IMG/VR virus record: IMGVR_UViG_3300025759_000063
Coordinates: 32,001-96,000 of that record
Source: a virus
Reading direction: 5' to 3' (one strand)
Length of the DNA stretch: 64,000 nt
Every line of letters starts with the position of its first letter. Within the stretch, counting starts at the first letter, position 1. Under the pieces are notes generated by a model that made no database searches, was not told the origin of the DNA, and saw only the letters and a program-made list of their open reading frames with translations. The translations under genes and the position numbers were made by a program. Shown piece after piece: positions 1 to 64,000 of this stretch.

Positions 1-996
1 TATTCCACCATTTCCATTTCCATCATCCAAACTGTCTTTACAAAATGTATTAAATGCTTTGACATAATAATGTCCCGATTCATCAAAAGTTCTTCTTGCC
101 AGTTCGTCAGCTAAAATATTATAATCGGTTCCAGTATTTACTTCTCTTAAAACCCCATTTTGTACAGTAGCTAACTGAACAAAATTCGTATCATCAAAAT
201 CGTCAAGAGACTTTTTAAATAATTTTGTTTCTATTTTTAATCTGTCTGCACCGGGAGCAGAAAAATTGCTAAATCCTTGAGAGTTATCATTTAAAGAGGA
301 ATCATCGTCCGAATTAACCAATTGCTCATCGACAAATAAACCAACTCTATAACTTGGTTTATTATCATATTGATCTAGAATTAAAATTTCATCCTTTACC
401 TGTACAAAATTTCCTCTTAAAAAATAAATTCCATTAGATAAGCAAAATGCAGAACCTGTTGAGGTGGAATTGTTCAAAATTGTGTTTGCAAATCCTTCAT
501 TTGACGAAATAAAACTATTTCCAAATGATATAGGAGTTTCTGCCAATAAAACTTCATTATCTAAAAATTCTCTACCTTCTAAATTTTCCGATGAAGATTC
601 TAAGTAACTTACATATAATGTTATTCTTCCTCTATCAGATTCTTCCGCTTTCAATACCTTTTCTACCTTGGCTTTTATTCCAGAAGTTCTTCCTGAAATT
701 ATTTTTCCCACTAAGTTATTTAAATACAAAGAAACTGGTATTCCAGAAAAATCTGATTCAATTTCTACAGCATAAAAATTACTAAGATAGGTAAGTTGTC
801 CTGGAACTACCTTAGAACCCTCCTTAAATATATTTGTTCCAAACTGTTCAATTTGATTTTGCAAAATTGATTGCAAATTATTTAATTCTCTAGCTTGAAT
901 TGGGTATCCTGGTTTAAATAATACCTTATAGTAATCCTTTTCTTTATCAAAGTCGTCAAAATAAGGGGATACGTTGAGGTTAGTTTCTTGTGGCAT
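1..996 (-). CDS. Virion structural protein, DUF4815/VrlC-like (partial, runs off window start)
   Basis: Not in ORF track; ATG at 996 reads MPQETNLNVSPYFDDFDKEKDYYKVLFKPGYPIQARELNNLQSILQNQIEQFG, the N-terminus typical of the large structural protein after gp8 in T4-like cyanophages. Confidence 0.75.
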   Translation of the reverse strand, partial: MPQETNLNVSPYFDDFDKEKDYYKVLFKPGYPIQARELNNLQSILQNQIEQFGTNIFKEGSKVVPGQLTYLSNFYAVEIESDFSGIPVSLYLNNLVGKIISGRTSGIKAKVEKVLKAEESDRGRITLYVSYLESSSENLEGREFLDNEVLLAETPISFGNSFISSNEGFANTILNNSTSTGSAFCLSNGIYFLRGNFVQVKDEILILDQYDNKPSYRVGLFVDEQLVNSDDDSSLNDNSQGFSNFSAPGADRLKIETKLFKKSLDDFDDTNFVQLATVQNGVLREVNTGTDYNILADELARRTFDESGHYYVKAFNTFCKDSLDDGNGNGGI

Positions 997-1005
997 GATT
1001 TTTAA

Positions 1006-2550
1006 TTAGAATTGAAAAATAACTTTGATATCTTCTTTTTGGTTTATTGATCTAGTAATAGATGGTCTATTATCGATGTAGATCATGTCTCCAGAGTATT
1101 TTTTAACTTCAGGATTCGAAACCCCGTTTTCAAACAATTGTCCAAGATTATATGTCTTACTATCTATAGAAGTAGTCAACCCACTAAATTCTATTTGAAT
1201 TGGTAAACTACTAATAGTTCCATCAATATTTCCGCCTGAGGAGGAGAATCTATACTGTTCATATCCATATGATGGTTCTGTGGAAGACAAATCGCTAGTG
1301 CCTGTAGTAAATCCAACCAAACTTCTATCTTGCCAATATTTTAATACACCAGTTCTATTGTCATAAGAAACAACTCTACCAACAGCAGTTTTCCCAACTC
1401 CAATTTGTTGAGTTATGATACTGTTAAATGGATAATTTGCATTTGAAATATTTCCTTGAAGTTTTAGTGCATATGTATTGCTCACCTTTTCTTCACTCAA
1501 TAATGAAGAAGTGCCAAATTGTAAAGGATTTTTTACAATTCCAACTCTAGCAATTTTATTTCCAACAACAAAATCTGGATTTAAATTATCATTCTCAATT
1601 CTGGAATAAATTAGTACGTTTTTTGCTCCAAGATCGCGGTAAATATCAAAACCATGTCCCTCTAAAGGTGGAACTATTACATCAAATGTTGGTAAAATAT
1701 CTCCACTTATACTAGCAGATTCTAAATCAATCTTTGCGAAAGTATATCCACTTCCACCTGATGTAATGTCAATACTATCTACTGTAGCATCATTACCCAC
1801 AACTATTGTTGCAGTTGCTCCAAAACCATCTCCTATAATTTTTACATTTTCATAAGTTTTTGGTGCAACTCCTAAATTAGTTCCTCTATTTTTTATTAGA
1901 GCAACTTTTAATTGACCACTCACATCCGGATTTGCATTTTCTCTTACTGCAGCATTTTCGATGCTTGTCGCCCAGTTTTGGGGAGTAAAAATATAATCGA
2001 TAGAATCAAATTTTACAATATCTGATGGTTTTAATGTGTAAAGATACTTCCAAATATAACCATCACCACTTACACCAGCTGCTTTTGGTTCTAAATCTGT
2101 AAATGTTGGTTCATCCAAAGATGGGTTTCCGTTGAGATTATCTGGGTCTGTTCCATTGGAAAGACAAATGTAAACTCTAAAGTCACTATTCACAACATAA
2201 AAGTTTGATTCATATAAACTTGTCCTTTCTGAAGGAATTGATAATTTATTTCTACTCACATCCTGCCTATACATATCATAAGTATTTCCACTTGTCCAAG
2301 TATTCTTTTTTACAACTTTTCGCACATCTTGAGAATTTAATCTTTTTAAAGCGACAACCGTGTCCCAAATATCATTGTAATTGTCAAAAGAATCTATCGG
2401 AGATCTTGGTGATGTTTCCCAATCGGAATCATAATCTGTTGAGTTTGTCAACCCAACAAAGGCATAGTAACAATTTGCTGTAGAAGCAACCGATGTTATG
2501 AAGTTATCAGCATTCAGAATTCTAAATTGATCTGTTATAATCGCAGACAT
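1006..2550 (-). CDS. gp8: Baseplate wedge subunit gp8
   Basis: WTSGNTYDMY, FYVVNSDFRVYICLSNG, DGYIWKYLY and C-terminal IYIDNRPSITRSINQKEDIKVIFQF motifs; synteny with gp6/gp25. Confidence 0.9.
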   Translation of the reverse strand: MSAIITDQFRILNADNFITSVASTANCYYAFVGLTNSTDYDSDWETSPRSPIDSFDNYNDIWDTVVALKRLNSQDVRKVVKKNTWTSGNTYDMYRQDVSRNKLSIPSERTSLYESNFYVVNSDFRVYICLSNGTDPDNLNGNPSLDEPTFTDLEPKAAGVSGDGYIWKYLYTLKPSDIVKFDSIDYIFTPQNWATSIENAAVRENANPDVSGQLKVALIKNRGTNLGVAPKTYENVKIIGDGFGATATIVVGNDATVDSIDITSGGSGYTFAKIDLESASISGDILPTFDVIVPPLEGHGFDIYRDLGAKNVLIYSRIENDNLNPDFVVGNKIARVGIVKNPLQFGTSSLLSEEKVSNTYALKLQGNISNANYPFNSIITQQIGVGKTAVGRVVSYDNRTGVLKYWQDRSLVGFTTGTSDLSSTEPSYGYEQYRFSSSGGNIDGTISSLPIQIEFSGLTTSIDSKTYNLGQLFENGVSNPEVKKYSGDMIYIDNRPSITRSINQKEDIKVIFQF

Positions 2551-2598
2551 TGATTTATTACTTTTTTCTATATTTATTTAATATAAATGTAAATAAAA

Positions 2599-5500
2599 TC
2601 AAATATTATCATAATTAGCGAATCTGAGTCTATTTACTCTTCTTATTGTTGGTGTTGTATTCAATCCAACAACTCCATATTCTGGAGATACAGAATATTC
2701 ATTATCTATTGTAGGTATTTCAATCAATCCCCAACTAAAATCTCCAAAATACGTTCCATATCCAATTGAAGAATCTATTTGATTATAATCGGAAACACTA
2801 ACAGTAACTTTGATTACATCTTCAGTTCCTCCCCCATAGACCTCTGTTGTAGCTGCAGACACAGAAATTGCTTGATATATGTTATCAATATTTTCTGTTC
2901 CGATTCCAATAATACTTCCATCACTTCTCAAACTCGTCAATCCACTACCAACTTTTGAGTTTGATAATTTGAAATAATAGTTTTCTGATATATTACTTGT
3001 ATTAGTTGTTGGGTTATTTACATTAATATTTCTTAAATATGAATCATTTGGTATAAAGAAATCAAACACTAATCCTGTAGAAGCCAATCCGACACTTGTT
3101 GTTGCTATTCCCGTTATGATTCCAAAATCGCCCAAGTACGAAACATTTTTAATTTCATTGACTTTTGCACTTCTTTCTTCTATCAAAACTAGTGGTGGAT
3201 TTGTTTGAGTGTATCCAAAACCCGGAGAAATTACATCAATTGATGATATTGATCCTCCAACCAGATTTGTTTTTAAAGTAGCAACACCACTTTTTCCTAT
3301 TCCTATTGGATATTGTATAGAAGCAGATATTTCTGGTTTTAATAAACTTGTAGTATATCCAACTCCACCGTTGGATATGACTATAGATTGTATAGTCCCT
3401 GCTGCAGAAACTATTGCAGTGGCTGCTGCAGAAACTAATTCGCTATTATCAATGATTTGAATTGTTTTTAAAATTTCTGGAGATGTTGGACTTATATTTT
3501 CCTGCTGTGGGTCAAAAATAGTTTTAACTGAATCTACAAATATTTGTGTAGAACCTATTCCTACAGATTGGATTAATTTTGCTGTTGGATTTACATATGA
3601 TTCATATCTAACCCTACTCTTGTTAACTTCTTTTTTATCTATTATCAAATCATTTCTTTGCCTATACCAATTTAATGGTCGGAATAAATTAGAATCTTCA
3701 GTGATTCCTTTTCCAGAATATGGATTTGTTTCTAAAACATCCGGTAATAATATGTCAGTTACCAATCTCTTCTGCTCAATAAGATTAAATTTATCTCCAA
3801 CCAATTCAACCTTATCACCCGTTTTTATCGTTTCCAACAAATCAACATCAATAACATCTATATTTGGAGTTCCTTTATAAAATATTATTCTTCCTTTATC
3901 GCCATTTTTTGGTGCTTCAGTGAAAGTAATTGTACTTCCTCCATTAAATTTGTAAGCGACATCGGGTTCCTGAAGGACATCATTAATAAAAACTAATAAT
4001 ACTGTATTTAATTCAATATTTCCACCTTTTTCTTTAATTATTGCAAATCTGTTTCCCCCTCTAGAAATTGGGAAAGTAGTTTTATTACCATCAAATAATT
4101 CGTCTAACTCATCGAGAGTTTCTAGTTCTCCTAATGACCATCCACTAAAATCGTCGGAAAAAACTCTTTCCACTACCAACTTAAATTCTCTATATGGTAA
4201 TGCTGTATTGGTTGGTATTCCTGTAGTTCCTCCTACATCTAAGGTTAAAACATCTCCAATATTATAAGAATAACCAAAGTTTTTTATGGTAAAATCTATT
4301 ACACTAGAACCCTGACCAACAACAATATCAATAGATGCTTCTGTACCAATTCCAGAATTGACTTTTAATCTTAAATCTGAGTATGAAAATGGAGAATCAA
4401 AAATTACCTCTGGTGGATTTGTTGATGTATATCCAGATCCTGGATTTGTTATATTGACGCCAACAACATTACCATCTGATATTGAAGCAACACCAACAAA
4501 CTCTGTATTTAACTTCCCATTACTATAAGATTGAACTTTGACATTGACCGATGTTTGAATTCCGCTTCTGTATCCAGAACCACTATTTCCAATACTTATA
4601 GATTGAATTGTACCCGCAATAGAAACTACTGCGGTTCCTCCAGCAGAAACCAATGGTTGATATCCAAATCCATTACTAGATGCTGTAGCAACTATTATAC
4701 CCCTTCTAGGTATTGATGCATTATTGACATCATATTTGATTGAAGTTCCAGTTCCAGTGAAGTTTAATTGAGTTTGGGATAAATTTTCTGTTAAATTAAA
4801 ATTATCTGTTGGTATTTGAATAATATTGTTTATTAATACTATAGAATTTAATTCTGAAAATCCTACAATATCTTGCTTGTCAGATTTTACGGTAAATGAT
4901 TTTGTAGATGCGTCAAATTGATCGCTTATATCATCAAATACATAATTTCTATTATATGCACTTTCTCCAGAACTAACATCTGCTGATCTTAAAAATACTC
5001 TTCCCTGAAAAGATGATCTAACATTAATGTCACCATTGACACCATCAACTATTGGACCATAAGGAGCTTCATCAAAATAAAGGATATTTTTTTTAATTTT
5101 ATAATTGCCTTTTAGTTTAGTTATTAAAGTATTTTGAGAGTGTTCTTTTAATGATGAACCCAAAATTGGTCTTGAAACTTCCACAGAATTGCCGACACCA
5201 ACTGCAATAATTTTCATTATTTCATCTTCTATTTCAATCAAATCTCCACTAAAAAATGATGTTATTCCGGTAAAAGATAAAATATTTGAAGATAGATTTA
5301 AATTTGATGCTAAAGATGAAGTTACTGATGTTGCAACTATAGGTGCTTGAGCAATATTATCAATTAATATTAAGGATTTGGAATTTTGATTTGTTGAAGT
5401 GATAAAATGATTTATTCCCACACCAAGTCCAGTAAACTGAATTAATTTTGGTGGATTTAACAGTGCATCCGCTGGGGAAGTTGTAAATCCAATAAATCTA

Positions 5501-7116
5501 TCATCTTGTTTATATACATATAAGTTTCCACTAAGTTTATCAGTTACCCCAACTCCAGAAATAAATGTATTTTCTATAGGAATGGCACTAATAGTTGATA
5601 CCTCTTCGGTATCAAATAATCTGGAAAATGTAATTGCTACTCCAGAAAGAATTTGTTGTGTTATTGTACTGGAAATAGAAACTGAACTTACTCCAACTTG
5701 ACTTAGAGATATATACTTTCCACCATTAAAAATATAATCTCCAACTTGCAGACCTGTAGTATTATCTACTTCAACATTAGTGTCTCCCAAGTCTACTTGT
5801 GCTGTTGTATTTGCTGTAAGAATATCTACGTATTGTAATGGATCTGGTTCATATTCAACTCTTTCTCCAGAAACAAAATAATGACCTGGTAAGTAAATTA
5901 AATTCCTTTCGAGATCAACACTCGCGGGATTTGTTGCTGAAGATTGCAGTTCTGCATTAAATCTTCTCTGAAAAATTGGAATTTTTTTGGAAGTTAAATT
6001 AAATTCTTTTGCAAAATCTTTTCCGCTAATTAATTGAGTAACGCCTGAAATTACTGCTCCAACATTTAAATCAATTAGAGAATCAATATCTCCTAAATTT
6101 AAATTCGTTATCGAATGCTGTAAAAGAGTTATTTCAACATCAATATCTGGATTTGGTGTAAAAATGAGTTCCGTTATCGCTGCACTATTTGAGGTAAAAG
6201 TTCCTAATATATTGTTAGTTGCAACAACTCCATATTCAATTATTCTAGAATCAGCATCATTATTTAATACTACAATTTCTGAAAGTTGAACACTATTATT
6301 TGTTGTGTCGGTTATTTGCACTACAAAATAACCAAAATTATAGTCTGAGGTATAATCTGCAATTACACTAGCAGATGGATCTATTGATGATGCTATTGAA
6401 ACATTCACAGACTCTAATAGTCCGCCAGATAAAAGTTTTTGAGTTACTATTGTTTTCGTGGTATTTGCTACAGAAACTGAAATAGAACTACAGTTAAAGT
6501 CTGTATTTAATCTCGGATAAAATAATACATCAATATCCGTCCCATTAAAAACTAAACCATAAGTTCCTATTCCAGAAGTTTCTATTGAAGAATTATTGGA
6601 TATTGTAATTCTTCCAAAATTAGAACTACTAATATTTGAACCATCATGAGCAAAGTTTATTTCATTATGTTCATAGTTTAAATCATCTAAAGATGATAAC
6701 GAAAATGATAACTTTCCTGAAGTGTATTCGGTAGAATCTATTTTAACAATAGTAGTTGTTCCTATTCCAGCAGAAATTTGTGTATATGCAGTATCAAGTT
6801 TTACAGTATTTCCAAAAAAATATGAATCTGGAATAAATTCATCTTTTTTTGTGTCATATATCAAAAAACTAAAATTATAAAGATTATTCCTACCATCAAT
6901 TGGTGCAAAAGTAACTTGTAGTGATGCTTGATCGTCAAATTCAGATCTTTCTAGATTGAAACTGCCAATCTCGTCTAAAGTAAATAATTTTCCATATTCA
7001 TTTGTAAAAATCTCATTACCATCAGTCACAAAACTAATAATAGAGGATTGTCTTCTATCAGGATTTTCAGTATCCTTTACATTTAAATATACCCTACTTG
7101 ATCTTACTTTTGCCAT
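2599..7116 (-). CDS. Large baseplate-associated structural protein (gp7-like, C-terminal part)
   Basis: 1505 aa; repeated I..GSGY..P motifs; lies between gp7-like gene and gp8. Confidence 0.7.
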   Translation of the reverse strand: MAKVRSSRVYLNVKDTENPDRRQSSIISFVTDGNEIFTNEYGKLFTLDEIGSFNLERSEFDDQASLQVTFAPIDGRNNLYNFSFLIYDTKKDEFIPDSYFFGNTVKLDTAYTQISAGIGTTTIVKIDSTEYTSGKLSFSLSSLDDLNYEHNEINFAHDGSNISSSNFGRITISNNSSIETSGIGTYGLVFNGTDIDVLFYPRLNTDFNCSSISVSVANTTKTIVTQKLLSGGLLESVNVSIASSIDPSASVIADYTSDYNFGYFVVQITDTTNNSVQLSEIVVLNNDADSRIIEYGVVATNNILGTFTSNSAAITELIFTPNPDIDVEITLLQHSITNLNLGDIDSLIDLNVGAVISGVTQLISGKDFAKEFNLTSKKIPIFQRRFNAELQSSATNPASVDLERNLIYLPGHYFVSGERVEYEPDPLQYVDILTANTTAQVDLGDTNVEVDNTTGLQVGDYIFNGGKYISLSQVGVSSVSISSTITQQILSGVAITFSRLFDTEEVSTISAIPIENTFISGVGVTDKLSGNLYVYKQDDRFIGFTTSPADALLNPPKLIQFTGLGVGINHFITSTNQNSKSLILIDNIAQAPIVATSVTSSLASNLNLSSNILSFTGITSFFSGDLIEIEDEIMKIIAVGVGNSVEVSRPILGSSLKEHSQNTLITKLKGNYKIKKNILYFDEAPYGPIVDGVNGDINVRSSFQGRVFLRSADVSSGESAYNRNYVFDDISDQFDASTKSFTVKSDKQDIVGFSELNSIVLINNIIQIPTDNFNLTENLSQTQLNFTGTGTSIKYDVNNASIPRRGIIVATASSNGFGYQPLVSAGGTAVVSIAGTIQSISIGNSGSGYRSGIQTSVNVKVQSYSNGKLNTEFVGVASISDGNVVGVNITNPGSGYTSTNPPEVIFDSPFSYSDLRLKVNSGIGTEASIDIVVGQGSSVIDFTIKNFGYSYNIGDVLTLDVGGTTGIPTNTALPYREFKLVVERVFSDDFSGWSLGELETLDELDELFDGNKTTFPISRGGNRFAIIKEKGGNIELNTVLLVFINDVLQEPDVAYKFNGGSTITFTEAPKNGDKGRIIFYKGTPNIDVIDVDLLETIKTGDKVELVGDKFNLIEQKRLVTDILLPDVLETNPYSGKGITEDSNLFRPLNWYRQRNDLIIDKKEVNKSRVRYESYVNPTAKLIQSVGIGSTQIFVDSVKTIFDPQQENISPTSPEILKTIQIIDNSELVSAAATAIVSAAGTIQSIVISNGGVGYTTSLLKPEISASIQYPIGIGKSGVATLKTNLVGGSISSIDVISPGFGYTQTNPPLVLIEERSAKVNEIKNVSYLGDFGIITGIATTSVGLASTGLVFDFFIPNDSYLRNINVNNPTTNTSNISENYYFKLSNSKVGSGLTSLRSDGSIIGIGTENIDNIYQAISVSAATTEVYGGGTEDVIKVTVSVSDYNQIDSSIGYGTYFGDFSWGLIEIPTIDNEYSVSPEYGVVGLNTTPTIRRVNRLRFANYDNI

Positions 7117-7117
7117 T

Positions 7118-10100
7118 TTAAATACTAAATGTAGTTACTGTTGTTTTTGATGTCGTTGATGTACTAAATTGTGAACTTATATCATCAATCAGCAATACCC
7201 TATTTCCTATTGATTCTGCATAATCTTGTAAGAATACTGAATTGAATGTTATTTCATCACTTGTTAGATTTTCTTCAATTAAAACCCCATTTTCAGACGC
7301 TAAATCGTAATCATAAACTGCATCAATATTAGTTATATTAGTTAAATCACACGTCGCAATGACCGCACCATTATTCTGATTTGAATCAATTTCTGCAGTA
7401 ACTGTTTTTTCAACAATCAAATCACCAAATCTTTTATATCCCAAAGTATGATTCAAATTACTTACGATACTATTCCACTCTTTAAATTCAATTTCGGATT
7501 TTAATGAATATGAAAAAAGTTGATAATAATCACTATCTTGTATTCTCTGAATATTATCATTAAGAAAACCTATAGTATCTTTCCACCCCTGAACAATAAT
7601 GGATGAAGAATCTATATTGTATCTTGTTTCATATTCTAAAACTTCTTTAATTAAAGCTAAAGAATTTGAAGATCTGCCAAAAATACTCACATTATTTGGA
7701 ATTTTTTCCTTTGTTTTTATAGTCAAGTACTCATTTACTGAATCATATTTCTGCACCTCACCAACAATTCCTTCAGAAATTGTAGTTTCTCCAACCAAAA
7801 ATTCATTCTTTTTTAAATTGATTTTAAATTTTGGAAAATCATCTTCAGATATTATTCTTCCAATAGAATTTTCTAAATCAAAATCTCCAGGAATTTCGGA
7901 AGAATCCAAGTAATCTTCAAGTGAATACTTAACAGACGCTCCAGAACCTCCAATTGAAGGAACAACTTCTATCAACTTAAATGTCGAATAATTATAATTT
8001 ATAGAATTAAACCCTTTTGTGATTATCGAGGAGTCAGTATTTTCTTTAATAGAAACTCCCTCAATTAAAACTTTTTGATTGAGAGAAAATGGAAAATCTT
8101 CAATAGAACTAAATTGTGTATCCAATTTTATGGTTACAATTTTTGTTGCATTGTCATATTCAACCTCAAGTATCCCAACACCATTACTATTGTTAATTGG
8201 AATTATTTTTGGTGATACATTATAAATTCCTTTTGTATTTTGTATTACTGTTACTTTTTGATTTTCTAAGTCACAATCAAGAATAATATCTTCAACTTGT
8301 TTATTTGTAAACCCATCAATTAAAACTAAATTAGGATTTGTATTATAATTATTTCCAACTGAAGAAATTTTTATAGATTCTATAGATGTTAATGGTTCAA
8401 CTCTTAATATTGTTGGGAATTTTAAAAGGGGTTTTAATGTTTTGTCAGATGAATAATTTGCACCAATATCTAAAATTCTGGTTTTTTGTATTTTTCCTAT
8501 AGATTTGCTCTGTGGAATTAGAATTGCACCAGTTCCTGCCGCAGAAACTACTCCATTTATTTTTGGAAGCTTGTCATACAATTTTCCTGAAGAATTTATT
8601 TTTATATTGTTTATTGGTCCAGATTCATTGAGAGAAGTTGTATAATATTCACTTGCAGAATTTGTAGAATTAAATGTTTTATCAACGTAAAAATCTCCAG
8701 TAAAACTAAATGAATTTGTTTGAATTCCAGTTATTATATGTTTTCCATTCAAACCTGAGGAATTTAATTTAATTAAATTGAAATTGTCTACTTCCCTGTC
8801 TGTAAAAAGTTCATTTTTAATTTGGTTAGTGTTACCATCCAATATTTTAAGATTATAGTATAAGTTATTTGGAAAATCTTCATCTAGTGTAAATGATAAA
8901 GTTGCAGGAGATAATCCAATAGAACCATTTTTTGTGATTTTTGATGTCCCCAATGTTGTTATTGGAAAATATTCATCATTAAAAAACTTATTCTTATATA
9001 TTTTAAAGTCAAAAGAAGAAGTTCTTCCTACTCCAAATGGTTGTGATAGTGAGGAATCTGATAAATCAAATATTACCGATTGATTTCTATTTAAATTTAT
9101 TTTTGGATTTATTGGTGAAATTGTACCTGAGAATTGGGATGTTAAATTTATTGGTACAATATCTAAAGATGTTGAGTTATAATAAGTTGCTGAAAGTCTA
9201 ATATGATCTTTATCAAAAACAATAACATAATAAATTTGATTATCTTCCAATCCTCCAATTGTATTTGAAGAATTGTATATTATTTTTTGTCCAGAGTCAA
9301 AATTATGATTGACTATCCTTATGGTATTTTTTGTAGTATCAACATCAGAATTGGAAAAATCTTGAGGATTGATAATTAGTCTTCTGTGATAATCATTATA
9401 TTTTACCGCAATATTTACCGAATCTTTTTCTTTTACATTTAAGAATATTTCATCACCTCCCCTTAATCCAAAAGAAGATGCTGTTGATACTGTTATTTTG
9501 TTAACGGAAAGTGCACCAGTAAGAACGTTATCATAATTTGTGGTAAAACTGTGATAATCTCCAGTTCCTACTCCATTGAAATATAGTAGTGATGTGCTAG
9601 TTTCTATTCCAACAAATTCTCCTTCTGTTCCCAATGCAACTTTATTTGTGGATATTCCAATTAAATCATTTGATAACCTTGCAACATAAACTGTTATACC
9701 ATCATTTAACGTAAATGTATTAAATATATTAGATACTGATATTCCAATTCCACTATTTGCATTGTAAATTAATTTATCTCCTGTTTCTAATTTGTGGTCT
9801 TTTAGGTAAATTGATTTTAATGGAATTTGTATTGAAGTCTGTCCAACTCCGGGGTTGGAAAAAATTACAGTGGATCCTATTCCTACTGTCCCTATACCTA
9901 AAGATTCTATGGGGTTAAAATATAATTCTCTATTAATTTTGTAATTAAAAGAATCTAGTTTTTTATCAAGATTGATAAAAAACTTTCTTTGATTTTCATT
10001 CAGAACAGAATAAGCCTGGTGTGCGGAAGAAGTTGTAGAATTTTGTTCTCTAAGGACTTTAATTCTAGAAGACTCTTTATCAATAGATAAAACTTTAACG

Positions 10101-13100
10101 TCTTCAGAACCTATCGTTAATATGTCGTTTTCTCTAATATTTGGAAAACTTAAAGACCCATAAACAGAAAAATAAGTAGATAATCCAGTTATACTGGTAT
10201 TTCCAACTGCAGCATTTAAAATTAAATTATCCGTTCTTACTCCCACATTAAATGAATTTTGGATAATTGGATTATTTTTTGATAAGGATTCTATTTTAAA
10301 GAAATCTCCATTACTTAATAAATGTGGAGCGGTGGCAAATCCGACCAATCTATTTTCTATGTTTGTCTTATAAAACTCAATGTTCGGTAAGAATCTACTT
10401 TCGTTTGTGATAGATTCTATAGTTTTTCCTTTAATAGACTCTACTTTAGCCGCTACTCCATTACCAGAAGTAATTGTATTGTTGAAAGAAAGTCTTTCTC
10501 CAATTTTATATCCATCTCCAGGAGAAATTATTTTGACGTTTTCAACTCCACCCCTTATTATAGATAAAACCTCAGATTCTTGAGAATTTAAATCTTCATT
10601 ATTAAGCAGATAATTGTACCTTGAATTATCACTACCTATATTGAGAGCAAAAGTATTTCGTAAAACCTTAGTATTTTCAAATTCAAACTGCTCTTGATTT
10701 GAATTTGGGTCAAAATTAAAAAATGTTGGCTTTGATTTATAATAATTTCCAACGATATATGGAAACACTGGTTCCTTTCTCGCATCAAAAGATATTTCTG
10801 ATGAAAAATCTTCACTTATTGTCATAAAGTATGCATAAATTCCATTAGGATACTCTGGAGTTACACAATATCTTCCATTACTTTCATCCAAATCACCATT
10901 TCCCACAAATTCGTAATCTTCAACAAAATATCCTGTTGGATAAAAACGAAAGATTTCTCTATCTGCACCTTCTCGGATTCCGGTTAATTTATACCCACTA
11001 ACCATTCTCCTAACTTTTTTATTATTTGGAGAATCATATCCATATGGGCCATAAATTGGGTATCCATCATACGACCATCCTAAAATTGGAGAATGATACT
11101 TGTCTTCATTTATATCATTCTGAAAATCAGATCTGTAATTTGTTCCATTCGAAAATGTTTTACTTCTAAAAACAGAGTCTCTAAATTTATTTGGTGCATA
11201 TAAATGAGTATATTGTAATCCATAATTTTCCTTCAATCCCCTATAAACAACACTATCATCTTCTGATGATATTCTATTTGTTTTCAATAATCTAAAGAAT
11301 TCATTTATTGTAAATTGTTGTGGATATAATTTTAAAATACACCCTTGAGATTCATCTATAATGTCAATTATAGTTTCCTTAGTGTATCCCGTTCCGCCGG
11401 ATATTACCTTTATTTCTGATAATTTTTTATCCTTAATGATTGGGGTTAATATTGCACCAATTCCAAATCCGCGAACAACTACTTTTGGTGGAGCAGTATA
11501 TCCATTTCCTTTATTATTAATTAAAACTGACGTTATCTTTCCGTTCGATATAATTGGAACTGCCGTTGCTTTGGACGATATTTTTCCTAGAGAATAATTT
11601 GGTTGTTTAACATAATTTATTATCTCTGGAGATCCATATCTTGTTCCTCCTTCATATATAAAGGTGGATTTGATTTGACCTTGAAATATTGGTTGCAGTT
11701 TGGCATTTATATCCACTCTACTTAATGTAGATATCCCAACCTCTCCCTCAACAGTTACTGTAATGGGTTCATAATCAAAAGTATAGTTGCCGGAACCAAC
11801 ACTTTCTATATTTACATATTCCTTTGTATCATAATAAAAATATCTGTTAGTTACTCCAACGCCAAGTATTGATAACTTAAAGGAAGTTTCATCGACTGTT
11901 GTTACAATATATTTGCTTCCAGTTGTTAGTCCAACTACAGTAGAATCTCCCCCAAGATATTGTATTATATCTTTATCACTATAAGGAGATTTATTTGAAT
12001 TATTTACTTTTATTGTATTTGTGGAAGTAATAATTCCTGAAGATGGTACAGTGATTTTTGCTGTTTTATATCCTTCTCCGGAACTAAGTATTTCAATTGA
12101 ATTTATCTTTTGCTTTCTTATAGTCGATTCAAATCTATGATTGCCTATCCCATATCCCGTCAAATTTACTGGATTAGAAGAACTTAGTGAATCTTCTAAA
12201 TTTTTGTGTAAAGTAATTTTATTATCATCAATTACTTTCACATAATACTTTGCATCTGTAGATAATCCTCCAATTACTTGGTTATTATTTGTTCTGTATA
12301 TTATAGATTCTCCATCTCTAAACTTATGATATGTTGAAAATCCGAGAGTATTTGTAGAAAGGTTTATATTTTCATTTGTTGTAGATGAATTTATATCAAT
12401 AAAATAATCATAACTAATCATTTTTGCTTCTGCCGAAGCTCCACTTCCAGACCCTCCCTTAATAGTAATGATAGGTACATCTAGATAATCAAATCCACCA
12501 TCTATAACATCTATTCTCTTTAAAGATCCTTCTACAGAAACATATCCTTTAGCCTGATCTCCACTTTCTTTATCAATAACTAACTCTGGCGGATTTATAA
12601 TATCATAGTTGTTTCCTTGAGAAACAACCTCTGCTGTTCTTATAGGGCCATAATAAATGGAGTCTTTTGATTTGTAGTTGAGTATTTCAACGCCATTTAT
12701 AAGAATCCCGACAGTTCCTGGTTCAGTTTTATATTTTTTTTCGTCAATTTCTGGATTTTTTATGAGTCTTACTAATCTTTGTGTGTCTACTTCAGAAACT
12801 GTAAGGTTTTTATTTTTAGAAAACTTTTTAAGAGATAACGTACCTGCTGATTCGAATGTAGATTCTTGCGGGTCAAAATTTTCTACAGATAAGTAAGAAT
12901 CTTTTGCTAAGTCTGACCTACTTTTTGCCAACTTAATTGATTTATCATCAATTTTTTTGACGTAATATGAACCAGTTATAACTGTTAAACCAAGTCCAGA
13001 TTGATTGCTCGAATTTACGAAAAATGATACTTCATCTCCCGTCAAAAATCCATGATTTTCTCCAAAAGAAACAAGATTAATTAATTCTCCAGAATCTATT

Positions 13101-14839
13101 TTATTTTTTAAAATTACCTTTGATGTGTTTATTTCCTGTCTATTTGGATATGATGGTAGAGATGAAGATGTAATATATTCAATATTTTCATCAAAGTCTT
13201 TATATACATTTGATACATTTGAAATGTATTTTTTATCGTATTTTGAAAGTAATTTTTTGACAGAAAAAATATTTTTTATGTTTTTGTCAGTATTTGTTAT
13301 TGTAAAAGATCTTCCAGGAACATTTCCTGAAGTATATAATATACTTTCTCCGGATATGATATCAGTCTTTCTTTGATCATCTATTCCATCTACATAGTCA
13401 ATCTCTACAGAATCTCCTTTGTAAATTCCATTAAAATCAAAAGTTTCTACAAAATAATTTCCATTACCTTTTATTGAGAATGTTTTAACATTACATAGTA
13501 CCGAAGTATTGAAAAACCAATTGTTTTCTTGGTAATTTTTTCCAATATATCCAAGATTTGTGATACTTGCTTTATCACCTTTTTCATAGTAAAAATTTTC
13601 TCTGGAAAGTTCTACTTCAGATAAAACTCCAGTAATTCTAAATCTTATTTCATCACCATTGTCATCAAAAGCATAGGCATAGGTATTCAAAGAAATTTCC
13701 GATTCGTTGGGAATAGTCTGAGTTATTCCTGAACAACCTAAAAATTCATTAATTGTTTTTGATTTGTAATTAATTACTAAATCAGTTCCATTTAAATTTA
13801 CAGTCAATTGGCCACTTTTTGGAAATCCTATTGTAGAATCGACACAAATAGTATCCGAAGATATTGATACATCATCTATTATTTTTGTTTTTGGATTTAC
13901 CTGTAAATTTCCAAAAATAGAACCTGAAACAATAACATCTTTATCAAAATCAAAATCAACACTTAATGTATAATATATTTTTCCTTTTCTAATTATTTTT
14001 TGTACGTTGCTTACTGTACCAAAAGATTTTGTGATATTTGCAAATTGATTTTGAAATATGGTTCTATTTCTAAGGTCTTCAATATTTCCTTGTACTCCCT
14101 CAGCAACAAAATTTCTTGATACTCTATAATTTGCTGATGATGGTTGAATTAGATTATTTTTTGGTAAAATAACTTCAACATCTTTTCCATAAAGAATTCT
14201 GAATAATATTTCAAAAGATCTTTCTGTTCCTTTTGATGAATAAAAATCCTTAGACTGCTTAAGAACTATATTTTTATTTACTTCAGAAAATAATTCTCTA
14301 CCTTCAAATCCAAAAAGATATTGACTTTTTGTTTTCTTAAAAAACTCTTTTAAAAATAGTGAGCCAATGTTTTTAACTCTATTTGGATTTTCTCCAGTAA
14401 TATCAAGTTGGGAATGAAAATCTGCCAAACTATCAGAAAAAGTTAAGTCTTCAGTATCATTTTCTGAGTATCCTATAACTGAACTAAATCCCCTTGAACA
14501 ATTTAAAAATTGAGTTTCTGTTTTTGACTTATATAAAATTAATTCATTATCAATGCTAACAATACCATAAGTATTTGGAAATCCTTTTGTAGTTTCTACA
14601 TTGATAATATCATCAAATATTTGTACATCTTGTGTGAGATTAGTAGTTTCTGTAAAATTTATTAAGTTATTAGCATCAACATATTGGTCTATATTTTGTA
14701 AGATATCGTATGCAGAACCTTTTGATTCTAGTGATTTGTAATATTCTCTTAAAAGTTCGCCTACAAGAGGATAATCTTCTCTAACAAAAGAAGGTAATTG
14801 AGATTCTACAATAGAACTGATTTTTACTCTGCTTTCCAT
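7118..14839 (-). CDS. gp7: Baseplate wedge initiator gp7-like
   Basis: 2573 aa; N-terminal QLPSFVREDYP...FYSSKGT.RSFEILFRIL, HSPILGWSYDGYPIYGPYGY (YHYH-like), IQDSDYYQLFSYSLKS; follows gp6. Confidence 0.8.
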   Translation of the reverse strand: MESRVKISSIVESQLPSFVREDYPLVGELLREYYKSLESKGSAYDILQNIDQYVDANNLINFTETTNLTQDVQIFDDIINVETTKGFPNTYGIVSIDNELILYKSKTETQFLNCSRGFSSVIGYSENDTEDLTFSDSLADFHSQLDITGENPNRVKNIGSLFLKEFFKKTKSQYLFGFEGRELFSEVNKNIVLKQSKDFYSSKGTERSFEILFRILYGKDVEVILPKNNLIQPSSANYRVSRNFVAEGVQGNIEDLRNRTIFQNQFANITKSFGTVSNVQKIIRKGKIYYTLSVDFDFDKDVIVSGSIFGNLQVNPKTKIIDDVSISSDTICVDSTIGFPKSGQLTVNLNGTDLVINYKSKTINEFLGCSGITQTIPNESEISLNTYAYAFDDNGDEIRFRITGVLSEVELSRENFYYEKGDKASITNLGYIGKNYQENNWFFNTSVLCNVKTFSIKGNGNYFVETFDFNGIYKGDSVEIDYVDGIDDQRKTDIISGESILYTSGNVPGRSFTITNTDKNIKNIFSVKKLLSKYDKKYISNVSNVYKDFDENIEYITSSSLPSYPNRQEINTSKVILKNKIDSGELINLVSFGENHGFLTGDEVSFFVNSSNQSGLGLTVITGSYYVKKIDDKSIKLAKSRSDLAKDSYLSVENFDPQESTFESAGTLSLKKFSKNKNLTVSEVDTQRLVRLIKNPEIDEKKYKTEPGTVGILINGVEILNYKSKDSIYYGPIRTAEVVSQGNNYDIINPPELVIDKESGDQAKGYVSVEGSLKRIDVIDGGFDYLDVPIITIKGGSGSGASAEAKMISYDYFIDINSSTTNENINLSTNTLGFSTYHKFRDGESIIYRTNNNQVIGGLSTDAKYYVKVIDDNKITLHKNLEDSLSSSNPVNLTGYGIGNHRFESTIRKQKINSIEILSSGEGYKTAKITVPSSGIITSTNTIKVNNSNKSPYSDKDIIQYLGGDSTVVGLTTGSKYIVTTVDETSFKLSILGVGVTNRYFYYDTKEYVNIESVGSGNYTFDYEPITVTVEGEVGISTLSRVDINAKLQPIFQGQIKSTFIYEGGTRYGSPEIINYVKQPNYSLGKISSKATAVPIISNGKITSVLINNKGNGYTAPPKVVVRGFGIGAILTPIIKDKKLSEIKVISGGTGYTKETIIDIIDESQGCILKLYPQQFTINEFFRLLKTNRISSEDDSVVYRGLKENYGLQYTHLYAPNKFRDSVFRSKTFSNGTNYRSDFQNDINEDKYHSPILGWSYDGYPIYGPYGYDSPNNKKVRRMVSGYKLTGIREGADREIFRFYPTGYFVEDYEFVGNGDLDESNGRYCVTPEYPNGIYAYFMTISEDFSSEISFDARKEPVFPYIVGNYYKSKPTFFNFDPNSNQEQFEFENTKVLRNTFALNIGSDNSRYNYLLNNEDLNSQESEVLSIIRGGVENVKIISPGDGYKIGERLSFNNTITSGNGVAAKVESIKGKTIESITNESRFLPNIEFYKTNIENRLVGFATAPHLLSNGDFFKIESLSKNNPIIQNSFNVGVRTDNLILNAAVGNTSITGLSTYFSVYGSLSFPNIRENDILTIGSEDVKVLSIDKESSRIKVLREQNSTTSSAHQAYSVLNENQRKFFINLDKKLDSFNYKINRELYFNPIESLGIGTVGIGSTVIFSNPGVGQTSIQIPLKSIYLKDHKLETGDKLIYNANSGIGISVSNIFNTFTLNDGITVYVARLSNDLIGISTNKVALGTEGEFVGIETSTSLLYFNGVGTGDYHSFTTNYDNVLTGALSVNKITVSTASSFGLRGGDEIFLNVKEKDSVNIAVKYNDYHRRLIINPQDFSNSDVDTTKNTIRIVNHNFDSGQKIIYNSSNTIGGLEDNQIYYVIVFDKDHIRLSATYYNSTSLDIVPINLTSQFSGTISPINPKINLNRNQSVIFDLSDSSLSQPFGVGRTSSFDFKIYKNKFFNDEYFPITTLGTSKITKNGSIGLSPATLSFTLDEDFPNNLYYNLKILDGNTNQIKNELFTDREVDNFNLIKLNSSGLNGKHIITGIQTNSFSFTGDFYVDKTFNSTNSASEYYTTSLNESGPINNIKINSSGKLYDKLPKINGVVSAAGTGAILIPQSKSIGKIQKTRILDIGANYSSDKTLKPLLKFPTILRVEPLTSIESIKISSVGNNYNTNPNLVLIDGFTNKQVEDIILDCDLENQKVTVIQNTKGIYNVSPKIIPINNSNGVGILEVEYDNATKIVTIKLDTQFSSIEDFPFSLNQKVLIEGVSIKENTDSSIITKGFNSINYNYSTFKLIEVVPSIGGSGASVKYSLEDYLDSSEIPGDFDLENSIGRIISEDDFPKFKINLKKNEFLVGETTISEGIVGEVQKYDSVNEYLTIKTKEKIPNNVSIFGRSSNSLALIKEVLEYETRYNIDSSSIIVQGWKDTIGFLNDNIQRIQDSDYYQLFSYSLKSEIEFKEWNSIVSNLNHTLGYKRFGDLIVEKTVTAEIDSNQNNGAVIATCDLTNITNIDAVYDYDLASENGVLIEENLTSDEITFNSVFLQDYAESIGNRVLLIDDISSQFSTSTTSKTTVTTFSI

Positions 14840-14842
14840 TTA

Positions 14843-16744
14843 TTAATTTCTGACTAAATTGCCATTTGAATAACTAGAGGTAACGATATAATTTGATCCA
14901 GAAGTATCTGAACCAGATTCAACATTATCTGGTAATACATTGACAAGTGTTCTATTAATATCTATCTGCAAATAAATGTCCTGCACTCCAAGAACATCAT
15001 TTGACTGTGGAATAGCAGATATCTCAATGATAGGAGTTCCACCGTCATTTTTTGCTGTAGAAATGATATTCAATGGATTTGTTACAATTTCTCCTGTCAA
15101 ATAATCAACAGTACCAATAGACCTTTTCACAATGACAGGAGTATTATCCGAATTTAAATAGAATAAGAACAAACTTCCAGACTTTTTATCTGGATTTGGA
15201 GAATCTCCAAAATAAACTATGTTTGATATTCCACTTACTTTAAATCCAGAAGATTTTATATTATATCCACTGACATTTTTGACATAAAATGCATTTCTAA
15301 AACAAATCTCATACTGGGCAAATTGATTCTGAGATACTTTTAAATCTCTTCTAATTTGAATTCTTGTAATATTTGAAGTAATAGCAGCATCAGTATTATC
15401 GACGAGTGTTTGATACTTACTATATTTAAATCTTGCACCATACTTATTCAACTCTTCAGAATCCGAATATGCATTTATATTGTCATATATTTTTGTTATT
15501 AGTGCATTTTGACTCAAAGTTGTATTTGAGTTGTAGTATGCGTTTGTTTCCAATTCAATATAAAGAAATTTAATATCTAATATTTCAGGTGATATGCCAG
15601 CAACTGTATATTTTTTAAGTCTTTGTTTGATATTATCTTTAATATTATTTGATATAAAAGATCCAAACTTTGGTTTTATTGAAATAAAAACCTTTCCAAA
15701 TTGTGGAGGATTTAAATCTTCTCCACCAAAAGCACTTACAGACTCTGCTTCGGAATAAATTCTAGAAACAATAGTCTCATAATCTGATGCAGTCACTGCT
15801 CTATTTTGTGCAGAATATAATCTCGGAGCAAAATTGCGAATAGAATTTACAGATTCAATTTCAGATCCAGAAGAAGAACTTAAATTTGTAGTAATTAATG
15901 AAATTTCTTCTGTAACTGGAGTTCCTTTATTGTCAAATAATGAACCAGTAAAATTAAAATTAGAAACTCCATTTGAACTTTCTCCAGAACTTATAATATA
16001 TGAAGCTTCGATGTAATTATTATTTTGAAGCTTAGACCCAAAAACTCCATCTCCAAATATTAATTCATATCTTTCATCTTCAATTTCTTGAAGAAAATAA
16101 ACTTTAGATGTTGAGGTGACATCTAAAATGCTTGAAGAATTTGTATATTTTCTAATACTTGTTGAAGATTCTGTATCCCTAACAGTTACTAAAAGAGATG
16201 TAGTATCAATTCCTCTATTTTCTAATATGAATCTTTGATTTAAATTATTTGCGTCTACTGTAAAGTTAGTTTTAAAAACAGTTCCTTCTATAACTTCAAT
16301 TGAATCAAAAACTGCAGTTCCATCTATTACTGGTACAGTAATATTATCTAAAATTGAAAATGTAAATACCAAATCTCCAAAATTTTCACTTCTACAAACA
16401 TTTCCACTTTTTAATGTCACAAATTTTATAGTAGGATTGCTAATTGCTACTGAGAATGTAATGTTTGCTTTTGAGGATCTTCTTGACCTAGGAACATATC
16501 CAATATTTCTTGCAAGAGAAACTATATTTTCCCTTAAAGTCGCACTATCAATAAAAACCTCATTACTTACCATATTAGCATTGTAAGAGGCAATATATGT
16601 ATTATATGCTAACGTATCAATAATAATTGATAGATTTGAACCTTCAAAATCATAGTCAGTAAAATTTGAATTCGATTTTAGATAATCTCGAATTGATGTT
16701 TTTATTTGATCGAAATCTAAATTTGTAAAGTTAACTAATGACAT
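14843..16744 (-). CDS. gp6: Baseplate wedge subunit gp6
   Basis: LDFDQIK..FTDYDFEGSNLS, FGDGVFG and QNRAVTASDY motifs. Confidence 0.93.
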   Translation of the reverse strand: MSLVNFTNLDFDQIKTSIRDYLKSNSNFTDYDFEGSNLSIIIDTLAYNTYIASYNANMVSNEVFIDSATLRENIVSLARNIGYVPRSRRSSKANITFSVAISNPTIKFVTLKSGNVCRSENFGDLVFTFSILDNITVPVIDGTAVFDSIEVIEGTVFKTNFTVDANNLNQRFILENRGIDTTSLLVTVRDTESSTSIRKYTNSSSILDVTSTSKVYFLQEIEDERYELIFGDGVFGSKLQNNNYIEASYIISSGESSNGVSNFNFTGSLFDNKGTPVTEEISLITTNLSSSSGSEIESVNSIRNFAPRLYSAQNRAVTASDYETIVSRIYSEAESVSAFGGEDLNPPQFGKVFISIKPKFGSFISNNIKDNIKQRLKKYTVAGISPEILDIKFLYIELETNAYYNSNTTLSQNALITKIYDNINAYSDSEELNKYGARFKYSKYQTLVDNTDAAITSNITRIQIRRDLKVSQNQFAQYEICFRNAFYVKNVSGYNIKSSGFKVSGISNIVYFGDSPNPDKKSGSLFLFYLNSDNTPVIVKRSIGTVDYLTGEIVTNPLNIISTAKNDGGTPIIEISAIPQSNDVLGVQDIYLQIDINRTLVNVLPDNVESGSDTSGSNYIVTSSYSNGNLVRN

Positions 16745-17151
16745 TATCGTACTGACTGTAGTGCAAAAGTAAGTTGTTGTGGTAACGCATCTATTCCAAT
16801 AATATAATATCTAATAGTTACATTTAATTCATTTGCATCAATTTCTGAGGAGTTTATATCAACATTTATTAATTTTACTCTTGGTTCATAATTATTAATT
16901 GTATTGGTAATTTCATCACGTAGTTCTAATTCAGTTATACTGCTAAGATTTTCAAAAAGACTTTTTGATAGATTAGAACCAAGATTTTGATTAAAAAATC
17001 TTTCTCCACGTAAAGTCAATACTAGATTACGAATAGAGCGAGCAATAGATGTCTCGTTTCTAATATCAATGATATCAAATGTTATTGGATTCACCTGAAA
17101 AGTCAGACTAATATCTTTAAATTGTTTACTGACTCGCTCTACTGGCATCAA
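16744..17151 (-). CDS. gp25: Baseplate wedge subunit gp25
   Basis: SIRNLVLT..GERFF...GS and INNYEPRV motifs; adjacent to gp6. Confidence 0.93.
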   Translation of the reverse strand: MMPVERVSKQFKDISLTFQVNPITFDIIDIRNETSIARSIRNLVLTLRGERFFNQNLGSNLSKSLFENLSSITELELRDEITNTINNYEPRVKLINVDINSSEIDANELNVTIRYYIIGIDALPQQLTFALQSVR

Positions 17152-17175
17152 TAGACTCTAATTCTATCTTATTTA

Positions 17176-17427
17176 TCACCCAAAAATAGGTTCTGTACCG
17201 TATTCCCAGTCATCATAATCATTATCATTGCGAATTTTTTCATGAATTTCTTTCTGAACAGCAAAATCATGCTTTTTTGGTGTCATATTGTCATTATTAA
17301 TCTCACGAAGCATTTGTTTTTTTAAATCTCCAGGTGTTTTGCTCCAATAATCTGCAATTAATCCACTTGTACCCCACATTTCTCTCATATAACTTGAATC
17401 GCGGTCTGGATTGGGGTGAATTGCCAT
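17176..17427 (-). CDS. Hypothetical protein
   Basis: 83 aa ORF with AGGAG RBS upstream. Confidence 0.7.
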   Translation of the reverse strand: MAIHPNPDRDSSYMREMWGTSGLIADYWSKTPGDLKKQMLREINNDNMTPKKHDFAVQKEIHEKIRNDNDYDDWEYGTEPIFG

Positions 17428-17486
17428 CTGTTTTCTCCTTTTATAGGTTGAACAGAACTTTTTAAGGGGTTGCTATCCCTTATTTT

Positions 17487-18143
17487 TTATTTATTTTCAC
17501 GCTCTTGTGCTGTCTTCCAATGATATTCGTCTTCATTACCCATTCCAAGGCGCTCATAACTATTTTCAACTTGGTAATATTGTGTTGAAACCTTAAAATC
17601 AGGTATTTTTGGTTCTGTAGGTGTCAGACTGTTGTCAAAAATACGCAATCTGTTGTTTGGATAGAGTGCAAATTGACCATTATTCAGTTCAATGAGGTTA
17701 TGAGATTTGTGTTCAGCAGGATTTTCACTCGTAGCCCAATCAACATAGTCTGGATCATGATGATAATTATCGATTGTGCAAATATAAGTACCTTTTTGAA
17801 TGCCATAATCGCGAGTATAGCATTCAAAATCCATACTTCCAATAAATTTTTTATCAATACTCACTACACCATAATCCATACAATTCCAAAATTGTAAATT
17901 TGGTAGGTTTAAGTCTGGATCTGGAGTTTCTGGACGAGACAAAAAGGCACTAATTGGCAATTTGTCATACATTGCGGCATATTCTGGTAAATATGTCTCA
18001 AAATAAAAAGCGCGTCCAGGAATCGACTTTGCCGAAACCCAAACGCCCTTTACAAATTCACCGTGCCCACTCTGATGGTCTGTAAGATATTCTTTACGAA
18101 CCCATATTTCTTTTGATGGGAGGTTAGTGATAAGACAACTCAT
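17487..18143 (-). CDS. Conserved phage hypothetical protein
   Basis: 218 aa ORF in operon context; EHKSHNLIEL.NGQFALYPNNR motif. Confidence 0.75.
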   Translation of the reverse strand: MSCLITNLPSKEIWVRKEYLTDHQSGHGEFVKGVWVSAKSIPGRAFYFETYLPEYAAMYDKLPISAFLSRPETPDPDLNLPNLQFWNCMDYGVVSIDKKFIGSMDFECYTRDYGIQKGTYICTIDNYHHDPDYVDWATSENPAEHKSHNLIELNNGQFALYPNNRLRIFDNSLTPTEPKIPDFKVSTQYYQVENSYERLGMGNEDEYHWKTAQERENK

Positions 18144-18165
18144 TTTTTTTTAATGAATGTTTTAT

Positions 18166-18300
18166 TTAACCCCTACCCTGTCCGCGATACTTTTTCCTCT
18201 TTCCATTACGAGATGTTGCTGAAAGCAATGTGCGAGAAGAACGTCCTTGGCGAGTCTTTTTAGGTGCTCCTGGAACAAATGTAGTCTTATTATAAGCCAT
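18166..18300 (-). CDS. Small basic protein (44 aa)
   Basis: Below track cutoff; MAYNKTTFVPGAPKKTRQGRSSRTLLSATSRNGKRKKYRGQGRG with GGAG RBS upstream. Confidence 0.7.
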   Translation of the reverse strand: MAYNKTTFVPGAPKKTRQGRSSRTLLSATSRNGKRKKYRGQGRG

Positions 18301-18316
18301 AAATTAAAATCTCCTA

Positions 18317-19093
18317 TCAAATTACACGAGTCTTTTCATGCCCAACACGAATTCGAGGATCGCACCAAATCTCAAATCCTTCTTCCTTTGCATCAAGACA
18401 GAATGAAACATCCTCTCCACACATATCTTGAACTGCACCAGATTCAAAGACTTGCATCTTAGGTGCAAACCATGGATACTCAAGATTCTCAAATACCCCG
18501 TTCTTAATTAATACCCAACCAAATCCTGTATAATCAACAGTAAATGGTTTACGACGCTTTGAAATACTCTCTACTGTTTCATGATTCATTACTCCACCAT
18601 TGTTACGGAAATCTTCTTCCTCCAACCAATGTGCGACAGATGTTGTGCGTCCATCTTCTGTGGCATACCATCCAGCAGTAATTTCATGCTCTGTTCCATC
18701 CTCAGAAAGTGCAAGATCGCACAATTGCCAGAACTTGTTAGTGTCAAAGACAATATCCGAGTCAATCCAAAGTTGATAATCATATTTCAACTTTCCATCC
18801 CATGGTACTTGCTTTGGACCTCTCAATACATTTGCTCCAAGACACTTGCAACGAGCAAAATTAACCATCGATGAATAATCTTGACTAATCTGAATACTCA
18901 TTCCATTCTGTACCATGTCAAAACATAATTGTACAAATGCTTTCAGAAAAATAAATGAACATCCACGACCAGGAAGACAGAATACAATTGACTTGCCTCG
19001 CATCCGCTCCTTGATTGCTGTATAATCCCACTCCTCTCCTTCTGGTTTACTGGTAGTGGGTGCTTTTGCTTTTACTGTAAATCCTTTTGCCAT
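18317..19093 (-). CDS. GT-A fold glycosyltransferase-like protein
   Basis: LWIDSDIVF (DxD), GFGWVLI and GEDVSFC motifs; similar to 56245..56898. Confidence 0.65.
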   Translation of the reverse strand: MAKGFTVKAKAPTTSKPEGEEWDYTAIKERMRGKSIVFCLPGRGCSFIFLKAFVQLCFDMVQNGMSIQISQDYSSMVNFARCKCLGANVLRGPKQVPWDGKLKYDYQLWIDSDIVFDTNKFWQLCDLALSEDGTEHEITAGWYATEDGRTTSVAHWLEEEDFRNNGGVMNHETVESISKRRKPFTVDYTGFGWVLIKNGVFENLEYPWFAPKMQVFESGAVQDMCGEDVSFCLDAKEEGFEIWCDPRIRVGHEKTRVI

Positions 19094-19116
19094 AATTGAA
19101 ATTAACTTTCAGTTCA

Positions 19117-19145
19117 ATTTTACTCCCTATTTAGGGTCTTGTCAA
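19117..19145 (-). promoter_or_regulatory. Sigma70-like promoter with late-promoter-like CTAAATA in spacer
   Basis: Minus strand TTGACA-17 bp-TAAAAT. Confidence 0.65.
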
Positions 19146-19378
19146 TGTGACGAATTTAATTCTGCCATACGATTGACTGTGAGTTCCTCATATGATAGGT
19201 CATCTACACAATACTCAGTCTTGAGTAGGCCTACCATATTATTCAGTGTCTTCCATGTAACACTGAACTCATCCTCACTGATAGAATGAAATATACACCT
19301 ATCCTTTGCATATATGTGATATACCTTGACTTGCTGGTTCATAAAAAATACCTGAAAATTTTTTTCTTTCAGTCTCAT
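19142..19378 (-). CDS. Hypothetical protein
   Basis: ORF track; co-oriented with neighbours; true start may be downstream. Confidence 0.6.
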   Translation of the reverse strand: MRLKEKNFQVFFMNQQVKVYHIYAKDRCIFHSISEDEFSVTWKTLNNMVGLLKTEYCVDDLSYEELTVNRMAELNSSH

Positions 19379-19530
19379 TTCGATACTGCATTATATATCA
19401 CAATAATACAAAGTCCCAGTGCCGTAAACAAAGGAAATCGAAATACCTCGAAGAATCTCCCCGGATACCTTATTAACCACCCCGCAAAGATTACCTTCCA
19501 GAAATTCCAATACGGTCGGGGTTTTCTCAT
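19375..19530 (-). CDS. Small membrane protein
   Basis: MRKPRPYWNFWKVIFAGWLIRYPG followed by hydrophobic C-terminal helix; likely start at 19530 rather than the track's 19560. Confidence 0.6.
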   Translation of the reverse strand: MRKPRPYWNFWKVIFAGWLIRYPGRFFEVFRFPLFTALGLCIIVIYNAVSK

Positions 19531-19725
19531 GTTTTTTTTCTCCGCGAAATTTTTTTTCATTCTTTATATCTCTCTCGCGTTTTGTCACCTCTGTAGGTTA
19601 GGGTAGTGAGGGGTTTTTATAACGGCAGGGCGCCGCGGCGGTATAAACGACCCGGCATAATAACTGCCGAATACGCATACGAATAAGACTGCCCTAAGTA
19701 TCAACGAAGGGCAGTACAGTAAGCA

Positions 19726-19977
19726 TCAGTAATCGAACACGTCTGTGTCTAGTTCGATAGCGTTCACTGCGGGGTCAGCATACCTTACCCCATCAGGAGT
19801 TGCTACAGTGTTTAACTCTTTGAGTACACTCAGAAAATCCTCATAAGAATCGCATTTCTGAGCGAGATTATAAAGAAACTCATCATTCTGTATCCAGAGA
19901 GAAACATTCCAGGTTTCGTAGTTAGTCCAACCGTTGTAGGTGGTATCTGTGAGATTAGTTTGGAAAGTAGCAGTCAT
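19726..19977 (-). CDS. Conserved phage early protein
   Basis: TYNGWTNYETWNVSLWIQND motif; directly downstream of repeat copy 1. Confidence 0.75.
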   Translation of the reverse strand: MTATFQTNLTDTTYNGWTNYETWNVSLWIQNDEFLYNLAQKCDSYEDFLSVLKELNTVATPDGVRYADPAVNAIELDTDVFDY

Positions 19978-20026
19978 TTAGGAACGAATGAGAGGTTAAT
20001 TTAGTGGGGTTGTGCCCCTTACACTA

Positions 20027-20227
20027 CTAGAACACTTTAAGGGGCTCAGTAACTGTTACCACTTCGGGGAACGTCCAACGGAACTCATAAAGTAGCTGCT
20101 CATCACTAACACCTTCCAGATTTTCACGCATATAATCAGACAGTGCACATTCAAGGTCCGAAGGTGTCATTCCGTCGATAGTTGCCTCGACGAGAGCATC
20201 AATCAAAATTTGACGATTAGCAAGCAT
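20027..20227 (-). CDS. Small acidic hypothetical protein
   Basis: 66 aa; C-terminal TEPLKVF* is encoded by the repeat itself; resembles 21676..21921. Confidence 0.65.
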   Translation of the reverse strand: MLANRQILIDALVEATIDGMTPSDLECALSDYMRENLEGVSDEQLLYEFRWTFPEVVTVTEPLKVF

Positions 20228-20290
20228 TTGAGTTACTTAAGGGGAAACGATTTAAGACTGTGAGAGGCACCTAGAAGCGCCTCTAAGGTA

Positions 20291-20443
20291 TCAGAACTCC
20301 ACGGGGAGTAGGGTAGGACCATCGGCGGCATAATTACCCGATTCGCTACCCTCACCGTCGCTCACAAGTGCATTCAGAATCTCAAGAATTTGAGTGCCAG
20401 TGTTACCTTGACGCAGGGCGGAGAGCATCAGTGTCTTGGACAT
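20291..20443 (-). CDS. Small hypothetical protein (50 aa)
   Basis: MSKTLMLSALRQGNTGTQILEILNALVS...PVEF; ATG 18 bp downstream of repeat copy 2. Confidence 0.6.
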   Translation of the reverse strand: MSKTLMLSALRQGNTGTQILEILNALVSDGEGSESGNYAADGPTLLPVEF

Positions 20444-20499
20444 GTTTGAGTCGGTTGCTTACACTACTGCTACACTTTATGTGGCTCAGTAACTGTTAC

Positions 20500-20673
20500 T
20501 CACCAACGGTCGGGTGTACTCAAGTCCTCAACATATGCCTCACACTTTTCCGCAGGTTCAAGCTTGAAGAGTTTCTCCCAATCAAGTTGATGAGGGTTAA
20601 AGTCTGCAAGTGCTTCAATCTCCAGAGTGATACGATAACGATGCTTCTGGGCCTGAAGATAACTGAGAGACAT
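20500..20673 (-). CDS. Small hypothetical protein (57 aa)
   Basis: MSLSYLQAQKHRYRITLEIEALADFNPHQLDWEKLFKLEPAEKCEAYVEDLSTPDRW; AGGAG RBS and sigma70 promoter upstream. Confidence 0.7.
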   Translation of the reverse strand: MSLSYLQAQKHRYRITLEIEALADFNPHQLDWEKLFKLEPAEKCEAYVEDLSTPDRW

Positions 20674-20700
20674 GATTCGCTCCTTTGTTGTGACTTGAGT

Positions 20701-20729
20701 ATTCTAGGATATCGGCGCCGAAATGTCAA
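20701..20729 (-). promoter_or_regulatory. Sigma70-like promoter
   Basis: Minus strand TTGACA-17 bp-TAGAAT. Confidence 0.8.
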
Positions 20730-20801
20730 GAATCGTCGGAGTATTTATCTGGCACGGTGACAATTTGCGGACCTTATGTGTGGGATTTTTGACCTTGTGG
20801 G

Positions 20802-20830
20802 TTGACAAAGTGCGGTCCTTATGTTATGCT
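20802..20830 (+). promoter_or_regulatory. Sigma70-like promoter firing into the repeat/DnaA-box block
   Basis: TTGACA-17 bp-TATGCT with extended -10 TG at 20822-20823. Confidence 0.65.
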
Positions 20831-20839
20831 CGCTAAGAT

Positions 20840-20976
20840 CACAAGGTCCTGAGGGCTTTATACACAAGACTTGGAGGGCTTTATACTCAAGGGCCCACAA
20901 GGTCCTGAGGGCTTTATACACAAGACTTGGAGGGCTTTATACTCAAGGGCCCACAAGGTCCTGAGGGCTTTATACA
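20840..20976. repeat. 56-bp tandem repeat (2 full copies + partial), iteron-like
   Basis: CACAAGGTCCTGAGGGCTTTATACACAAGACTTGGAGGGCTTTATACTCAAGGGCC at 20840 and 20896, partial at 20952; GAGGGCTTTATAC occurs 5 times. Confidence 0.95.
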
Positions 20977-21001
20977 AGATTTCAAGAGCTTTTCAATGAG
21001 T

Positions 21002-21042
21002 TTTTCCACAATTATCAACACTTTTCCACAAGATGTGGAAAA
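21002..21042. promoter_or_regulatory. DnaA-box-like cluster
   Basis: TTTTCCACA 21002 and 21022, TTATCAACA 21012, TGTGGAAAA 21034; followed by AT-rich tract to about 21108. Confidence 0.6.
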
Positions 21043-21093
21043 CTATAAAACTCTTAGCTATATTTTTTTAACCATTTATTAAATTAAAAACAT

Positions 21094-21125
21094 AAAAAAA
21101 AAAAAAAACACCCCTTGAGGGTGTT
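21094..21125 (-). terminator. Intrinsic terminator
   Basis: AACACCC-5 nt-GGGTGTT hairpin followed on the minus strand by a long T run. Confidence 0.75.
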
Positions 21126-21276
21126 ACTTAGGTCTTATAATCTCCGAGGTAGTGTATAGTACATCAGAGAGAAATTGTCTCGTTGGTGGTGACTTTGCAA
21201 TCAACACAGAGACTAGAATAAGAATCAAAATCTTCACTTGGTTAGCATAGAAGTTTGCAGATCTTGTCTTATTCAT
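21124..21276 (-). CDS. Small membrane protein (50 aa)
   Basis: MNKTRSANFYANQVKILILILVSVLIAKSPP...; abuts the preceding gene's stop. Confidence 0.55.
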   Translation of the reverse strand: MNKTRSANFYANQVKILILILVSVLIAKSPPTRQFLSDVLYTTSEIIRPK

Positions 21277-21278
21277 TC

Positions 21279-21611
21279 TCAACCCAGACGCATCGAAGAG
21301 AAGAAAGGAACGGTAGTTAGTCCTTGAACAGTGTTCATCTTAAGAAACCATTCTCCTGCTTTTTGGAATACACGATCACCACATTCTCCGTGTGCTTGAA
21401 GAATAGCATTCAGGCGAGACTTAGTGGTATTGGATTGCCAACCACCATCAAATAAGCGAAGAAAAGTCTCACCAATCTCTGCAATCTTTTTACCATGAAG
21501 GAATACAATAGAGAGATCATTTTGCTCATCATAGGTAACAACAGTATTGGCACTTTTCCAATTCTCGTTGTTAGTGATGGCATCATTCATTTGCTTTTCG
21601 ATCTTACGCAT
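21279..21611 (-). CDS. Conserved phage early protein
   Basis: LHGKKIAEIG...GGWQSNTTKSRLNAIL motif; downstream of repeat copy 3. Confidence 0.75.
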   Translation of the reverse strand: MRKIEKQMNDAITNNENWKSANTVVTYDEQNDLSIVFLHGKKIAEIGETFLRLFDGGWQSNTTKSRLNAILQAHGECGDRVFQKAGEWFLKMNTVQGLTTVPFFSSMRLG

Positions 21612-21675
21612 TTGGTTTTTTTGTTTGAGGTTTCTGTCTTACACTACTAGGACACTTTAAGTGGCTCAGTGAGCA

Positions 21676-21921
21676 TTAGGAAATCAAATCTTCTAGAATC
21701 TCATCACCATAGCAATCGACAATTTCTTCCTTTAATTGTTGCTCATCATAGTCATTCAGATTCTCCATGATAACATCATAGGCCATAATCATCAGAGTTT
21801 TAGTATCCATATCATCAACAATCATCTGGGCATAATTATCACGGAGATTGGAGAGTTGATCAGGAGTAAGAGGCATGATTTCAGATTTGAGGATTTCGGT
21901 GTAAAGATTAGAGTCAGACAT
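21676..21921 (-). CDS. Small acidic hypothetical protein
   Basis: ORF track; D/E rich. Confidence 0.65.
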   Translation of the reverse strand: MSDSNLYTEILKSEIMPLTPDQLSNLRDNYAQMIVDDMDTKTLMIMAYDVIMENLNDYDEQQLKEEIVDCYGDEILEDLIS

Positions 21922-22105
21922 TGGTCAGATCATTGATAGTGAGGACATGAACATCAGGAACAGATTCATCAAAATGTTCGGACCATTCTTGATACGATGC
22001 AACAGCATCATCAAGACGATTCTCATCTGTCAGTTTCATCACTTGTGCATGAATATCATCAAGAATGAGTGCCAACATCTTGTCTTTTTGATTGTTGTTC
22101 ATCAT
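21914..22105 (-). CDS. Hypothetical protein
   Basis: ORF track; overlaps next gene in operon style. Confidence 0.6.
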   Translation of the reverse strand: MMNNNQKDKMLALILDDIHAQVMKLTDENRLDDAVASYQEWSEHFDESVPDVHVLTINDLTNV

Positions 22106-22271
22106 CAGAAATTAGAGAACTTGAAAGTCAGTGAAAATCTTAAGTTGTGTTGCAGTGAAGATTCTATCATCACTACATTTTGAATACTTTTCGCGTTCTA
22201 GATCAACATAGGTTTCGAGTGCACTTTGTATTGCGCGATACTCATCATTTGACAATTCCAATTTCAGCATA

Positions 22272-22499
22272 TCAATCAAAACGGGATGAAACATCTTTTC
22301 CTGGGTTTTCATAGAATGAAACAGTCTCTGTAATCTGCGAAACATCATATGTGAATTGAACCATCTTTCCATCCTTCAGAATACGATACTGAGTCAATTC
22401 TTTCCAGAATGGTTGACCATTATCATCCCAACTCTGACGCTTTTCTTTGACAGGAACAATCTCATAATCCTGATTCGTTTTTAATGAGGTGTAAATCAT
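22272..22499 (-). CDS. Hypothetical protein
   Basis: ATG 19 bp downstream of repeat copy 4. Confidence 0.65.
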   Translation of the reverse strand: MIYTSLKTNQDYEIVPVKEKRQSWDDNGQPFWKELTQYRILKDGKMVQFTYDVSQITETVSFYENPGKDVSSRFD

Positions 22500-22542
22500 C
22501 TTTTTCGTTTGAACGTCTCACTACTAGGACACTTTAAGGGGC

Positions 22543-22884
22543 TCAGTAACCCTTACTCATCATGGAAAGTGCAGCATCCTGAGTGGTGCTATCTTGTGGC
22601 AGTTGTACTTTGCGAGCACAATCAATTGCATCAGCAAAGTTATCGAAACTACCGAAGTTCTTTTGATTGCCAACCCAGCAACCTTTGTACTCATAGATCA
22701 TTGCTTCGACAGAGAATACATCGACTTTGGTATCACGATTCACACCGTGCTTAATATAAACTTTTCCATCATTTCGAGTGTACTTATCAAAGGTGTTAGA
22801 CTTGAAAGTACGGGAGAAATCAGTCACAAACTCAGAGGTGAGATCAGTATTCTGAGCGAAGAGATTAGCAAAGTGAATTGTCAT
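22543..22884 (-). CDS. Hypothetical protein
   Basis: Lies exactly between repeats 5 and 4; stop TGA supplied by repeat 4. Confidence 0.75.
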   Translation of the reverse strand: MTIHFANLFAQNTDLTSEFVTDFSRTFKSNTFDKYTRNDGKVYIKHGVNRDTKVDVFSVEAMIYEYKGCWVGNQKNFGSFDNFADAIDCARKVQLPQDSTTQDAALSMMSKGY

Positions 22885-23180
22885 TTTTGAATTTCGTTTG
22901 AACCTTACACTACTGGTACACTTTAAGTGGCTCAGTAGACATTAGAGAGTGAACGTTTGCTCTACAATCACATCAAAATCTTCCGTCATTTTGACATAAT
23001 TCCACTCACCAATATCCTCTCCTTCTTGATAACAATGAATCAGATCATTTGCATCAGTCTTGACATAACAACCATCATCAAAGTTATCCTCATCGAGAAC
23101 ATAACCAGATGCAATCAGTGCTTCAGTAAAAGTCATTTTGTTGTGAAGATAAGTCTTAATCAGTGACATTTTTTCGTTAT

Positions 23181-23528
23181 TCATCGGAGATAAAGAAACC
23201 CACCGTATTGATCACAAATAGTGGGATTCTCAGTGAGTTGCTCAACATAGAATCGAATACCCTTTGCAGGTGCTTTTACACTGGCAGGTTTGTAACATGC
23301 ACCAGTGTTATTCTCCACAAACATATATGCAGAGCGTCCATGTTTACGTTCACCACCAGAGACCAAATAAGTCATCAGTTTGATGTACTTACGACCGAAA
23401 TCTGCTTCGACTTGGTAATAAGTATCATGACCAGATTCGATGGCATTAACTTTCCATTGGTCATTCAATTGCTCAATCAGAGTATCAACAAGGAACTCAG
23501 ATTTGGTTTGATTCAGAATAGCAGACAT
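23181..23528 (-). CDS. Conserved phage hypothetical protein
   Basis: GRKYIKL...MFVENNTG.CYKPASVKAPAKGIRF motif; probable start MSAILN. Confidence 0.7.
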   Translation of the reverse strand: MSAILNQTKSEFLVDTLIEQLNDQWKVNAIESGHDTYYQVEADFGRKYIKLMTYLVSGGERKHGRSAYMFVENNTGACYKPASVKAPAKGIRFYVEQLTENPTICDQYGGFLYLR

Positions 23529-23565
23529 TTTCTTTTGATTATAATTTAAGTGTTGAATTGTGCAA

Positions 23566-23817
23566 TCAGCAGGCACAGGTAAGTGCAGAATTGAACAGTT
23601 GCGGTTCGGTGTGCATATCAGTCACAATGTAACCATAACCCTCAACACGGGAATCTACCTCATACTGGAAATCTTTCTTGGTAATGTAGCGAATAGATTG
23701 CTTGCAGTTAGAGAAAGTCAGAATCTTGAGAATATGACGATTGGAGATAGTTCCATCCGCATACTTTACGGGATAGAAATCAACAATCATGTTAGCATCT
23801 TTGGAAGTGAGTTGCAT
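23566..23817 (-). CDS. Hypothetical protein
   Basis: GGAG RBS; downstream of repeat copy 6. Confidence 0.7.
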   Translation of the reverse strand: MQLTSKDANMIVDFYPVKYADGTISNRHILKILTFSNCKQSIRYITKKDFQYEVDSRVEGYGYIVTDMHTEPQLFNSALTCAC

Positions 23818-23876
23818 TTTTCTCCTTTGGGTTTCTGTCTTACACTACTGGAACACTTTAAGGGGCTCAGTGAGCA

Positions 23877-24020
23877 CTACTTGAAAACTGCTGTGCATCC
23901 TACAATCTTTGCCTTAGGATTACGTGCTAATGCAGTCTCACGCGCATCCTGATAGTTTACAGCTTCCACAATCTCTGAGAATACCTTACCTGCAACATAC
24001 AAATCAACTTTAACTCTCAT
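23877..24020 (-). CDS. Small conserved phage protein (47 aa)
   Basis: MRVKVDLYVAGKVFSEIVEAVNYQDARETALARNPKAKIVGCTAVFK; below track cutoff. Confidence 0.65.
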   Translation of the reverse strand: MRVKVDLYVAGKVFSEIVEAVNYQDARETALARNPKAKIVGCTAVFK

Positions 24021-24988
24021 GTGCTTAAATTATAGAGTTTGCCATGATTGTGCTTCCTTGACATCAGAATCATAATACTTCTGCATTATGCTGTCAATGA
24101 TAGGATACCACTCTTCATTAGAACTTGGATACCCACATTCTCTTGCTTCACGAAGAAACCTTAAAATGCAAGTTTCCTCATTAGGAGTAAGGTCAACGCG
24201 GTTCAAACTGTAAGTCCAGATGTTCATGATTTAGACAGAAGGAGTAACAGAAACTTCTTTAATGTTTAGTCCACAGAGTTGATTGTAGACACGATTATTG
24301 ATAAGGTCACAAGCACGTTTTGCACTCGATTTCTCATACCAAACGGTCACACATCCGTCGTTGGTCTCAACTCGAACTCGATAGTTTTTCATACTTTTGG
24401 AATTGAATGTGCTTTGTTGATGATTGTAACCCATTCGGTTGGGGGTGATAGTTTGTTGGAAACTTTCACCCACCGACCCTTAAACTTAACGATTGTGTAT
24501 TTCATAAATCACCACTCAGTTTGATGTGAACGATAATTCATCAGATAAGTTAGACAATCGTCTGCCTTTTTGAGTTCCTTTTCTTTCTGATACCTATCAG
24601 AGTGATATACACTCAAGCGGTCAACTTCTTTGAGAAGATTGAGTCGAAAGAAAGTGAACTCATCATCAGCAAAAAGTGTGCGGGGGTCTTGTGCTTTCAT
24701 GTTTGAGTATGCTTCTTACACTACTGGGACACTTTAAGGGGCTCAGTAACTATCAGGCAACTGCATCCTCATCACTCACAAGAGAAAGATCTGGCAGGTT
24801 ATTTACACGCGACTTCATACGGTTGTGCTTAGAAATTGTCCATCCGTTAGCATCAGCATCGTGCAGAACTCCATCTAGTTGACGACGCTCAGATTCGGTG
24901 TGAAAATGCCTTTCTTGGTTCATGATTTCAAATCTCAAGAGAACATAAAGATTGTACCAGATTTTATTCACTCTGGCAATGGTAGCTT

Positions 24989-25264
24989 TTACCTACCGCA
25001 AGGCACCTCTTCGTACCACGTTCTGACATAACCAGGACGCCATCTGTTGCCAGGAACATATTCTTCTCTGCGAATACGTTTGATACAATATCTGTGATAG
25101 AAGTGGTCTCTGTAATTATCACGCTTTCTTTCATGGCGATGATCACTATCCTCATGAACAAATGGCTCCCAGAACTGTTGCCAGGTGATAGCATTTGCAG
25201 GGATGGGAGAGAGTGCTAAGAGCACAGCAGTTAGTAACAGTTTCATGGTTAAAATAGACTCCAT
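24989..25264 (-). CDS. Secreted/signal-peptide small protein
   Basis: MKLLLTAVLLALSPIPANA signal-like sequence; REEYVPG...PGYVRTW.E.VPC C-terminus. Confidence 0.65.
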   Translation of the reverse strand: MESILTMKLLLTAVLLALSPIPANAITWQQFWEPFVHEDSDHRHERKRDNYRDHFYHRYCIKRIRREEYVPGNRWRPGYVRTWYEEVPCGR

Positions 25265-25268
25265 TTAT

Positions 25269-26174
25269 TTAACTCCAAACCTTTTCCATGTTGAAGTTTG
25301 CATAACTAAACTCTTCACGGTCAACAACCTTGAAAGTCCCATAATTGTTAGAGATAACATAACCTTCATGGCAAACAAACGTATTACCAATCATACAAGC
25401 AATGTCATCGGTTTCTTTAATGAACAAGAACAAATCATCCTTCATAGATGCAACCAACTTCCAAAGCCGTAGCAGGTTGATGTCACATTCACATTTTTCT
25501 GCAATTTCATCCTCAACAATGGGTTGACCCTCACGGATGCAGGCATTGATTGCTTTTTTGATTTGTGTTGCCTTGCGAGCACTTACAAAATCACATAGAG
25601 TGGACATTTGACGGGCAAATGCTGCAACATCTGCCAAATCTTCACGGTATGGGTTTAACTCAACCTCGGGTTGAATAAACAGACAATTTTGGGTGCTGGG
25701 AAGGTCAAGAACCAAAGGATAAGCATCAACCTCACGCAAATCATTCCCACCACTATAAACAGTGTGTGGGGCTACAATTATATCTTGAGAGATAAACTCT
25801 GGGAAGACATATGTCAAAGTGTTGGGGCGATAGGTATCAGAACCACCGACACCAATCCAATCACCTTGGACAATAGTTTTGGTGCGAGGAAGATACTTAA
25901 AGCAAAGATGCAGAATATCTGCAACTCTACCCTCATAGAACTTATCAATCTCCCGATGAGAATGTGCAATCTTGATTTTTACTTTGTTAAAGGCACTTTT
26001 TGTAGCCACAAACCATTTCCCATTTGCAGGATTTGTTCCCCAAACCAAGCTAGGACTCCCATCAATTTTTGTGCTGATGATAGAATCAGGGTCCGAGAAC
26101 CAATCAAGAACCGAAAGGTCACCCGTTAGGATAGAATCTTCTACGTGTTCAAGGTGGATATTTTGTGCCATCAA
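25269..26174 (-). CDS. DUF6267-like protein with nucleotidyltransferase (ligase-like) motifs
   Basis: HLEHVED N-terminus, STKIDGSPSLVWG, QGD, HEGYV and KVVDR motifs. Confidence 0.65.
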   Translation of the reverse strand: MMAQNIHLEHVEDSILTGDLSVLDWFSDPDSIISTKIDGSPSLVWGTNPANGKWFVATKSAFNKVKIKIAHSHREIDKFYEGRVADILHLCFKYLPRTKTIVQGDWIGVGGSDTYRPNTLTYVFPEFISQDIIVAPHTVYSGGNDLREVDAYPLVLDLPSTQNCLFIQPEVELNPYREDLADVAAFARQMSTLCDFVSARKATQIKKAINACIREGQPIVEDEIAEKCECDINLLRLWKLVASMKDDLFLFIKETDDIACMIGNTFVCHEGYVISNNYGTFKVVDREEFSYANFNMEKVWS

Positions 26175-26211
26175 TTTACCATCGCTACACTACTAGGACA
26201 CTTTAAGGGGC

Positions 26212-26679
26212 TCAGATAGAAACAATCTCTTTAATGTAATAGGTGGAAGAATTGTAGCATTCATATTGCTTTTCTTTCTTATACTTTGTCCGATGAACTA
26301 TTGCTTTAATATTACTATATGTGTGACCCTTATTGCGTGCCCAAGTTGATAACTGCTTTACAATTTCTTCTGTCCCATCTCTAAAAATTATCTTATAAGT
26401 CTTTGCGTTAGGATTATTTTCTTTTAGTTGTTTTAGGTTTGCCTTTTTACCCTCTTCACTATGAACATTCACCCGTCCTCTATACCAACCATCTGGGATT
26501 TCATCACATTTGACCATCTTATTATCTGTTCCATTTGTTATCCAAATCTTACCTTTATTTGGAGGTGGTATATTCATTTCTTGTGGTGACAATAGCTCAT
26601 AATCATCTTCCATCAAGATGAAATCTTTTCCAGATACGTTGAAACATTCGTTCAACGATTGAACGCTTACTTTATTCAT
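26212..26679 (-). CDS. Homing-endonuclease-associated DNA-binding (NUMOD-like) protein, no clear catalytic domain
   Basis: NKGKIWITNG.DNKMV...IPDGWYRGR, HSEEGK and NPNAKTY motifs; late promoter upstream; stop inside repeat 8. Confidence 0.55.
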   Translation of the reverse strand: MNKVSVQSLNECFNVSGKDFILMEDDYELLSPQEMNIPPPNKGKIWITNGTDNKMVKCDEIPDGWYRGRVNVHSEEGKKANLKQLKENNPNAKTYKIIFRDGTEEIVKQLSTWARNKGHTYSNIKAIVHRTKYKKEKQYECYNSSTYYIKEIVSI

Positions 26680-26701
26680 TCTGCTTTATGTGTCGCAGTA
26701 T

Positions 26702-26777
26702 TATTTATACAAGAAAAGGGGCATTTCTGCCCCCATTCTCTTTGCTTAGTTGCGACACATAAGCATCATTATTTATA
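26702..26777 (-). ncRNA. Putative small late RNA (about 55 nt) between two TATAAATA promoters, complementary to the downstream leader
   Basis: TATAAATA at 26770-26777 and 26702-26709; TGCTTA-loop-TAAGCA hairpin; GGGGCA-GAAA-TGCCCC-TTTT terminator; 12-bp perfect complementarity 26751-26762 vs 26686-26697. Confidence 0.55.
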
Positions 26778-27071
26778 TCACTCAACAATGTCGTTGTAAG
26801 TATTTTGAACTTTACCAACAAACTCTTGACGCTGTTCGGGAGTCAGAAGATTGTTGCGAACAAAATTAATCAAAGTGAAAAGTCCAACAAGTTGCATTAT
26901 ACCATTGAACACAGGAATTGCATCCACAACCATCACAACCTCATGAATTATCAGTTGTGCAACAATTACAACAAAGAGAATAGTTGCGGAGATTCCAACT
27001 TTTTTGAGAACATCGTTGGTAACATTCTCATTGACGAAGGTCTTGATTTGTGCGATTTTGTCGTTCATCAT
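26778..27071 (-). CDS. CAAD/CURT1 (CurT)-like thylakoid membrane protein
   Basis: Two hydrophobic helices then VDAIPVFNGIMQLVGL...FVRNNLLTPEQRQEF, matching the CAAD pattern (ai..iPll..l.elvGl....F...Ll....Rqel). Confidence 0.7.
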   Translation of the reverse strand: MMNDKIAQIKTFVNENVTNDVLKKVGISATILFVVIVAQLIIHEVVMVVDAIPVFNGIMQLVGLFTLINFVRNNLLTPEQRQEFVGKVQNTYNDIVE

Positions 27072-27137
27072 TTCAAAAGTTTAATAGTTTTTGTGGGAGC
27101 AGTGTGCTCCTCACACTACTGGAACACTTTAAGGGGC

Positions 27138-27956
27138 TCAGTAGACAGCAATCAATTCATTTGCTTTCTTTCTACTTCCACCATTTGCTGCAATAGTTCT
27201 AGACACTTGAATTGGATAGATTGTGGCATTTTTGTATAGTTCTCTGGTGATGGAAACGTCATTATTAGATACAATCACTTTAATACCCTTTGCAGCAAGA
27301 GATTCTGCAAGTTGTGCTAGTTTAACCTGCTGGTCTGATGTAAACCCATCAGTCGCATAGCTTGTGAAGTTTGATGTATCAGATGCAGGAACATATGGTG
27401 GGTCAAAATAGACAACATCACCTGCTTCCAAATCTTCATAAAGAGATAAATCTTCAAATGAAAGTGATGTGAACCGCACCAATTGTTTGGTGAGGAAATA
27501 CATCCTAAATTTCATCATCTCTTCAGATGGACAAGTTGGTTTTTCATATTTACCAAAAGGAACATTAAATCCACCATTTTTATTGTATCTTGACAGTCCA
27601 TTAAAGCAGTGGCGATTCAAATAGATGAATAGTCTTGCCCTTTCTTTAGAATCTGTTGATTGATTGAAGTGTTCTCTCAAATCAAGATATGACTCTTTAG
27701 TATTATTCTCTGGAATGAACAGTTCTTTACAATACTGAATAAAACTATCCTCATTTGGATCTAACAAATTCTGATAAATTGCCACCAAATCTTTATTCAC
27801 ATCATTGAGAATATACTGCTCTGCTGATGTGTTCAGTGCAACAGCAAGGCTCCCACCAAAGGGTTCACAATAACGCTTTGGACTACCAATATGGGGAGTA
27901 AGATGGGGAAGGACTCTATATTTGTTTCCTGCCCACTTTAGAAAGGGTTTATGCAT
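27138..27956 (-). CDS. dam: DNA adenine methyltransferase (Dam/D12 class)
   Basis: FLKWAGNK, EPFGGS, FNGLSRYNKNGGFNVPFG, DPPY, VSN motifs. Confidence 0.93.
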   Translation of the reverse strand: MHKPFLKWAGNKYRVLPHLTPHIGSPKRYCEPFGGSLAVALNTSAEQYILNDVNKDLVAIYQNLLDPNEDSFIQYCKELFIPENNTKESYLDLREHFNQSTDSKERARLFIYLNRHCFNGLSRYNKNGGFNVPFGKYEKPTCPSEEMMKFRMYFLTKQLVRFTSLSFEDLSLYEDLEAGDVVYFDPPYVPASDTSNFTSYATDGFTSDQQVKLAQLAESLAAKGIKVIVSNNDVSITRELYKNATIYPIQVSRTIAANGGSRKKANELIAVY

Positions 27957-29352
27957 ACAAATAATTTTTTAGAATAACACGGAGTGTAGTATGTGTTCCT
28001 GTTTTCTTGATACTACCAAGTTTAATAAGATCACTAGCAGAAGAAAGATAACAATTTCTTGGATACTCAAACTCATTAGTATTATCGCACCATTCATTCA
28101 AATCTTCAAGTGTAAAAGATTTTTTAAGTCCATTCTGCATAGCATAAATGAACACCAGACGCAGGAAATTCAGTTCCTTATACATGTGCTCATTTCTATT
28201 TTTAGAGCCCAAAATGTTAGCACCACCATTAACATAGATGTTATGGTCACAGACATCTGCATTTTTACCAGCATCTCTTTCAATGTAAAAGAGTTCCCAC
28301 AAAATCCAATCAATGGCAGTCAATCGTAGTTTCCAAACATCTGCGGCACGATTACGAATCCAGGAAGAAAAATTCTTTTCTCCTTGCCAGTTGATTGTAG
28401 AACCATTGCGAACTTTGTTTCTACCAAACAATTTGTCTTGCCAATAATCTTCAACATTACTATCTTTGATGATTTTAATCTCAGAAATAAGTTGATTCAA
28501 AAACTGATTAAAATATGGTGCCTTACCATTCATATATGCTGCTGTCATGTCAACACAGAGAGCACGATAGATTTTGCTATACGTTGACCCGTTGTTGATA
28601 ATTTGAGAAGTTATTGCAGGTACATTTTCAAAAACAGGTAGATATGGTTTCACGACATCTGTCATTGTATCTACATCTTTAGGAACAGTATTATTGTCAA
28701 TCAAACTGATAGGTCCGTCCATGTCATTTAGCAACCATGGAGTTAAATTTGATTGTCCAGTTGTTGCATTTAAGTAACCGAAACCATTCAGAACAGAGGT
28801 ATAGTTATCGTTCTTAGATTTACCAGATGCAGTATGATCAATGGTACGATAAATTCGATTATATTCATCGTTGCTAGAAATTAGAACAATTTCATATCGA
28901 AGTGTTGATTCTGCCTCAGGAACACAATCTGAGAGAAGATAATCCTTTGGAATATCTAACTCACCATTAAGAAGTTTGCATAGGGTAACAATAAGAGTGT
29001 TACCATTCATCTGCTTAGGTGTCCATGCTTTAAAAGTATTGCCAAAATTATCTACAAAATCAGTGGTTGAAACCACTATCATATTTTCACGATTTGCTGT
29101 GTCATGATTATAAAGAACATATCTTCCATTCTCATCTTTCTGTAAGAAGTAAGTTCGATAAACATCACCTTCTGCCCTGTCTTCGCTATTTCTTTGAAGT
29201 GAAACTGGGTCTAAAACTTTGCTGTAAGAAGTGCCTCTTTTCTCAACCAATCCATTATAGAAAGGGAGATTTACATGGTTAGAGGATTCTCCATTTTCGT
29301 GTATTTGTTTTGCGAGCAGCACAATTTGCTCGATAAGAGTTTGAGTCAACAT
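27949..29352 (-). CDS. Hypothetical protein, possible ParB/DndB-like N-terminal domain
   Basis: Likely start MLTQTL (GGAG RBS); QR..E, QMNGNTL and IYRTID motifs loosely resemble ParB/DndB-like domains. Confidence 0.45.
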   Translation of the reverse strand: MLTQTLIEQIVLLAKQIHENGESSNHVNLPFYNGLVEKRGTSYSKVLDPVSLQRNSEDRAEGDVYRTYFLQKDENGRYVLYNHDTANRENMIVVSTTDFVDNFGNTFKAWTPKQMNGNTLIVTLCKLLNGELDIPKDYLLSDCVPEAESTLRYEIVLISSNDEYNRIYRTIDHTASGKSKNDNYTSVLNGFGYLNATTGQSNLTPWLLNDMDGPISLIDNNTVPKDVDTMTDVVKPYLPVFENVPAITSQIINNGSTYSKIYRALCVDMTAAYMNGKAPYFNQFLNQLISEIKIIKDSNVEDYWQDKLFGRNKVRNGSTINWQGEKNFSSWIRNRAADVWKLRLTAIDWILWELFYIERDAGKNADVCDHNIYVNGGANILGSKNRNEHMYKELNFLRLVFIYAMQNGLKKSFTLEDLNEWCDNTNEFEYPRNCYLSSASDLIKLGSIKKTGTHTTLRVILKNYLYA

Positions 29353-29419
29353 AGATTTTCTCCGTGTATAGATTTGGAGTGTCAAAACGGGTATAGATTT
29401 GTTTTGACTGAACTTATTT

Positions 29420-29448
29420 AGTATAAACTATTTTCAGTTAGTTGTCAA
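29420..29448 (-). promoter_or_regulatory. Sigma70-like promoter overlapping a late-type CTAAATA
   Basis: Minus strand TTGACA-17 bp-TATACT. Confidence 0.75.
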
Positions 29449-29451
29449 CTA

Positions 29452-30039
29452 TCAGAAAAGATTGCGTCCAAATTGACCACAAAGATAAAATGCCATTCCC
29501 TTATCCTTAAGAGTCACACCTGCAAATTTCAGAGGAACATAGTGACCGTTGGTTTTAGATGCTTTGGTGCGAATCTGAAGCAATCCGTTAGGGCCAGTGA
29601 TGGTATTCAATTCACTTTCCTCATCAAATGCCGTGCGAATATGGTTACAAATGAATTCGTAATCCTCTTTCAGTTCCCGATAGTGCTCAGAATGAGTTTC
29701 TGAATTTAGAAGTTCAGTTCCCACATAATCGTTGGTGCGAGTGAAACCAACGTAGATGGTCTGATTGAGTTTCTCAGCAACTTTACTTTCAGCGAAAGGA
29801 ACATTATCCTCAATAATTTCGCTAAGGCAGTGCTTTAACTGTGTCACAGCAATAGATTCACCAACCGTGAACGTCTTAAGTTCACCGTCCACAAGATCTT
29901 TGAGGTTGGAGCTGTTAGGAATGCCCAGAGCAGTTTCAATCAGTTGTCCGCGAGAACCTTTGTTCTTGCCAGGTTTGGCATATGCAGAGAAATCAGTTAC
30001 TTTCAATTTAGCAAAAGTTTGAATAGTTGTGAGAGTCAT
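29452..30039 (-). CDS. MutH/Sau3AI-family PD-(D/E)xK endonuclease
   Basis: NKGSRGQLIETALG...DLVDGELKT, LKEDYE and LLQIRTKAS motifs; likely start MTLTTIQ just after repeat 10. Confidence 0.75.
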   Translation of the reverse strand: MTLTTIQTFAKLKVTDFSAYAKPGKNKGSRGQLIETALGIPNSSNLKDLVDGELKTFTVGESIAVTQLKHCLSEIIEDNVPFAESKVAEKLNQTIYVGFTRTNDYVGTELLNSETHSEHYRELKEDYEFICNHIRTAFDEESELNTITGPNGLLQIRTKASKTNGHYVPLKFAGVTLKDKGMAFYLCGQFGRNLF

Positions 30040-30089
30040 TGCAAGTTTGTTCCTTGTACTACTACAACACTTTAAGTGGCTCAGTATCA

Positions 30090-30308
30090 TCAATCAATCG
30101 GAAGTTTAGCAACACTCTTACCTCTACGATGTTTTTGAATAAACTTGCGGGCAGATTCCTCCGTTGTGCACACTTTAAGCTGCTTGCCATTGTGAATGAT
30201 CATCAATCGGTTACAGTAAGGAACTGCTGCATAGATTCCACCATCAACAATAAATCCATTTTGGGGTGGGTTTGAGTCAAGAATGCTTGAATTAGTTGGT
30301 TGGTTCAT
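30090..30308 (-). CDS. Hypothetical protein
   Basis: Probable start MNQPTN; YAAVPY..RLMIIHNGKQLKVC. Confidence 0.6.
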   Translation of the reverse strand: MNQPTNSSILDSNPPQNGFIVDGGIYAAVPYCNRLMIIHNGKQLKVCTTEESARKFIQKHRRGKSVAKLPID

Positions 30309-30426
30309 GATACTTTCAAAAAAATCGTGATTTTTGTTGGGGCGGATGCCCCATAGGGTCTGTGCAGTGAAATTGCAAAAAAATCGGGGTTTTACCCCTG
30401 ATGGCCACTTGAGTCTTGGGTGAGAC

Positions 30427-30867
30427 TCACCGCCTGTAGATGATGGTGATGGTTTTTCCATCATCCACTATACTCTCTAGAGTGCATTCTTTCAAGAGTT
30501 CTGCATTGTCGTGATTTGCTCTGGTTTTGATACGATGACACTCCTTGCAGAGTAATTGGCATTTCTCAACTTCTGGAATAATTCTAGACATATCCCAGTC
30601 GATGATTTTTCCAATAGTGTATGCTTTGTCTGCTCGGTTGATGTGGTCAAACTGAAGGTTTTCTGTCGTTCTACACCCTACACAGACTCCACCCAGATGC
30701 TCAACAAGTTGCTGCCTCTTTTTCTTGCGAAGTTCTCTGAGTTTTTCTGTCTTGTAAGCTCTATTTTTCTTTGCCCATTCACTGTTCCTTTCAAGTTTTT
30801 CCTCCCTGTAAGTTTCATCATTTTGGTATTTGTTTCGGTGCCAATCTGCACCAGTGTTCTTACTCAT
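30427..30867 (-). CDS. HNH endonuclease
   Basis: CVGC..TENLQFDHIN...KCQLLCKECH motif; late promoter upstream. Confidence 0.9.
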   Translation of the reverse strand: MSKNTGADWHRNKYQNDETYREEKLERNSEWAKKNRAYKTEKLRELRKKKRQQLVEHLGGVCVGCRTTENLQFDHINRADKAYTIGKIIDWDMSRIIPEVEKCQLLCKECHRIKTRANHDNAELLKECTLESIVDDGKTITIIYRR

Positions 30868-30870
30868 AAG

Positions 30871-30907
30871 AATGACACAACTGATTTATTTATATAGTTG
30901 TGTCATT
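30871..30907 (-). promoter_or_regulatory. T4-type late promoter inside a 12-bp stem next to the HNH start
   Basis: AATGACACAACT / AGTTGTGTCATT inverted repeat enclosing TATAAATA (30887-30894). Confidence 0.75.
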
Positions 30908-30911
30908 TCAA

Positions 30912-32102
30912 TCACCTCCGCACAACAGAATCCAACATCTCACCTTTATGAAATACGGTATCAACAACGTTCTGCAATGCTCGCTCGGTGCTGATACCAA
31001 CCTGGGAATACACAGGTACAACACAAAGACCAAACTTCTTGGTATCGCTACCCAAACGCAGGACACGGCCGATGGTTTGAACCATTTCGATGGTGTCCAT
31101 ATTGCGAAGGAAAACAACAGTCTCCAATTCGCTCACGTTGATACCCTCAGAGAGAATAGAACGGTGAAGAACAACAAACTTCTTGCTAGGATCTTTACCC
31201 CAAGCATTGAGAGTGTTGAAGAACTCCTCTCGGTTAGCTTTCTTGCCGTCAATTACAGCACCAGTCTTGCTAGTGATGTAGAGATAAGAGTAACCACGTT
31301 GTTGTAATTCAGAAGCAAAATCAGTGAATCCCATCAGGTTCATCAGTTGCTTGCTAGTCTTAACACAAACAAGAATCTTCTTGGTGTCAGTGTCATCAAT
31401 CGTGTCCAAAACATTGGCACAATCAATGTTAGGATTGATTTGTTTTGCCTTGTGAATGTCAAACTTCTTTGCCTGAATCTTAGGAGGAATGATGTAACCA
31501 CCCTCCACCAGTTCAGGTGCAGAAACGCGACAAATAATGTCACCATAAACCTCAACATCGTTCATACCAGGTTTGTTGATAGTGACAGAAGTCTTGCGGG
31601 TTGCAGTAAAGAAGTAGCAACGTTCTGCATCGCCAGAGAAGAACTCTGTAGGAGCAAAGAAGTTACGCTTTACAGAATTGTGTGCCTCATCAAAGTAAAT
31701 GGTGTTCACTTCGATGTCTGCTTGACGCAAACGATCAAGAGAATTGTAGGTCGTGAAGATAATGCAAGCATCACCAGCCGTGCGGGCAACATTAGCAAAC
31801 ATATGAATTTGCTTGGGGTTGGTGCTGCTGAAGTGAGAAGTTTCACCACTGTGAGCGTGCATTACGTGCACATTCTTGGTGTCGATAACCTCAAGAAATT
31901 CGCTACAGAGTTGCTCTGCAAGCAAAATACGAGGGCAAACAACAACAATGGTGGTGGCACCAATGTTGTCAATCTGTGCCTTAGCATCAGTAATCATTGT
32001 GAGAGTCTTGCCTGCACCAGTAGGCATAATCAACTGCCCCTTCATATGGGCAACCATTGCATCAACACCGCGTTGCTGATGTGGGCGAAGAAGTGGAATC
32101 AT
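30912..32102 (-). CDS. Superfamily 2 DEAD/DEAH-box helicase (type III Res-like)
   Basis: LRPHQ, PTGAGKT, DEAH, FTAT, LSEGINV and QTIGRVLR motifs. Confidence 0.9.
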   Translation of the reverse strand: MIPLLRPHQQRGVDAMVAHMKGQLIMPTGAGKTLTMITDAKAQIDNIGATTIVVVCPRILLAEQLCSEFLEVIDTKNVHVMHAHSGETSHFSSTNPKQIHMFANVARTAGDACIIFTTYNSLDRLRQADIEVNTIYFDEAHNSVKRNFFAPTEFFSGDAERCYFFTATRKTSVTINKPGMNDVEVYGDIICRVSAPELVEGGYIIPPKIQAKKFDIHKAKQINPNIDCANVLDTIDDTDTKKILVCVKTSKQLMNLMGFTDFASELQQRGYSYLYITSKTGAVIDGKKANREEFFNTLNAWGKDPSKKFVVLHRSILSEGINVSELETVVFLRNMDTIEMVQTIGRVLRLGSDTKKFGLCVVPVYSQVGISTERALQNVVDTVFHKGEMLDSVVRR

Positions 32103-32194
32103 TTAATCAATCGCTTATACTATAGGGACACTTTAAGTGGCTCAGTAATCCTAACACACCCAATTAAATGTGTAAATGTAGGATGAGTCCTAAA

Positions 32195-32224
32195 ATATGA
32201 AAGGAAGGCATTGTAGCGCCTTCC
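32195..32224 (-). terminator. Intrinsic terminator
   Basis: GGAAGGC-8 nt-GCCTTCC followed by a T-rich tail on the minus strand. Confidence 0.6.
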
Positions 32225-32233
32225 AGATGACTC

Positions 32234-32653
32234 TCAAACAGCAAGTGCGCTGCTGGGAATCTCAACAACCTCAGGCAGCGGTTTTCTATCATCAAACTGG
32301 TGCATATCATAACATACCCATTCACCATTGCGGAAGACATATGCAAACTCTTCGCTGTTATCGGGCAGCAAATACTCTGCAAGGTCAGCATCAAGGCGTG
32401 GAGGAGTATCTGATGCCCGTTGAGAATAATACTCAGGAGCATATTGACCCACAGGAAGTTTACCCTCCCAAGTGCGATTAGACCAGCAAGAACTCATATC
32501 ACCACCGTCAATCAGTTCGGATACTTTATCCTTAGTGTTGTAGTGTGTGATGAGAATACGACCCAACCACTCAGGATAACCATCATAGTGGTGATAAGCA
32601 GAAAGAATAGAACCGTCTTTGAGTTCGATACCAATGCGGGAGCGGGTTGCCAT
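32234..32653 (-). CDS. Conserved phage hypothetical protein
   Basis: MATRSRIG...YHHYDGYP..LG..L motif; follows repeat 12. Confidence 0.75.
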   Translation of the reverse strand: MATRSRIGIELKDGSILSAYHHYDGYPEWLGRILITHYNTKDKVSELIDGGDMSSCWSNRTWEGKLPVGQYAPEYYSQRASDTPPRLDADLAEYLLPDNSEEFAYVFRNGEWVCYDMHQFDDRKPLPEVVEIPSSALAV

Positions 32654-32704
32654 TGTTTTGTGTGTGATTATACTATAAGGACAGTTTAAGTGGCTCAGTT
32701 GTTA

Positions 32705-32935
32705 TCAACCACCGAACAGTTCATCGAAGAGATCGTCGCCCATCTGATCCATTTCCAGTTTGCGATCCATTGCATTTCGCATTTCAATCAGAGCAATCTG
32801 CTTTGCTTTTAGTTTATCCATTTCAACATTCAAGGCGTGCAGTTTGTTGTTAATCTCAATGCGATCCAATCCATCAACAGTGGTAACAGTGATGGGAAAT
32901 CCTTGGGAGATGATAGTTTTTTCAGAGATGATCAT
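32705..32935 (-). CDS. Hypothetical coiled-coil protein
   Basis: Fills the interval between repeats 13 and 12. Confidence 0.7.
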   Translation of the reverse strand: MIISEKTIISQGFPITVTTVDGLDRIEINNKLHALNVEMDKLKAKQIALIEMRNAMDRKLEMDQMGDDLFDELFGG

Positions 32936-32980
32936 TAAGTGTTCCGTATCTACTACTGGGACACTTTAAGTGGCTCAGTT

Positions 32981-33577
32981 TCAGCTCTCGTCGCCAGATG
33001 ATGTGTACTTGTTCTTCAGTTCACTCTCTTTCTTTTTGCCTGTTGATTGAAGAACCAAATCTCTCAGTTTTCTTCTACCTTCTCTCTTAATTCTTCTCTT
33101 CTCATCTCTAGTATATTCACCTTTTGTCATCTTTACCTGCTTCTCTCTTTCAGGAGCTGGTTTCTTCTTAGAAAGGAGTTTACTTCCTTCTTTATCTAAA
33201 TCGCGTGATTTTGGTTTTGAAGAAGTTGATGCAGTTCCTCCAGATGCCTTTTCCGCTGCTCTTTTTCTTGCTGCAGCTCTTCTTTCTGCCTTTACTTTAT
33301 CTGCATATGATTGCTTAACCTCAGCAGAACCTCTTTCCTGTGTTGGTTGTTGCTGTCTTTCAGAACTTGATCTTTGGGTTCCAATATCTTTGCGGTCACT
33401 ATATCTTTTTGCTGGTTCCGTTTTACCACCACCAACTCTCTTTCTTCTTCTAGTTTCTGCATCAGACAGTCTCCTGTCAGATCCTACTCTTCCACCTTCC
33501 CCAGTTTTTCTAATTTGGGAAGAACCCATTACATCAGCATCATATGCTTCGGCACAAAATTGAGAGAAGGTCTTCAT
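32981..33577 (-). CDS. Putative internal head protein (basic, capsid-targeting-like N-terminus)
   Basis: MKTFSQFCAE resembles the T4 IP capsid-targeting sequence MKTYQEFIAE; K/R rich; TATAAATA at 33600-33607. Confidence 0.6.
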   Translation of the reverse strand: MKTFSQFCAEAYDADVMGSSQIRKTGEGGRVGSDRRLSDAETRRRKRVGGGKTEPAKRYSDRKDIGTQRSSSERQQQPTQERGSAEVKQSYADKVKAERRAAARKRAAEKASGGTASTSSKPKSRDLDKEGSKLLSKKKPAPEREKQVKMTKGEYTRDEKRRIKREGRRKLRDLVLQSTGKKKESELKNKYTSSGDES

Positions 33578-33627
33578 CAGAATAAGAGAGATTTCTTATT
33601 ATTTATAAATCCTAATTCATCACAAGC

Positions 33628-33656
33628 AAAAAAGAGAGGGACTGTGGACAGCCCCT
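33628..33656 (-). terminator. Intrinsic terminator
   Basis: Minus strand GAGGGGCTGTCCACAGTCCCTC followed by TCTTTTTT. Confidence 0.6.
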
Positions 33657-33664
33657 CAACTGGT

Positions 33665-33859
33665 TCAATCTTCAGTTTTCTTTTCTTTCCTCGGACTTGC
33701 AACAAGTCCCTCATCATAAAAATACTTAACTCGTTCACGTCGTGCTACAACAAGCATATCATATTGCTCTTGTTGTTCTTTAGTGTACTTGAAATTTTGT
33801 TTCCTCCAAGCATCACGAAGTTCAAACATGTGAGGCAGAACATTAACAGTGTCGGTCAT
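33665..33859 (-). CDS. Hypothetical protein
   Basis: Follows repeat 14. Confidence 0.7.
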   Translation of the reverse strand: MTDTVNVLPHMFELRDAWRKQNFKYTKEQQEQYDMLVVARRERVKYFYDEGLVASPRKEKKTED

Positions 33860-34399
33860 TGTTGTTTGGTGATTGTAATACTAGAACAGTTTAAGTGGCT
33901 CAGTTATCTTCTTTGTTGGTATTCACTCGAACATTGTAAGGACTGCGCCAGTATGAACGGAAGCAAGTAACAACAATGAGAAGCGTTGAAAGAACACCAA
34001 CAAAACCAAGGATGGTGGTAGCATCGCCATTAAAGTTCAGAGTGTCAGGAGTCATTTTGCGTAGATACAGTTAGGGTTAGAAATTTGTTCGGCACAGATT
34101 TTATCATATGCCTCAAGCATTTTACTATCTCGGTTTGCAAGAAAGGCATTATACATCAGAATGCCTATGAATGCAAGAAAGATGTAGGAGGTTTTCATTT
34201 GAGTTCGATACGATCAAAGAGAACCATTGCAAGGTCGAAATAGAGATCATCGTCCATTTCACCCATCGTAGCATCAAGTGCCTCACACACTAGTTGTTGC
34301 ATCATAGAGGCATAGGTCTCATTTGCATAGATGTGTTCCAAAACATCATTCTTCAGAGCATCAGCAATGTTAGAAACTGTTTGATTGGAGAGTGGCATT

Positions 34400-34537
34400 T
34401 TAGTAATCGTAGTTTCCGTTGATGTAATCATTCAGATTGAAATTGCTAGCATCTTCATAGAGTTCGGCAAAATCATCATCGGAGATGTAATCAAAGTTTT
34501 CAAGCTCTTCAATTTGAATGTCGTCGAAAGGATTCAT
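34400..34537 (-). CDS. Very acidic 45-aa protein
   Basis: MNPFDDIQIEELENFDYISDDDFAELYEDASNFNLNDYINGNYDY; first ORF after repeat 15. Confidence 0.6.
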   Translation of the reverse strand: MNPFDDIQIEELENFDYISDDDFAELYEDASNFNLNDYINGNYDY

Positions 34538-34579
34538 AGTTTCGTTTGTTCCTTACACTGTTGGTACACTTTAAGTGGC

Positions 34580-34843
34580 TCAGTTTACCTTATCGTAGAC
34601 TGATTCCCTAGACTTAACAAATTTTAAGTCTTTCCATGATTGATTGTAACAGAGAATCAGGGTTCTTTCATTTCGATGTAATCCTGAATGTACTAGATCT
34701 TCTTCAGGTTTTGGTTTTACATTGATTTCAATGGTGAGATAATCTTTACATTTGAAGTAAATCCATCCTTCAATGTCAACACCAACACTCTGTTTCCACA
34801 GAACATAGTCATTTACTTTTGGTTCATACATATGCAAGTTCAA
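34580..34843 (-). CDS. Hypothetical protein
   Basis: YEPKVNDYVLW..EGWIYFK; stop inside repeat 15. Confidence 0.65.
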   Translation of the reverse strand: MNLHMYEPKVNDYVLWKQSVGVDIEGWIYFKCKDYLTIEINVKPKPEEDLVHSGLHRNERTLILCYNQSWKDLKFVKSRESVYDKVN

Positions 34844-35144
34844 GTGGAGTTAGTTTTGGTTTCATAGCTGAGTATGGAGAAGTATTCCCAAACTCTACCG
34901 AATCTCCGCACTTGGAGGAGTTAATAGGGGCGTGATAGGATTCGGTTTTGGTGTTGAAGAATCCCCAAATACTTCGCGCACTAGCACCATCGTTGTAAAC
35001 AAATTTATAATGATTGCGAATCCAAATAGCAATGATGTTGCGTTTAAATTCTTCAACTTCATAACTGTAACCCTCTGGTGCTGTGTGTTTGAATGATTCA
35101 GGTAAGGAAAGAATCAACGATTCCGATTTCTTCGTTCGCTTCAT
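34824..35144 (-). CDS. Conserved cyanophage hypothetical protein
   Basis: FKHTAPEGYSYEV...SIWGF...APIN...TSPYSAM motif. Confidence 0.7.
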   Translation of the reverse strand: MKRTKKSESLILSLPESFKHTAPEGYSYEVEEFKRNIIAIWIRNHYKFVYNDGASARSIWGFFNTKTESYHAPINSSKCGDSVEFGNTSPYSAMKPKLTPLELAYV

Positions 35145-35343
35145 TACTTAATTCCAAACGTGTTGCTCGATAAACATTTTCCTGAATCCGATCATCATAA
35201 GAACTCTCACATTCATCACGCCAATCAATCAAAACATCGTGACATTGATTGTCATTCTCAGCAACAACTGCAATCAATCCTCCATACTCAGAACTTGGAA
35301 AAGGAACCCAGTAATTAACAAGATACAAATACTTTTGTGCCAT
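35098..35343 (-). CDS. Conserved hypothetical protein
   Basis: YWVPFPSSEYGG motif; sigma70-like TTGAAG-17-TATAAT upstream at 35367-35395. Confidence 0.7.
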   Translation of the reverse strand: MAQKYLYLVNYWVPFPSSEYGGLIAVVAENDNQCHDVLIDWRDECESSYDDRIQENVYRATRLELSNEANEEIGIVDSFLT

Positions 35344-35628
35344 TATCGAATAAAAATTACTTAGTGATTATATCAGAGATTGTAAAATTCTTCAAGATAA
35401 TAGGGTTCAGAGACTTGTAGTTTTGAAGCTTCTTCTTCAATCATTTTCCAAAATTCAATTTCGGAATCTGTCGGTTGTTCTTTGTTCAAATTTTCTTTCA
35501 TCATTTGGTCTAATTTTCTTAAAATAAAAACCTAGGATTAGTGACGTTACTGACACAATTCCTAGGTATATCATGCAAGCAAGAAGAATGCTCATTGAAC
35601 TCTACACAATTAGGACACTTTAAGTGGC

Positions 35629-35841
35629 TCAGTCATCATAAACTCTACATTCAAGTGCATCGGGGTTTGCATCACAATAAAGTTCTAATGGAGTTGGATC
35701 GTGGTCATCATTTGGATGATTCTTTTTGTATTCTTTAAGAGCTTCTAATTCCTCTTCAGTATGCCTGCGAGACTGTGCAGAAATCATTGGATTGTCAAGG
35801 ATAGATTGATCCTTTTCAATATGTTTGTCGATGTTTTCCAT
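35629..35841 (-). CDS. cp12: CP12 Calvin-cycle inhibitor (cyanophage type)
   Basis: DPTPLELYCDANPDALECRVYDD C-terminus and cyanophage-type N-terminus. Confidence 0.93.
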   Translation of the reverse strand: MENIDKHIEKDQSILDNPMISAQSRRHTEEELEALKEYKKNHPNDDHDPTPLELYCDANPDALECRVYDD

Positions 35842-35872
35842 TTGTCTTTTTGTTTCTTATATTTATTTTTAA

Positions 35873-36094
35873 TTAACCACCTTTTTCTTTCATACTTCGC
35901 ACCAAATACTCAGTAAACCTTTCCATTCGTGAAGGGCAAACTGCCTGAGGATATTGATTGATTGCATCCTTAAGTGCAACCAATTCATTCCACTCTTCTT
36001 CTGATAATTTTGTTTTGCCGCTAGGAGGAGTAATTGTCATGGTTGTGTCAGAATACCCTAACATTCTATCAGTATTTAATGCAGAACTTAGCAT
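35873..36094 (-). CDS. Hypothetical protein
   Basis: ORF track; LSEEEWNELVALKDAI. Confidence 0.55.
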   Translation of the reverse strand: MLSSALNTDRMLGYSDTTMTITPPSGKTKLSEEEWNELVALKDAINQYPQAVCPSRMERFTEYLVRSMKEKGG

Positions 36095-36128
36095 TCTTAA
36101 TGTTTTCTTTGGGATTGGTTAAAATATC

Positions 36129-36353
36129 TTAATCAGTAAAGAATGGTCCAAAGTTTCCACTGCTGCCTGGTTTTCTGTCTTCAAGCATATCTAAAATGTT
36201 TTCAAACTTTTTCAGTTTTTCAATATCATAAAGAACCTTTGAGATTTGTTGAATCACCAAAGGTTTTTCATTTGTTGCAGCTGATTTGATTGCAGACCTG
36301 AGTGCAGATTCTGCATCAAGTAAATGGTCAAGTGTATTCTTTGAGAGTGTCAT
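36129..36353 (-). CDS. Hypothetical protein
   Basis: ORF track; operon with a 42-aa ORF 36353..36481 under a TTGACT-17-TATAAT promoter (36501-36529). Confidence 0.65.
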   Translation of the reverse strand: MTLSKNTLDHLLDAESALRSAIKSAATNEKPLVIQQISKVLYDIEKLKKFENILDMLEDRKPGSSGNFGPFFTD

Positions 36354-36530
36354 TAACTTTCAGTTTTCTCTTTGTTTAGTTCTACATTGTGCCAATAGAT
36401 CTCAAGTGCTTTCACAGATTCGGGAGTTTCTTCCCATTCCCAAGTGTCACCTTTGGTACTTACATATGTACGTGTTGCCATACTATTCCTCCAAAATTAA
36501 ATTATAAAACAAAATAAGAAAAAAGTCAAA

Positions 36531-39140
36531 TTATACAGTAACTGCATATTTTACAACCTTTATTTCTGCTGATGTTGCATTTGCCATATCAACTTGTAAA
36601 AGTAAATTTGACCCACTTATTGTTGTTGAGAATGTGGCAAGATAGTTATTGGTTGCAACAGATCCACTCTCAACCAAACTTGCAGTAGAATCATTGTGAA
36701 TGACTAACAAATCCGTACATTGATAATCATTTCCTTGTGATATTTGAACTTGGTATCTAGCAGATCTATATGTTGATATTGGGAATGAATCTATTGTGGA
36801 TGTGGTAAGAGTCGATAATTGAGTTACTGCTGTTCCTATTCCAAGAATGTCAGAAAGATTCATAGAACCACCAGCAACGGTGGCATATCCAACATCATCG
36901 ACAAAGGCACTTAACCCCGTTGGTGCATTTGTCAAATCAGTATAGTCACCAGAGAATGTGGATATAGAAACTAAGTTGTTTACATATCCTTCTGTTGCAT
37001 AACCAACCACAATACTAGATGTTACAAATCCTACGTCATTTGAGAAAGAACTTAATGCCGTTGGAGTATTCGTTAAGTCTCCATAGTCTCCCGAGAATGT
37101 GGATATAGAAACTAAGTTGTTTACATATCCTTCTGTTGCATATCCTGTAACTACACTAGAAGTTACAAAACCAACATCATTACTAAATGAACTTAATGAA
37201 GTTGGTGTGTTTACAAGGTCGTTATAGTCACCCGAGAATGTAGATATGGAAACTAAGTTGTTTACATATCCTTCTGTTGCATATCCTACAACAATACTAG
37301 AAGTTACAAATCCTACATCATTACTAAATGAACTTAATCCTACTGGTGTGTTGGTAAGATCGTTGTAGTTTCCGGAGAATGTAGATACTGCAACGTGCTG
37401 TAAAACGTAACCTTCTGTTGCGTGACCAACAAGAGATGCAGCAGTAATAAATCCCAAATCATTTGAGAAAGAACTTAATCCTACTGGTGTGTTGGTAAGA
37501 TCATTGTAGTTTCCAGAGAATGTAGATATGGAAACAAGATTGTTTACATAAGTTTCGGTGACATATCCAACCAAATTGGGTGGAGTGTAAGTGAAAACAC
37601 CAGTGGTATCATCATAAGAAAGATTTGCTGTTCCTGGAGAACCTACTGTTACAGAAAAAGCATCAAGATCAGCACCACCGCCTCCACCACCACCTACAAC
37701 AGTTTCAAATACAAACTTACGTGAAGGATGATCATATTTCAGAAACTTACCATTATACGCAGATGGATTTGTTGCAATACCAACAACATCATCCAGATAT
37801 TTAAGTTGTGTTTCTCCGCCACCACCAAGAGTAGACAACTGATGTTGAATTCTATTGATAAATGTTCTGTAATGTTCTTGAAGTTGTTTAAACGTAACAA
37901 AATTCTGATCCAATGGGGTCAAAGGATCTTTATTGTCAGTTTGTGGAGGTTCTGTAATAGTTTCTTGAAGATATTCTTTTTGAGACTCATTAAAGTGCTC
38001 AAAGATTTCTTCCAAATGCTTAATCTTATCATTTAAAAGTGCATTACTTTTCTGATAATTTTCATAGAGTTTTTCCAACTCTTTCTTATCAGTTTTCTTT
38101 GCAGAAATTACTTTCTTAGATAGACTATCAAAGTTACTCTTTAATGATTCTATTTCCTCATCATAGCATTTTACCTCAGGCAATACCTGCAGTTCCGGAA
38201 TTGAATTCTTAATCTCAACAATCTTTTGACTGATGATATTAAGTTCTTCATCATAATACTTTGGTTCGGGAAGAAGATTGATAGATTCCTTTAATTCGCC
38301 AATCTTACTCTCAATCTCAACAATTTGATCATCATAATACCTAACTTCCGGAAACTCAGGAATTGTTGGAATACTTGAGTTTACTTGATCTATCTTCTCA
38401 TGGAGATGAATTATATTTTCATCATAATACTTAATCTCAGGAACTACAGGAATTGAAGCATTAACTTCCGCAAGTCTTTGCTCAATCTTACTAATCTGCT
38501 CATCATAACACTTTACTTCAGGAAGACTCTCAATCTGATTCTTAATAGAATCAATTGTAGTCAGAAGTTCTTCAAGCTCTCTATCATAATATTTGATTTC
38601 AGGAACTACTGGAATTGAATTCTTAACTTCTACAATTACATTTCTAAGTTGATCTAAATCCTCATCATAAAGGATTGGTTCAGGTATCTTTGGAATTTCA
38701 GACCTGATACCGTCAATCTCTTCTCTTAAGATAAAAAGATTTTTGTAGATGTAAGTTGCATCAAATTTATCTTCTTTAATTCTATCAATATAAGATTTTA
38801 ATTCATCAATTTTACTATCGTATTTTGCAGTACTTACAATATTTTCTCTTATTTGATCTATGTTACTTGATATATTATAGACCAATTCTTCTATATTTTT
38901 CTTCTCAGGTTCTTCTTTAATATAGTCGTCTTCTAAAACTACTTCTACTTCTTTCGCAATTTTTATATCATTGAATAAAAGTTTTGGACTTAATAATTTT
39001 TTATTATTTGCATTATTATCTTCAATTATTTTTTGGCATTCTAATTCATCCAAAAGATCTAATCTTTTTTCTTCAAATAATTCTTTTGGAGATTTTATTT
39101 TTTTAGACATAAATTCTGCGTCAGATCTTTTTTCCATCAT
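36531..39140 (-). CDS. Repeat-rich virion/fibre-like protein
   Basis: PEIKYYD coiled-coil repeats, GGGGETQLKYLDDV, five TFSG.Y.DL.N.P repeats, C-terminal SARYQVQI domain; ATAAATA upstream. Confidence 0.65.
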   Translation of the reverse strand: MMEKRSDAEFMSKKIKSPKELFEEKRLDLLDELECQKIIEDNNANNKKLLSPKLLFNDIKIAKEVEVVLEDDYIKEEPEKKNIEELVYNISSNIDQIRENIVSTAKYDSKIDELKSYIDRIKEDKFDATYIYKNLFILREEIDGIRSEIPKIPEPILYDEDLDQLRNVIVEVKNSIPVVPEIKYYDRELEELLTTIDSIKNQIESLPEVKCYDEQISKIEQRLAEVNASIPVVPEIKYYDENIIHLHEKIDQVNSSIPTIPEFPEVRYYDDQIVEIESKIGELKESINLLPEPKYYDEELNIISQKIVEIKNSIPELQVLPEVKCYDEEIESLKSNFDSLSKKVISAKKTDKKELEKLYENYQKSNALLNDKIKHLEEIFEHFNESQKEYLQETITEPPQTDNKDPLTPLDQNFVTFKQLQEHYRTFINRIQHQLSTLGGGGETQLKYLDDVVGIATNPSAYNGKFLKYDHPSRKFVFETVVGGGGGGGADLDAFSVTVGSPGTANLSYDDTTGVFTYTPPNLVGYVTETYVNNLVSISTFSGNYNDLTNTPVGLSSFSNDLGFITAASLVGHATEGYVLQHVAVSTFSGNYNDLTNTPVGLSSFSNDVGFVTSSIVVGYATEGYVNNLVSISTFSGDYNDLVNTPTSLSSFSNDVGFVTSSVVTGYATEGYVNNLVSISTFSGDYGDLTNTPTALSSFSNDVGFVTSSIVVGYATEGYVNNLVSISTFSGDYTDLTNAPTGLSAFVDDVGYATVAGGSMNLSDILGIGTAVTQLSTLTTSTIDSFPISTYRSARYQVQISQGNDYQCTDLLVIHNDSTASLVESGSVATNNYLATFSTTISGSNLLLQVDMANATSAEIKVVKYAVTV

Positions 39141-39158
39141 TTTGATTTTAAATATTTA

Positions 39159-39497
39159 TTATGAAGGAAGAGTCGCAGATCCATTTACTATTGCATTTCC
39201 CTCAAATCTTTTGGTTCTTTTTCCTGCTGGGGAAATTAAAAATATATCATAATAGTATCTACCAGGATCTAAGTTTTTTGTGACAGAAGATCCCAGAGAT
39301 ACTGTTGTAATACCAAGTGTGGTATCTATTGTTGGATTTAAATTGTAAGAAGTAGTAGCACCAGGATGCTTTTTCAGATTCGATTCAACAGTATAAGATG
39401 CAAGACTTGGGATACTATTATCGGGATTCAGAATCTTAAAAGTAGAATCAAAATCCTCTCCCTGCTCAATTACAATATTAACTGCTAAAGTTGACAT
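39159..39497 (-). CDS. Small virion structural/adaptor protein
   Basis: IVIEQGEDF...LDPGRYYYDI...RFEG motif; CTAAATA upstream. Confidence 0.65.
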   Translation of the reverse strand: MSTLAVNIVIEQGEDFDSTFKILNPDNSIPSLASYTVESNLKKHPGATTSYNLNPTIDTTLGITTVSLGSSVTKNLDPGRYYYDIFLISPAGKRTKRFEGNAIVNGSATLPS

Positions 39498-39538
39498 CTC
39501 TCGTAACTACTATCCTAATCATATTTAGTTTATGATTC

Positions 39539-39754
39539 TTACAACTTACCACCAACAGTTCCTTCATGAGTGACTGAATCTCCCCAACCGTCTTGTCGCA
39601 TTTTTAAAAAAAATCTTGTGGCGCTCACGCAGTTTTTCTCAGTAAGTGATGTAAGAATACATTTACCATCTTTGTCATAAGAGTTCCACATTTTCCAACG
39701 TGATTGCTCCACATAGAAAGCACCATCATCATAAAATTGTTTTTCTTCGGGCAT
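39539..39754 (-). CDS. Hypothetical protein
   Basis: ORF track; ends GTVGGKL. Confidence 0.65.
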   Translation of the reverse strand: MPEEKQFYDDGAFYVEQSRWKMWNSYDKDGKCILTSLTEKNCVSATRFFLKMRQDGWGDSVTHEGTVGGKL

Positions 39755-39898
39755 TTTGATAGTTTGAGAGTTGACGTTTAACTTCGACTTCGATACTTAC
39801 AAGTTTATTGTGAAGAAATTGTTCGTACTCATTTCCTTCAAATAAATTGCAAAGATTATTCACCTGAACAAGAGCAAGGTGAAGTTTCATTTCATCGG

Positions 39899-40237
39899 TC
39901 ATTTTTTACCCATGCCCTTTCTCTTTCTTCCAGAAGTCTTGTCATTGCTGCTAGTGTTTCGAGTGGAATCCATGCGGGTTCCTCTTTTGCGAACTGGACT
40001 TGAACTTCTGTTACTTTTCGGTTGAGACTTTTGCTCCAGGTTTCTCTTGTGAGTTTTACGTGTGCGATTGGGTTTTCCATTTTTATAATCAAGTTTAATT
40101 TCTTTTGGTTTAAGTTTGTGTCTGTCTATGTATTTGTCAAGATGTTCCTGACATGAAAACCAACAGACTTTACCATCATCTTTGTGCTCCAATCGGAACC
40201 CAAAGGTTTCATAAGGAAACAAATTAACCTCTTTCAT
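39899..40237 (-). CDS. Hypothetical protein with basic tail
   Basis: FPYETFGFRLEH...CWF.CQEHLDKY; the overlapping ORF 39892..40092 may also be real. Confidence 0.55.
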   Translation of the reverse strand: MKEVNLFPYETFGFRLEHKDDGKVCWFSCQEHLDKYIDRHKLKPKEIKLDYKNGKPNRTRKTHKRNLEQKSQPKSNRSSSPVRKRGTRMDSTRNTSSNDKTSGRKRKGMGKK

Positions 40238-40710
40238 TTATGCTCCCAAAAATCATCCCAATCTTTCTTGGTAGATGCAATATCAATTTTAGCACGTTGA
40301 TTGTAGTATTCTGCTTCACGCAGATTATAATCACGACACTTTTCTTTTTCCTGATCTGATGCTGCTTTATCGCACATTGCATTCAGTTCTTCTTCTGTAT
40401 AATTTGTATTAAACTGAATAATACTTCTATCAGAAAGACTAAAATCACCAACTGGACTTGGAGTATCTCCAGTAATCAATGACATTGCCAGATTTACCTT
40501 TTCTAATTTCTTGTGATGATACTCCTTCCAGTCTTTCAAAGCATCCATTAGATCTGTGAAGAATGTCACACTCGAATAGTTATCATCATCAAGATACTCT
40601 CCAACTATATCAAAAAGACGACACTTCATGTTTTGATGAAGCAAGTCAACTGTTTTTGAATCAATTTCCTTTGTCATTGAGTTTCTCCTCAAGTTCTTCA
40701 ATTCTAACAT
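40234..40710 (-). CDS. Hypothetical protein
   Basis: ORF track. Confidence 0.65.
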   Translation of the reverse strand: MLELKNLRRNSMTKEIDSKTVDLLHQNMKCRLFDIVGEYLDDDNYSSVTFFTDLMDALKDWKEYHHKKLEKVNLAMSLITGDTPSPVGDFSLSDRSIIQFNTNYTEEELNAMCDKAASDQEKEKCRDYNLREAEYYNQRAKIDIASTKKDWDDFWEHK

Positions 40711-40942
40711 AAAGATCTTCGATTAGTGAAGTGAGATTGTAAAAGTTGACTTTTCCAAACTCATAGTATCCATTGTCTGCTGTAATTTCACCGAAGATTT
40801 CTCTCCATTTATGTGTTCTTTCAGTCATCACAAGTGTCCATAGTTTTGTTGGTAATAAAGGAATCTTTGCATTGATGGTCTAATACCTAAACTCTCACAA
40901 CATCTCAAATAAGAGATGAATTCATACCAAGGTGCTGTAGGA

Positions 40943-41152
40943 TCAGTGTCCGCCATATCTACACCTCATTGTGTGAAGATACTTAAGAACTTCTTCTCGA
41001 ACTTCCATCAGTTCATTGTAACACTTTTGATTGTGTGCACATTGGCGAAGTGATGAATCTGGTTTGTGAACAGATTCGATAAAGATGTCAAGTCCCCTCA
41101 ACATCTTATCTTCTTTAGATTCACCGTCAGGAATACTGTTCTGGTCTTTCAT
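40943..41152 (-). CDS. Hypothetical protein
   Basis: LDIFIESVHKPD..LRQCAHNQKCYNELM motif. Confidence 0.65.
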   Translation of the reverse strand: MKDQNSIPDGESKEDKMLRGLDIFIESVHKPDSSLRQCAHNQKCYNELMEVREEVLKYLHTMRCRYGGH

Positions 41153-41331
41153 TTGGATTCTAGTTCAATGGGACAATCTGAGTATTCCTTGAGAGTTTGT
41201 AGAATCTCTTGCTTTTCTGATTGGGTGATAGAATTGTTATCAAACATTCTGTTTGCAATTCTATTGAAATCGGAGCAAGAAAGTTCTAGAGACAGCATTA
41301 ACTCTAACATGGCAATCCTCCAGGATTACAT

Positions 41332-41526
41332 CTATTTAACAACCTCCCAATGGTCATCAGATCCCTCACTCATCCAGAACCAGTATTTGCCACTGATAGA
41401 TGCAAGAAACATCTTCCCATCTTTACGATTCTCCACTCTACATGTATGAAGGCTATTCATCATGTTAGCAAAACGATTTTTTGCCTTTGATGACTTCGGT
41501 TTGACGCAAATTAGATCAGTTTTCAT
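41332..41526 (-). CDS. Hypothetical protein
   Basis: Follows repeat 17; PKSSKAKNRFAN.M. Confidence 0.7.
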   Translation of the reverse strand: MKTDLICVKPKSSKAKNRFANMMNSLHTCRVENRKDGKMFLASISGKYWFWMSEGSDDHWEVVK

Positions 41527-41571
41527 TTGGGTGGTGGAATCTAATACTAGAACAGTTTAAGTGGCTCAGAT

Positions 41572-41594
41572 AAAAAAAGAGACCCGAAAGTCTC
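41572..41594 (-). terminator. Intrinsic terminator with UUCG loop
   Basis: Minus strand GAGACT-TTCG-GGTCTC-TTTTTTT. Confidence 0.8.
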
Positions 41595-41600
41595 ATTTCT

Positions 41601-42713
41601 TCACAATTTATCCAGAGGAATCAAACGATTCATAGAGCGAAGTTCTTTGTGCTTCTCATCATCAGCAAACTGGGGAATTGCGCCAATGATAGTGAAAGGA
41701 CGCTCGGAAGGGAGAGCAATTTGAATTCCTGCCAACTGACTATTGATCAATTTAATAGTTTGAGCATAGAACATCTCAAGATCATTGGTAAAGTTCTTTA
41801 CTTCTTCACGCAACTTGTCAGCAGTTTTTTCAGTACAGTAAAGAACAATATGAGTGTGATGACCCTGAGTAGTATTTGCAAGAATTTGGTCAACCCAGCA
41901 GCGCCGAGCATTAGTCTTACCAGTAGAATAAAGAACCAACTGATTCTCATTCAAAGGATTGGGGGTGTCTGGAAGAGAAATTCCCAGAGATTTGACTTCT
42001 TTACAATCTTCAAGGTACTCAATCCACTCAGAACGAGTCTTATCAATAATAATTGGGTCACCATCTGGTGTAGACTCTTTAAGAATACGATTAGAAATCT
42101 TTGTAATTGTACCCGCAATATTACTATAGAAACTTTCAATTCCAACTTCAGTATAAAGCCAGGTATCAATAGATGCCTGATCGCAGTTAAGAAGTCCTTT
42201 GCTAACCATTGCACAACCAGCAGTCACAAAGTCGTTCATATTTGCACGACGAGCAACCAAGTGATTGTTGGCAATCAGACCATTAACAATATCAGATGCT
42301 TCTTCGTTGACTTCTTCATCATATGAGAAGATAGCAACAAGAATATATTTCCAACCCGCAACAAGTGCTGCACGAATACGGGTACGACCATCTTTAATTT
42401 TTCCTTTAGTAGAGACGATTGGTGGGAATGGATTATAATCCCAACCGTGCTCTTCATAACTATATGCAATATCATCAGTAGCATCATCCTTATTCTGCTC
42501 ACTGCGAACTGCAACGTTATTCAATTCATCATCATAAAGTTTGTAACCAGAAATATCAATCTTGGCAAATTTTACAAACTTTCCATATTTTTGCTTGGCA
42601 TTTAGTTGTTCTTTAGACCAACGACCCTCATATTGCTTAGGATCAAGGTCTGCGCAAGTAACCTTACCGAATCCAACTCCAGCAGTAGACATAATAATTT
42701 GCTCCAATAGCAT
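41601..42713 (-). CDS. ParB/Srx-like N-terminal domain protein
   Basis: SYEEHGW...PPIV....KIKDGRTRIRAA motif; bounded by repeats 18 and 17. Confidence 0.6.
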   Translation of the reverse strand: MLLEQIIMSTAGVGFGKVTCADLDPKQYEGRWSKEQLNAKQKYGKFVKFAKIDISGYKLYDDELNNVAVRSEQNKDDATDDIAYSYEEHGWDYNPFPPIVSTKGKIKDGRTRIRAALVAGWKYILVAIFSYDEEVNEEASDIVNGLIANNHLVARRANMNDFVTAGCAMVSKGLLNCDQASIDTWLYTEVGIESFYSNIAGTITKISNRILKESTPDGDPIIIDKTRSEWIEYLEDCKEVKSLGISLPDTPNPLNENQLVLYSTGKTNARRCWVDQILANTTQGHHTHIVLYCTEKTADKLREEVKNFTNDLEMFYAQTIKLINSQLAGIQIALPSERPFTIIGAIPQFADDEKHKELRSMNRLIPLDKL

Positions 42714-42796
42714 TTTGTAAAGGATGTAAGAGAGGAAACTGCCAGAGGCATCTCCCTCACATCACTAGAACATTTTAAGGGGCTCAGTGAGATTTG

Positions 42797-43288
42797 TCAA
42801 GCATGTATGATTTCATCTGTTAACAAACGCTCACCTAATACTCTCTTCATTAACTCCAAGGATATTTGTTGAGGACGTTCTTTCCATCCATACCAACGAC
42901 TCTTCTTTCCTTGTTCATGTGGTGGTAATTTTCCTACGGAAAAGTACTGCTCCGCAGTACAGTCATAAATTTTATCTCCATTCTGTACCCACCAGTGCTT
43001 TTCTCCTCTATAATCTTCAGCACTCATTGGGTATAGTAAATCAGTATTCATCAGATAAACTAATGCTTGACTTGAATGATAGCAGTGACCATAACAACGA
43101 TTAAACTTTATATCATCAGGATACATTAAAGACTTTCTACCTTTAAGTAAATCTGGTGATAGATTCTTGCGAATCAAACCTATCACCAAACACATATTCT
43201 TTTCGGTATATTCAAAGGGTTCAAAAGTCAATCTTCGAGTCTGAAATATCTCCTTATCTTTATATCTGTGTCTCTCTATAATCTTCAT
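42797..43288 (-). CDS. Hypothetical protein (transglutaminase/papain-like motifs possible)
   Basis: GHCYHSSQAL...HWWV...IYDCTAEQ (C, H, D arrangement). Confidence 0.55.
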   Translation of the reverse strand: MKIIERHRYKDKEIFQTRRLTFEPFEYTEKNMCLVIGLIRKNLSPDLLKGRKSLMYPDDIKFNRCYGHCYHSSQALVYLMNTDLLYPMSAEDYRGEKHWWVQNGDKIYDCTAEQYFSVGKLPPHEQGKKSRWYGWKERPQQISLELMKRVLGERLLTDEIIHA

Positions 43289-43327
43289 ATAATCTTAGCT
43301 ATAATTAACCTGAACCCTAACAAAGGT

Positions 43328-43356
43328 ATTCTACAGAGAAATTAGATGCTTGTCAA
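43328..43356 (-). promoter_or_regulatory. Sigma70-like promoter
   Basis: Minus strand TTGACA-17 bp-TAGAAT. Confidence 0.75.
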
Positions 43357-43485
43357 GCCATTGATTTTGATGTAGAATGTTGTTACGGATTTATCAGGCA
43401 GCAAAGATGTTTACGAATTCTTCTGGAAGATTGTATTATTCTCAATTTAGTAAGAATCTTTGTTTACAATATATTCTATAAAAAT

Positions 43486-43887
43486 TTAAAGAATGTTATG
43501 AATTTCTGAAATTCCTTCATTTCTTTTTGCTTCTGCTTCAATTCTTTTTGCTTCTGCAGTAGATTCATCTCCAGAAAATTCTGCTTGGAAAGATTCTTCG
43601 ATAAGAGAATCATGCTGATCAAAATAAGTCTTTATACTAGAAAATTGGTCAAATGTAATTTTTTGAACTGCTTTTTTTCCACTATTTCCATCAATGATAT
43701 CTGTAATAGTTACATTATCAGGAACTTCGGATAAACAAATATCAATTCCACTAGAGTCCTGTGCCCAAATTTTTACATCTAGACCTGGATATTCTAATAC
43801 GGGATGTGTTTTTGCTTTTGCGCTATTTGTTTCGCAAAGGTAGTTTCTAGAATCGCATTCTACCCAGTAGTGCTTAATGTATTGCAT
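43486..43887 (-). CDS. Hypothetical late protein associated with propeller cluster
   Basis: TATAAATA at 43909-43916. Confidence 0.65.
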   Translation of the reverse strand: MQYIKHYWVECDSRNYLCETNSAKAKTHPVLEYPGLDVKIWAQDSSGIDICLSEVPDNVTITDIIDGNSGKKAVQKITFDQFSSIKTYFDQHDSLIEESFQAEFSGDESTAEAKRIEAEAKRNEGISEIHNIL

Positions 43888-43911
43888 TTTTTTCCAGTAT
43901 TTTTTAAATAT

Positions 43912-44574
43912 TTATATTACATTGATTCCATATTTATGCGACAATTCCTTGTTTATATCATCCATAGAAACAAAACCCTTTATCGTAGACCAAGTTACTA
44001 TAGAATATCTTTTTCCTCTCGTAACTGGTTCTACTCCATGAACGTAAAAATGATTTGATGGGAAACATACCATCATTCCCGGTTCGGGTCTTATTCTAAT
44101 TTTTAATTCCGGAAACACAAAATCTCCACCTTCAAAATTGTCATTTAGGAAAAATACGGTAGATATATCTCTATCTGTACTTTTTTTCCATATTTTTTCT
44201 CCTGTGGGGGATACCCAAATACTTTCACCATCCACATGAGGTTTATAATGTCCACCAATACCATATGAAAGTATTTGAGGAAATTCACTAGAATCAATCT
44301 CAATATCATAGAATGGATTTATAATTTGACTTACGCACTTTTTCAGTAGGTCTTCAATTTTTAGATACAAATTTCCTATTGGAACAATTTGAGTATCTCT
44401 GGTATTTTTATTTACGGACCAAGATATTTTTCCTGTTCTATTTGTTTCATGTGGATCAAAAATAGAAAGATCTTCTGATGCTGAAGATTCTATGTGTTGT
44501 ATAAGTTCTTGTAGTCCTTCTTTGTTAATCGCATTTGGTCTAATAAGAACATAAGATAAAGGATTTTCAATCAT
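43912..44574 (-). CDS. 2OG-Fe(II) oxygenase, prolyl-4-hydroxylase-like
   Basis: GHYKPHVD, FLNDNFEGG and HGVEPVTRGKRYSIV motifs. Confidence 0.88.
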   Translation of the reverse strand: MIENPLSYVLIRPNAINKEGLQELIQHIESSASEDLSIFDPHETNRTGKISWSVNKNTRDTQIVPIGNLYLKIEDLLKKCVSQIINPFYDIEIDSSEFPQILSYGIGGHYKPHVDGESIWVSPTGEKIWKKSTDRDISTVFFLNDNFEGGDFVFPELKIRIRPEPGMMVCFPSNHFYVHGVEPVTRGKRYSIVTWSTIKGFVSMDDINKELSHKYGINVI

Positions 44575-44625
44575 ATTTTTTTTTGTTGTTGCATTATTTA
44601 GATTATGTAATTGAGATTGATGATA

Positions 44626-47448
44626 TTACAAATAAACTGGTGTTGGTGAAATTGTTGTTGACGGAAGACTAGCACTTGATGCAGCAAGATAATATCGTCC
44701 TATACTTAAATCTGCACCAGGAGCTGCTGCTGTGGTATCAGTGGAATAAGTGACCTTATCCATTGTTGCTCTGGGAGCAGGGACTCTACCACCACCAAAG
44801 TAACCATTAGTATTATTACCTGTTGCAGCAAGAGCACGCCGTGCTAAACTTAAATCTGCACCAGGAACTGCTGCTGCGGTATCAGTGGAATAAGTGACCT
44901 TATCCATTGTTGCTACTGGACCAGGATTACCACCACCAAAGTAACCATTAGTACTATTACCTGTTGCAGCAAGAAAATAACGTCCTGAACGTAAATTCGC
45001 ACCAGGAGCTGCTGCTGTGGTATCAGTGGAATAAGTGACCTTTTCCATTGTTGATCTTGAAGGCTGCCCACCACCAAAGTAACCATTAGTATTATTACCT
45101 GTTGCAGCAAGAGCATATCTTGCTACAGTTAAATTGGCATTAGTGGGTGATGATATTGTATCTGTGGAATAAGTGACCTTATCCATTGTTGACTTTGAAC
45201 CAGGATTACCACCACCAAAGTAACCATTAGTACTATTACCTGTTGCAGCAAGCCAATAGCGTGCTACACTTAAATCCGCACCAGGAACTGCTGCTGTGGT
45301 ATCTGTTGAATAAGTGACCTTATCCATTGTTGCTGTGGTAGGATTACCACCACCAAAGTAACCATTAGTAATATTACCTGTTCCAGCAAGACCATATCTT
45401 GCTACACTTAAATTTGCACCAGGAACTGCTGCTGTGGTATCTGTGGAATAAGTGACCTTATCCATTGTTGCTACTGGACCAGTACTACCACCACCAAAGT
45501 AACCAGTGTTTGGTGCTGGTGAAATAGAGTCAAAAGTAGAAGATGTTGGAGTTGGTGCTGGAGGTTCTATTACAGGAAGTCCATTTGCCCTAGCACTTGA
45601 TGCAGCAAGACGATATCGTGCTGAACTTAAATTGGCATTAGGAACTGCTGCTGTGGTATCAGTGGAATAAGTGACCTTATCCATTGTTGCTGTGAGAGGA
45701 AAACCGCCACCAAAGTAACCATTAGTACTATTGCCTGTTGCGGCAAGAGCATAGCGTGCTGAACTTAAATTGGCACTAGGAGCTGCTGCTGTGGTATCTG
45801 TCGAATAAGTGACCTTATCAATTGTTGCTGTGACAGTAGGGATTCTACCACCACCAAAGTAACCATTGGTACTATTGCCTGTTGCAGCATGACGATATCG
45901 TACTACACTTAAATCTGCACCAGGAACTGCTGCTGTGGTATCTGTTGAATAAGTGACCTTATCCATTGTTGCTACTGGACCAGGATTACCACCACCAAAG
46001 TAACCATTGGTACTATTGCCTGTTGCAGCAAGACGATATCGTGCTGAACTTAAATTGGCACTAGGAGCTGCTGCTGTGGTATCTGTTGAATAAGTGACCT
46101 TATCCATTGTTGCTACTGGACCAGGATTACCACCACCAAAGTAACCATTGGTACTATTGCCTGTTGCAGCAAGAGCATAGCGTGCTAAACTTAAATCTGC
46201 ACCAGGAACTGCTGCTGTGGTATCAGTGGAATAAGTGACCTTATCCATTGTTGACTTTGAACCAGGATCACCACCACCAAAGTAACCATTGGTACTATTA
46301 CCTGTTGCAGCAAGAGCACGCCGTGCTACACTTAAATCTGCACCAGGAACTGCTGCTGTGGTATCTGTTGAATAAGTGACCTTATCCATTGTTGCTGTGG
46401 TAGGAGCACCACCACCAAAGTAACCAGTGTTTGGTGTAGGAAGAGTACCATCAGAAAATCTAGTTGCTGGAGGTTCTATTACAGGAAGACCATTTGCCCT
46501 AGCACTTGATGCAGCAAGAGCATATCTTGCTACACTTAAATCTGCACTAGAAGGAAGTGCTCCTGTGGTATCTGTTGAATAAGTGACCTTATCCATTGTT
46601 GCTGTGGTAGGAAAACCGCCACCAAAGTAACCATTGGTACTATTACCTGTTGCAGAAACATAATATCTTGCTACACTTAAATTTGCACTAGAAGGAAGTG
46701 CTCCTGTGGTATCAGTGGAATAAGTGACCTTATCTACTAATTGTGAGCTAGGAATACCACCACCAAAGTAACCGTTGGTACTGTTGCCTGTTGCAGCAAG
46801 AGCATAGTGTGCTACACTTAAATCTGCACCAGGAACTGCTGCTGTGGTATCAGTGGAATAAGTGACCTTATCCATTGTTGCTGTGGTAGGAGTACCACCA
46901 CCAAAGTAACCATTGGTACTGTTACCTGTAGCAGCAAGATATCTACGTGCTGCACTTAAATTGGCATTAGGAACTGCTGCTGTGGTATCAGTGGAATAAG
47001 TGACCTTATCCATTGTTGATACCCCACCAGGACCACCACCACCAAAGTAACCATTGGTACTATTACCTGTTGCAGCAACACCAAAACGTGCTAAACTTAA
47101 ATCTGCACCAGGAACTGCTGCTGTTGTATCGGTGGAATAAGTGACCTTATCCATTGTTGATTTTGGACCAGGATTACCACCACCAAAGTAACCGTTGGTA
47201 CCATTACCTGTTGCAGCAAGAGCTAAACGTGCTAAACTTAAATTGGCACCAGGAACTGCTGCTGTGGTATCTGTTGAATAAGTGACCTTATCCATTATTG
47301 ATGTGGCAGGAACACCACCACCAAAGTAACCAGTGTTTGGAGAACTTGGGGAAGGTACTATCCAAACTTCATCCAGAGGAACCCATTGATTGGAAAATTT
47401 AAATTTAAATGCTTCTTTAAGGGAAAATATTCCTCTGATGTTGGGCAT
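44626..47448 (-). CDS. Kelch-like triple beta-propeller protein (18 blades), paralogue 1
   Basis: 18 x GYFGGG...MDKVTYSTDT...LS.AR..LAATG repeats in 3 groups of 6 with Pro/Thr linkers. Confidence 0.8.
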   Translation of the reverse strand: MPNIRGIFSLKEAFKFKFSNQWVPLDEVWIVPSPSSPNTGYFGGGVPATSIMDKVTYSTDTTAAVPGANLSLARLALAATGNGTNGYFGGGNPGPKSTMDKVTYSTDTTAAVPGADLSLARFGVAATGNSTNGYFGGGGPGGVSTMDKVTYSTDTTAAVPNANLSAARRYLAATGNSTNGYFGGGTPTTATMDKVTYSTDTTAAVPGADLSVAHYALAATGNSTNGYFGGGIPSSQLVDKVTYSTDTTGALPSSANLSVARYYVSATGNSTNGYFGGGFPTTATMDKVTYSTDTTGALPSSADLSVARYALAASSARANGLPVIEPPATRFSDGTLPTPNTGYFGGGAPTTATMDKVTYSTDTTAAVPGADLSVARRALAATGNSTNGYFGGGDPGSKSTMDKVTYSTDTTAAVPGADLSLARYALAATGNSTNGYFGGGNPGPVATMDKVTYSTDTTAAAPSANLSSARYRLAATGNSTNGYFGGGNPGPVATMDKVTYSTDTTAAVPGADLSVVRYRHAATGNSTNGYFGGGRIPTVTATIDKVTYSTDTTAAAPSANLSSARYALAATGNSTNGYFGGGFPLTATMDKVTYSTDTTAAVPNANLSSARYRLAASSARANGLPVIEPPAPTPTSSTFDSISPAPNTGYFGGGSTGPVATMDKVTYSTDTTAAVPGANLSVARYGLAGTGNITNGYFGGGNPTTATMDKVTYSTDTTAAVPGADLSVARYWLAATGNSTNGYFGGGNPGSKSTMDKVTYSTDTISSPTNANLTVARYALAATGNNTNGYFGGGQPSRSTMEKVTYSTDTTAAAPGANLRSGRYFLAATGNSTNGYFGGGNPGPVATMDKVTYSTDTAAAVPGADLSLARRALAATGNNTNGYFGGGRVPAPRATMDKVTYSTDTTAAAPGADLSIGRYYLAASSASLPSTTISPTPVYL

Positions 47449-47515
47449 GACTTAAAAATATATTTTTTATAATCTTAATATCACTATTTAGATTATGTAA
47501 TTGTGATTTGTGATA

Positions 47516-50392
47516 TTACAAATAAACTGGTGCTGGTGAACTTGTTACTGGAAGACCATTTGCCCTAGCACTTGATGCAGCAAGACCATAACGTGCTAAA
47601 CTTAAATCTGCACCAGGAACTGCTGCTGTGGTATCAGTGGAATAAGTGACCTTATCCATTGTTGCTAATGGGCCAGTAAGACCACCACCAAAGTAACCAT
47701 TAGTACTGTTTCCTGTTGCAGCAAAAACCCAACGTGCTACACTTAAATCTGCACCAGGAGCTGCTGCTGTTGTATCAGTGGAATAAGTGACCTTATCCAT
47801 TGTTGCTACTGGACCAGGAATACCACCACCAAAGTAACCGTTGGTACTATTGCCTGTTGCAGCAAGATAAAATCTTGCTACACTTAAATTGGCACTAGGA
47901 GCTGCTGCTGTGGTATCAGTGGAATAAGTGACCTTATCCATTATTGCTGTGGTAGGAGAACCACCACCAAAGTAACCGTTGGTACTATTGCCTGTTGCAG
48001 CAAGATAAAATCTTGCTACACTTAAATTGGCACTAGAAGGAAGTGCTCCTGTGGTATCTGTCGAATAAGTGACCTTATCCATTATTGCTGTGTTAGGAGA
48101 ACCACCACCAAAGTAACCATTGGTACTATTACCTGTTGCAGCAAGATAAAAGCGTGCTACACTTAAATCTGCACTAGGAACTGCTGCTGTGGTATCTGTT
48201 GAATAAGTGACCTTATCCATTGTTGCTGTGATAGGAGAAGCACCACCACCAAAGTAACCATTGGTACTATTACCTGTTGCTGCGACGCCATAACGTGCTG
48301 CACTTAAATTGGCACCAGGAGCTGCTGCTGTTGTATCAGTGGAATAAGTGACCTTATCCATTGTTGCTACTGGACCAGGAACACCACCACCAAAGTAACC
48401 AGTGTTTGGTGATTGAGCAGAAAAAGTAGAAGATGTTGGAGTTGGTGCTGGAGGTTCTATTACAGGAAGTCCATTTGCCCTAGCACTTGATGCGCCAAGA
48501 TTTGCGCGGCCAAGACTTAAATTGGCACTAGAAGGAAGTGCTCCTGTGGTATCTGTTGAATAAGTGACCTTATCCGTTGCTGCTGTGGTAGGCTGCCCAC
48601 CACCAAAGTAACCATTGGTACTGTTACCTGTTGCAGCAGGATAAGAACGTGCTACACTTAAATCTGCACCAGGAACTGCTGCTCTGGTATCAGTGGAATA
48701 AGTGACCTTATCCATTGTTGCTGTGGTAGGAAGACCCCCACCAAAGTAACCATTGGTACTATTACCTGTTGCAGCAAGTACACGACGTGCTACACTTAAA
48801 TCTGCACCAGGAACTGCTGCTGTGGTATCTGTCGAATAAGTGACCTTATCCATTGTTGTTACGTCATTGGAAGAAGACCTACCACCACCAAAGTAACCAT
48901 TAGTACTATTACCTGTTGCAGCAACACCAAAACGTGCTACACTTAAATCTGCACCAGGAACTGCTGCTGTGGTATCAGTGGAATAAGTGACCTTATCCAT
49001 TGTTGATACTGCAGGAAAATCGCCACCACCAAAGTAACCATTGGTACTGTTTCCTGTTGCAGCAACACCATATTTTGCTCCACTTAAATTGGCACTAGAA
49101 GGAAGTGCTGCTGTGGTATCAGTGGAATAAGTGATTTTTTCGATTGATGAAAAACCACTACCACCACCAAAGTAACCATCAGCACCATTACCTGTTGCAG
49201 TAAGACCATTACGTCCTACACTTAAATATGCATTAGGAACTGCTCCTGTGGTATCGTTGGAATAAGTGATCTTATCCACTGTTGTTTTTGGACCAAAGAT
49301 ATCACCACTACCAAAGTAACCAGTGTTTGGAGTTGAAAAAATTCCATCAGAAAATCTATTTGGAGGCAAACTTAAAGGTTCTGAAGAAAATGTTCCTGTT
49401 GGAAGTCCATTTGCCCTAGCACTTGATGCAGCAAGAAAACCGCGTGCTACACTTAAATCTGCACCAGGAACTGCTGCTGTGGTATCTGTTGAATAAGTGA
49501 CCTTATCCATTGTTGCTGTGAGAGGAAAACCACCACCACCAAAGTAACCATTGGTACTGTTGCCTGTTGCGCCATAACCATAACGCTCTAAACTTAAATT
49601 TGCACTAGAAGGAAGTGCTCCTGTGGTATCAGTGGAATAAGTGACCTTATCCATTATTGATGCTGATGGACCAGTACCAGCACCAAAGTAACCATTAGTA
49701 CTATTACCTGTTGCAGCAAGACTATGTCGTGCTAGACTTAAATCTGCACCAGGAACTGCTGCTGTGGTATCTGTTGAATAAGTGACCTTATCCATTGTTG
49801 ACCTTGAACCCGGAAGACCACCACCAAAGTAACCATTAGTACTATTACCTGTTGCAGCAAGATTAAAACGTGCCAAACTTAAATCTGCACCAGGAACTGC
49901 TGCTGTGGTATCAGTGGAATAAGTGACCTTATCCATTGTTGCTGTGGTAGAAGGGAGTCTACCACCACCAAAGTAACCATTGGTACTATTACCTGTTGCG
50001 CCATGACTAAAACGTACTGCAGTTAAATTTGCACTAGGTGATCTTAATGTGGTCTCTGTCACATAATTTACCTTATCCATTATTGATACCGCAGAAGGAG
50101 TGCCACCCCCACCAAAGTAACCATTATTATTATTTCCTGTAGCGGCAATATATCTACGACCACCAGTTAAATTTGCACCAGGAACTGCTACTGTGGTATC
50201 TGTTGAATAAGTGACCTTATCCATTGTTGCAGTTACGGCGGGAGTAATACCACCACCAAAATAACCAGTGTTTGGAGTAGAAGTCAAAAATGGTGAGGGT
50301 GATATCCAAACCTCATCCAGAGGAATACCATTATCAGTAACTTTTAAATTATATATTTTTTTAAATGTAAATATCCCTCTGGTATCAGGCAT
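47516..50392 (-). CDS. Kelch-like triple beta-propeller protein (18 blades), paralogue 2
   Basis: Same architecture; CTAAATA at 50426-50432. Confidence 0.8.
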   Translation of the reverse strand: MPDTRGIFTFKKIYNLKVTDNGIPLDEVWISPSPFLTSTPNTGYFGGGITPAVTATMDKVTYSTDTTVAVPGANLTGGRRYIAATGNNNNGYFGGGGTPSAVSIMDKVNYVTETTLRSPSANLTAVRFSHGATGNSTNGYFGGGRLPSTTATMDKVTYSTDTTAAVPGADLSLARFNLAATGNSTNGYFGGGLPGSRSTMDKVTYSTDTTAAVPGADLSLARHSLAATGNSTNGYFGAGTGPSASIMDKVTYSTDTTGALPSSANLSLERYGYGATGNSTNGYFGGGGFPLTATMDKVTYSTDTTAAVPGADLSVARGFLAASSARANGLPTGTFSSEPLSLPPNRFSDGIFSTPNTGYFGSGDIFGPKTTVDKITYSNDTTGAVPNAYLSVGRNGLTATGNGADGYFGGGSGFSSIEKITYSTDTTAALPSSANLSGAKYGVAATGNSTNGYFGGGDFPAVSTMDKVTYSTDTTAAVPGADLSVARFGVAATGNSTNGYFGGGRSSSNDVTTMDKVTYSTDTTAAVPGADLSVARRVLAATGNSTNGYFGGGLPTTATMDKVTYSTDTRAAVPGADLSVARSYPAATGNSTNGYFGGGQPTTAATDKVTYSTDTTGALPSSANLSLGRANLGASSARANGLPVIEPPAPTPTSSTFSAQSPNTGYFGGGVPGPVATMDKVTYSTDTTAAAPGANLSAARYGVAATGNSTNGYFGGGASPITATMDKVTYSTDTTAAVPSADLSVARFYLAATGNSTNGYFGGGSPNTAIMDKVTYSTDTTGALPSSANLSVARFYLAATGNSTNGYFGGGSPTTAIMDKVTYSTDTTAAAPSANLSVARFYLAATGNSTNGYFGGGIPGPVATMDKVTYSTDTTAAAPGADLSVARWVFAATGNSTNGYFGGGLTGPLATMDKVTYSTDTTAAVPGADLSLARYGLAASSARANGLPVTSSPAPVYL

Positions 50393-50456
50393 GATTTATT
50401 GATATTTTTTGATACTTAATATTATTATTTAGATTATGTAATTGTGATTTGTGATA

Positions 50457-53297
50457 TTACAAATAAACTGGTGCTGCTAATGGAAGTCCATTTGCCCTAG
50501 CACTTGATGCGGTAACATACCTACGTTCCACGGTTAAATATGCACCAGGAACGTCTGCTGTGGTATCAGTAGAATAAGTGACCTTATCCATTGTTGATAA
50601 TACTGGACTAGTTCTACCACCACCAAAGTAACCGCTGGTACTATTACCTGTTGCCCCAAGACCATTACGTGCTAAAGTTAAATTCGCACCAGGAACTGCT
50701 GCTGTGGTATCAGTGGAATAAGTGACCTTATCCATTGTTGACTTTGAACCAGGAGTACCACCACCAAAGTAACCATTGGTACTGTTACCTGTTGCAGCAG
50801 TAACCCAACGTGCTACACTTAAATTTGCACTAGAAGGAAGTGTTGATGTTGTATCGTTAGAATAAGTGACCTTATCAATTGTTACTAAGATAGGAACTCC
50901 CCCACCACCAAAATAACCATTGGTAGTGTTGCCTGTTGCAGAAATTCTATTAAATTCATTAATTAAATTGGCACTAGGAGCTGCTGCTGTGGTATCAGTG
51001 GAATAAGTGACCTTATCCATTGTTGATACTTTACCGGGAGATGAACCACCACCAAAGTAACCATTAGTACTATTACCTGTTGCGCCATGACCATATCTTG
51101 CTACACTTAAATCTGCACCAGGAACTGCTGCTGTGGTATCAGTGGAATAAGTGACCTTATCCATTGTTGCTACTGGACCAGGAAACCCACCACCAAAGTA
51201 ACCATTGGTGCCGTTACCTGTAGCAGTAGTGTAACGTGCTGCACTTAAATTGGCACTAGGAGCTGCTGCTGTGGTATCTGTTGAATAAGTGACCTTATCC
51301 ATTATTGCTGTAGTACCGGGAAGAAGTTCACCACCACCAAAGTAACCAGTGTTTGGTAATTGAGCAGAAACAGTAGAAGATGTTGGAGTTGGTGCTGGAG
51401 GTTCTATTGCAGGAAGTCCATTTTCCCTAGCACTTGATGCAGCAAGAGCACGCCGTGCTACACTTAAATCTGCACCAGGAACTGCTGCTGTTGTATCAGT
51501 AGAATAAGTGACCTTATCCATTGTTGATACTGGAACAGAATTACCACCACCAAAGTAACCATTGGTACTATTACCTGTTGCAGCAACATAAAATCTTGCT
51601 ACACTTAAATTGGCACTAGGAGCTGCTGCTGTTGTATCAGTGGAATAAGTGACCTTATCCATTATTGCTGTACTAGGATTACCACCACCAAAGTAACCGT
51701 TGGTACTATTACCTGTTGCAGCAAGACCATAACGTGCTACACTTAAATCTGCACCAGGAACTGCTGCTGTGGTATCAGTGGAATAAGTGACCTTATCCAT
51801 TGTTGCGAATGGACCAGGCTGCCCACCACCAAAGTAACCATTGGTACTGTTACCTGTTGCAGCAATAAAACCGCGTGCTACACTTAAATCTGCACTAGAA
51901 GGAAGTGCTGCTGTGGTATCAGTGGAATAAGTGACCTTATCCATTGTTGCTGTGGTATCAGGGATTCTACCACCACCAAAGTAACCATTGGTACTATTGC
52001 CTGTTGCAGCATGAACATAGCGTGCTACACTTAAATCTGCACTAGGAGCTGCTGCTGTGGTATCTGTTGAATAAGTGACCTTATCCATTGTTGCTGTGAT
52101 AGGAGTACCACCACCAAAGTAACCATTAGTACTATTACCTGTTGCAGCAGGATAAGCACGTGCTACACTTAAATTGGCATTAGGAACTGCTGCTGTGGTA
52201 TCAGTAGAATAAGTGACCTTATCCATTGTTGCTGTGTTAGGAGCACCACCACCAAAGTAACCAGTGTTTGGTGTCGGAAGAGCACCATCAGAAAATCTAG
52301 TTGCTAGAGGTTCTATTACAGGAAGTCCATTTGCCCTAGCACTTGATGCGCCACGATATCTTTTTGCTGCACTTAATGGAGATGATGTGAGTTCTGATAC
52401 GGTCTCTGTCGAGTAATTAATCTTATCTAGAGTTGCTTTGCTAGGACTACCACCAGCAAAGTATCCGTCTGTTGAGTTTCCAGATCCAGTTATTCCATCC
52501 CCGGTATCACTTAAATAGACGCTAGGAACTGCTACTGTAGTATCAGTGGAATAAGTGATCTTATCTATTGTTGATACTGTACCAGGAATATTACCACCAG
52601 CAAAGTATCCGTGTGTTGAGTTTCCTGCTGCACCAAGTCCGCGACGTGCTGAACTTACATTGCCACTAGAAGGAAGTGCTCCTGTGGTATCAGTAGAATA
52701 AGTGACCTTATCCATTGTTGCTACATAGGGGCCGGGAAGATTGTCACCACCACCAAAGTAACCGTTGGTACTATTGCCTGTTGCAGCAAGAAAATATCTT
52801 CCTTGCGTTAAATCTGCACCAGGAACTGCTGCTGTGGTATCTGTAGAATAAGTGATCTTATCCATTGTTGATTTTTGTAAACGTCCCCCACCAAAGTAAC
52901 CGTTGGTACTATTGCCTGTTGCAGCAAGACCATAACGTGCTGCACTTAAATTGGCACTAGGAGCTGCTACTGTGGTATCAGTGGAATAAGTGACCTTATC
53001 CATTGTTGCTGCGGTAGGACTACCACCACCAAAGTAACCGTTGGTACCATTACCTGTTGCAGCAAGACCATAACGTGCTACACTTAAATCTGCACCAGGA
53101 ACTGCTCCTGTAGTATCTGTTGAATAAGTGACCTTATCCATTGTTGATACTGTAGGAAAACCGCCACCACCAAAGTAACCAGTGTTTGGAGAACTTGGGG
53201 GAGGTACTATCCAAACTTCATCCAGAGGAACCCATTGATTGGAAAGTTTAAATTCGGATATATCTTGAAAAGAAAATATTCCTCTGGTATCAGGCAT
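50457..53297 (-). CDS. Kelch-like triple beta-propeller protein (18 blades), paralogue 3
   Basis: Same architecture; CTAAATA at 53331-53337. Confidence 0.8.
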   Translation of the reverse strand: MPDTRGIFSFQDISEFKLSNQWVPLDEVWIVPPPSSPNTGYFGGGGFPTVSTMDKVTYSTDTTGAVPGADLSVARYGLAATGNGTNGYFGGGSPTAATMDKVTYSTDTTVAAPSANLSAARYGLAATGNSTNGYFGGGRLQKSTMDKITYSTDTTAAVPGADLTQGRYFLAATGNSTNGYFGGGDNLPGPYVATMDKVTYSTDTTGALPSSGNVSSARRGLGAAGNSTHGYFAGGNIPGTVSTIDKITYSTDTTVAVPSVYLSDTGDGITGSGNSTDGYFAGGSPSKATLDKINYSTETVSELTSSPLSAAKRYRGASSARANGLPVIEPLATRFSDGALPTPNTGYFGGGAPNTATMDKVTYSTDTTAAVPNANLSVARAYPAATGNSTNGYFGGGTPITATMDKVTYSTDTTAAAPSADLSVARYVHAATGNSTNGYFGGGRIPDTTATMDKVTYSTDTTAALPSSADLSVARGFIAATGNSTNGYFGGGQPGPFATMDKVTYSTDTTAAVPGADLSVARYGLAATGNSTNGYFGGGNPSTAIMDKVTYSTDTTAAAPSANLSVARFYVAATGNSTNGYFGGGNSVPVSTMDKVTYSTDTTAAVPGADLSVARRALAASSARENGLPAIEPPAPTPTSSTVSAQLPNTGYFGGGELLPGTTAIMDKVTYSTDTTAAAPSANLSAARYTTATGNGTNGYFGGGFPGPVATMDKVTYSTDTTAAVPGADLSVARYGHGATGNSTNGYFGGGSSPGKVSTMDKVTYSTDTTAAAPSANLINEFNRISATGNTTNGYFGGGGVPILVTIDKVTYSNDTTSTLPSSANLSVARWVTAATGNSTNGYFGGGTPGSKSTMDKVTYSTDTTAAVPGANLTLARNGLGATGNSTSGYFGGGRTSPVLSTMDKVTYSTDTTADVPGAYLTVERRYVTASSARANGLPLAAPVYL

Positions 53298-53790
53298 GAT
53301 TTATTAATATTTTTTGATACTTAATATTATTATTTAGATTGTATGAATGCCAAATATTGCCTTTAAATATAACCATGCGATTATATCTTGCAGGAATGCA
53401 ACCATACTCTTTCCACAATTCTGGATCAGAACTAAAAATATTTTTTAAACAATCTTCTTTAATCTGAAGATATTTAATTTCCTCTTGAGAAGGAAATACC
53501 TCCAAACCAGTTTGTTTATGTGAATAAAATTTAATTCCCAACTCTCCAAATGCTTCTAGGGGTAATGACATATAAATTACGGCAATCCAATCACATTTAA
53601 GATGTGCCACAACCCCAGAATTTGTGTTTTTTTCGTTTGTTGCTTCTATGACACTAATTGGACCACCTAAAATTTGAGATATTTTACCAACAGTCTCATG
53701 AGTAAGTACACATTCGTTCTCAAAAAAACCTCTATGATAGTGATATGGAATATCATAGAAGTCATCAACCACAATTATTCTTTCATTCAT
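53290..53790 (-). CDS. DUF6445-like 2OG-Fe(II)-fold protein (degenerate)
   Basis: IIVVDDFY, YNRMVIF and WHS motifs; HxD motif not intact. Confidence 0.6.
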   Translation of the reverse strand: MNERIIVVDDFYDIPYHYHRGFFENECVLTHETVGKISQILGGPISVIEATNEKNTNSGVVAHLKCDWIAVIYMSLPLEAFGELGIKFYSHKQTGLEVFPSQEEIKYLQIKEDCLKNIFSSDPELWKEYGCIPARYNRMVIFKGNIWHSYNLNNNIKYQKILINHA

Positions 53791-53792
53791 TC

Positions 53793-56240
53793 TTATTTAA
53801 ATCCTTGTCCAAAGATTTTTTTATTTTCTTCCGCTGGTTTAATTGCTGCACCGTATCCCAAGTCAGTTCCGGTTAGTTTCTCATAACCTTTCAACACCTT
53901 ACTTTGTAAGTCTCCAATGAATTCCATACGTCCTCTTTGATCCATAAGTTTATCCATTGGGAGATAACCTTCTTTGAGATTATTTCTTTGATCGATTATT
54001 GATGGTGCAGAAGCACGACGCATTGCTTGAATATTTGCGCCAGAAATTCCAGTTTGTGCTGCCATCAAATCATCCAATGCTTGCTCTGCAAGACGGGTAT
54101 CCCAATAATTTTGATTCTCCTCTAAGAATTGCTCTCTATTTGGAGGATTGCCTCCATTTTGTGCAACAAGTTTTTCGAGAATTTTATCTAAATGTTCCAT
54201 TTGATAAAGTCTATCGCGAATTTCAATTTCACTTCCTTTTAAGTAATGAGTCAGTTCTAATTCATCCAAATCATACCAACAAAGTTTCTTTCCTCCACCA
54301 CCAGGTCCACTAACTTCCCACATAAGAGGTTGGGACTTGTCCTCATGATTTTTCCACTTATATTCAAATTCGCGAACTTTTTCTTTCATTTCAATAAGCT
54401 TAAACATATATCCTGTTGCCATTATGCGACGTTCTTTTAGAATGTGTTCAAAAGAAACAGAGATATTATGAGTGTCGAGACCAATAAACTTTTCTATTTG
54501 GAAGTTAGTTCGACCCTGTGCCATTTCTTTGTCACTTTCTTCCCACTTAAGAACATTTTCAGATGCTTGACGAAGATATTCTTCATCATTCACCGCCTTT
54601 TTAGAATCTATGGGATTATAAGTCAACGCGGAAGAGTTTTCAGTAGACATAGTTTTTTCTTTCATTTTTGATTGACGTGTTGCAAAAAATATTCCTGTTT
54701 TATAAGGCGTATTTTCTATATTATGTATAATGAAATTTTTACTTTCCAAAAATTGAATTAAATCCTTTATGGTTTTTCCTTCAATATCAAAATTTGTATG
54801 GCAAGAAGATAATTCATGATATTCACCAACAATATTCTCAATTTTCTCAATAAGACTTGAATTCATTAGTATTTCATACTCAGAACCTTCAGCATCAATT
54901 TTGAGTAGACTCACTTTCTCAAAATCTTTCAGTATGTAGTCAAGAGAAACTGTTTTTACATTTACTTCTTCAATTTTTTCTGGAAAGTCTATGGATTGTG
55001 GATGTTTGTAAAAAGAATTTACGCCTGTGTTATAGCAATTATGGTTATAAAATATAACATTTTCTGAGTTTTCTTTCCAAACTGCTATATTATTTGCTTT
55101 CCACCCTTCATAATTCTTGAGATTTTTTAGGAGATATTCGTAGTTATTCTTATTTGCCTCATAACATGTAATATTTTTACATCCTTTATCTAAACATAAC
55201 TTGGCAAAATATCCACGATGGGAACCAATATCAATAACAATATCATTTTCTGAAAATTCTTTTATTTTATATTCATTCTTTAAATATACTTCTTTATAAA
55301 TTTCAGAATCGAAACTATCTGGTTGAAAGTAAACTTGAGTAATTTGAACAATTAGATTCCTCCACTGCTCTGCAATATCTTTCCAATTGTACTTTTCTAC
55401 AACATGATCTGATATAATCTTTGAAACTTCTTTATAAAATTTAGGTTGATGATCATAATAATCAAGTGCTTTACAGCAAGCATTTGTAAAATCTATGATA
55501 AATTTATCAGTAATTTTCCACCCACTTGAAGTGTTCTCGCCATCAATGGGAACAACTGTTGCATTTCTTTCTCCAGCAACCTCAGAAAGTGCTCCAATAT
55601 TTGTAATTATTGGATAAGAACCGCAACGCATTGCTTCTCCCATTGAAACTCCAAATGTCTCCTCCCAAATACAAGGGTGGATAAAAAATGCAGATTCTTG
55701 ATATTGCTTTACTAGGTCTTCCCTATCAACTGCTTCAGAATATTCAACATTTGGTATTTTTTTTAGATGATCATAAATGCTTAAAAAATTATCTGGTCCA
55801 GGTCCATATAATGACATTGATGAAAAGATTTTAAACTTTACATCAGGATGTTGTTCTTGAATTCTTGGAATGACTTTTGCCAACACTTCCAAACCTTTAT
55901 ATGGTACAGAAGTATAGATCATTGTTTTTGTTTTTTTATCTGAATAAGAAAACATATCTGCAACACCATTTGGTATTACACTGATCTTGTCTTCTGGAAC
56001 ATTGTGGTGTATAATAAACTGTTCCTTATTCCATTGAGACGGAGAAACAATGTGATTTACAATATTGTGATCAAAATCTAAAAATAATGGTTGGTCATAA
56101 GCATGATGTGCCCATAAAATTTTGTATTCTTGATTTGATTTTTTTATTTCTTGTGGAATATGAGAAACAAATACATTCTCCGGAAATGAATAATGCTCTT
56201 GTAGATAAAAATAAGATGTTTCAGTTGCTCCAGATTTCAT
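53793..56240 (-). CDS. Fusion: GT-B glycosyltransferase + FkbM methyltransferase + helical C-terminal domain
   Basis: VIPNG, YTSVPYKGL, WEETFG...EAM.CG; VIDIGSHRG, LLKIDAEGSEYEIL; helical tail starting at MKEKTMST. Confidence 0.8.
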   Translation of the reverse strand: MKSGATETSYFYLQEHYSFPENVFVSHIPQEIKKSNQEYKILWAHHAYDQPLFLDFDHNIVNHIVSPSQWNKEQFIIHHNVPEDKISVIPNGVADMFSYSDKKTKTMIYTSVPYKGLEVLAKVIPRIQEQHPDVKFKIFSSMSLYGPGPDNFLSIYDHLKKIPNVEYSEAVDREDLVKQYQESAFFIHPCIWEETFGVSMGEAMRCGSYPIITNIGALSEVAGERNATVVPIDGENTSSGWKITDKFIIDFTNACCKALDYYDHQPKFYKEVSKIISDHVVEKYNWKDIAEQWRNLIVQITQVYFQPDSFDSEIYKEVYLKNEYKIKEFSENDIVIDIGSHRGYFAKLCLDKGCKNITCYEANKNNYEYLLKNLKNYEGWKANNIAVWKENSENVIFYNHNCYNTGVNSFYKHPQSIDFPEKIEEVNVKTVSLDYILKDFEKVSLLKIDAEGSEYEILMNSSLIEKIENIVGEYHELSSCHTNFDIEGKTIKDLIQFLESKNFIIHNIENTPYKTGIFFATRQSKMKEKTMSTENSSALTYNPIDSKKAVNDEEYLRQASENVLKWEESDKEMAQGRTNFQIEKFIGLDTHNISVSFEHILKERRIMATGYMFKLIEMKEKVREFEYKWKNHEDKSQPLMWEVSGPGGGGKKLCWYDLDELELTHYLKGSEIEIRDRLYQMEHLDKILEKLVAQNGGNPPNREQFLEENQNYWDTRLAEQALDDLMAAQTGISGANIQAMRRASAPSIIDQRNNLKEGYLPMDKLMDQRGRMEFIGDLQSKVLKGYEKLTGTDLGYGAAIKPAEENKKIFGQGFK

Positions 56241-56244
56241 AATA

Positions 56245-56898
56245 CTACCCCTGATAAATGTGATAACCTGTGTGATTTAAATGAATACTTGTGTCTAACC
56301 AAATATCATATCCTACTTGCGAAGCTCTGTAAAAAAAACTTTTGTCCTCCGACATAAACCCATTTTTGGACTTATGTTCAGCAAAATAATGATATGAGTT
56401 TCTAATTTCTCCACATGTGTGTGGAGTATCTGAATGATAGTCCGAAGGAATATATTTTAGATCTGGATATTTTCTTGCAATTTCTAAGAATACCTGGCGA
56501 TGAATGAGAACAAATCCCATTCCATTTCCATTTATTTTAAGTAAATTACCATCTCTTCTTTCTGGTTGAGATACTTCTACACAATATCTTTCCGGGATTA
56601 CCTTCATTGGATAAGCACCAGATACTATTGGAACTTGATGTGAAAGTAGTTTAATTACATCTTCAGATTCGAATCCAATATCACTATCCAAGAAGAGAAG
56701 ATAATCATGTTCTGTATTGTTAATAAAAAAATTTGCTATCTTTGACCTTGCCTGAGTAATCAAAGATGAGTTGGAAAGGGTTAACAACCCATGATTTATA
56801 TCATTTCTAATTAATGTTTTTCCTAAATTAAACAATCCAACAGTTGTCTTTTCACTTACAACCCCACCTCCGCAGGGTAATCCTATCATTATACCCAT
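56245..56898 (-). CDS. GT-A fold glycosyltransferase-like protein
   Basis: SLITQAR, LLFLDSDIGF, GAYPMK, SEDKSF and H.G motifs. Confidence 0.72.
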   Translation of the reverse strand: MGIMIGLPCGGGVVSEKTTVGLFNLGKTLIRNDINHGLLTLSNSSLITQARSKIANFFINNTEHDYLLFLDSDIGFESEDVIKLLSHQVPIVSGAYPMKVIPERYCVEVSQPERRDGNLLKINGNGMGFVLIHRQVFLEIARKYPDLKYIPSDYHSDTPHTCGEIRNSYHYFAEHKSKNGFMSEDKSFFYRASQVGYDIWLDTSIHLNHTGYHIYQG

Positions 56899-56900
56899 AA

Positions 56901-57731
56901 TTAATAATACCTATGATTATAATTTTTCCAGTATTCTAAGTTGCTGTAGGTATTTATGATCTCTTGGGATAAAACATCTTGAGGTGATTTTGATTTTTTT
57001 TCAAGTCTTTTTCTTACATGATGCATGTCCTTGAGATACCATTGGTCATCAATCTCTCTATGAGTATTCTCAATATTGTTAAAATTGTGAGAATAGTAAT
57101 CCAACTCTAAGAAATTGTAGATATCTGCCAATGTTTTTTCTGGGAAATTAATCAAATCTTCATATTCTACCATGTGTAGATATTTTTTACCATCACCCCT
57201 TATAAAAGCTTGAGATTGAGCCCACAATGCTTGTTCGACAATCCCATCTTTACTCATCAAATAATGGCAACGATTGTCATTGTTGATTGGTAAATTATGT
57301 TCAATAAGATATTGGTCTACGAATGATACCTGATCTGAATTACGATTTATTAATTCAATGAAAGATGTCAATATTTCTGTAATATTTCTTACTGGACAGA
57401 TAATTTTGGGAAAGGGAGTGATAAAAGTTTTTATCATTTCAATGTTGTTACTCCAGGCCCGACAATGATCTATAATTATTGGTTTTTCTACTTCCACATA
57501 ATAATTGTTAATAATACTTGAAATGACTTTATGTGCGGACTTTGGTTTTGGGTATCCCAGATATTGTTCACTATCCTTAAAATACTCATTGTTATAATGA
57601 GTTAGTTCTAAAACTGGACTAACGGGTTCTGTATGGAGTATTGGATTTTGATTAAGAATACTCTTTAATAAAGTGCTTCCTGATCTTGGAAGACCCGCCA
57701 TAAAATAATATTTTTTGTTCATGTTCACCAA
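56901..57731 (-). CDS. PAPS-dependent sulfotransferase
   Basis: GLPRSGSTLL (5'-PSB loop), VRNITEILTS (3'-PB) and VEYEDL motifs. Confidence 0.88.
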   Translation of the reverse strand: MVNMNKKYYFMAGLPRSGSTLLKSILNQNPILHTEPVSPVLELTHYNNEYFKDSEQYLGYPKPKSAHKVISSIINNYYVEVEKPIIIDHCRAWSNNIEMIKTFITPFPKIICPVRNITEILTSFIELINRNSDQVSFVDQYLIEHNLPINNDNRCHYLMSKDGIVEQALWAQSQAFIRGDGKKYLHMVEYEDLINFPEKTLADIYNFLELDYYSHNFNNIENTHREIDDQWYLKDMHHVRKRLEKKSKSPQDVLSQEIINTYSNLEYWKNYNHRYY

Positions 57732-58339
57732 CCAGTGGGATTAAAAAAGAATAATTGAACTAATCGACCATTTTCTAGAGAATTGCCAAAATTATAATTA
57801 TGAGAATGCCATAAGTCAGCTCTGAATATTACAATACGATTGTAATTCATTGGGGACAATAAGTATCTAGTCCATTTTGATCTATCTAGTCCTTCTCCAT
57901 AAACAGTTGTATTCCATGCTTCTTTTGATGAGAAATAACCATAATGATTTGCTTCTTTGTCTGTTTGTGGACACCTTTCCATTTTAGTTTTATTATGCAT
58001 CCAAAATGAGGTCCCACCTTCATCAATAGATTGTTCTGGTGGATTGAGATAACAAACAGCACCAAATTCCCATGTCGGATCTACATGAACATCTTGGCGA
58101 TAAGAGTCTGACTCCAACGACAATCTAAAGTATCCGTTGGGTTGTGCTGGAATGAGTTTGCGATTGAGAATTGACTCAAATCTATTGTGAAGTTCTGGGG
58201 GATAGTAGTTGTCTTGTGAATTTTTTCCTGGATATGTGTACTGATCACTGGGATCGGGATATGGTGAGTTTAATGCTATTTTTCTTATCTTATCTGGTTC
58301 AGAATAAAAACCATCAAGTATAATAATACTACGTCTCAT
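57725..58339 (-). CDS. DUF6445-like 2OG-Fe(II) oxygenase
   Basis: IILDGFY..PD.IR, YPG, VHVD, GGTSFW, YNRIVIF, WHS and RLVQLFF motifs. Confidence 0.78.
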   Translation of the reverse strand: MRRSIIILDGFYSEPDKIRKIALNSPYPDPSDQYTYPGKNSQDNYYPPELHNRFESILNRKLIPAQPNGYFRLSLESDSYRQDVHVDPTWEFGAVCYLNPPEQSIDEGGTSFWMHNKTKMERCPQTDKEANHYGYFSSKEAWNTTVYGEGLDRSKWTRYLLSPMNYNRIVIFRADLWHSHNYNFGNSLENGRLVQLFFFNPTGW

Positions 58340-58379
58340 TATAAATGAATTTTATGTCATTTTATTTATGAAGAGTTTA

Positions 58380-61300
58380 TTATACTATTTGTTTTCCAGA
58401 TACTTGTACATCTATTGTTGATGTTTGATCTACCTGAACATTTAATATATCATTAAGATTTAACCTCTTAGGGCTGCTATCTATTATTTCAACACTACCA
58501 TATTTTGGTATTATTAGATTGTCTACTATTCTTATAGTACTTACTCCATTTGCAATACTTAAACTTATTGGATATGCGCCAGTATCTGTACGATTGGTAA
58601 GTCTTATAGATTGTATCACACTGGGATAAGTTGAAGATGTATAAATTCCAATTGGATCAGTAACTCCAATTCCAACAGTACCAAATCCAACGCCAAAATA
58701 CTCCGTGCTTGTCTTTTCTTGGTATGATACGTGTACCTCAACTACACTATCAGCACCATTTCTATCATAATCCAAACCTCTCATTGCAATTTGGTCTGAA
58801 GGATTTAATATTTGAGGCTGAATCAGAAGATCTATTCCAGTACCTGTAGGAATTGGTACGCTGTATGCAAAGTAAGATCTTTCTCCACCATTAAAATCAA
58901 AGGAACCAGTTACATTAACTTCAGTATTTCCTGCAGCAACATTTGCTGCATGTATTGAATATACTATGTATTGTTTTCCTGCTGTAGAAGGGAAGGTTAT
59001 TATTGAACCACCAATTCCAGTTAAAACTGCGGAAAAACTGCTTGTAATTCCTGTATTAAATTGATAAGAATCTACAGATTCTGCGGAAACTCCAGTTAGA
59101 TTTGAACCGTCACCATAATAAGTAACAACACCAGAAGTTGCAGTGATGATACCCGATGAAATTTGAACTGTTCCTAATGTAGAAACCCCAGAAATTTTAA
59201 TATCACCAATGACATCTAGTTTTGATTGTGGATTTGTCGTTCCAATACCGACATTCTCAGTGCTTCCAAAAGGTGCTAACTGAATAGTTCCATCAGCATT
59301 TACATCAATACTTGGAATACCAGAAACATCATTGACTGAGAAGATAGAACCTGATGTGAGATTATTGGTAACAGAGAACAGTTGACCAGCAGATCCCTGA
59401 ACATCAATTGCAGTAGTTCCAGTTCCAACATCAATTGTCAGTTTTGCTGTTGGAGTTGTTGTTCCAATGGAAAGTGAATCACGAACAGTTGCTGTTCCAT
59501 TTACGTCAAGTGTTTGAGTTGGAATTGTGGTTCCGATACCAACTTTTCCATCAGAGATTATTCTAGCCCTTTCTGTTCCATTTGTCGCAAATGCAATTCC
59601 ATCATCAGACGCTCTAAAAATTCCAGTATTTTGATCTAACTTAAATGAAATTGATGGACTTGACTCAGTACCATCAGCAAATAATACATTATTGTTAAAG
59701 GTTGATATTCCAGTTACTGTTACACCTTGACCTACGATTAAAGTATCTTTAACGTCAACATTATTGTTAAAGGTTGATATTCCAGTTACAGTAACACCTT
59801 GACCTACGATTAAAGTATCTTTAACGTCAACATTATTGTTAAAGGTTGATATTCCAGTTACTGTTACACCTTGACCAACTGTTAAGGTGTTATTAATGTT
59901 GACATTATCATTAAAGGTTGATATTCCAGTTACAGTAACACCTTGACCTACGATTAAAGTATCTTTAACGTCAACATTATTGTTAAAGGTTGATATTCCA
60001 GTTACTGTTAATCCACTTCCAACAATTAAAGTATCTTTAACGTCAACATTATTGTTAAAGGTTGATATTCCAGTTACAGTAACACCTTGACCAACAGTTA
60101 AAGTGTCTCTAATATCTAAATTTGCACCTACATCAACATTAGAATTGAACGTAGAAATACCAGTTATAGTAACTCCTTGACCAACTGTTAAAGTGTTTTG
60201 GATATCTACGGATGCATCAATATCCAAATTAGATGCAAAGGTAGAAACACCTGTTACTGTTAATCCACCACCAACAGTTAAAGTGTCTCTAATATCTACA
60301 TTTGCATTTATATCAACATTAGAATTAAAAGTAGAAATACCAGTTACGGTAACACCTTGACCAACTGTTAAAGTCTCTTGGATATCTACATTTGCATTTA
60401 TATCCAAATTAGATGCAAAGGTAGAAACACCTGTTACTGTTAATCCACCACCAACTACTAAACTATCTTGTATATCTACATTTGCATTTATATCAACATT
60501 GGAATTGAATGTAGAGATACCTGTTACAGTAACTCCTTGACCAACAGTTAAAGTGTTTTGGATATCTACATTTGCATTTATATCAACATTATCATTAAAA
60601 GTAGAAATACCTGTTACAGTAACTCCTTGACCAACAGTTAAAGTGTTTTGGATATCTAAATTGGCATCAACATCAACAAAATCTTGGAAAGTTGTGATTC
60701 CAGTTTTTGTGTCATTTTCGTCGGACCTTAAAAACTGAGTAGAATCTACACCATCTAATGATGATGCATCTCCTGCCGACATAGAGGTAGTATCTGCCCA
60801 GGTTGCTCCAGCACCAGTTGAAACTAAAACTTGACTTGCTTGTCCTGGTTTATTTAATGCATCATAAAATTCCCCACGAATTCTGATACTTCCAGCAATA
60901 TCAAGAAGTGCTGTCGGATTAGTGGTTCCAATACCAACAGATTGAGTTGCAATTCCAGTTACACGAAGTCTTTCTTGTCCGCCAGTTTCGATGGTAAATG
61001 TGTCATCACTTGGAAATCTGATTGCAGTGTCAGTATCTCCGGTATGAACAATCTTATCTGCAACAGAAACTTCACCAGAAACGCTGAGTGTTGTGAGAGT
61101 TCCAAGACCCGTCAGTGAAGAAGCAGTTACACCAGAACCTAATGTTGTTGCAGAAAGGACTTCTGTATTGTTAATCTTATAAACTTTACCAGATTCTAAA
61201 TCTAAACTTTGAGAAAGAGTTCCAAGACCCGTCAGTGAAGAAGCAGTTACACCAGAACCTAATGTTGTTGCAGAAAGGACTTCTGTATTGTTAATCTTAT

Positions 61301-62216
61301 AAACTTTACCAGACTCAATATCTAAGTCTTCAATAAGAGTTCCTAATGATGTAAGAGAAGAATTAGTAACTCCTGATCCTAATGTTGTAGAAGATAAAAC
61401 TTCGGTATTGTTAATCTTATAAACTTTACCAGACTCAATATCTAAGTCTTCAATAAGAGTTCCTAATGATGTAAGAGAAGAATTAGTAACTCCTGATCCT
61501 AATGTTGTTGCAGAAAGGACTTCTGTCTGATCGATTTGATATGCTTTGCCAGATGCTACGTTAAGATTTTCACTAGATTTTAATGAAGGATTTGTTCCTC
61601 CATTATATTCGTAAAGGAAAGTATTATCTGGTCCTATTTTGATACCTGCACCATCGGCAAGCATATCGGATGTCGCCGTAGAGGCAATACCGACAATAAA
61701 GTCTGCAAGCTCAATTGTGGTAGAATTGATTATAGTTTCTGTTCCATCAACATATAAGTCACCCTTAATTCTAACTACGCCACTAGTAGTTCCAACACCA
61801 ACAGGCATTGGGTCAATAATTAAATTTGCAGGACCTTGAATAGTCGCAGTATCTGATGTTCCATTGAAAATAGATACACCAACCCCTGTGGTTTCAAATT
61901 TCTTAGATCCATCATTATAAAGTTCTACACTTCCACCATCATTAAATTTACCAATTGGATTTCCGTTTAAAGAACTAGAAATATTGACATCGTTACTAAA
62001 TGTAGAAACACCAGATACCCTCAGAGTCCCATTTACATCAAAATCCGATTTTGGAGAAGTTGTTCCAATTCCTATACTGTTTCCAATATAAAGATTTTGG
62101 GAAATCGTAGCATTTCCTGCAACATCCAAAGACTCCTTGGGATCTGCTGTTCCAATACCAATTCGTTGATCTTTTAAGATAAAGTCGTCAGAAAATACTA
62201 TGCGATTTTTCGCCAT
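58380..62216 (-). CDS. Tail fibre protein
   Basis: Multiple VGIGTT.P motifs, tandem TLTVGQGVTVTGISTFN repeats and 40-aa repeats; CTAAATA at 62242-62248. Confidence 0.8.
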   Translation of the reverse strand: MAKNRIVFSDDFILKDQRIGIGTADPKESLDVAGNATISQNLYIGNSIGIGTTSPKSDFDVNGTLRVSGVSTFSNDVNISSSLNGNPIGKFNDGGSVELYNDGSKKFETTGVGVSIFNGTSDTATIQGPANLIIDPMPVGVGTTSGVVRIKGDLYVDGTETIINSTTIELADFIVGIASTATSDMLADGAGIKIGPDNTFLYEYNGGTNPSLKSSENLNVASGKAYQIDQTEVLSATTLGSGVTNSSLTSLGTLIEDLDIESGKVYKINNTEVLSSTTLGSGVTNSSLTSLGTLIEDLDIESGKVYKINNTEVLSATTLGSGVTASSLTGLGTLSQSLDLESGKVYKINNTEVLSATTLGSGVTASSLTGLGTLTTLSVSGEVSVADKIVHTGDTDTAIRFPSDDTFTIETGGQERLRVTGIATQSVGIGTTNPTALLDIAGSIRIRGEFYDALNKPGQASQVLVSTGAGATWADTTSMSAGDASSLDGVDSTQFLRSDENDTKTGITTFQDFVDVDANLDIQNTLTVGQGVTVTGISTFNDNVDINANVDIQNTLTVGQGVTVTGISTFNSNVDINANVDIQDSLVVGGGLTVTGVSTFASNLDINANVDIQETLTVGQGVTVTGISTFNSNVDINANVDIRDTLTVGGGLTVTGVSTFASNLDIDASVDIQNTLTVGQGVTITGISTFNSNVDVGANLDIRDTLTVGQGVTVTGISTFNNNVDVKDTLIVGSGLTVTGISTFNNNVDVKDTLIVGQGVTVTGISTFNDNVNINNTLTVGQGVTVTGISTFNNNVDVKDTLIVGQGVTVTGISTFNNNVDVKDTLIVGQGVTVTGISTFNNNVLFADGTESSPSISFKLDQNTGIFRASDDGIAFATNGTERARIISDGKVGIGTTIPTQTLDVNGTATVRDSLSIGTTTPTAKLTIDVGTGTTAIDVQGSAGQLFSVTNNLTSGSIFSVNDVSGIPSIDVNADGTIQLAPFGSTENVGIGTTNPQSKLDVIGDIKISGVSTLGTVQISSGIITATSGVVTYYGDGSNLTGVSAESVDSYQFNTGITSSFSAVLTGIGGSIITFPSTAGKQYIVYSIHAANVAAGNTEVNVTGSFDFNGGERSYFAYSVPIPTGTGIDLLIQPQILNPSDQIAMRGLDYDRNGADSVVEVHVSYQEKTSTEYFGVGFGTVGIGVTDPIGIYTSSTYPSVIQSIRLTNRTDTGAYPISLSIANGVSTIRIVDNLIIPKYGSVEIIDSSPKRLNLNDILNVQVDQTSTIDVQVSGKQIV

Positions 62217-62284
62217 TTTTAATTCTACCCTTCTATAATAGTATTTAGATTGTTATTTTTTGCAAATTGGTATTGATAAAATTA

Positions 62285-64000
62285 TTATACTCTTGTTGGG
62301 AATTTATTATAAACTAATGTATTATTTGCATAATTTGGTGTCACATTCAATCTTACATTTATTCCACTTAAATCAGCACTATATTCTACAAGATTTTCGG
62401 TATCAGAAATTCCAGCATATTCTACGATAGAAACGCTGGTGGTTGCAGAACCAACCGATTGTAAAAGTAATATATCAGAAATTTGGAAACTCTCCACCAA
62501 ATTAGAAACAGTAAAACTAAATCCTGTTCCAACAACTTCACTAAACGATGAATAAAGATTATTATTGTTTACTGATAGAACTTCTCCAATTTGGAATCCA
62601 GATCCCTGTTTCTGTATGTCTACATTTGTAACTATCCCATCAATGTAAACATTTGGATTTGCAGAAACATCATAACCTAATGTTACATAATCAGTTCCTG
62701 CAAAGTCCTTAGTAATTCTAAATGTATTGTTATCAATAGGATCAATATAATAATATGTTGTTCCTCCATATCCAGGACCAGGAAGAATATCATACTGAGA
62801 ATCATATCCAAGAACAGGAGTTAATACTGCTTCTGTAAATGGAGAAATTGTGGGACTATCTGTGGTTATTCCTGGAACTTCTGTATATCCCAATCCAGTA
62901 GTTGCCCTTACAGAATAAATTCCCAATCCAACTGTTGAAAATCCAACTGGTTGAACTAATCCAGGAGAATCAATAGAAACTGTTACTGGAATATCAGCAG
63001 ATGTATATCCATATCCTGGATTTGTTAAATTAATTCCAGTCAAAACAATATCATCAACTTGAGCAGTAGCATTAGTTCCTCCCCCACCACTTAAACTCAC
63101 ACCTGGTTTTGATGTTTGGAAACCTGCTCCGGGTGAAATTACGTCAATGTTAGAAACAATCAGTTCCGTAATAGTGATAGCAGCACCAACTCCAGTTCCA
63201 TTAACTACTATTGTTGGTGGAGTTGTGTATCCAGTTCCGGGATTTATCACATTAACAGACAGAATTGTTCCACCTATAGATATAGATCCAACTGAAATGA
63301 GTGCATCATTCCCTATTCCATTTACACCATTGACAGTAAGTGTTACGGTATTATCATAACCTGATCCTCCTGTAATTAATATATTTGTATCAGATAATCC
63401 AAGACCAACTGAAACAACTGGGGATTCTGTTGGAGTTTGATTGTAAGATACTGTTGGTGGGGAAGTATAAGCAGATCCTACGCCAGTAATTGTGAATGTC
63501 GATATGCCAAATCCAACAATTCCTTCTGCGGTTACTCCTGATCCTACTGGAGTATCGAAAGTTACTGTTGGAATGGTGTTTGTAGATATCCCTGAGGAAT
63601 TAAGAATTACGTTAGTAACCTTCATGGAAACTTCTGTAACTAATGCAGTAGATCCAATTCCAACTCCAAGAACTGGATTGCCCGATATAATTGGGGAATC
63701 AATAATTATATTTGGGATACTTGTGAATCCTGCTCCAGAATTTGCTACTTGTATCTCAGTTATTCTAGATTCTTCATAAGTATTTGGATTAAGGGTAGTA
63801 TCAAATGCCACAAGAGTTGCTGTAGGTATTCCTGCAATACTATCAGTAGTGGTAAAAATGCCACCAGTTAGTGTAGTGGAAGAAATTTGAGTTGATACTT
63901 TTGGACTTACAGTTATATTTGCTGTTGCTTGTTCTCCGGTTAATCCAGAAATTAGAGAAACATTTTGATAAGTTCCTGGAGAATAATTGGAACCTGATGT
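62285..64000 (-). CDS. Tail fibre/virion structural protein (partial, frame open to window end)
   Basis: G.GY..P repeats; the frame has no stop upstream of the track's GTG at 63811. Confidence 0.75.
   Translation of the reverse strand, partial: TSGSNYSPGTYQNVSLISGLTGEQATANITVSPKVSTQISSTTLTGGIFTTTDSIAGIPTATLVAFDTTLNPNTYEESRITEIQVANSGAGFTSIPNIIIDSPIISGNPVLGVGIGSTALVTEVSMKVTNVILNSSGISTNTIPTVTFDTPVGSGVTAEGIVGFGISTFTITGVGSAYTSPPTVSYNQTPTESPVVSVGLGLSDTNILITGGSGYDNTVTLTVNGVNGIGNDALISVGSISIGGTILSVNVINPGTGYTTPPTIVVNGTGVGAAITITELIVSNIDVISPGAGFQTSKPGVSLSGGGGTNATAQVDDIVLTGINLTNPGYGYTSADIPVTVSIDSPGLVQPVGFSTVGLGIYSVRATTGLGYTEVPGITTDSPTISPFTEAVLTPVLGYDSQYDILPGPGYGGTTYYYIDPIDNNTFRITKDFAGTDYVTLGYDVSANPNVYIDGIVTNVDIQKQGSGFQIGEVLSVNNNNLYSSFSEVVGTGFSFTVSNLVESFQISDILLLQSVGSATTSVSIVEYAGISDTENLVEYSADLSGINVRLNVTPNYANNTLVYNKFPTRV

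Follow-up and report, generated by a model that had tools for sequence, protein, structure and literature searches.

A repeated element, most likely an early-type promoter, at sites of gene gain, loss and exchange in a T4-like cyanophage

Why does one short element stand 18 times in a single region of a cyanophage genome, and what does it do there? The window analyzed was a 64,000-nucleotide stretch of a partial T4-like cyanophage contig of 112,201 bp with a completeness of about 52% (IMG/VR record IMGVR_UViG_3300025759_000063, positions 32,001 to 96,000). The core of the element, CTGAGCCMCTTAAAGTGT, was found in 18 copies on the minus strand with at most one mismatch, between window positions 20032 and 42787; 0.09 copies were expected from shuffled sequences. 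The 18-copy repeat in one orientation and with a near-invariant core, as described in the initial annotation, is confirmed. All copies lay within 23 kb, a region of mostly unannotatable small genes. The rest of the contig held no further core copy, and the sole other match had 4 substitutions and was on the opposite strand. Core positions 0–18 carried about 2 bits each across the 18 copies; the −10-like part (positions 22–31) was less conserved, with about 1–1.5 bits. The copies and the units that they bound are as follows.

Copy 1, 20021..20050, minus strand: core 20032-20049 and −10-like TAGTGT
Copy 2, 20461..20490, minus strand: one core mismatch
Copy 3, 21641..21670, minus strand: upstream of the Kyano_Gp96 gene 21279-21611
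Copy 4, 22518..22547, minus strand: its own TGA is the stop of ORF 22543-22884
Copy 5, 22907..22936, minus strand: core match
Copy 6, 23842..23871, minus strand: in the relative L019, an extra gene of about 250 bp directly after this copy
Copy 7, 24718..24747, minus strand: core match
Copy 8, 26187..26216, minus strand: putative promoter of the DUF6267 gene 25269-26174; also the downstream boundary (transcription sense) of the inserted block and of the HNH insertion
Copy 9, 27113..27142, minus strand: its own TGA is the stop of the Dam methylase gene 27138-27956
Copy 10, 30056..30085, minus strand: upstream boundary (transcription sense) of the inserted block 26216-30066
Copy 11, 32117..32146, minus strand: putative promoter of the helicase gene 30912-32102; partner in the motif-to-motif indel
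Copy 12, 32670..32699, minus strand: G15C variant; partner in the motif-to-motif indel
Copy 13, 32950..32979, minus strand: core match
Copy 14, 33875..33904, minus strand: G15C variant; its own TGA is the stop of ORF 33900-34055
Copy 15, 34555..34584, minus strand: its own TGA is the stop of ORF 34580-34843
Copy 16, 35604..35633, minus strand: its own TGA is the stop of cp12 (35629-35841)
Copy 17, 41541..41570, minus strand: G15C variant; downstream boundary of the replaced 370-aa gene; sole copy with an intrinsic terminator directly upstream
Copy 18, 42759..42788, minus strand: one mismatch; upstream boundary of the replaced 370-aa gene
One-gene cassette, 32147..32669, minus strand: 139-aa gene 32234-32653, phrog_1987
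Cassette with the 370-aa gene 41601-42713, 41570..42763, minus strand: replaced in the relative L024
3.9-kb block, 26216..30066, minus strand: 213-aa, 478-aa, Dam methylase, CAAD-domain and HNH-like genes, with a copy at each end

The element had also been proposed to be a promoter. All copies shared one strand and kept a near-constant distance to the next ATG: the next gene started 37–74 nt from the core start, and 43–47 nt in 12 of the 18 copies. Each copy filled the −35 and spacer positions before a TAnnnT −10-like box, which followed CTGAGC by 17 bp. This geometry speaks for the proposal, but the −35 is non-canonical. CTGAGC agreed with TTGACA at 3 of 6 positions and TAGTGT with the −10 consensus at 3 of 6, the key T, A and final T of the −10 being kept in most copies, and a generic sigma70 scan missed the element (below threshold). 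The 64-aa gene carried the motif here and a perfect TTGACA-17-TATAAT promoter at the same place in both cultured phages compared, SynMITS9220M01 and S-SM2; this argues for the motif occupying a promoter place. Judged by sequence, the 18 repeats are most likely early-type promoters of this virus; we infer promoter activity, start site and early or middle timing class. The 18 elements served about 58 gene boundaries, with 1–14 genes per unit, so the units are not cassettes of one gene each. Late-promoter-like NATAAATA lay upstream of genes 26212-26679, 32981-33577 and cp12 (35629-35841, Pfam CP12), the three genes for which late promoters had been noted.

The element was composed of two parts. 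The promoter-proximal half was AAAGTGT, a short pyrimidine linker and then TATAGT or TAGTGT, and it was common to many cyanomyovirus lineages, including SynMITS9220M01 and S-SM2. The distal box, here ACTGAGCCMC at the −35 place, was near-invariant within each genome and different between lineages. Orthologues in the two cultured phages (DUF6267, helicase, Gp96, a 45-aa gene and the 139-aa gene) had cognate elements whose proximal half was the same and whose distal boxes differed. In an 88%-complete relative of 184 kb, all 11 motif copies were on one strand within 12.6 kb, in the same small-gene block. The core was identical between lineages with coding DNA just 66–70% identical, and was conserved above the −10 part, which points to selection on the core. 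BLAST of the element against 50,697 phage records found the core in no cultured phage; only partial matches of 22–23 nt were obtained, in SynMITS9220M01 and one single-cell virus record.

A box that is near-invariant within a genome and lineage-specific is probably not read as a generic −35 contact, and this suggests a reader of another kind. The layout resembles that of the T4 middle promoter, with a MotA box at about −30 and a sigma70 −10, MotA acting with AsiA; in both, a phage box replaces the −35 next to a host-type −10. The likeness is of layout only, and, unlike in T4, MotA and AsiA (PF09158, PF09010) had no match at E ≤ 1 in the contig and four related genomes. No candidate reader was found among the conserved small proteins of the block, for which Pfam and PHROGs gave function-unknown families only. 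Early and middle transcription in T4-like cyanophages, which are without T4 Alt, ModA/ModB, MotA and AsiA, has been described as unresolved (PMC2984593). A promoter class composed of one shared and one lineage-private half, with conservation to the base across a long divergence, would offer a handle on it.

Sigma70-like early-gene motifs have been reported for S-PM2 and Syn9 (review PMC2984593). These cyanophage elements and the PeSL (promoter-early stem-loop) cassettes of T4-type phages are the closest known systems. Like the element here, the cyanophage motifs stand upstream of small genes in a syntenic block from tail fibre to baseplate. In the Syn9 upstream regions inspected, the −10 box was about 15–17 nt before the ATG, as here, but the −35 and spacer part was unlike the present element. 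A −35 "TXXG" signal has been described for tRNA genes of Synechococcus (PMC11726456). TGAG here agrees with it, but the cognate boxes in other lineages do not, and this reading was rejected. The literature on P-HM2, AR9 and Ma-LMM01 contained nothing on this motif.

The fate of the gene units was followed in the relatives. A 522-bp indel ran exactly motif to motif (copies 11 and 12). The 139-aa-gene cassette was absent from L024, the closest relative, and the L024 junction was a hybrid of the two window copies, with the crossover within the first 14 nt of the core and in register. In the L084 lineage, the same cassette was at a different place, and the gene order was permuted at motifs. Instead of the 370-aa gene, L024 had an unrelated 401-aa gene between two cores; identity was 100% until the end of the upstream core and resumed at the first base of the downstream core. 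The 3.9-kb block 26216-30066 was missing in L084, L001 and L017. The block-less adjacency is also found in cultured SynMITS9220M01, which supports an insertion here. Other lineages with different boxes shared 250–600 bp at 92–98% identity starting exactly at the border of box and shared half, with unrelated DNA upstream; such starts were seen in several independent pairs.

Internal homology ends fell in promoter zones in 41% (left) and 27% (right) of cases, and these zones made up 4% of the DNA. Synteny breaks were found at 12 of 18 motif-bearing gene boundaries versus 12 of 40 motif-less ones (one-sided Fisher p = 0.01); measured against the share of motif-bearing gene boundaries, the breakpoints gave a p of only 0.09. 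Breakpoints were taken from BLAST segment ends, and the relatives were not mutually independent. The expectation that synteny would break at the motif held for the clean motif-to-motif and core-bounded junctions and for the enrichment, but about 60% of the breakpoints lay elsewhere and about 40% at motifs. Nucleotide identity of the window to its closest relative showed no clear steps at motifs; mosaic patches occurred elsewhere. An enrichment of surviving junctions at promoters could also arise from selection for intact transcription units alone.

We consider it likely that the repeats are this lineage's version of a two-part Kyanoviridae promoter and double as short homology for general recombination. 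The two-part promoter would stand before small genes between the tail-fibre and baseplate modules in many T4-like cyanophages. Its proximal half (AAAGTGT, pyrimidine linker and TAnnnT −10, mostly TAGTGT) is probably read by host RNA polymerase with the primary sigma factor, and the distal box at the −35 place probably by a further factor. Transcription would start about 5–10 nt before the ATG. Because these 20–30 bp occur repeatedly in each genome and in part also between lineages, they would serve the general homologous recombination of the phage as short homology. Unequal exchange between two copies would delete or insert whole units; double exchange in two flanking copies would swap the intervening genes; through exchange in the shared half, a cassette would move behind the box of another lineage. 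Ordinary recombination at these signals, with no integron-like system, would thus account for the insertion, loss and swapping of genes. We infer this pathway, as we do the reader of the box.

A further possibility, put forward tentatively, is that the promoter needs two keys: the shared half would serve the host polymerase, the private box would serve a co-evolving putative factor, and the shared half would form a family-wide recombination seam. If true, the private box and its factor would correspond in function to sigma appropriation, in phages without MotA and AsiA. An incoming cassette would automatically come under the box of the recipient, and the regulatory identity of the lineage would be kept amid free gene flow.

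The main rival takes the element as a promoter only. Illegitimate or microhomology-based gain and loss would then occur anywhere, and junctions would pile up at promoters through selection for whole transcription units. Half of the events against the closest relative (5 of 10) involved no motif, one of them had an 8-bp overlap at its junction, insertion J9 just downstream of a promoter was flanked by a 17-bp direct repeat, and the enrichment over motif-less gene boundaries was modest, all of which agree with this rival. It accounts poorly for the 522-bp indel, where an in-register crossover left one hybrid copy, for the identity that stops and resumes to the base at the core edges around the 370-aa gene, and for homology beginning exactly at the box border in several independent pairs. 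Such in-register junctions are not what chance end-joining would yield, and we regard the promoter-only reading as unlikely.

It is very unlikely that the core acts as a nucleic-acid hairpin (terminator, RNA 3′-end protector or processing site between cistrons), similar to the PeSL stem-loop but overlapping the promoter. A 5+5 dyad, CACTT-A-AAGTG, is present in the core, with an outer dyad formed by ACTG and CAGT; in S-SM2, the cognate gives a G+C-rich hairpin of about −11 kcal/mol. The core dyad was broken in 8 of the 18 copies. Folds in the present lineage were weak, from −0.5 to −9 kcal/mol, and did not exceed those of shuffled sequences. Changes at positions 8 and 15 were never compensated among 161 distinct copies, and outer stem pairing was no better than a shifted control. 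Terminators were found near two copies only, directly upstream of copy 17 and about 60 nt upstream of copy 11; in the other upstream regions of the 18 copies, folds were no better than shuffles. Hairpin, terminator and attC-like structure were rejected on these grounds.

A dedicated integron-like site-specific system, with the element as its attachment site and its recombinase encoded elsewhere in the genome, is the most improbable reading: precise core junctions agree with it and a recombinase could lie outside a contig about 52% complete, but the crossover position varied by event (inside the core, core end, box border), T4-type phages recombine efficiently on short homology (PMC2839356), the core had neither a stable fold nor compensatory changes, and no recombinase was matched in the genomes searched. 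No tyrosine (PF00589) or serine (PF00239) recombinase was matched in the contig; PF00589 also had no match in the 88%-complete relative or in the complete SynMITS9220M01 genome. The array resembles attC/attI arrays in that tandem gene units are split by a repeated site and are gained, lost and reordered. It differs in that no integrase and no folded attC-like site were found, and in that exchange points vary within the repeat. Integron attC is conserved in structure, whereas the core here is conserved in sequence and shows no covariation. Each unit opens with its own promoter-like element and several internal genes have a late-type motif, with no single platform promoter. The integron-like reading of the initial annotation was not supported.

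The element comes close to PeSL cassettes, which are described in the T4-type phages RB49/phi1, T4/PST and KVP40/nt-1 (Arbiol et al. 2010, PMC2839356; Comeau et al. 2014, PMC4122927) and likened to integrons by their authors (same papers). In both, a repeated early-type promoter element, here a putative one, is concentrated where small ORFan genes form a hyperplastic block; the elements bound indels and replacements that distinguish close relatives; and short-repeat recombination is the proposed mechanism, with no dedicated recombinase. The present element differs from PeSLs in several ways: no stem-loop or terminator accompanies it regularly (a terminator directly adjoins 1 of the 18 copies and lies about 60 nt from a second), a lineage-private box at −35 replaces the sigma70 consensus, the spacer is conserved, and the host and phage family are different (Kyanoviridae). 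PeSL density in cyanophage S-PM2 was judged low, and PeSL-mediated shuffling was judged an unlikely explanation of its variable gene region (Puxty et al. 2015, PMC4503421). With the present reading, the PeSL idea, developed on enterobacterial and vibrio phages, would apply to cyanophages as well. The junctions make visible at sequence level how abundant viruses of oceans and lakes rebuild their accessory block, which carries host-derived genes such as cp12; this happens at the putative promoter repeats, within and between lineages and without an integrase.

A minor observation concerns the gene ends. Six ORFs, not the five counted earlier, took their stop codon from the TGA of the element; they end at 22543, 26212, 27138, 33900, 34580 and 35629, and 33900 is the one added. 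One ORF (20027-20227) reads through a copy, as had been noted.

The contig from which the window comes is viral, 112,201 bp long and about 52% complete. It is a T4-like cyanomyovirus, far from the cultured ones. The best identity of its DUF6267 protein was 57.6%, to Synechococcus phage SynMITS9220M01, and matches were overwhelmingly from Synechococcus and Prochlorococcus phages. A single strand carried every gene of the block; about 60 of these genes were tiled, mostly shorter than 150 aa and unannotated. Family matches were obtained for a Dam-type methylase, a helicase, DUF6267, CP12, a CAAD-domain protein, Kyano_Gp96, and three further DUF families. G+C was 0.28-0.31 over window positions 1-18000, whereas the small-gene block, compared over 18000-36000, had about 0.40. 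In the whole contig, all 34 occurrences of the late-promoter-like NATAAATA were on the gene strand.

The 18 same-strand copies of the repeat described in the initial annotation were recovered. The core CTGAGCCMCTTAAAGTGT occurred 18 times at ≤1 mismatch on the minus strand at window positions 20032-42787, against 0.09 expected, and was absent from the rest of the 112,201 bp. Numbering within the element starts at the C of CTGAGCC. Over positions 0-18 there was almost no variation, with about 2 bits each; positions 22-31 were moderately conserved, with the consensus AGTAGTGTAA. Positions 24-29 read TAGTGT or TAGTAT, which agrees with a -10 box of the TAnnnT type, with CTGAGC 17 bp upstream. The generic sigma70 scan missed the element because its -35 place shares only 3 of 6 positions with TTGACA. 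The ATG lay at positions 43-47 in 12 of the 18 copies, so the leader would be only 5-10 nt, given the usual spacing from -10 to start. Syn9 showed the same -10-to-ATG distance in its syntenic block of small genes. A stop codon was preferred at -8 to -6, and the element's own TGA ended the upstream ORF in six cases, not five as first counted. The element-headed units proposed earlier were confirmed, but as operons of 1-14 genes each rather than single-gene cassettes. A terminator lay directly upstream of one copy only; a second was about 60 nt from another copy. The element is very likely a promoter, as predicted from this anatomy.

Cognate elements were present in cultured phages, with at least 13 copies in SynMITS9220M01 and 12 in S-SM2. 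The proximal half was alike in both (AAAGTGT/AAAGCGT, CCC, and TATAGT), and the distal half was TTACTCACCT in SynMITS9220M01 and GGGGGGTCGC in S-SM2. Scanning viral contigs with the shared half gave more than 119 loci, in which the distal box was nearly uniform inside each contig and at least 10 box types were found between contigs. Cognate elements preceded orthologous genes (DUF6267, helicase, Gp96, a 45-aa gene, and the 139-aa gene) with boxes differing by lineage, so that whole predicted promoter sets differ together from one lineage to the next. The window's core was unchanged in lineages whose coding DNA was only 66-70% identical; in a 184-kb genome of this class (88% complete), 11 of 11 core copies lay within 12.6 kb. 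Such conservation, which exceeded that of the -10 part, argues for a putative sequence-specific reader and against neutral homogenisation. No MotA or AsiA homologue was found in five genomes. The promoter position of the motif was further addressed at one conserved gene:

41332-41526: gene for a 64-aa protein, phrog_1653, 67-75% identical to the SynMITS9220M01 and S-SM2 counterparts

This strongly conserved protein is probably immediate-early. A perfect TTGACA-17-TATAAT preceded the gene in both SynMITS9220M01 and S-SM2, and the gene in the window carried the motif. This supports a promoter position for the motif and the use of two promoter classes by these phages.

Gene order was compared with that of relatives, as the initial annotation had proposed. 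The closest relative was one IMG/VR contig, represented by loci L024 and L019, with 84-98% identity to the window. Ten indel or replacement events separated the two. A 522-bp unit with the 139-aa gene was absent from L024, and the one remaining motif there was a hybrid: its upstream flank was that of one window copy, whereas its variant bases and downstream flank were those of the following copy. This puts the crossover within the core's first 14 nt. The 370-aa gene was swapped in L024 for an unrelated 401-aa gene (blastp E >0.7); identity was 100% through the final base of the upstream core and set in again exactly where the downstream core starts. A two-gene module adjoining the Dam methylase (window 27949-30031; 213 aa and 478 aa) had given way in L024 to two unrelated genes, of 161 aa and 467 aa, with the upstream junction at the ATG behind a promoter. 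Family assignment of this module was limited to a PHROG of unknown function; it may serve the methylase as a variable partner module. An HNH-endonuclease-like 155-aa gene (window 26212-26777) was a 558-bp insertion relative to L024 that abutted the 5' edge of a core. It had two TATAAATA motifs upstream, the TGA of that core was its stop, and it resembles a homing-endonuclease gene of the free-standing kind. The extra gene of L019 (L019:560-860, sense orientation) stood between promoter copy 6 and the gene of that promoter. The initial codons of the latter gene formed a 17-bp direct repeat on either side of the extra gene, after which came the promoter's downstream half in a truncated copy. Five events were motif-free, one with an 8-bp junction overlap. 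The 146-aa gene (window 30427-30912) was a 477-bp insertion relative to L024 and L084, with an 8-bp overlap and no motif at the junction. With its own TATAAATA at 30894, it is a predicted late-promoter cassette within an early-type block.

A second lineage (L084, L001, and L017) lacked a 3.9-kb block of the window, with the junction within a motif. The block is an insertion in the lineage of the window, because SynMITS9220M01 also has the block-less adjacency. The 139-aa gene was at a different place in this second lineage, and two units were reversed in order, with junctions at motifs.

Among gene boundaries with a motif, 12 of 18 coincided with synteny breaks; among those lacking one, 12 of 40 did (odds ratio 4.7, one-sided Fisher p = 0.01). 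The motif zone held 19 of 46 breakpoint clusters; the association, though real, is partial. Several pairs of contigs from lineages with different boxes shared 250-600 bp at 92-98% identity starting exactly at the border between box and shared half, and the DNA upstream of this border was unrelated. Promoter zones, 4% of the sequence, held 41% of internal left and 27% of internal right homology-block ends (178 loci). The box of the window accompanied DUF6267 proteins 50-57% identical to that of the window, and other boxes accompanied proteins at 69-71%. Box type did not track the similarity of the adjacent DUF6267 gene, so cassettes pass between lineages and come to lie behind the recipient's box. 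For several events, the alignments show a recombination seam at the element.

The initial annotation had combined a promoter and a recombination site in an integron-like array with no integrase. The promoter geometry and the junctions at motifs for several events agreed with this reading, but the integron did not. Promoter-early stem-loop cassettes (PeSLs) of RB49/phi1, T4/PST, and KVP40/nt-1 combine early promoters in many copies with stem-loops, in hyperplastic regions; they drive indels and replacements, form mini-circles, and need no dedicated recombinase (PMC2839356, PMC4122927). The element seems to act as a PeSL's promoter half does. The contig (about 52% complete) gave no match to a tyrosine or serine recombinase, and neither a near-complete relative nor a complete cultured relative had a tyrosine recombinase. 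The core dyads folded weakly, and compensatory variation never occurred among 161 distinct copies. With terminators also rare (directly upstream of a single copy), neither the term integron-like nor the stem-loop part of what defines a PeSL applies, and on these sequence features an integron is ruled out. In S-PM2, PeSL density was considered too low to account for the variable region (PMC4503421). A review reports sigma70-like motifs upstream of early genes in S-PM2 and Syn9, and calls the early and middle control of cyanomyoviruses unclear (PMC2984593).

Other features of the block were also observed:

20700-21126: few genes, tandem repeats with a copy number unlike that of L019, and a strong terminator at 21125-21107
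36482-39546: 3.06-kb segment with a 112-aa gene and an 869-aa tail-fibre-like gene, missing from the closest relative
39160: late-type AATAAATA motif, belonging to the 869-aa tail-fibre-like gene within 36482-39546
36529-36501, minus strand: near-consensus sigma70 promoter TTGACT-17-TATAAT, at the 3' end of the 36482-39546 segment

This last promoter would provide a transcription restart for the small genes downstream.

What the first reader, a model, noticed from the sequence alone, without database searches (positions are those of the whole stretch)
26212..26777. Compact small-RNA/target module controlling an endonuclease-like gene
Seen on the minus strand: TATAAATA, then ATGA TGCTTA TGTGTCGCAAC TAAGCA (hairpin presenting an 11-nt loop), then a GGGGCA-GAAA-TGCCCC-TTTT terminator. 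A second TATAAATA follows, then the leader ATAC TGCGACACATAA AGCAGA ATG. The RNA and the leader are perfectly complementary over 12 nt (15 with one bulge), ending next to the start codon. The unit begins right after the stop of the CAAD gene and ends with a stop inside repeat 8, like a discrete insert. The protein has NUMOD-like DNA-binding motifs but no visible nuclease site. Inference: a separately transcribed kissing-loop antisense RNA (type I antitoxin-like or guide-like) paired with a homing-endonuclease-derived gene, distinct from the simple cis hairpins known for T4 endonuclease genes.
Basis: partly seen in the sequence, partly recalled or inferred. Interest (0 to 1): 0.75.

Follow-up and report, generated by a model that had tools for sequence, protein, structure and literature searches.

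The report
RNA control cassette on phage homing-endonuclease genes
A ~100-base control unit in front of a selfish, endonuclease-derived gene of a freshwater T4-like cyanophage carries two RNA segments that evolve in step to stay complementary; it elaborates a known phage T4 way of silencing such genes and may also make a small regulatory RNA.

Summary
On the minus strand the order is: late-promoter motif P1, a weak hairpin, a strong terminator, late-promoter motif P2, then a leader complementary to the hairpin over 15 bp, ending 2 nt before the ATG.

It is not chance. The same module precedes GIY-YIG-like, HNH-like and nuclease-less homing-endonuclease-type genes in dozens of viral contigs. 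The cultured Synechococcus phage S-SRM01 has six copies. In 23 aligned copies the arm/leader helix is 99.7% paired, and 6 of 15 pairs show compensatory changes. Other metagenomes hold the empty site, so module plus ORF is a discrete 557-bp insert.

The 155-aa protein is the DNA-binding half of a GIY-YIG endonuclease that has lost its catalytic domain.

Best reading: the arm masks the translation start. This is the T4 I-TevI/segB/mobE principle, with a late promoter placed so that late mRNA escapes the mask. New here are the terminator between the arms, the arm's own promoter-like motif and its own hairpin. These predict a ~52-nt late RNA that could act in trans. That is plausible (about 0.45) but untested, because no RNA ends could be read. 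The type I antitoxin and guide-RNA readings are not supported.

This scan has noted the module before on other genomes.

The parts
26770..26777 (-). P1: late-promoter-type octamer TATAAATA, directly after the CAAD gene stop; no ORF follows it
   Evidence: NATAAATA occurs 14 times on the minus strand and 0 on the plus strand of the window; P1 is one of only two copies without an ORF start within 60 nt. In samples found independently of P1, this position reads N[A/C]TAAATA and never has G or T at -12. CTAAATA is the late-promoter consensus of T4-like phage Aeh1 (PMC1524935). The first two bases (26777-26776) belong to the flank shared with empty-site alleles.
26743..26765 (-). H1: weak 5' hairpin (6-bp stem, 11-nt loop) whose 5' stem and loop carry the anti-leader arm (26751-26765)
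   Evidence: H1 is in the minimum-energy fold of all 38 unique predicted RNAs. Six different 5'-arm types each keep a matching 3' arm: native -6.5 vs chimeric -4.0 kcal/mol. In S-SRM01, ACCUGA...UCAGGU replaces GCUUA...UAAGC.
26711..26740 (-). T: intrinsic terminator, a GC-rich stem (26718-26734) with GAAA loop, a flanking A-rich/U-rich extension, and U-tract 26711-26717
   Evidence: In 23 aligned copies the 7-pair helix is 94% paired and 6 pairs have changes on both sides. The terminator-plus-TATAAATA arrangement resembles a T4 site annotated 'terminator | promoter'.
26702..26709 (-). P2: consensus late promoter TATAAATA, 22 nt before the ATG; predicted start near G26696
   Evidence: P2 is TATAAATA in 37 of 40 modules found through the protein alone. 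T4 late promoters lie at -13 to -6 (PMC1524935).
26682..26697 (-). Leader arm TGCGACACATAA-A-GCA, complementary to 26751-26765; the pairing ends 2 nt before the ATG
   Evidence: 12/12 perfect; 15 pairs, 99.7% of cells paired, 6 pairs with compensatory changes, 0 of 500 shuffles as good, slid controls 35-52% paired. All exceptions but one are G-U wobbles. Duplex energy -21.1 kcal/mol.
26212..26679 (-). ORF, 155 aa: a homing-endonuclease-derived DNA-binding protein without a catalytic domain; the stop codon lies in the flanking 29-bp repeat
   Evidence: only a PHROG HNH-endonuclease C-terminal match, residues 40-71. Residues 39-155 are 73% identical to residues 112-228 of 228-aa proteins with a GIY-YIG-like N-terminus. 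AlphaFold2 model pLDDT 74; best structural matches are the I-HmuI DNA-binding region (Z 5.8) and the I-TevI DNA-binding domain (Z 3.9). The full-length relative sits at the same site, before DUF6267, behind the same module.
26219..26775 (-). The whole cassette as a presence/absence polymorphism (557 bp)
   Evidence: contigs of runs X14 and X23 join 26218 to 26776 with 24-30 other letters between, which form a small terminator hairpin on the minus strand.

Best explanation
Segment 26219-26775 is a mobile, homing-endonuclease-type gene cassette. Its first ~100 nt are a conserved RNA control module that keeps translation of the cargo gene low.

The module holds an 'anti-leader' arm. The arm is presented in a weak 5' hairpin (H1) and followed by a strong intrinsic terminator (T). 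It pairs over about 15 bp with the extreme 5' end of the mRNA made from the consensus late promoter P2. The pairing runs up to 2 nt before the AUG, so a 30S subunit cannot load.

Steps shown here:
- the pairing exists and is maintained by compensatory evolution;
- the terminator helix and H1 are also maintained;
- the motif at P1 is constrained like a late promoter;
- the unit is a discrete insert that accompanies several endonuclease families.

Steps inferred:
- (i) Any transcript that reads through T, whether from upstream genes or from P1, carries both arms. It folds into the long-range helix and is translationally silent. This is the T4 I-TevI/segB/mobE/gene e principle.
- (ii) P2 transcripts start at the first paired base. 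They lack the arm and are the translatable form.
- (iii) RNAs that end at T carry the arm in an accessible loop. These are a ~52-nt RNA started at P1 and the 3' ends of upstream mRNAs. They can pair in trans with P2 mRNA (net -12 to -16 kcal/mol after opening H1). This would hold nuclease output down as phage DNA copy number rises late in infection.

I put about 0.8 on pairing-based translational repression, about 0.7 on cis masking of read-through transcripts, and about 0.45 on a biologically significant trans-acting small RNA.
For: **Pairing and covariation**
- Relatives carry the same architecture with different, mutually complementary arm/leader sequences. Examples: TTATGTTTGGTC/GACCAAACATAA, TTATGTGTGGTT/AACCACACATAA and TTATGTTTAGTC/GACTAAACATAA.
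- On 23 MAFFT-aligned copies the helix has 15 pairs with 99.7% of cells paired. Six pairs carry changes on both sides, 0 of 500 shuffles match this, and slid controls give 35-52%.
- Non-Watson-Crick cells are G-U with a single exception. This fits RNA of this strand, not DNA or the opposite strand.
- Cognate arm/leader duplexes average -19.9 +/- 1.6 kcal/mol; non-cognate ones average -11.8 +/- 4.4 (38 unique modules).
- Phage S-SRM01 has six modules with six different addresses: cognate -18 to -24, non-cognate -3.7 to -14 kcal/mol.
- There is three-way covariation. The 5' arm, the H1 3' arm and the leader read GCUUA/UAAGC/UAA-A-GC in most copies but ACCUG/CAGGU/UAG-A-GU in three S-SRM01 copies. 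The bulged A is kept.

**Promoters**
- NATAAATA is 14:0 strand-specific in the window and usually lies 12-23 nt before ORF starts. NATAAATA is the published late promoter of cyanomyoviruses (PMC2984593).
- P2 is TATAAATA in 37 of 40 protein-ascertained modules. P1 is N[A/C]TAAATA in 35 of 35 parsed.
- NCTAAATA is also 8:0 strand-biased in the window. It is the late-promoter form in phage Aeh1 (PMC1524935).

**Accessibility**
- The 5' 13 nt of the P2 mRNA are unpaired in its own fold.

**Cargo and mobility**
- Cargo genes are endonuclease families.
- Empty-site alleles exist.

**Known precedent**
- T4 I-TevI, I-TevII, I-TevIII and segB, and Aeh1 mobE, use an RNA helix over the initiation region plus a late promoter that makes unmasked mRNA (PMC2988022, PMC3014915).
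Against: - No RNA 5' or 3' ends could be read. The single RNA run holds only low-depth assembled contigs from related modules. Some of them span upstream gene, P1, H1, T and P2, which could be read-through RNA or contaminating DNA.
- H1 alone is weak and not significant in a single sequence (z = -1.6). MAFFT plus RNAalifold did not recover it.
- P1 is almost never the full consensus: TATAAATA in 1 of 40, against 37 of 40 for P2.
- P1's first two bases come from the flank, at least in this window.
- The conserved TAAATAA also supplies stop codons for the upstream gene. P1 could therefore be conserved for reasons other than transcription, or be a weak promoter.
- The more distant relative in phage RB11-B has no P1 at all. 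It carries the anti-leader in the loop of a terminator-like hairpin.
- No other target of the arm exists in the 112-kb contig.
- If P1 and P2 fire together, it is unclear how the gene is ever expressed unless repression is partial.
Confidence: 0.8

Rival explanations
1. Cis-only T4-type mask. The arm matters only on transcripts that read through the terminator from upstream genes. The terminator merely replaces the one that the insertion displaced. P1 and H1 are by-products: stop codons or the recombination end of the cassette, and a folding aid. No small RNA has a function.
For: - This is the documented mechanism for T4 and Aeh1 endonuclease genes (PMC2988022, PMC3014915).
- The empty site carries its own small terminator at the same place.
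- The read-through fold is very stable: -44.8 kcal/mol, z = -6.8.
- P1 is sub-consensus and partly flank-derived.
- RB11-B lacks P1.
- RNA-library contigs span T and P2.
Against: - A strong, covarying terminator between the two arms means most arm-bearing RNAs never contain the leader.
- The motif at P1 keeps A or C at -12 and TAAATA in every unbiased copy, while the neighbouring hairpin sequence changes completely.
- P1 sits at a fixed 4-5 nt from the base of H1, so a P1 transcript would begin exactly at the hairpin.
- H1 is maintained through six arm types, which a pure cis mask does not need.
- Complementarity always begins within about 2 nt of the predicted P2 start.
Confidence: 0.35
2. 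The pairing is a positive element. The arm-bearing RNA binds the 5' end of the late mRNA to stabilise it (a 5' duplex protecting against RNase E) or to open an inhibitory fold, and so activates expression.
For: The duplex covers the extreme 5' end of the P2 mRNA.
Against: - The P2 mRNA has no inhibitory structure over its start: the 5' 13 nt are unpaired and z = -0.07.
- The duplex ends 2 nt from the AUG, inside the ribosome footprint.
- Every documented precedent for endonuclease genes is repressive (PMC2988022).
Confidence: 0.05
3. A type I toxin-antitoxin pair, or a guide RNA for the encoded protein.
For: A small structured RNA is complementary to the leader of a gene whose relatives are nucleases and potentially toxic.
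Against: - The product is a 155-aa soluble DNA-binding protein, not a small membrane toxin.
- The RNA is same-strand and upstream, not antisense-encoded.
- The same module serves unrelated cargo families, so it is not co-adapted to one protein.
- No RNA-binding domain was found.
- The only complementary site in the contig is the gene's own leader.
Confidence: 0.03
4. A DNA-level inverted repeat: an operator for the encoded DNA-binding protein, or a recombination site.
For: - I-TevI represses its own late promoter through an operator (PMC2988022).
- The repeat flanks P2.
- Recombination junctions fall next to P2 (L063).
Against: - Variation is by compensatory and G-U-compatible changes on one strand only.
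- The same repeat logic is kept before unrelated proteins with different DNA-binding regions.
- The arms are 53 nt apart.
Confidence: 0.03

Closest known systems
Translational masks with a nested late promoter on T-even homing-endonuclease and late genes (T4 I-TevI, I-TevII, I-TevIII, segB; Aeh1 mobE; T4 e, soc, 49)
   Same: An upstream RNA strand pairs with the translation initiation region. A TATAAATA-type late promoter lies downstream of that strand, so late transcripts are unmasked. The cargo is a selfish endonuclease gene, and an intrinsic terminator adds a further layer of control (PMC2988022, PMC3014915).
   Different: - The promoter lies in the loop between the arms, not inside the 5' strand.
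- A strong terminator separates the arms.
- The 5' arm has its own late-promoter-type motif and its own local hairpin.
- No Shine-Dalgarno sequence is evident; the pairing covers the whole short 5' UTR from +1.
- The module is one conserved, shuffled cassette shared by several endonuclease families, with a variable 'address'.
c4 antisense RNA of phages P1 and P7 (immI operon c4-icd-ant)
   Same: A small RNA encoded on the same strand, upstream of its target in the same transcription unit, with short complementarity to the downstream gene's initiation region (operon layout: PMC8198154, citing Citron and Schuster 1990).
   Different: As I recall, c4 is processed from the operon transcript and controls an antirepressor in a temperate phage. 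Here a dedicated promoter and terminator are predicted, the phage is lytic and T4-like, the target is an endonuclease-type gene, and action in trans is unproven.
IS10 RNA-OUT / RNA-IN (multicopy inhibition of a selfish element's enzyme)
   Same: The loop of a small hairpin RNA is complementary to the extreme 5' end and initiation region of the selfish gene's mRNA.
   Different: RNA-OUT is a true antisense transcript from the opposite strand with about 35 bp of complementarity. Here the RNA is same-strand, with about 15 bp and a bulge.
PeSL mobile promoter/stem-loop cassettes of T4-type phages
   Same: Short conserved promoter-plus-hairpin units at gene borders in variable regions, associated with gene swapping (PMC2839356, PMC4122927). 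Here cargo genes are exchanged behind one module.
   Different: PeSLs are early-promoter/terminator motifs with no arm/leader complementarity. The PeSL paper I searched by keyword (PMC4122927) mentions neither late promoters nor antisense, and names homing endonucleases only as a separate route of exchange.
CfrI antisense RNA of cyanophage S-PM2
   Same: A non-coding RNA of a T4-like cyanophage associated with a homing endonuclease gene (PMC2984593).
   Different: CfrI is a ~225-nt true antisense transcript spanning the endonuclease gene and psbA. It has no sequence or architectural similarity to this module.

Membership tests
T4-type translational mask with nested late promoter | An RNA helix covers the translation initiation region of the regulated gene | tested here: met
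   A 15-bp helix ends 2 nt before the AUG and covers the whole 5' UTR from +1. It is maintained by covariation. Its effect on ribosome binding is inferred.
T4-type translational mask with nested late promoter | A late promoter is placed so that late transcripts lack the 5' strand of the helix | tested here: met
   P2 (TATAAATA) lies between the arms, 22 nt before the ATG. It is consensus in 37 of 40 modules. Promoter activity itself is not testable here.
T4-type translational mask with nested late promoter | The masked form arises on longer transcripts that enter from upstream promoters | not testable with these tools
   A strong terminator lies between the arms, so read-through frequency is unknown. 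RNA-library contigs spanning T exist but may be DNA.
Trans-acting base-pairing small RNA (c4-like or RNA-OUT-like) | A discrete small transcript with defined 5' and 3' ends | not testable with these tools
   Predicted only. Its parts are a late-promoter-type motif 4-5 nt before H1, a covarying terminator, and a length of about 52 nt. No raw RNA reads were available.
Trans-acting base-pairing small RNA (c4-like or RNA-OUT-like) | Complementarity to the target's initiation region, with matched changes that set specificity | tested here: met
   cognate -19.9 vs non-cognate -11.8 kcal/mol, and six orthogonal pairs within S-SRM01.
Trans-acting base-pairing small RNA (c4-like or RNA-OUT-like) | Regulation when RNA and target are on separate molecules | not testable with these tools
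   It is thermodynamically favourable: -12 to -16 kcal/mol net. There is no functional evidence.
Type I toxin-antitoxin system | A small toxic (usually membrane) peptide | tested here: not met
   The product is a 155-aa protein whose residues 39-155 are a homing-endonuclease DNA-binding region.
Type I toxin-antitoxin system | An RNA antitoxin transcribed antisense to, or divergently from, the toxin mRNA | tested here: not met
   The arm is on the same strand, upstream, and separated from the target by a terminator and a promoter.
Free-standing homing endonuclease gene | A GIY-YIG, HNH or other nuclease catalytic domain | tested here: not met
   For the window's ORF there is no Pfam nuclease domain. 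The GIY-YIG-like N-terminal ~110 aa of its 228-aa relatives is replaced by an unrelated ~38 aa. Sibling cargo genes do match PHROG homing-endonuclease and HNH families. The GIY-YIG label rests on the visible motif and on PHROG 314; Pfam and PDB sequence matches were below threshold.
Free-standing homing endonuclease gene | Presence/absence polymorphism at a fixed site between conserved genes | tested here: met
   Empty-site contigs occur in runs X14 and X23. The full-length relative sits at the same site before DUF6267.
Free-standing homing endonuclease gene | A NUMOD/helix-turn-helix type DNA-binding region | tested here: met
   PHROG 10820 C-terminal match. 73% identity to the C-terminal half of the GIY-YIG-like proteins. 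VIA-align hits: I-HmuI Z 5.8 and I-TevI DNA-binding domain Z 3.9, both weak.
PeSL cassette | An early (sigma-70-type) promoter fused to a stem-loop, repeated at many gene borders | tested here: not met
   The promoters here are late-type. The 112-kb contig has only one copy. The separate 29-bp repeat flanking the cassette is the better PeSL-like candidate.
Rfam families | A match to any curated covariance model | tested here: not met
   No hit near any gathering score; the best E-value was 1.6.

The most novel reading that the evidence does not exclude
Each homing-endonuclease gene of these cyanophages has its own dedicated ~50-nt late small RNA. It is made from P1 and ended at T, and it acts in trans on the 5' end of the late mRNA through a short variable address. 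S-SRM01 would carry six mutually orthogonal pairs. The RNAs would give copy-number-dependent ('multicopy') inhibition of selfish nucleases in the replicating phage DNA pool. They would be trans-acting regulatory small RNAs in the T4 superfamily, for which a 2010 review found none functionally characterised in T4, and a natural set of orthogonal riboregulators.
Probability: 0.45. Interest if true: 0.8.

Novelty: new variant of a known kind. Interest (0 to 1): 0.6.

Why it matters
**How selfish nuclease genes are kept harmless.** Homing endonuclease genes must be kept nearly silent to persist in a phage genome. T4 showed one solution: a cis hairpin with a nested late promoter. This module shows that freshwater T4-like cyanophages have packaged that solution into a portable ~100-nt cassette. 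The cassette travels with, and is swapped between, GIY-YIG-like, HNH-like and nuclease-less cargo genes. Its arm and leader co-evolve.

**A possible small RNA.** The added promoter-like motif, 5' hairpin and internal terminator make a concrete, cheap prediction: a ~52-nt late RNA. A 2010 review states that no small trans-acting regulatory RNA had been functionally characterised from T4 (PMC3014915). If the prediction holds, this would be one in the T4 superfamily, regulating selfish genes. It would also supply several naturally orthogonal RNA/leader pairs.

**It is testable.** A cultured phage, S-SRM01, carries six copies, and none is annotated as a feature in the stretch of the record I inspected.

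**If only the cis mode operates,** this is a well-documented new variant of a textbook mechanism. It is still useful for annotating cyanophage genomes. Gene callers currently run ORFs through the module or start this gene at an internal Met.

Tried and rejected
- **Megablast** of the 2.8-kb neighbourhood against cultured phages found nothing.
- **blastn** found only S-SRM01, plus generic terminator-plus-late-promoter similarity in T4-like coliphages.
- **Rfam** had nothing near threshold.
It was replaced by a terminator-tail/P2 pattern and by a protein-based sample.
- **MAFFT plus RNAalifold** recovered the long-range helix and the terminator but not H1. H1 was assessed instead by per-sequence folding and arm-swap chimeras.
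- **Extra trans targets of the arm** in the 112-kb contig: none on the coding strand beyond the gene's own leader.
- **RNA evidence.** The one RNA run (seawater metatranscriptome, 5% of words) gave only low-depth assembled contigs from related modules. These say nothing about RNA ends, strand or level. One apparent end is an adapter junction. I draw no habitat or expression conclusion from it.
- **Structure search** of the 155-aa model: Foldseek found nothing significant. VIA-align gave weak but sensible homing-endonuclease DNA-binding hits.
- **Sequence search of the GIY-YIG-like relative** against the PDB and Pfam fell below threshold.
The genomic context of the full-length relative was obtained with the search for related loci instead.
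- **Riboswitch or attenuator reading** was rejected. Neither H1 nor the long-range helix competes with the terminator stem.
Full report
**What is there**

Read on the minus strand, the CAAD-domain gene (Pfam CAAD, E = 1.6e-15) ends with TGA at 26780-26778. The following elements come directly after it:

- P1, TATAAATA, at 26777-26770.
- Four bases.
- A small hairpin, H1: TGCTTA / 11-nt loop TGTGTCGCAAC / TAAGCA, at 26765-26743.
- A GC-rich stem-loop with a GAAA loop and the tail TTTTCTT, at 26734-26711 (T).
- A second TATAAATA, P2, at 26709-26702.
- The leader ATAC-TGCGACACATAA-A-GCA-GA, then ATG at 26679.

The 12-nt perfect inverted repeat is confirmed by the repeat finder (26686-26697 / 26751-26762). 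With one bulged A it extends to 15 bp.

Three folds were computed:

| RNA | Energy (kcal/mol) | z-score |
|---|---|---|
| 131-nt region: long-range helix enclosing the terminator | -44.8 | -6.8 (0 of 200 shuffles as good) |
| Stretch from 6 nt after P1 to the U-tract (54 nt): H1 plus terminator | -24.0 | -4.5 |
| H1 alone | -5.9 | -1.6 |

The first 13 nt of an mRNA begun 6 nt after P2 are unpaired in its own fold.

**The genome and its promoters**

The window is part of a 112-kb IMG/VR viral contig estimated to be about half complete. Its nearest cultured relatives at this locus are two phages:

- Synechococcus phage S-SRM01, a freshwater member of Kyanoviridae.
- RB11-B, more distantly.

NATAAATA is the published late-promoter motif of T4-like cyanophages, which keep gp55, gp33 and gp45 (PMC2984593). 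In T4 it lies at -13 to -6 (PMC1524935).

In the window NATAAATA occurs 14 times on the coding (minus) strand and never on the other. Nine of the 14 lie 5-30 nt before a long ORF's ATG. P2 is one of these, 22 nt before the ATG. P1 is one of only two copies not followed by an ORF start within 60 nt.

**The module is a widespread, conserved cassette**

*Close relatives.* Two contigs that encode relatives of the 155-aa protein (68% and 55% identity) have the same layout. Their arm/leader pairs are different and mutually complementary: TTATGTTTGGTC/GACCAAACATAA and TTATGTGTGGTT/AACCACACATAA.

*DNA-pattern search.* A pattern spanning P1 and the start of H1 found 59 viral contigs. About 40 of them carry the whole module in front of quite different ORFs.

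*The cargo genes.* By PHROG and Pfam these ORFs are homing-endonuclease families:
- PHROG 314 and 655 'homing endonuclease';
- HNH families;
- NUMOD3;
- a weak endonuclease VII match.

Several carry a visible GIY...YIG motif.

*Covariance-model search.* A model built from 23 copies finds one copy in the window's contig and six in S-SRM01. Each S-SRM01 copy lies directly before an endonuclease-type gene. The stretch of the S-SRM01 record I inspected, around the 55.96-kb copy, lists only protein-coding genes.

**Covariation**

On 23 copies aligned by MAFFT without reference to structure, the counts are as follows:

| Measure | Arm/leader helix | Terminator helix |
|---|---|---|
| Pairs | 15 | 7 |
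| Cells paired | 99.7% | 94% |
| Pairs with changes on both sides | 6 | 6 |
| Pairs varying on one side only | 4 | 1 |
| Pairs that never vary | 4 | 0 |

One arm/leader pair departs only by a single unpaired cell. For the whole structure, 0 of 500 shuffles reach the observed pairing. Sliding the 3' partners by 1-3 columns drops pairing to 35-52%.

Every departure from Watson-Crick pairing but one is a G-U. The constraint therefore acts on RNA of this strand, not on DNA.

Duplex energies show the same specificity:
- Across 38 unique modules, cognate duplexes average -19.9 +/- 1.6 kcal/mol and non-cognate ones -11.8 +/- 4.4.
- Within S-SRM01 the six cognate pairs are -18 to -24 kcal/mol, and the 30 non-cognate combinations are -3.7 to -14.

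H1 is present in the minimum-energy fold of all 38 predicted RNAs. Six different 5'-arm types each keep a matching 3' arm (native -6.5 vs chimeric -4.0 kcal/mol).

In three S-SRM01 copies the 'constant' part has changed in all three partners at once:

| Partner | Most copies | Three S-SRM01 copies |
|---|---|---|
| 5' arm | GCUUA | ACCUG |
| H1 3' arm | UAAGC | CAGGU |
| Leader | UAA-A-GC | UAG-A-GU |

The bulged A is kept. So both the local hairpin and the long-range helix are selected, and they are mutually exclusive over five or six bases.

**Is P1 a promoter?**

P1 was part of my first search pattern, so I made two samples that do not depend on it.

- A pattern on the terminator tail, P2 and the leader gave about 33 modules.
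- A protein-based search with a full-length GIY-YIG-like relative gave 53 unique upstream regions. Forty of these have P2 plus an arm/leader duplex of -14 kcal/mol or better.

In the protein-based set the octamers are:

| Site | Octamers (of 40 modules) |
|---|---|
| P2 | TATAAATA 37; CATAAATA 1; GATAAATA 1; AATAAATA 1 |
| P1 | NATAAATA 18 (only one of them TATAAATA); NCTAAATA 17; not parsed by my script 5 |

G or T never occurs at the second position of P1.

CTAAATA is the late-promoter consensus of the T4-like phage Aeh1, and -13 is poorly conserved in most T4-like phages (PMC1524935). In this window NCTAAATA is 8:0 strand-biased, with 3 of 8 copies just before ORF starts. The G and T variants show no such bias.

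P1 therefore looks constrained like a late promoter, though a less canonical one than P2. It keeps a fixed 4-5-nt distance to the base of H1 even where H1 has a different sequence.

Three caveats apply:
- In this window the first two bases of P1 belong to the flank shared with the empty site.
- TAAATAA also supplies the upstream gene's stop codon in many copies.
- RB11-B has no P1. It carries the anti-leader in the loop of a terminator-like hairpin before its TATAAATA.

**A discrete insert**

Contigs from two other DNA runs (estuary and unlabelled) join 26218 to 26776. They skip 557 nt and hold 24-30 other bases there, which form a small hairpin plus T-run on the minus strand.

The insert therefore runs from TAAATAAT... 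to the third-last codon of the ORF. The ORF's last two codons and its stop lie in the flanking 29-bp repeat. That repeat has a near-identical copy after the dam gene and further matches elsewhere in the contig.

Cargo exchange behind one module is visible in two comparisons:
- L009 and L020 share the upstream gene and the module but have different ORFs.
- L063 shares P1, H1, T and P2 with L014, but carries an HNH-type gene whose leader no longer pairs. The junction is just after P2.

**The protein**

The 155-aa product has no Pfam nuclease domain. Its only match is to the C-terminal part of a PHROG HNH-endonuclease family (residues 40-71).

Residues 39-155 are 73% identical to residues 112-228 of 228-aa metagenomic proteins. 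Their N-terminal ~110 aa carry the motif YTYAYLREDGTPYYIGKG.... One of these full-length genes sits at the same site, before the DUF6267 gene, behind the same module with yet another address.

The AlphaFold2 model has mean pLDDT 74, with an unconfident N-terminal third. Its best structural matches are the DNA-binding regions of I-HmuI (Z 5.8) and I-TevI (Z 3.9). Both are weak by the tool's own standard.

The window's gene is therefore a nuclease-less derivative of a GIY-YIG-type homing endonuclease. Its ~38-aa N-terminus (MNKVSVQSLNECFNVSG...) recurs on proteins with other NUMOD3/HTH tails.

**Mechanism**

The core is the mechanism documented for T4 I-TevI, I-TevII, I-TevIII and segB, Aeh1 mobE, and T4 genes e, soc and 49. 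An upstream strand masks the initiation region, and a late promoter makes mRNA that lacks that strand (PMC2988022, PMC3014915). I hold pairing-based repression at about 0.8.

Three things differ from the T4 cases:
- a strong terminator between the arms;
- a promoter-type motif placed so that a transcript would begin exactly at H1;
- H1 itself.

Together these describe a typical small-RNA gene. The predicted RNA is about 52 nt, with its seed in the loop and 5' stem of a weak hairpin. The target is the free 5' end of the late mRNA. Net dimerisation energy is -12 to -16 kcal/mol after opening H1.

The closest known layouts are the c4 RNA of P1/P7 (same strand, upstream of its target; PMC8198154, citing Citron and Schuster 1990) and, in logic, IS10 RNA-OUT.

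Whether the trans mode operates cannot be decided here. The only RNA run gave assembled contigs, which cannot show ends and may include DNA. I put it at about 0.45 and cis-only at about 0.35. The cis and trans modes can also coexist.

**Novelty**

None of the following describes the module:
- Rfam;
- the S-SRM01 paper;
- the cyanomyovirus genome comparison;
- the PeSL paper searched;
- the two T4 reviews.

The T4 review states that no small trans-acting regulatory RNA had been functionally characterised from T4 (PMC3014915).

Earlier notes of this scan describe the same module on other genomes. One follow-up reached the same 'elaborated T4 trick' verdict. I tested the claims independently here.

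Noticed in passing
window 26566-26679 (minus strand): The first ~17-38 residues of the ORF (MNKVSVQSLNECFNVSG...) are a portable N-terminal motif. It is found on proteins whose remaining parts differ: NUMOD3 arrays, HTH tails and the GIY-YIG-type DNA-binding half. It stands where a nuclease domain would be, and its function is unknown. A nuclease-less DNA-binding copy at a homing site might protect the site or act as a repressor.
   Followed up: partly
window 26649-26665 (minus strand): A 7-bp hairpin, CGTTCAA-TCG-TTGAACG, lies at codons 5-10 of the ORF. Relatives keep the stem while the loop varies (TCG, TCA, GCA). This may be RNA structure, or simply the conserved peptide.
   Followed up: no
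window 26187-26215 and 27113-27141; further matches in the contig: A 29-bp repeat (plus strand ACACTACTAGGACACTTTAAGGGGCTCAG) sits between genes throughout this accessory region. It supplies the stop codon of the cassette ORF and forms the right-hand border of the insert. It is a PeSL-like candidate for cassette shuffling.
   Followed up: partly
L063:302-408: A natural recombinant. P1, H1, T and P2 are identical to those of a GIY-YIG-type cassette, but they are joined just after P2 to an HNH-type gene whose leader no longer pairs with the arm. This would be a naturally 'unmasked' endonuclease gene.
   Followed up: partly
L011:2890-2990 (Synechococcus phage RB11-B): A distant homologue of the ORF has a simpler module. 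There is no P1. The anti-leader GGCAGGGGT sits in the loop of a single terminator-like hairpin, followed by TATAAATA and the leader ACCCCTGTC. This may be an ancestral or reduced form.
   Followed up: partly
S-SRM01 MW015081: about 17951, 48431, 51245, 55957, 62404 and 192419: Six module copies in one cultured phage, each before an endonuclease-type gene annotated 'hypothetical protein' or similar. Contig L013 and contig L044 each carry two copies.
   Followed up: yes
window about 45260-53090 (plus-strand matches): About 23 copies of TGCTACACTTAA at spacings that are mostly multiples of about 140 nt. This looks like a long tandem-repeat region or repeat-domain gene.
   Followed up: no
window 26212-26679: The public protein collection holds this gene only as a 133-aa product started at an internal Met (P0001). 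In relatives, gene callers sometimes extend the ORF upstream through the module (P0002, P0018). The conserved ATG at 26679 is the likely start.
   Followed up: partly
T4-like coliphages, e.g. T4 about 155.82-155.86 kb: The terminator-plus-TATAAATA part of some module variants (GGGTGCTTTCGGGCACC-TTTTCTTG-TATAAATA) is 82-85% identical to a site annotated 'terminator | promoter' in T4-like coliphages. This is probably convergence on a UUCG-loop terminator next to a late promoter.
   Followed up: no
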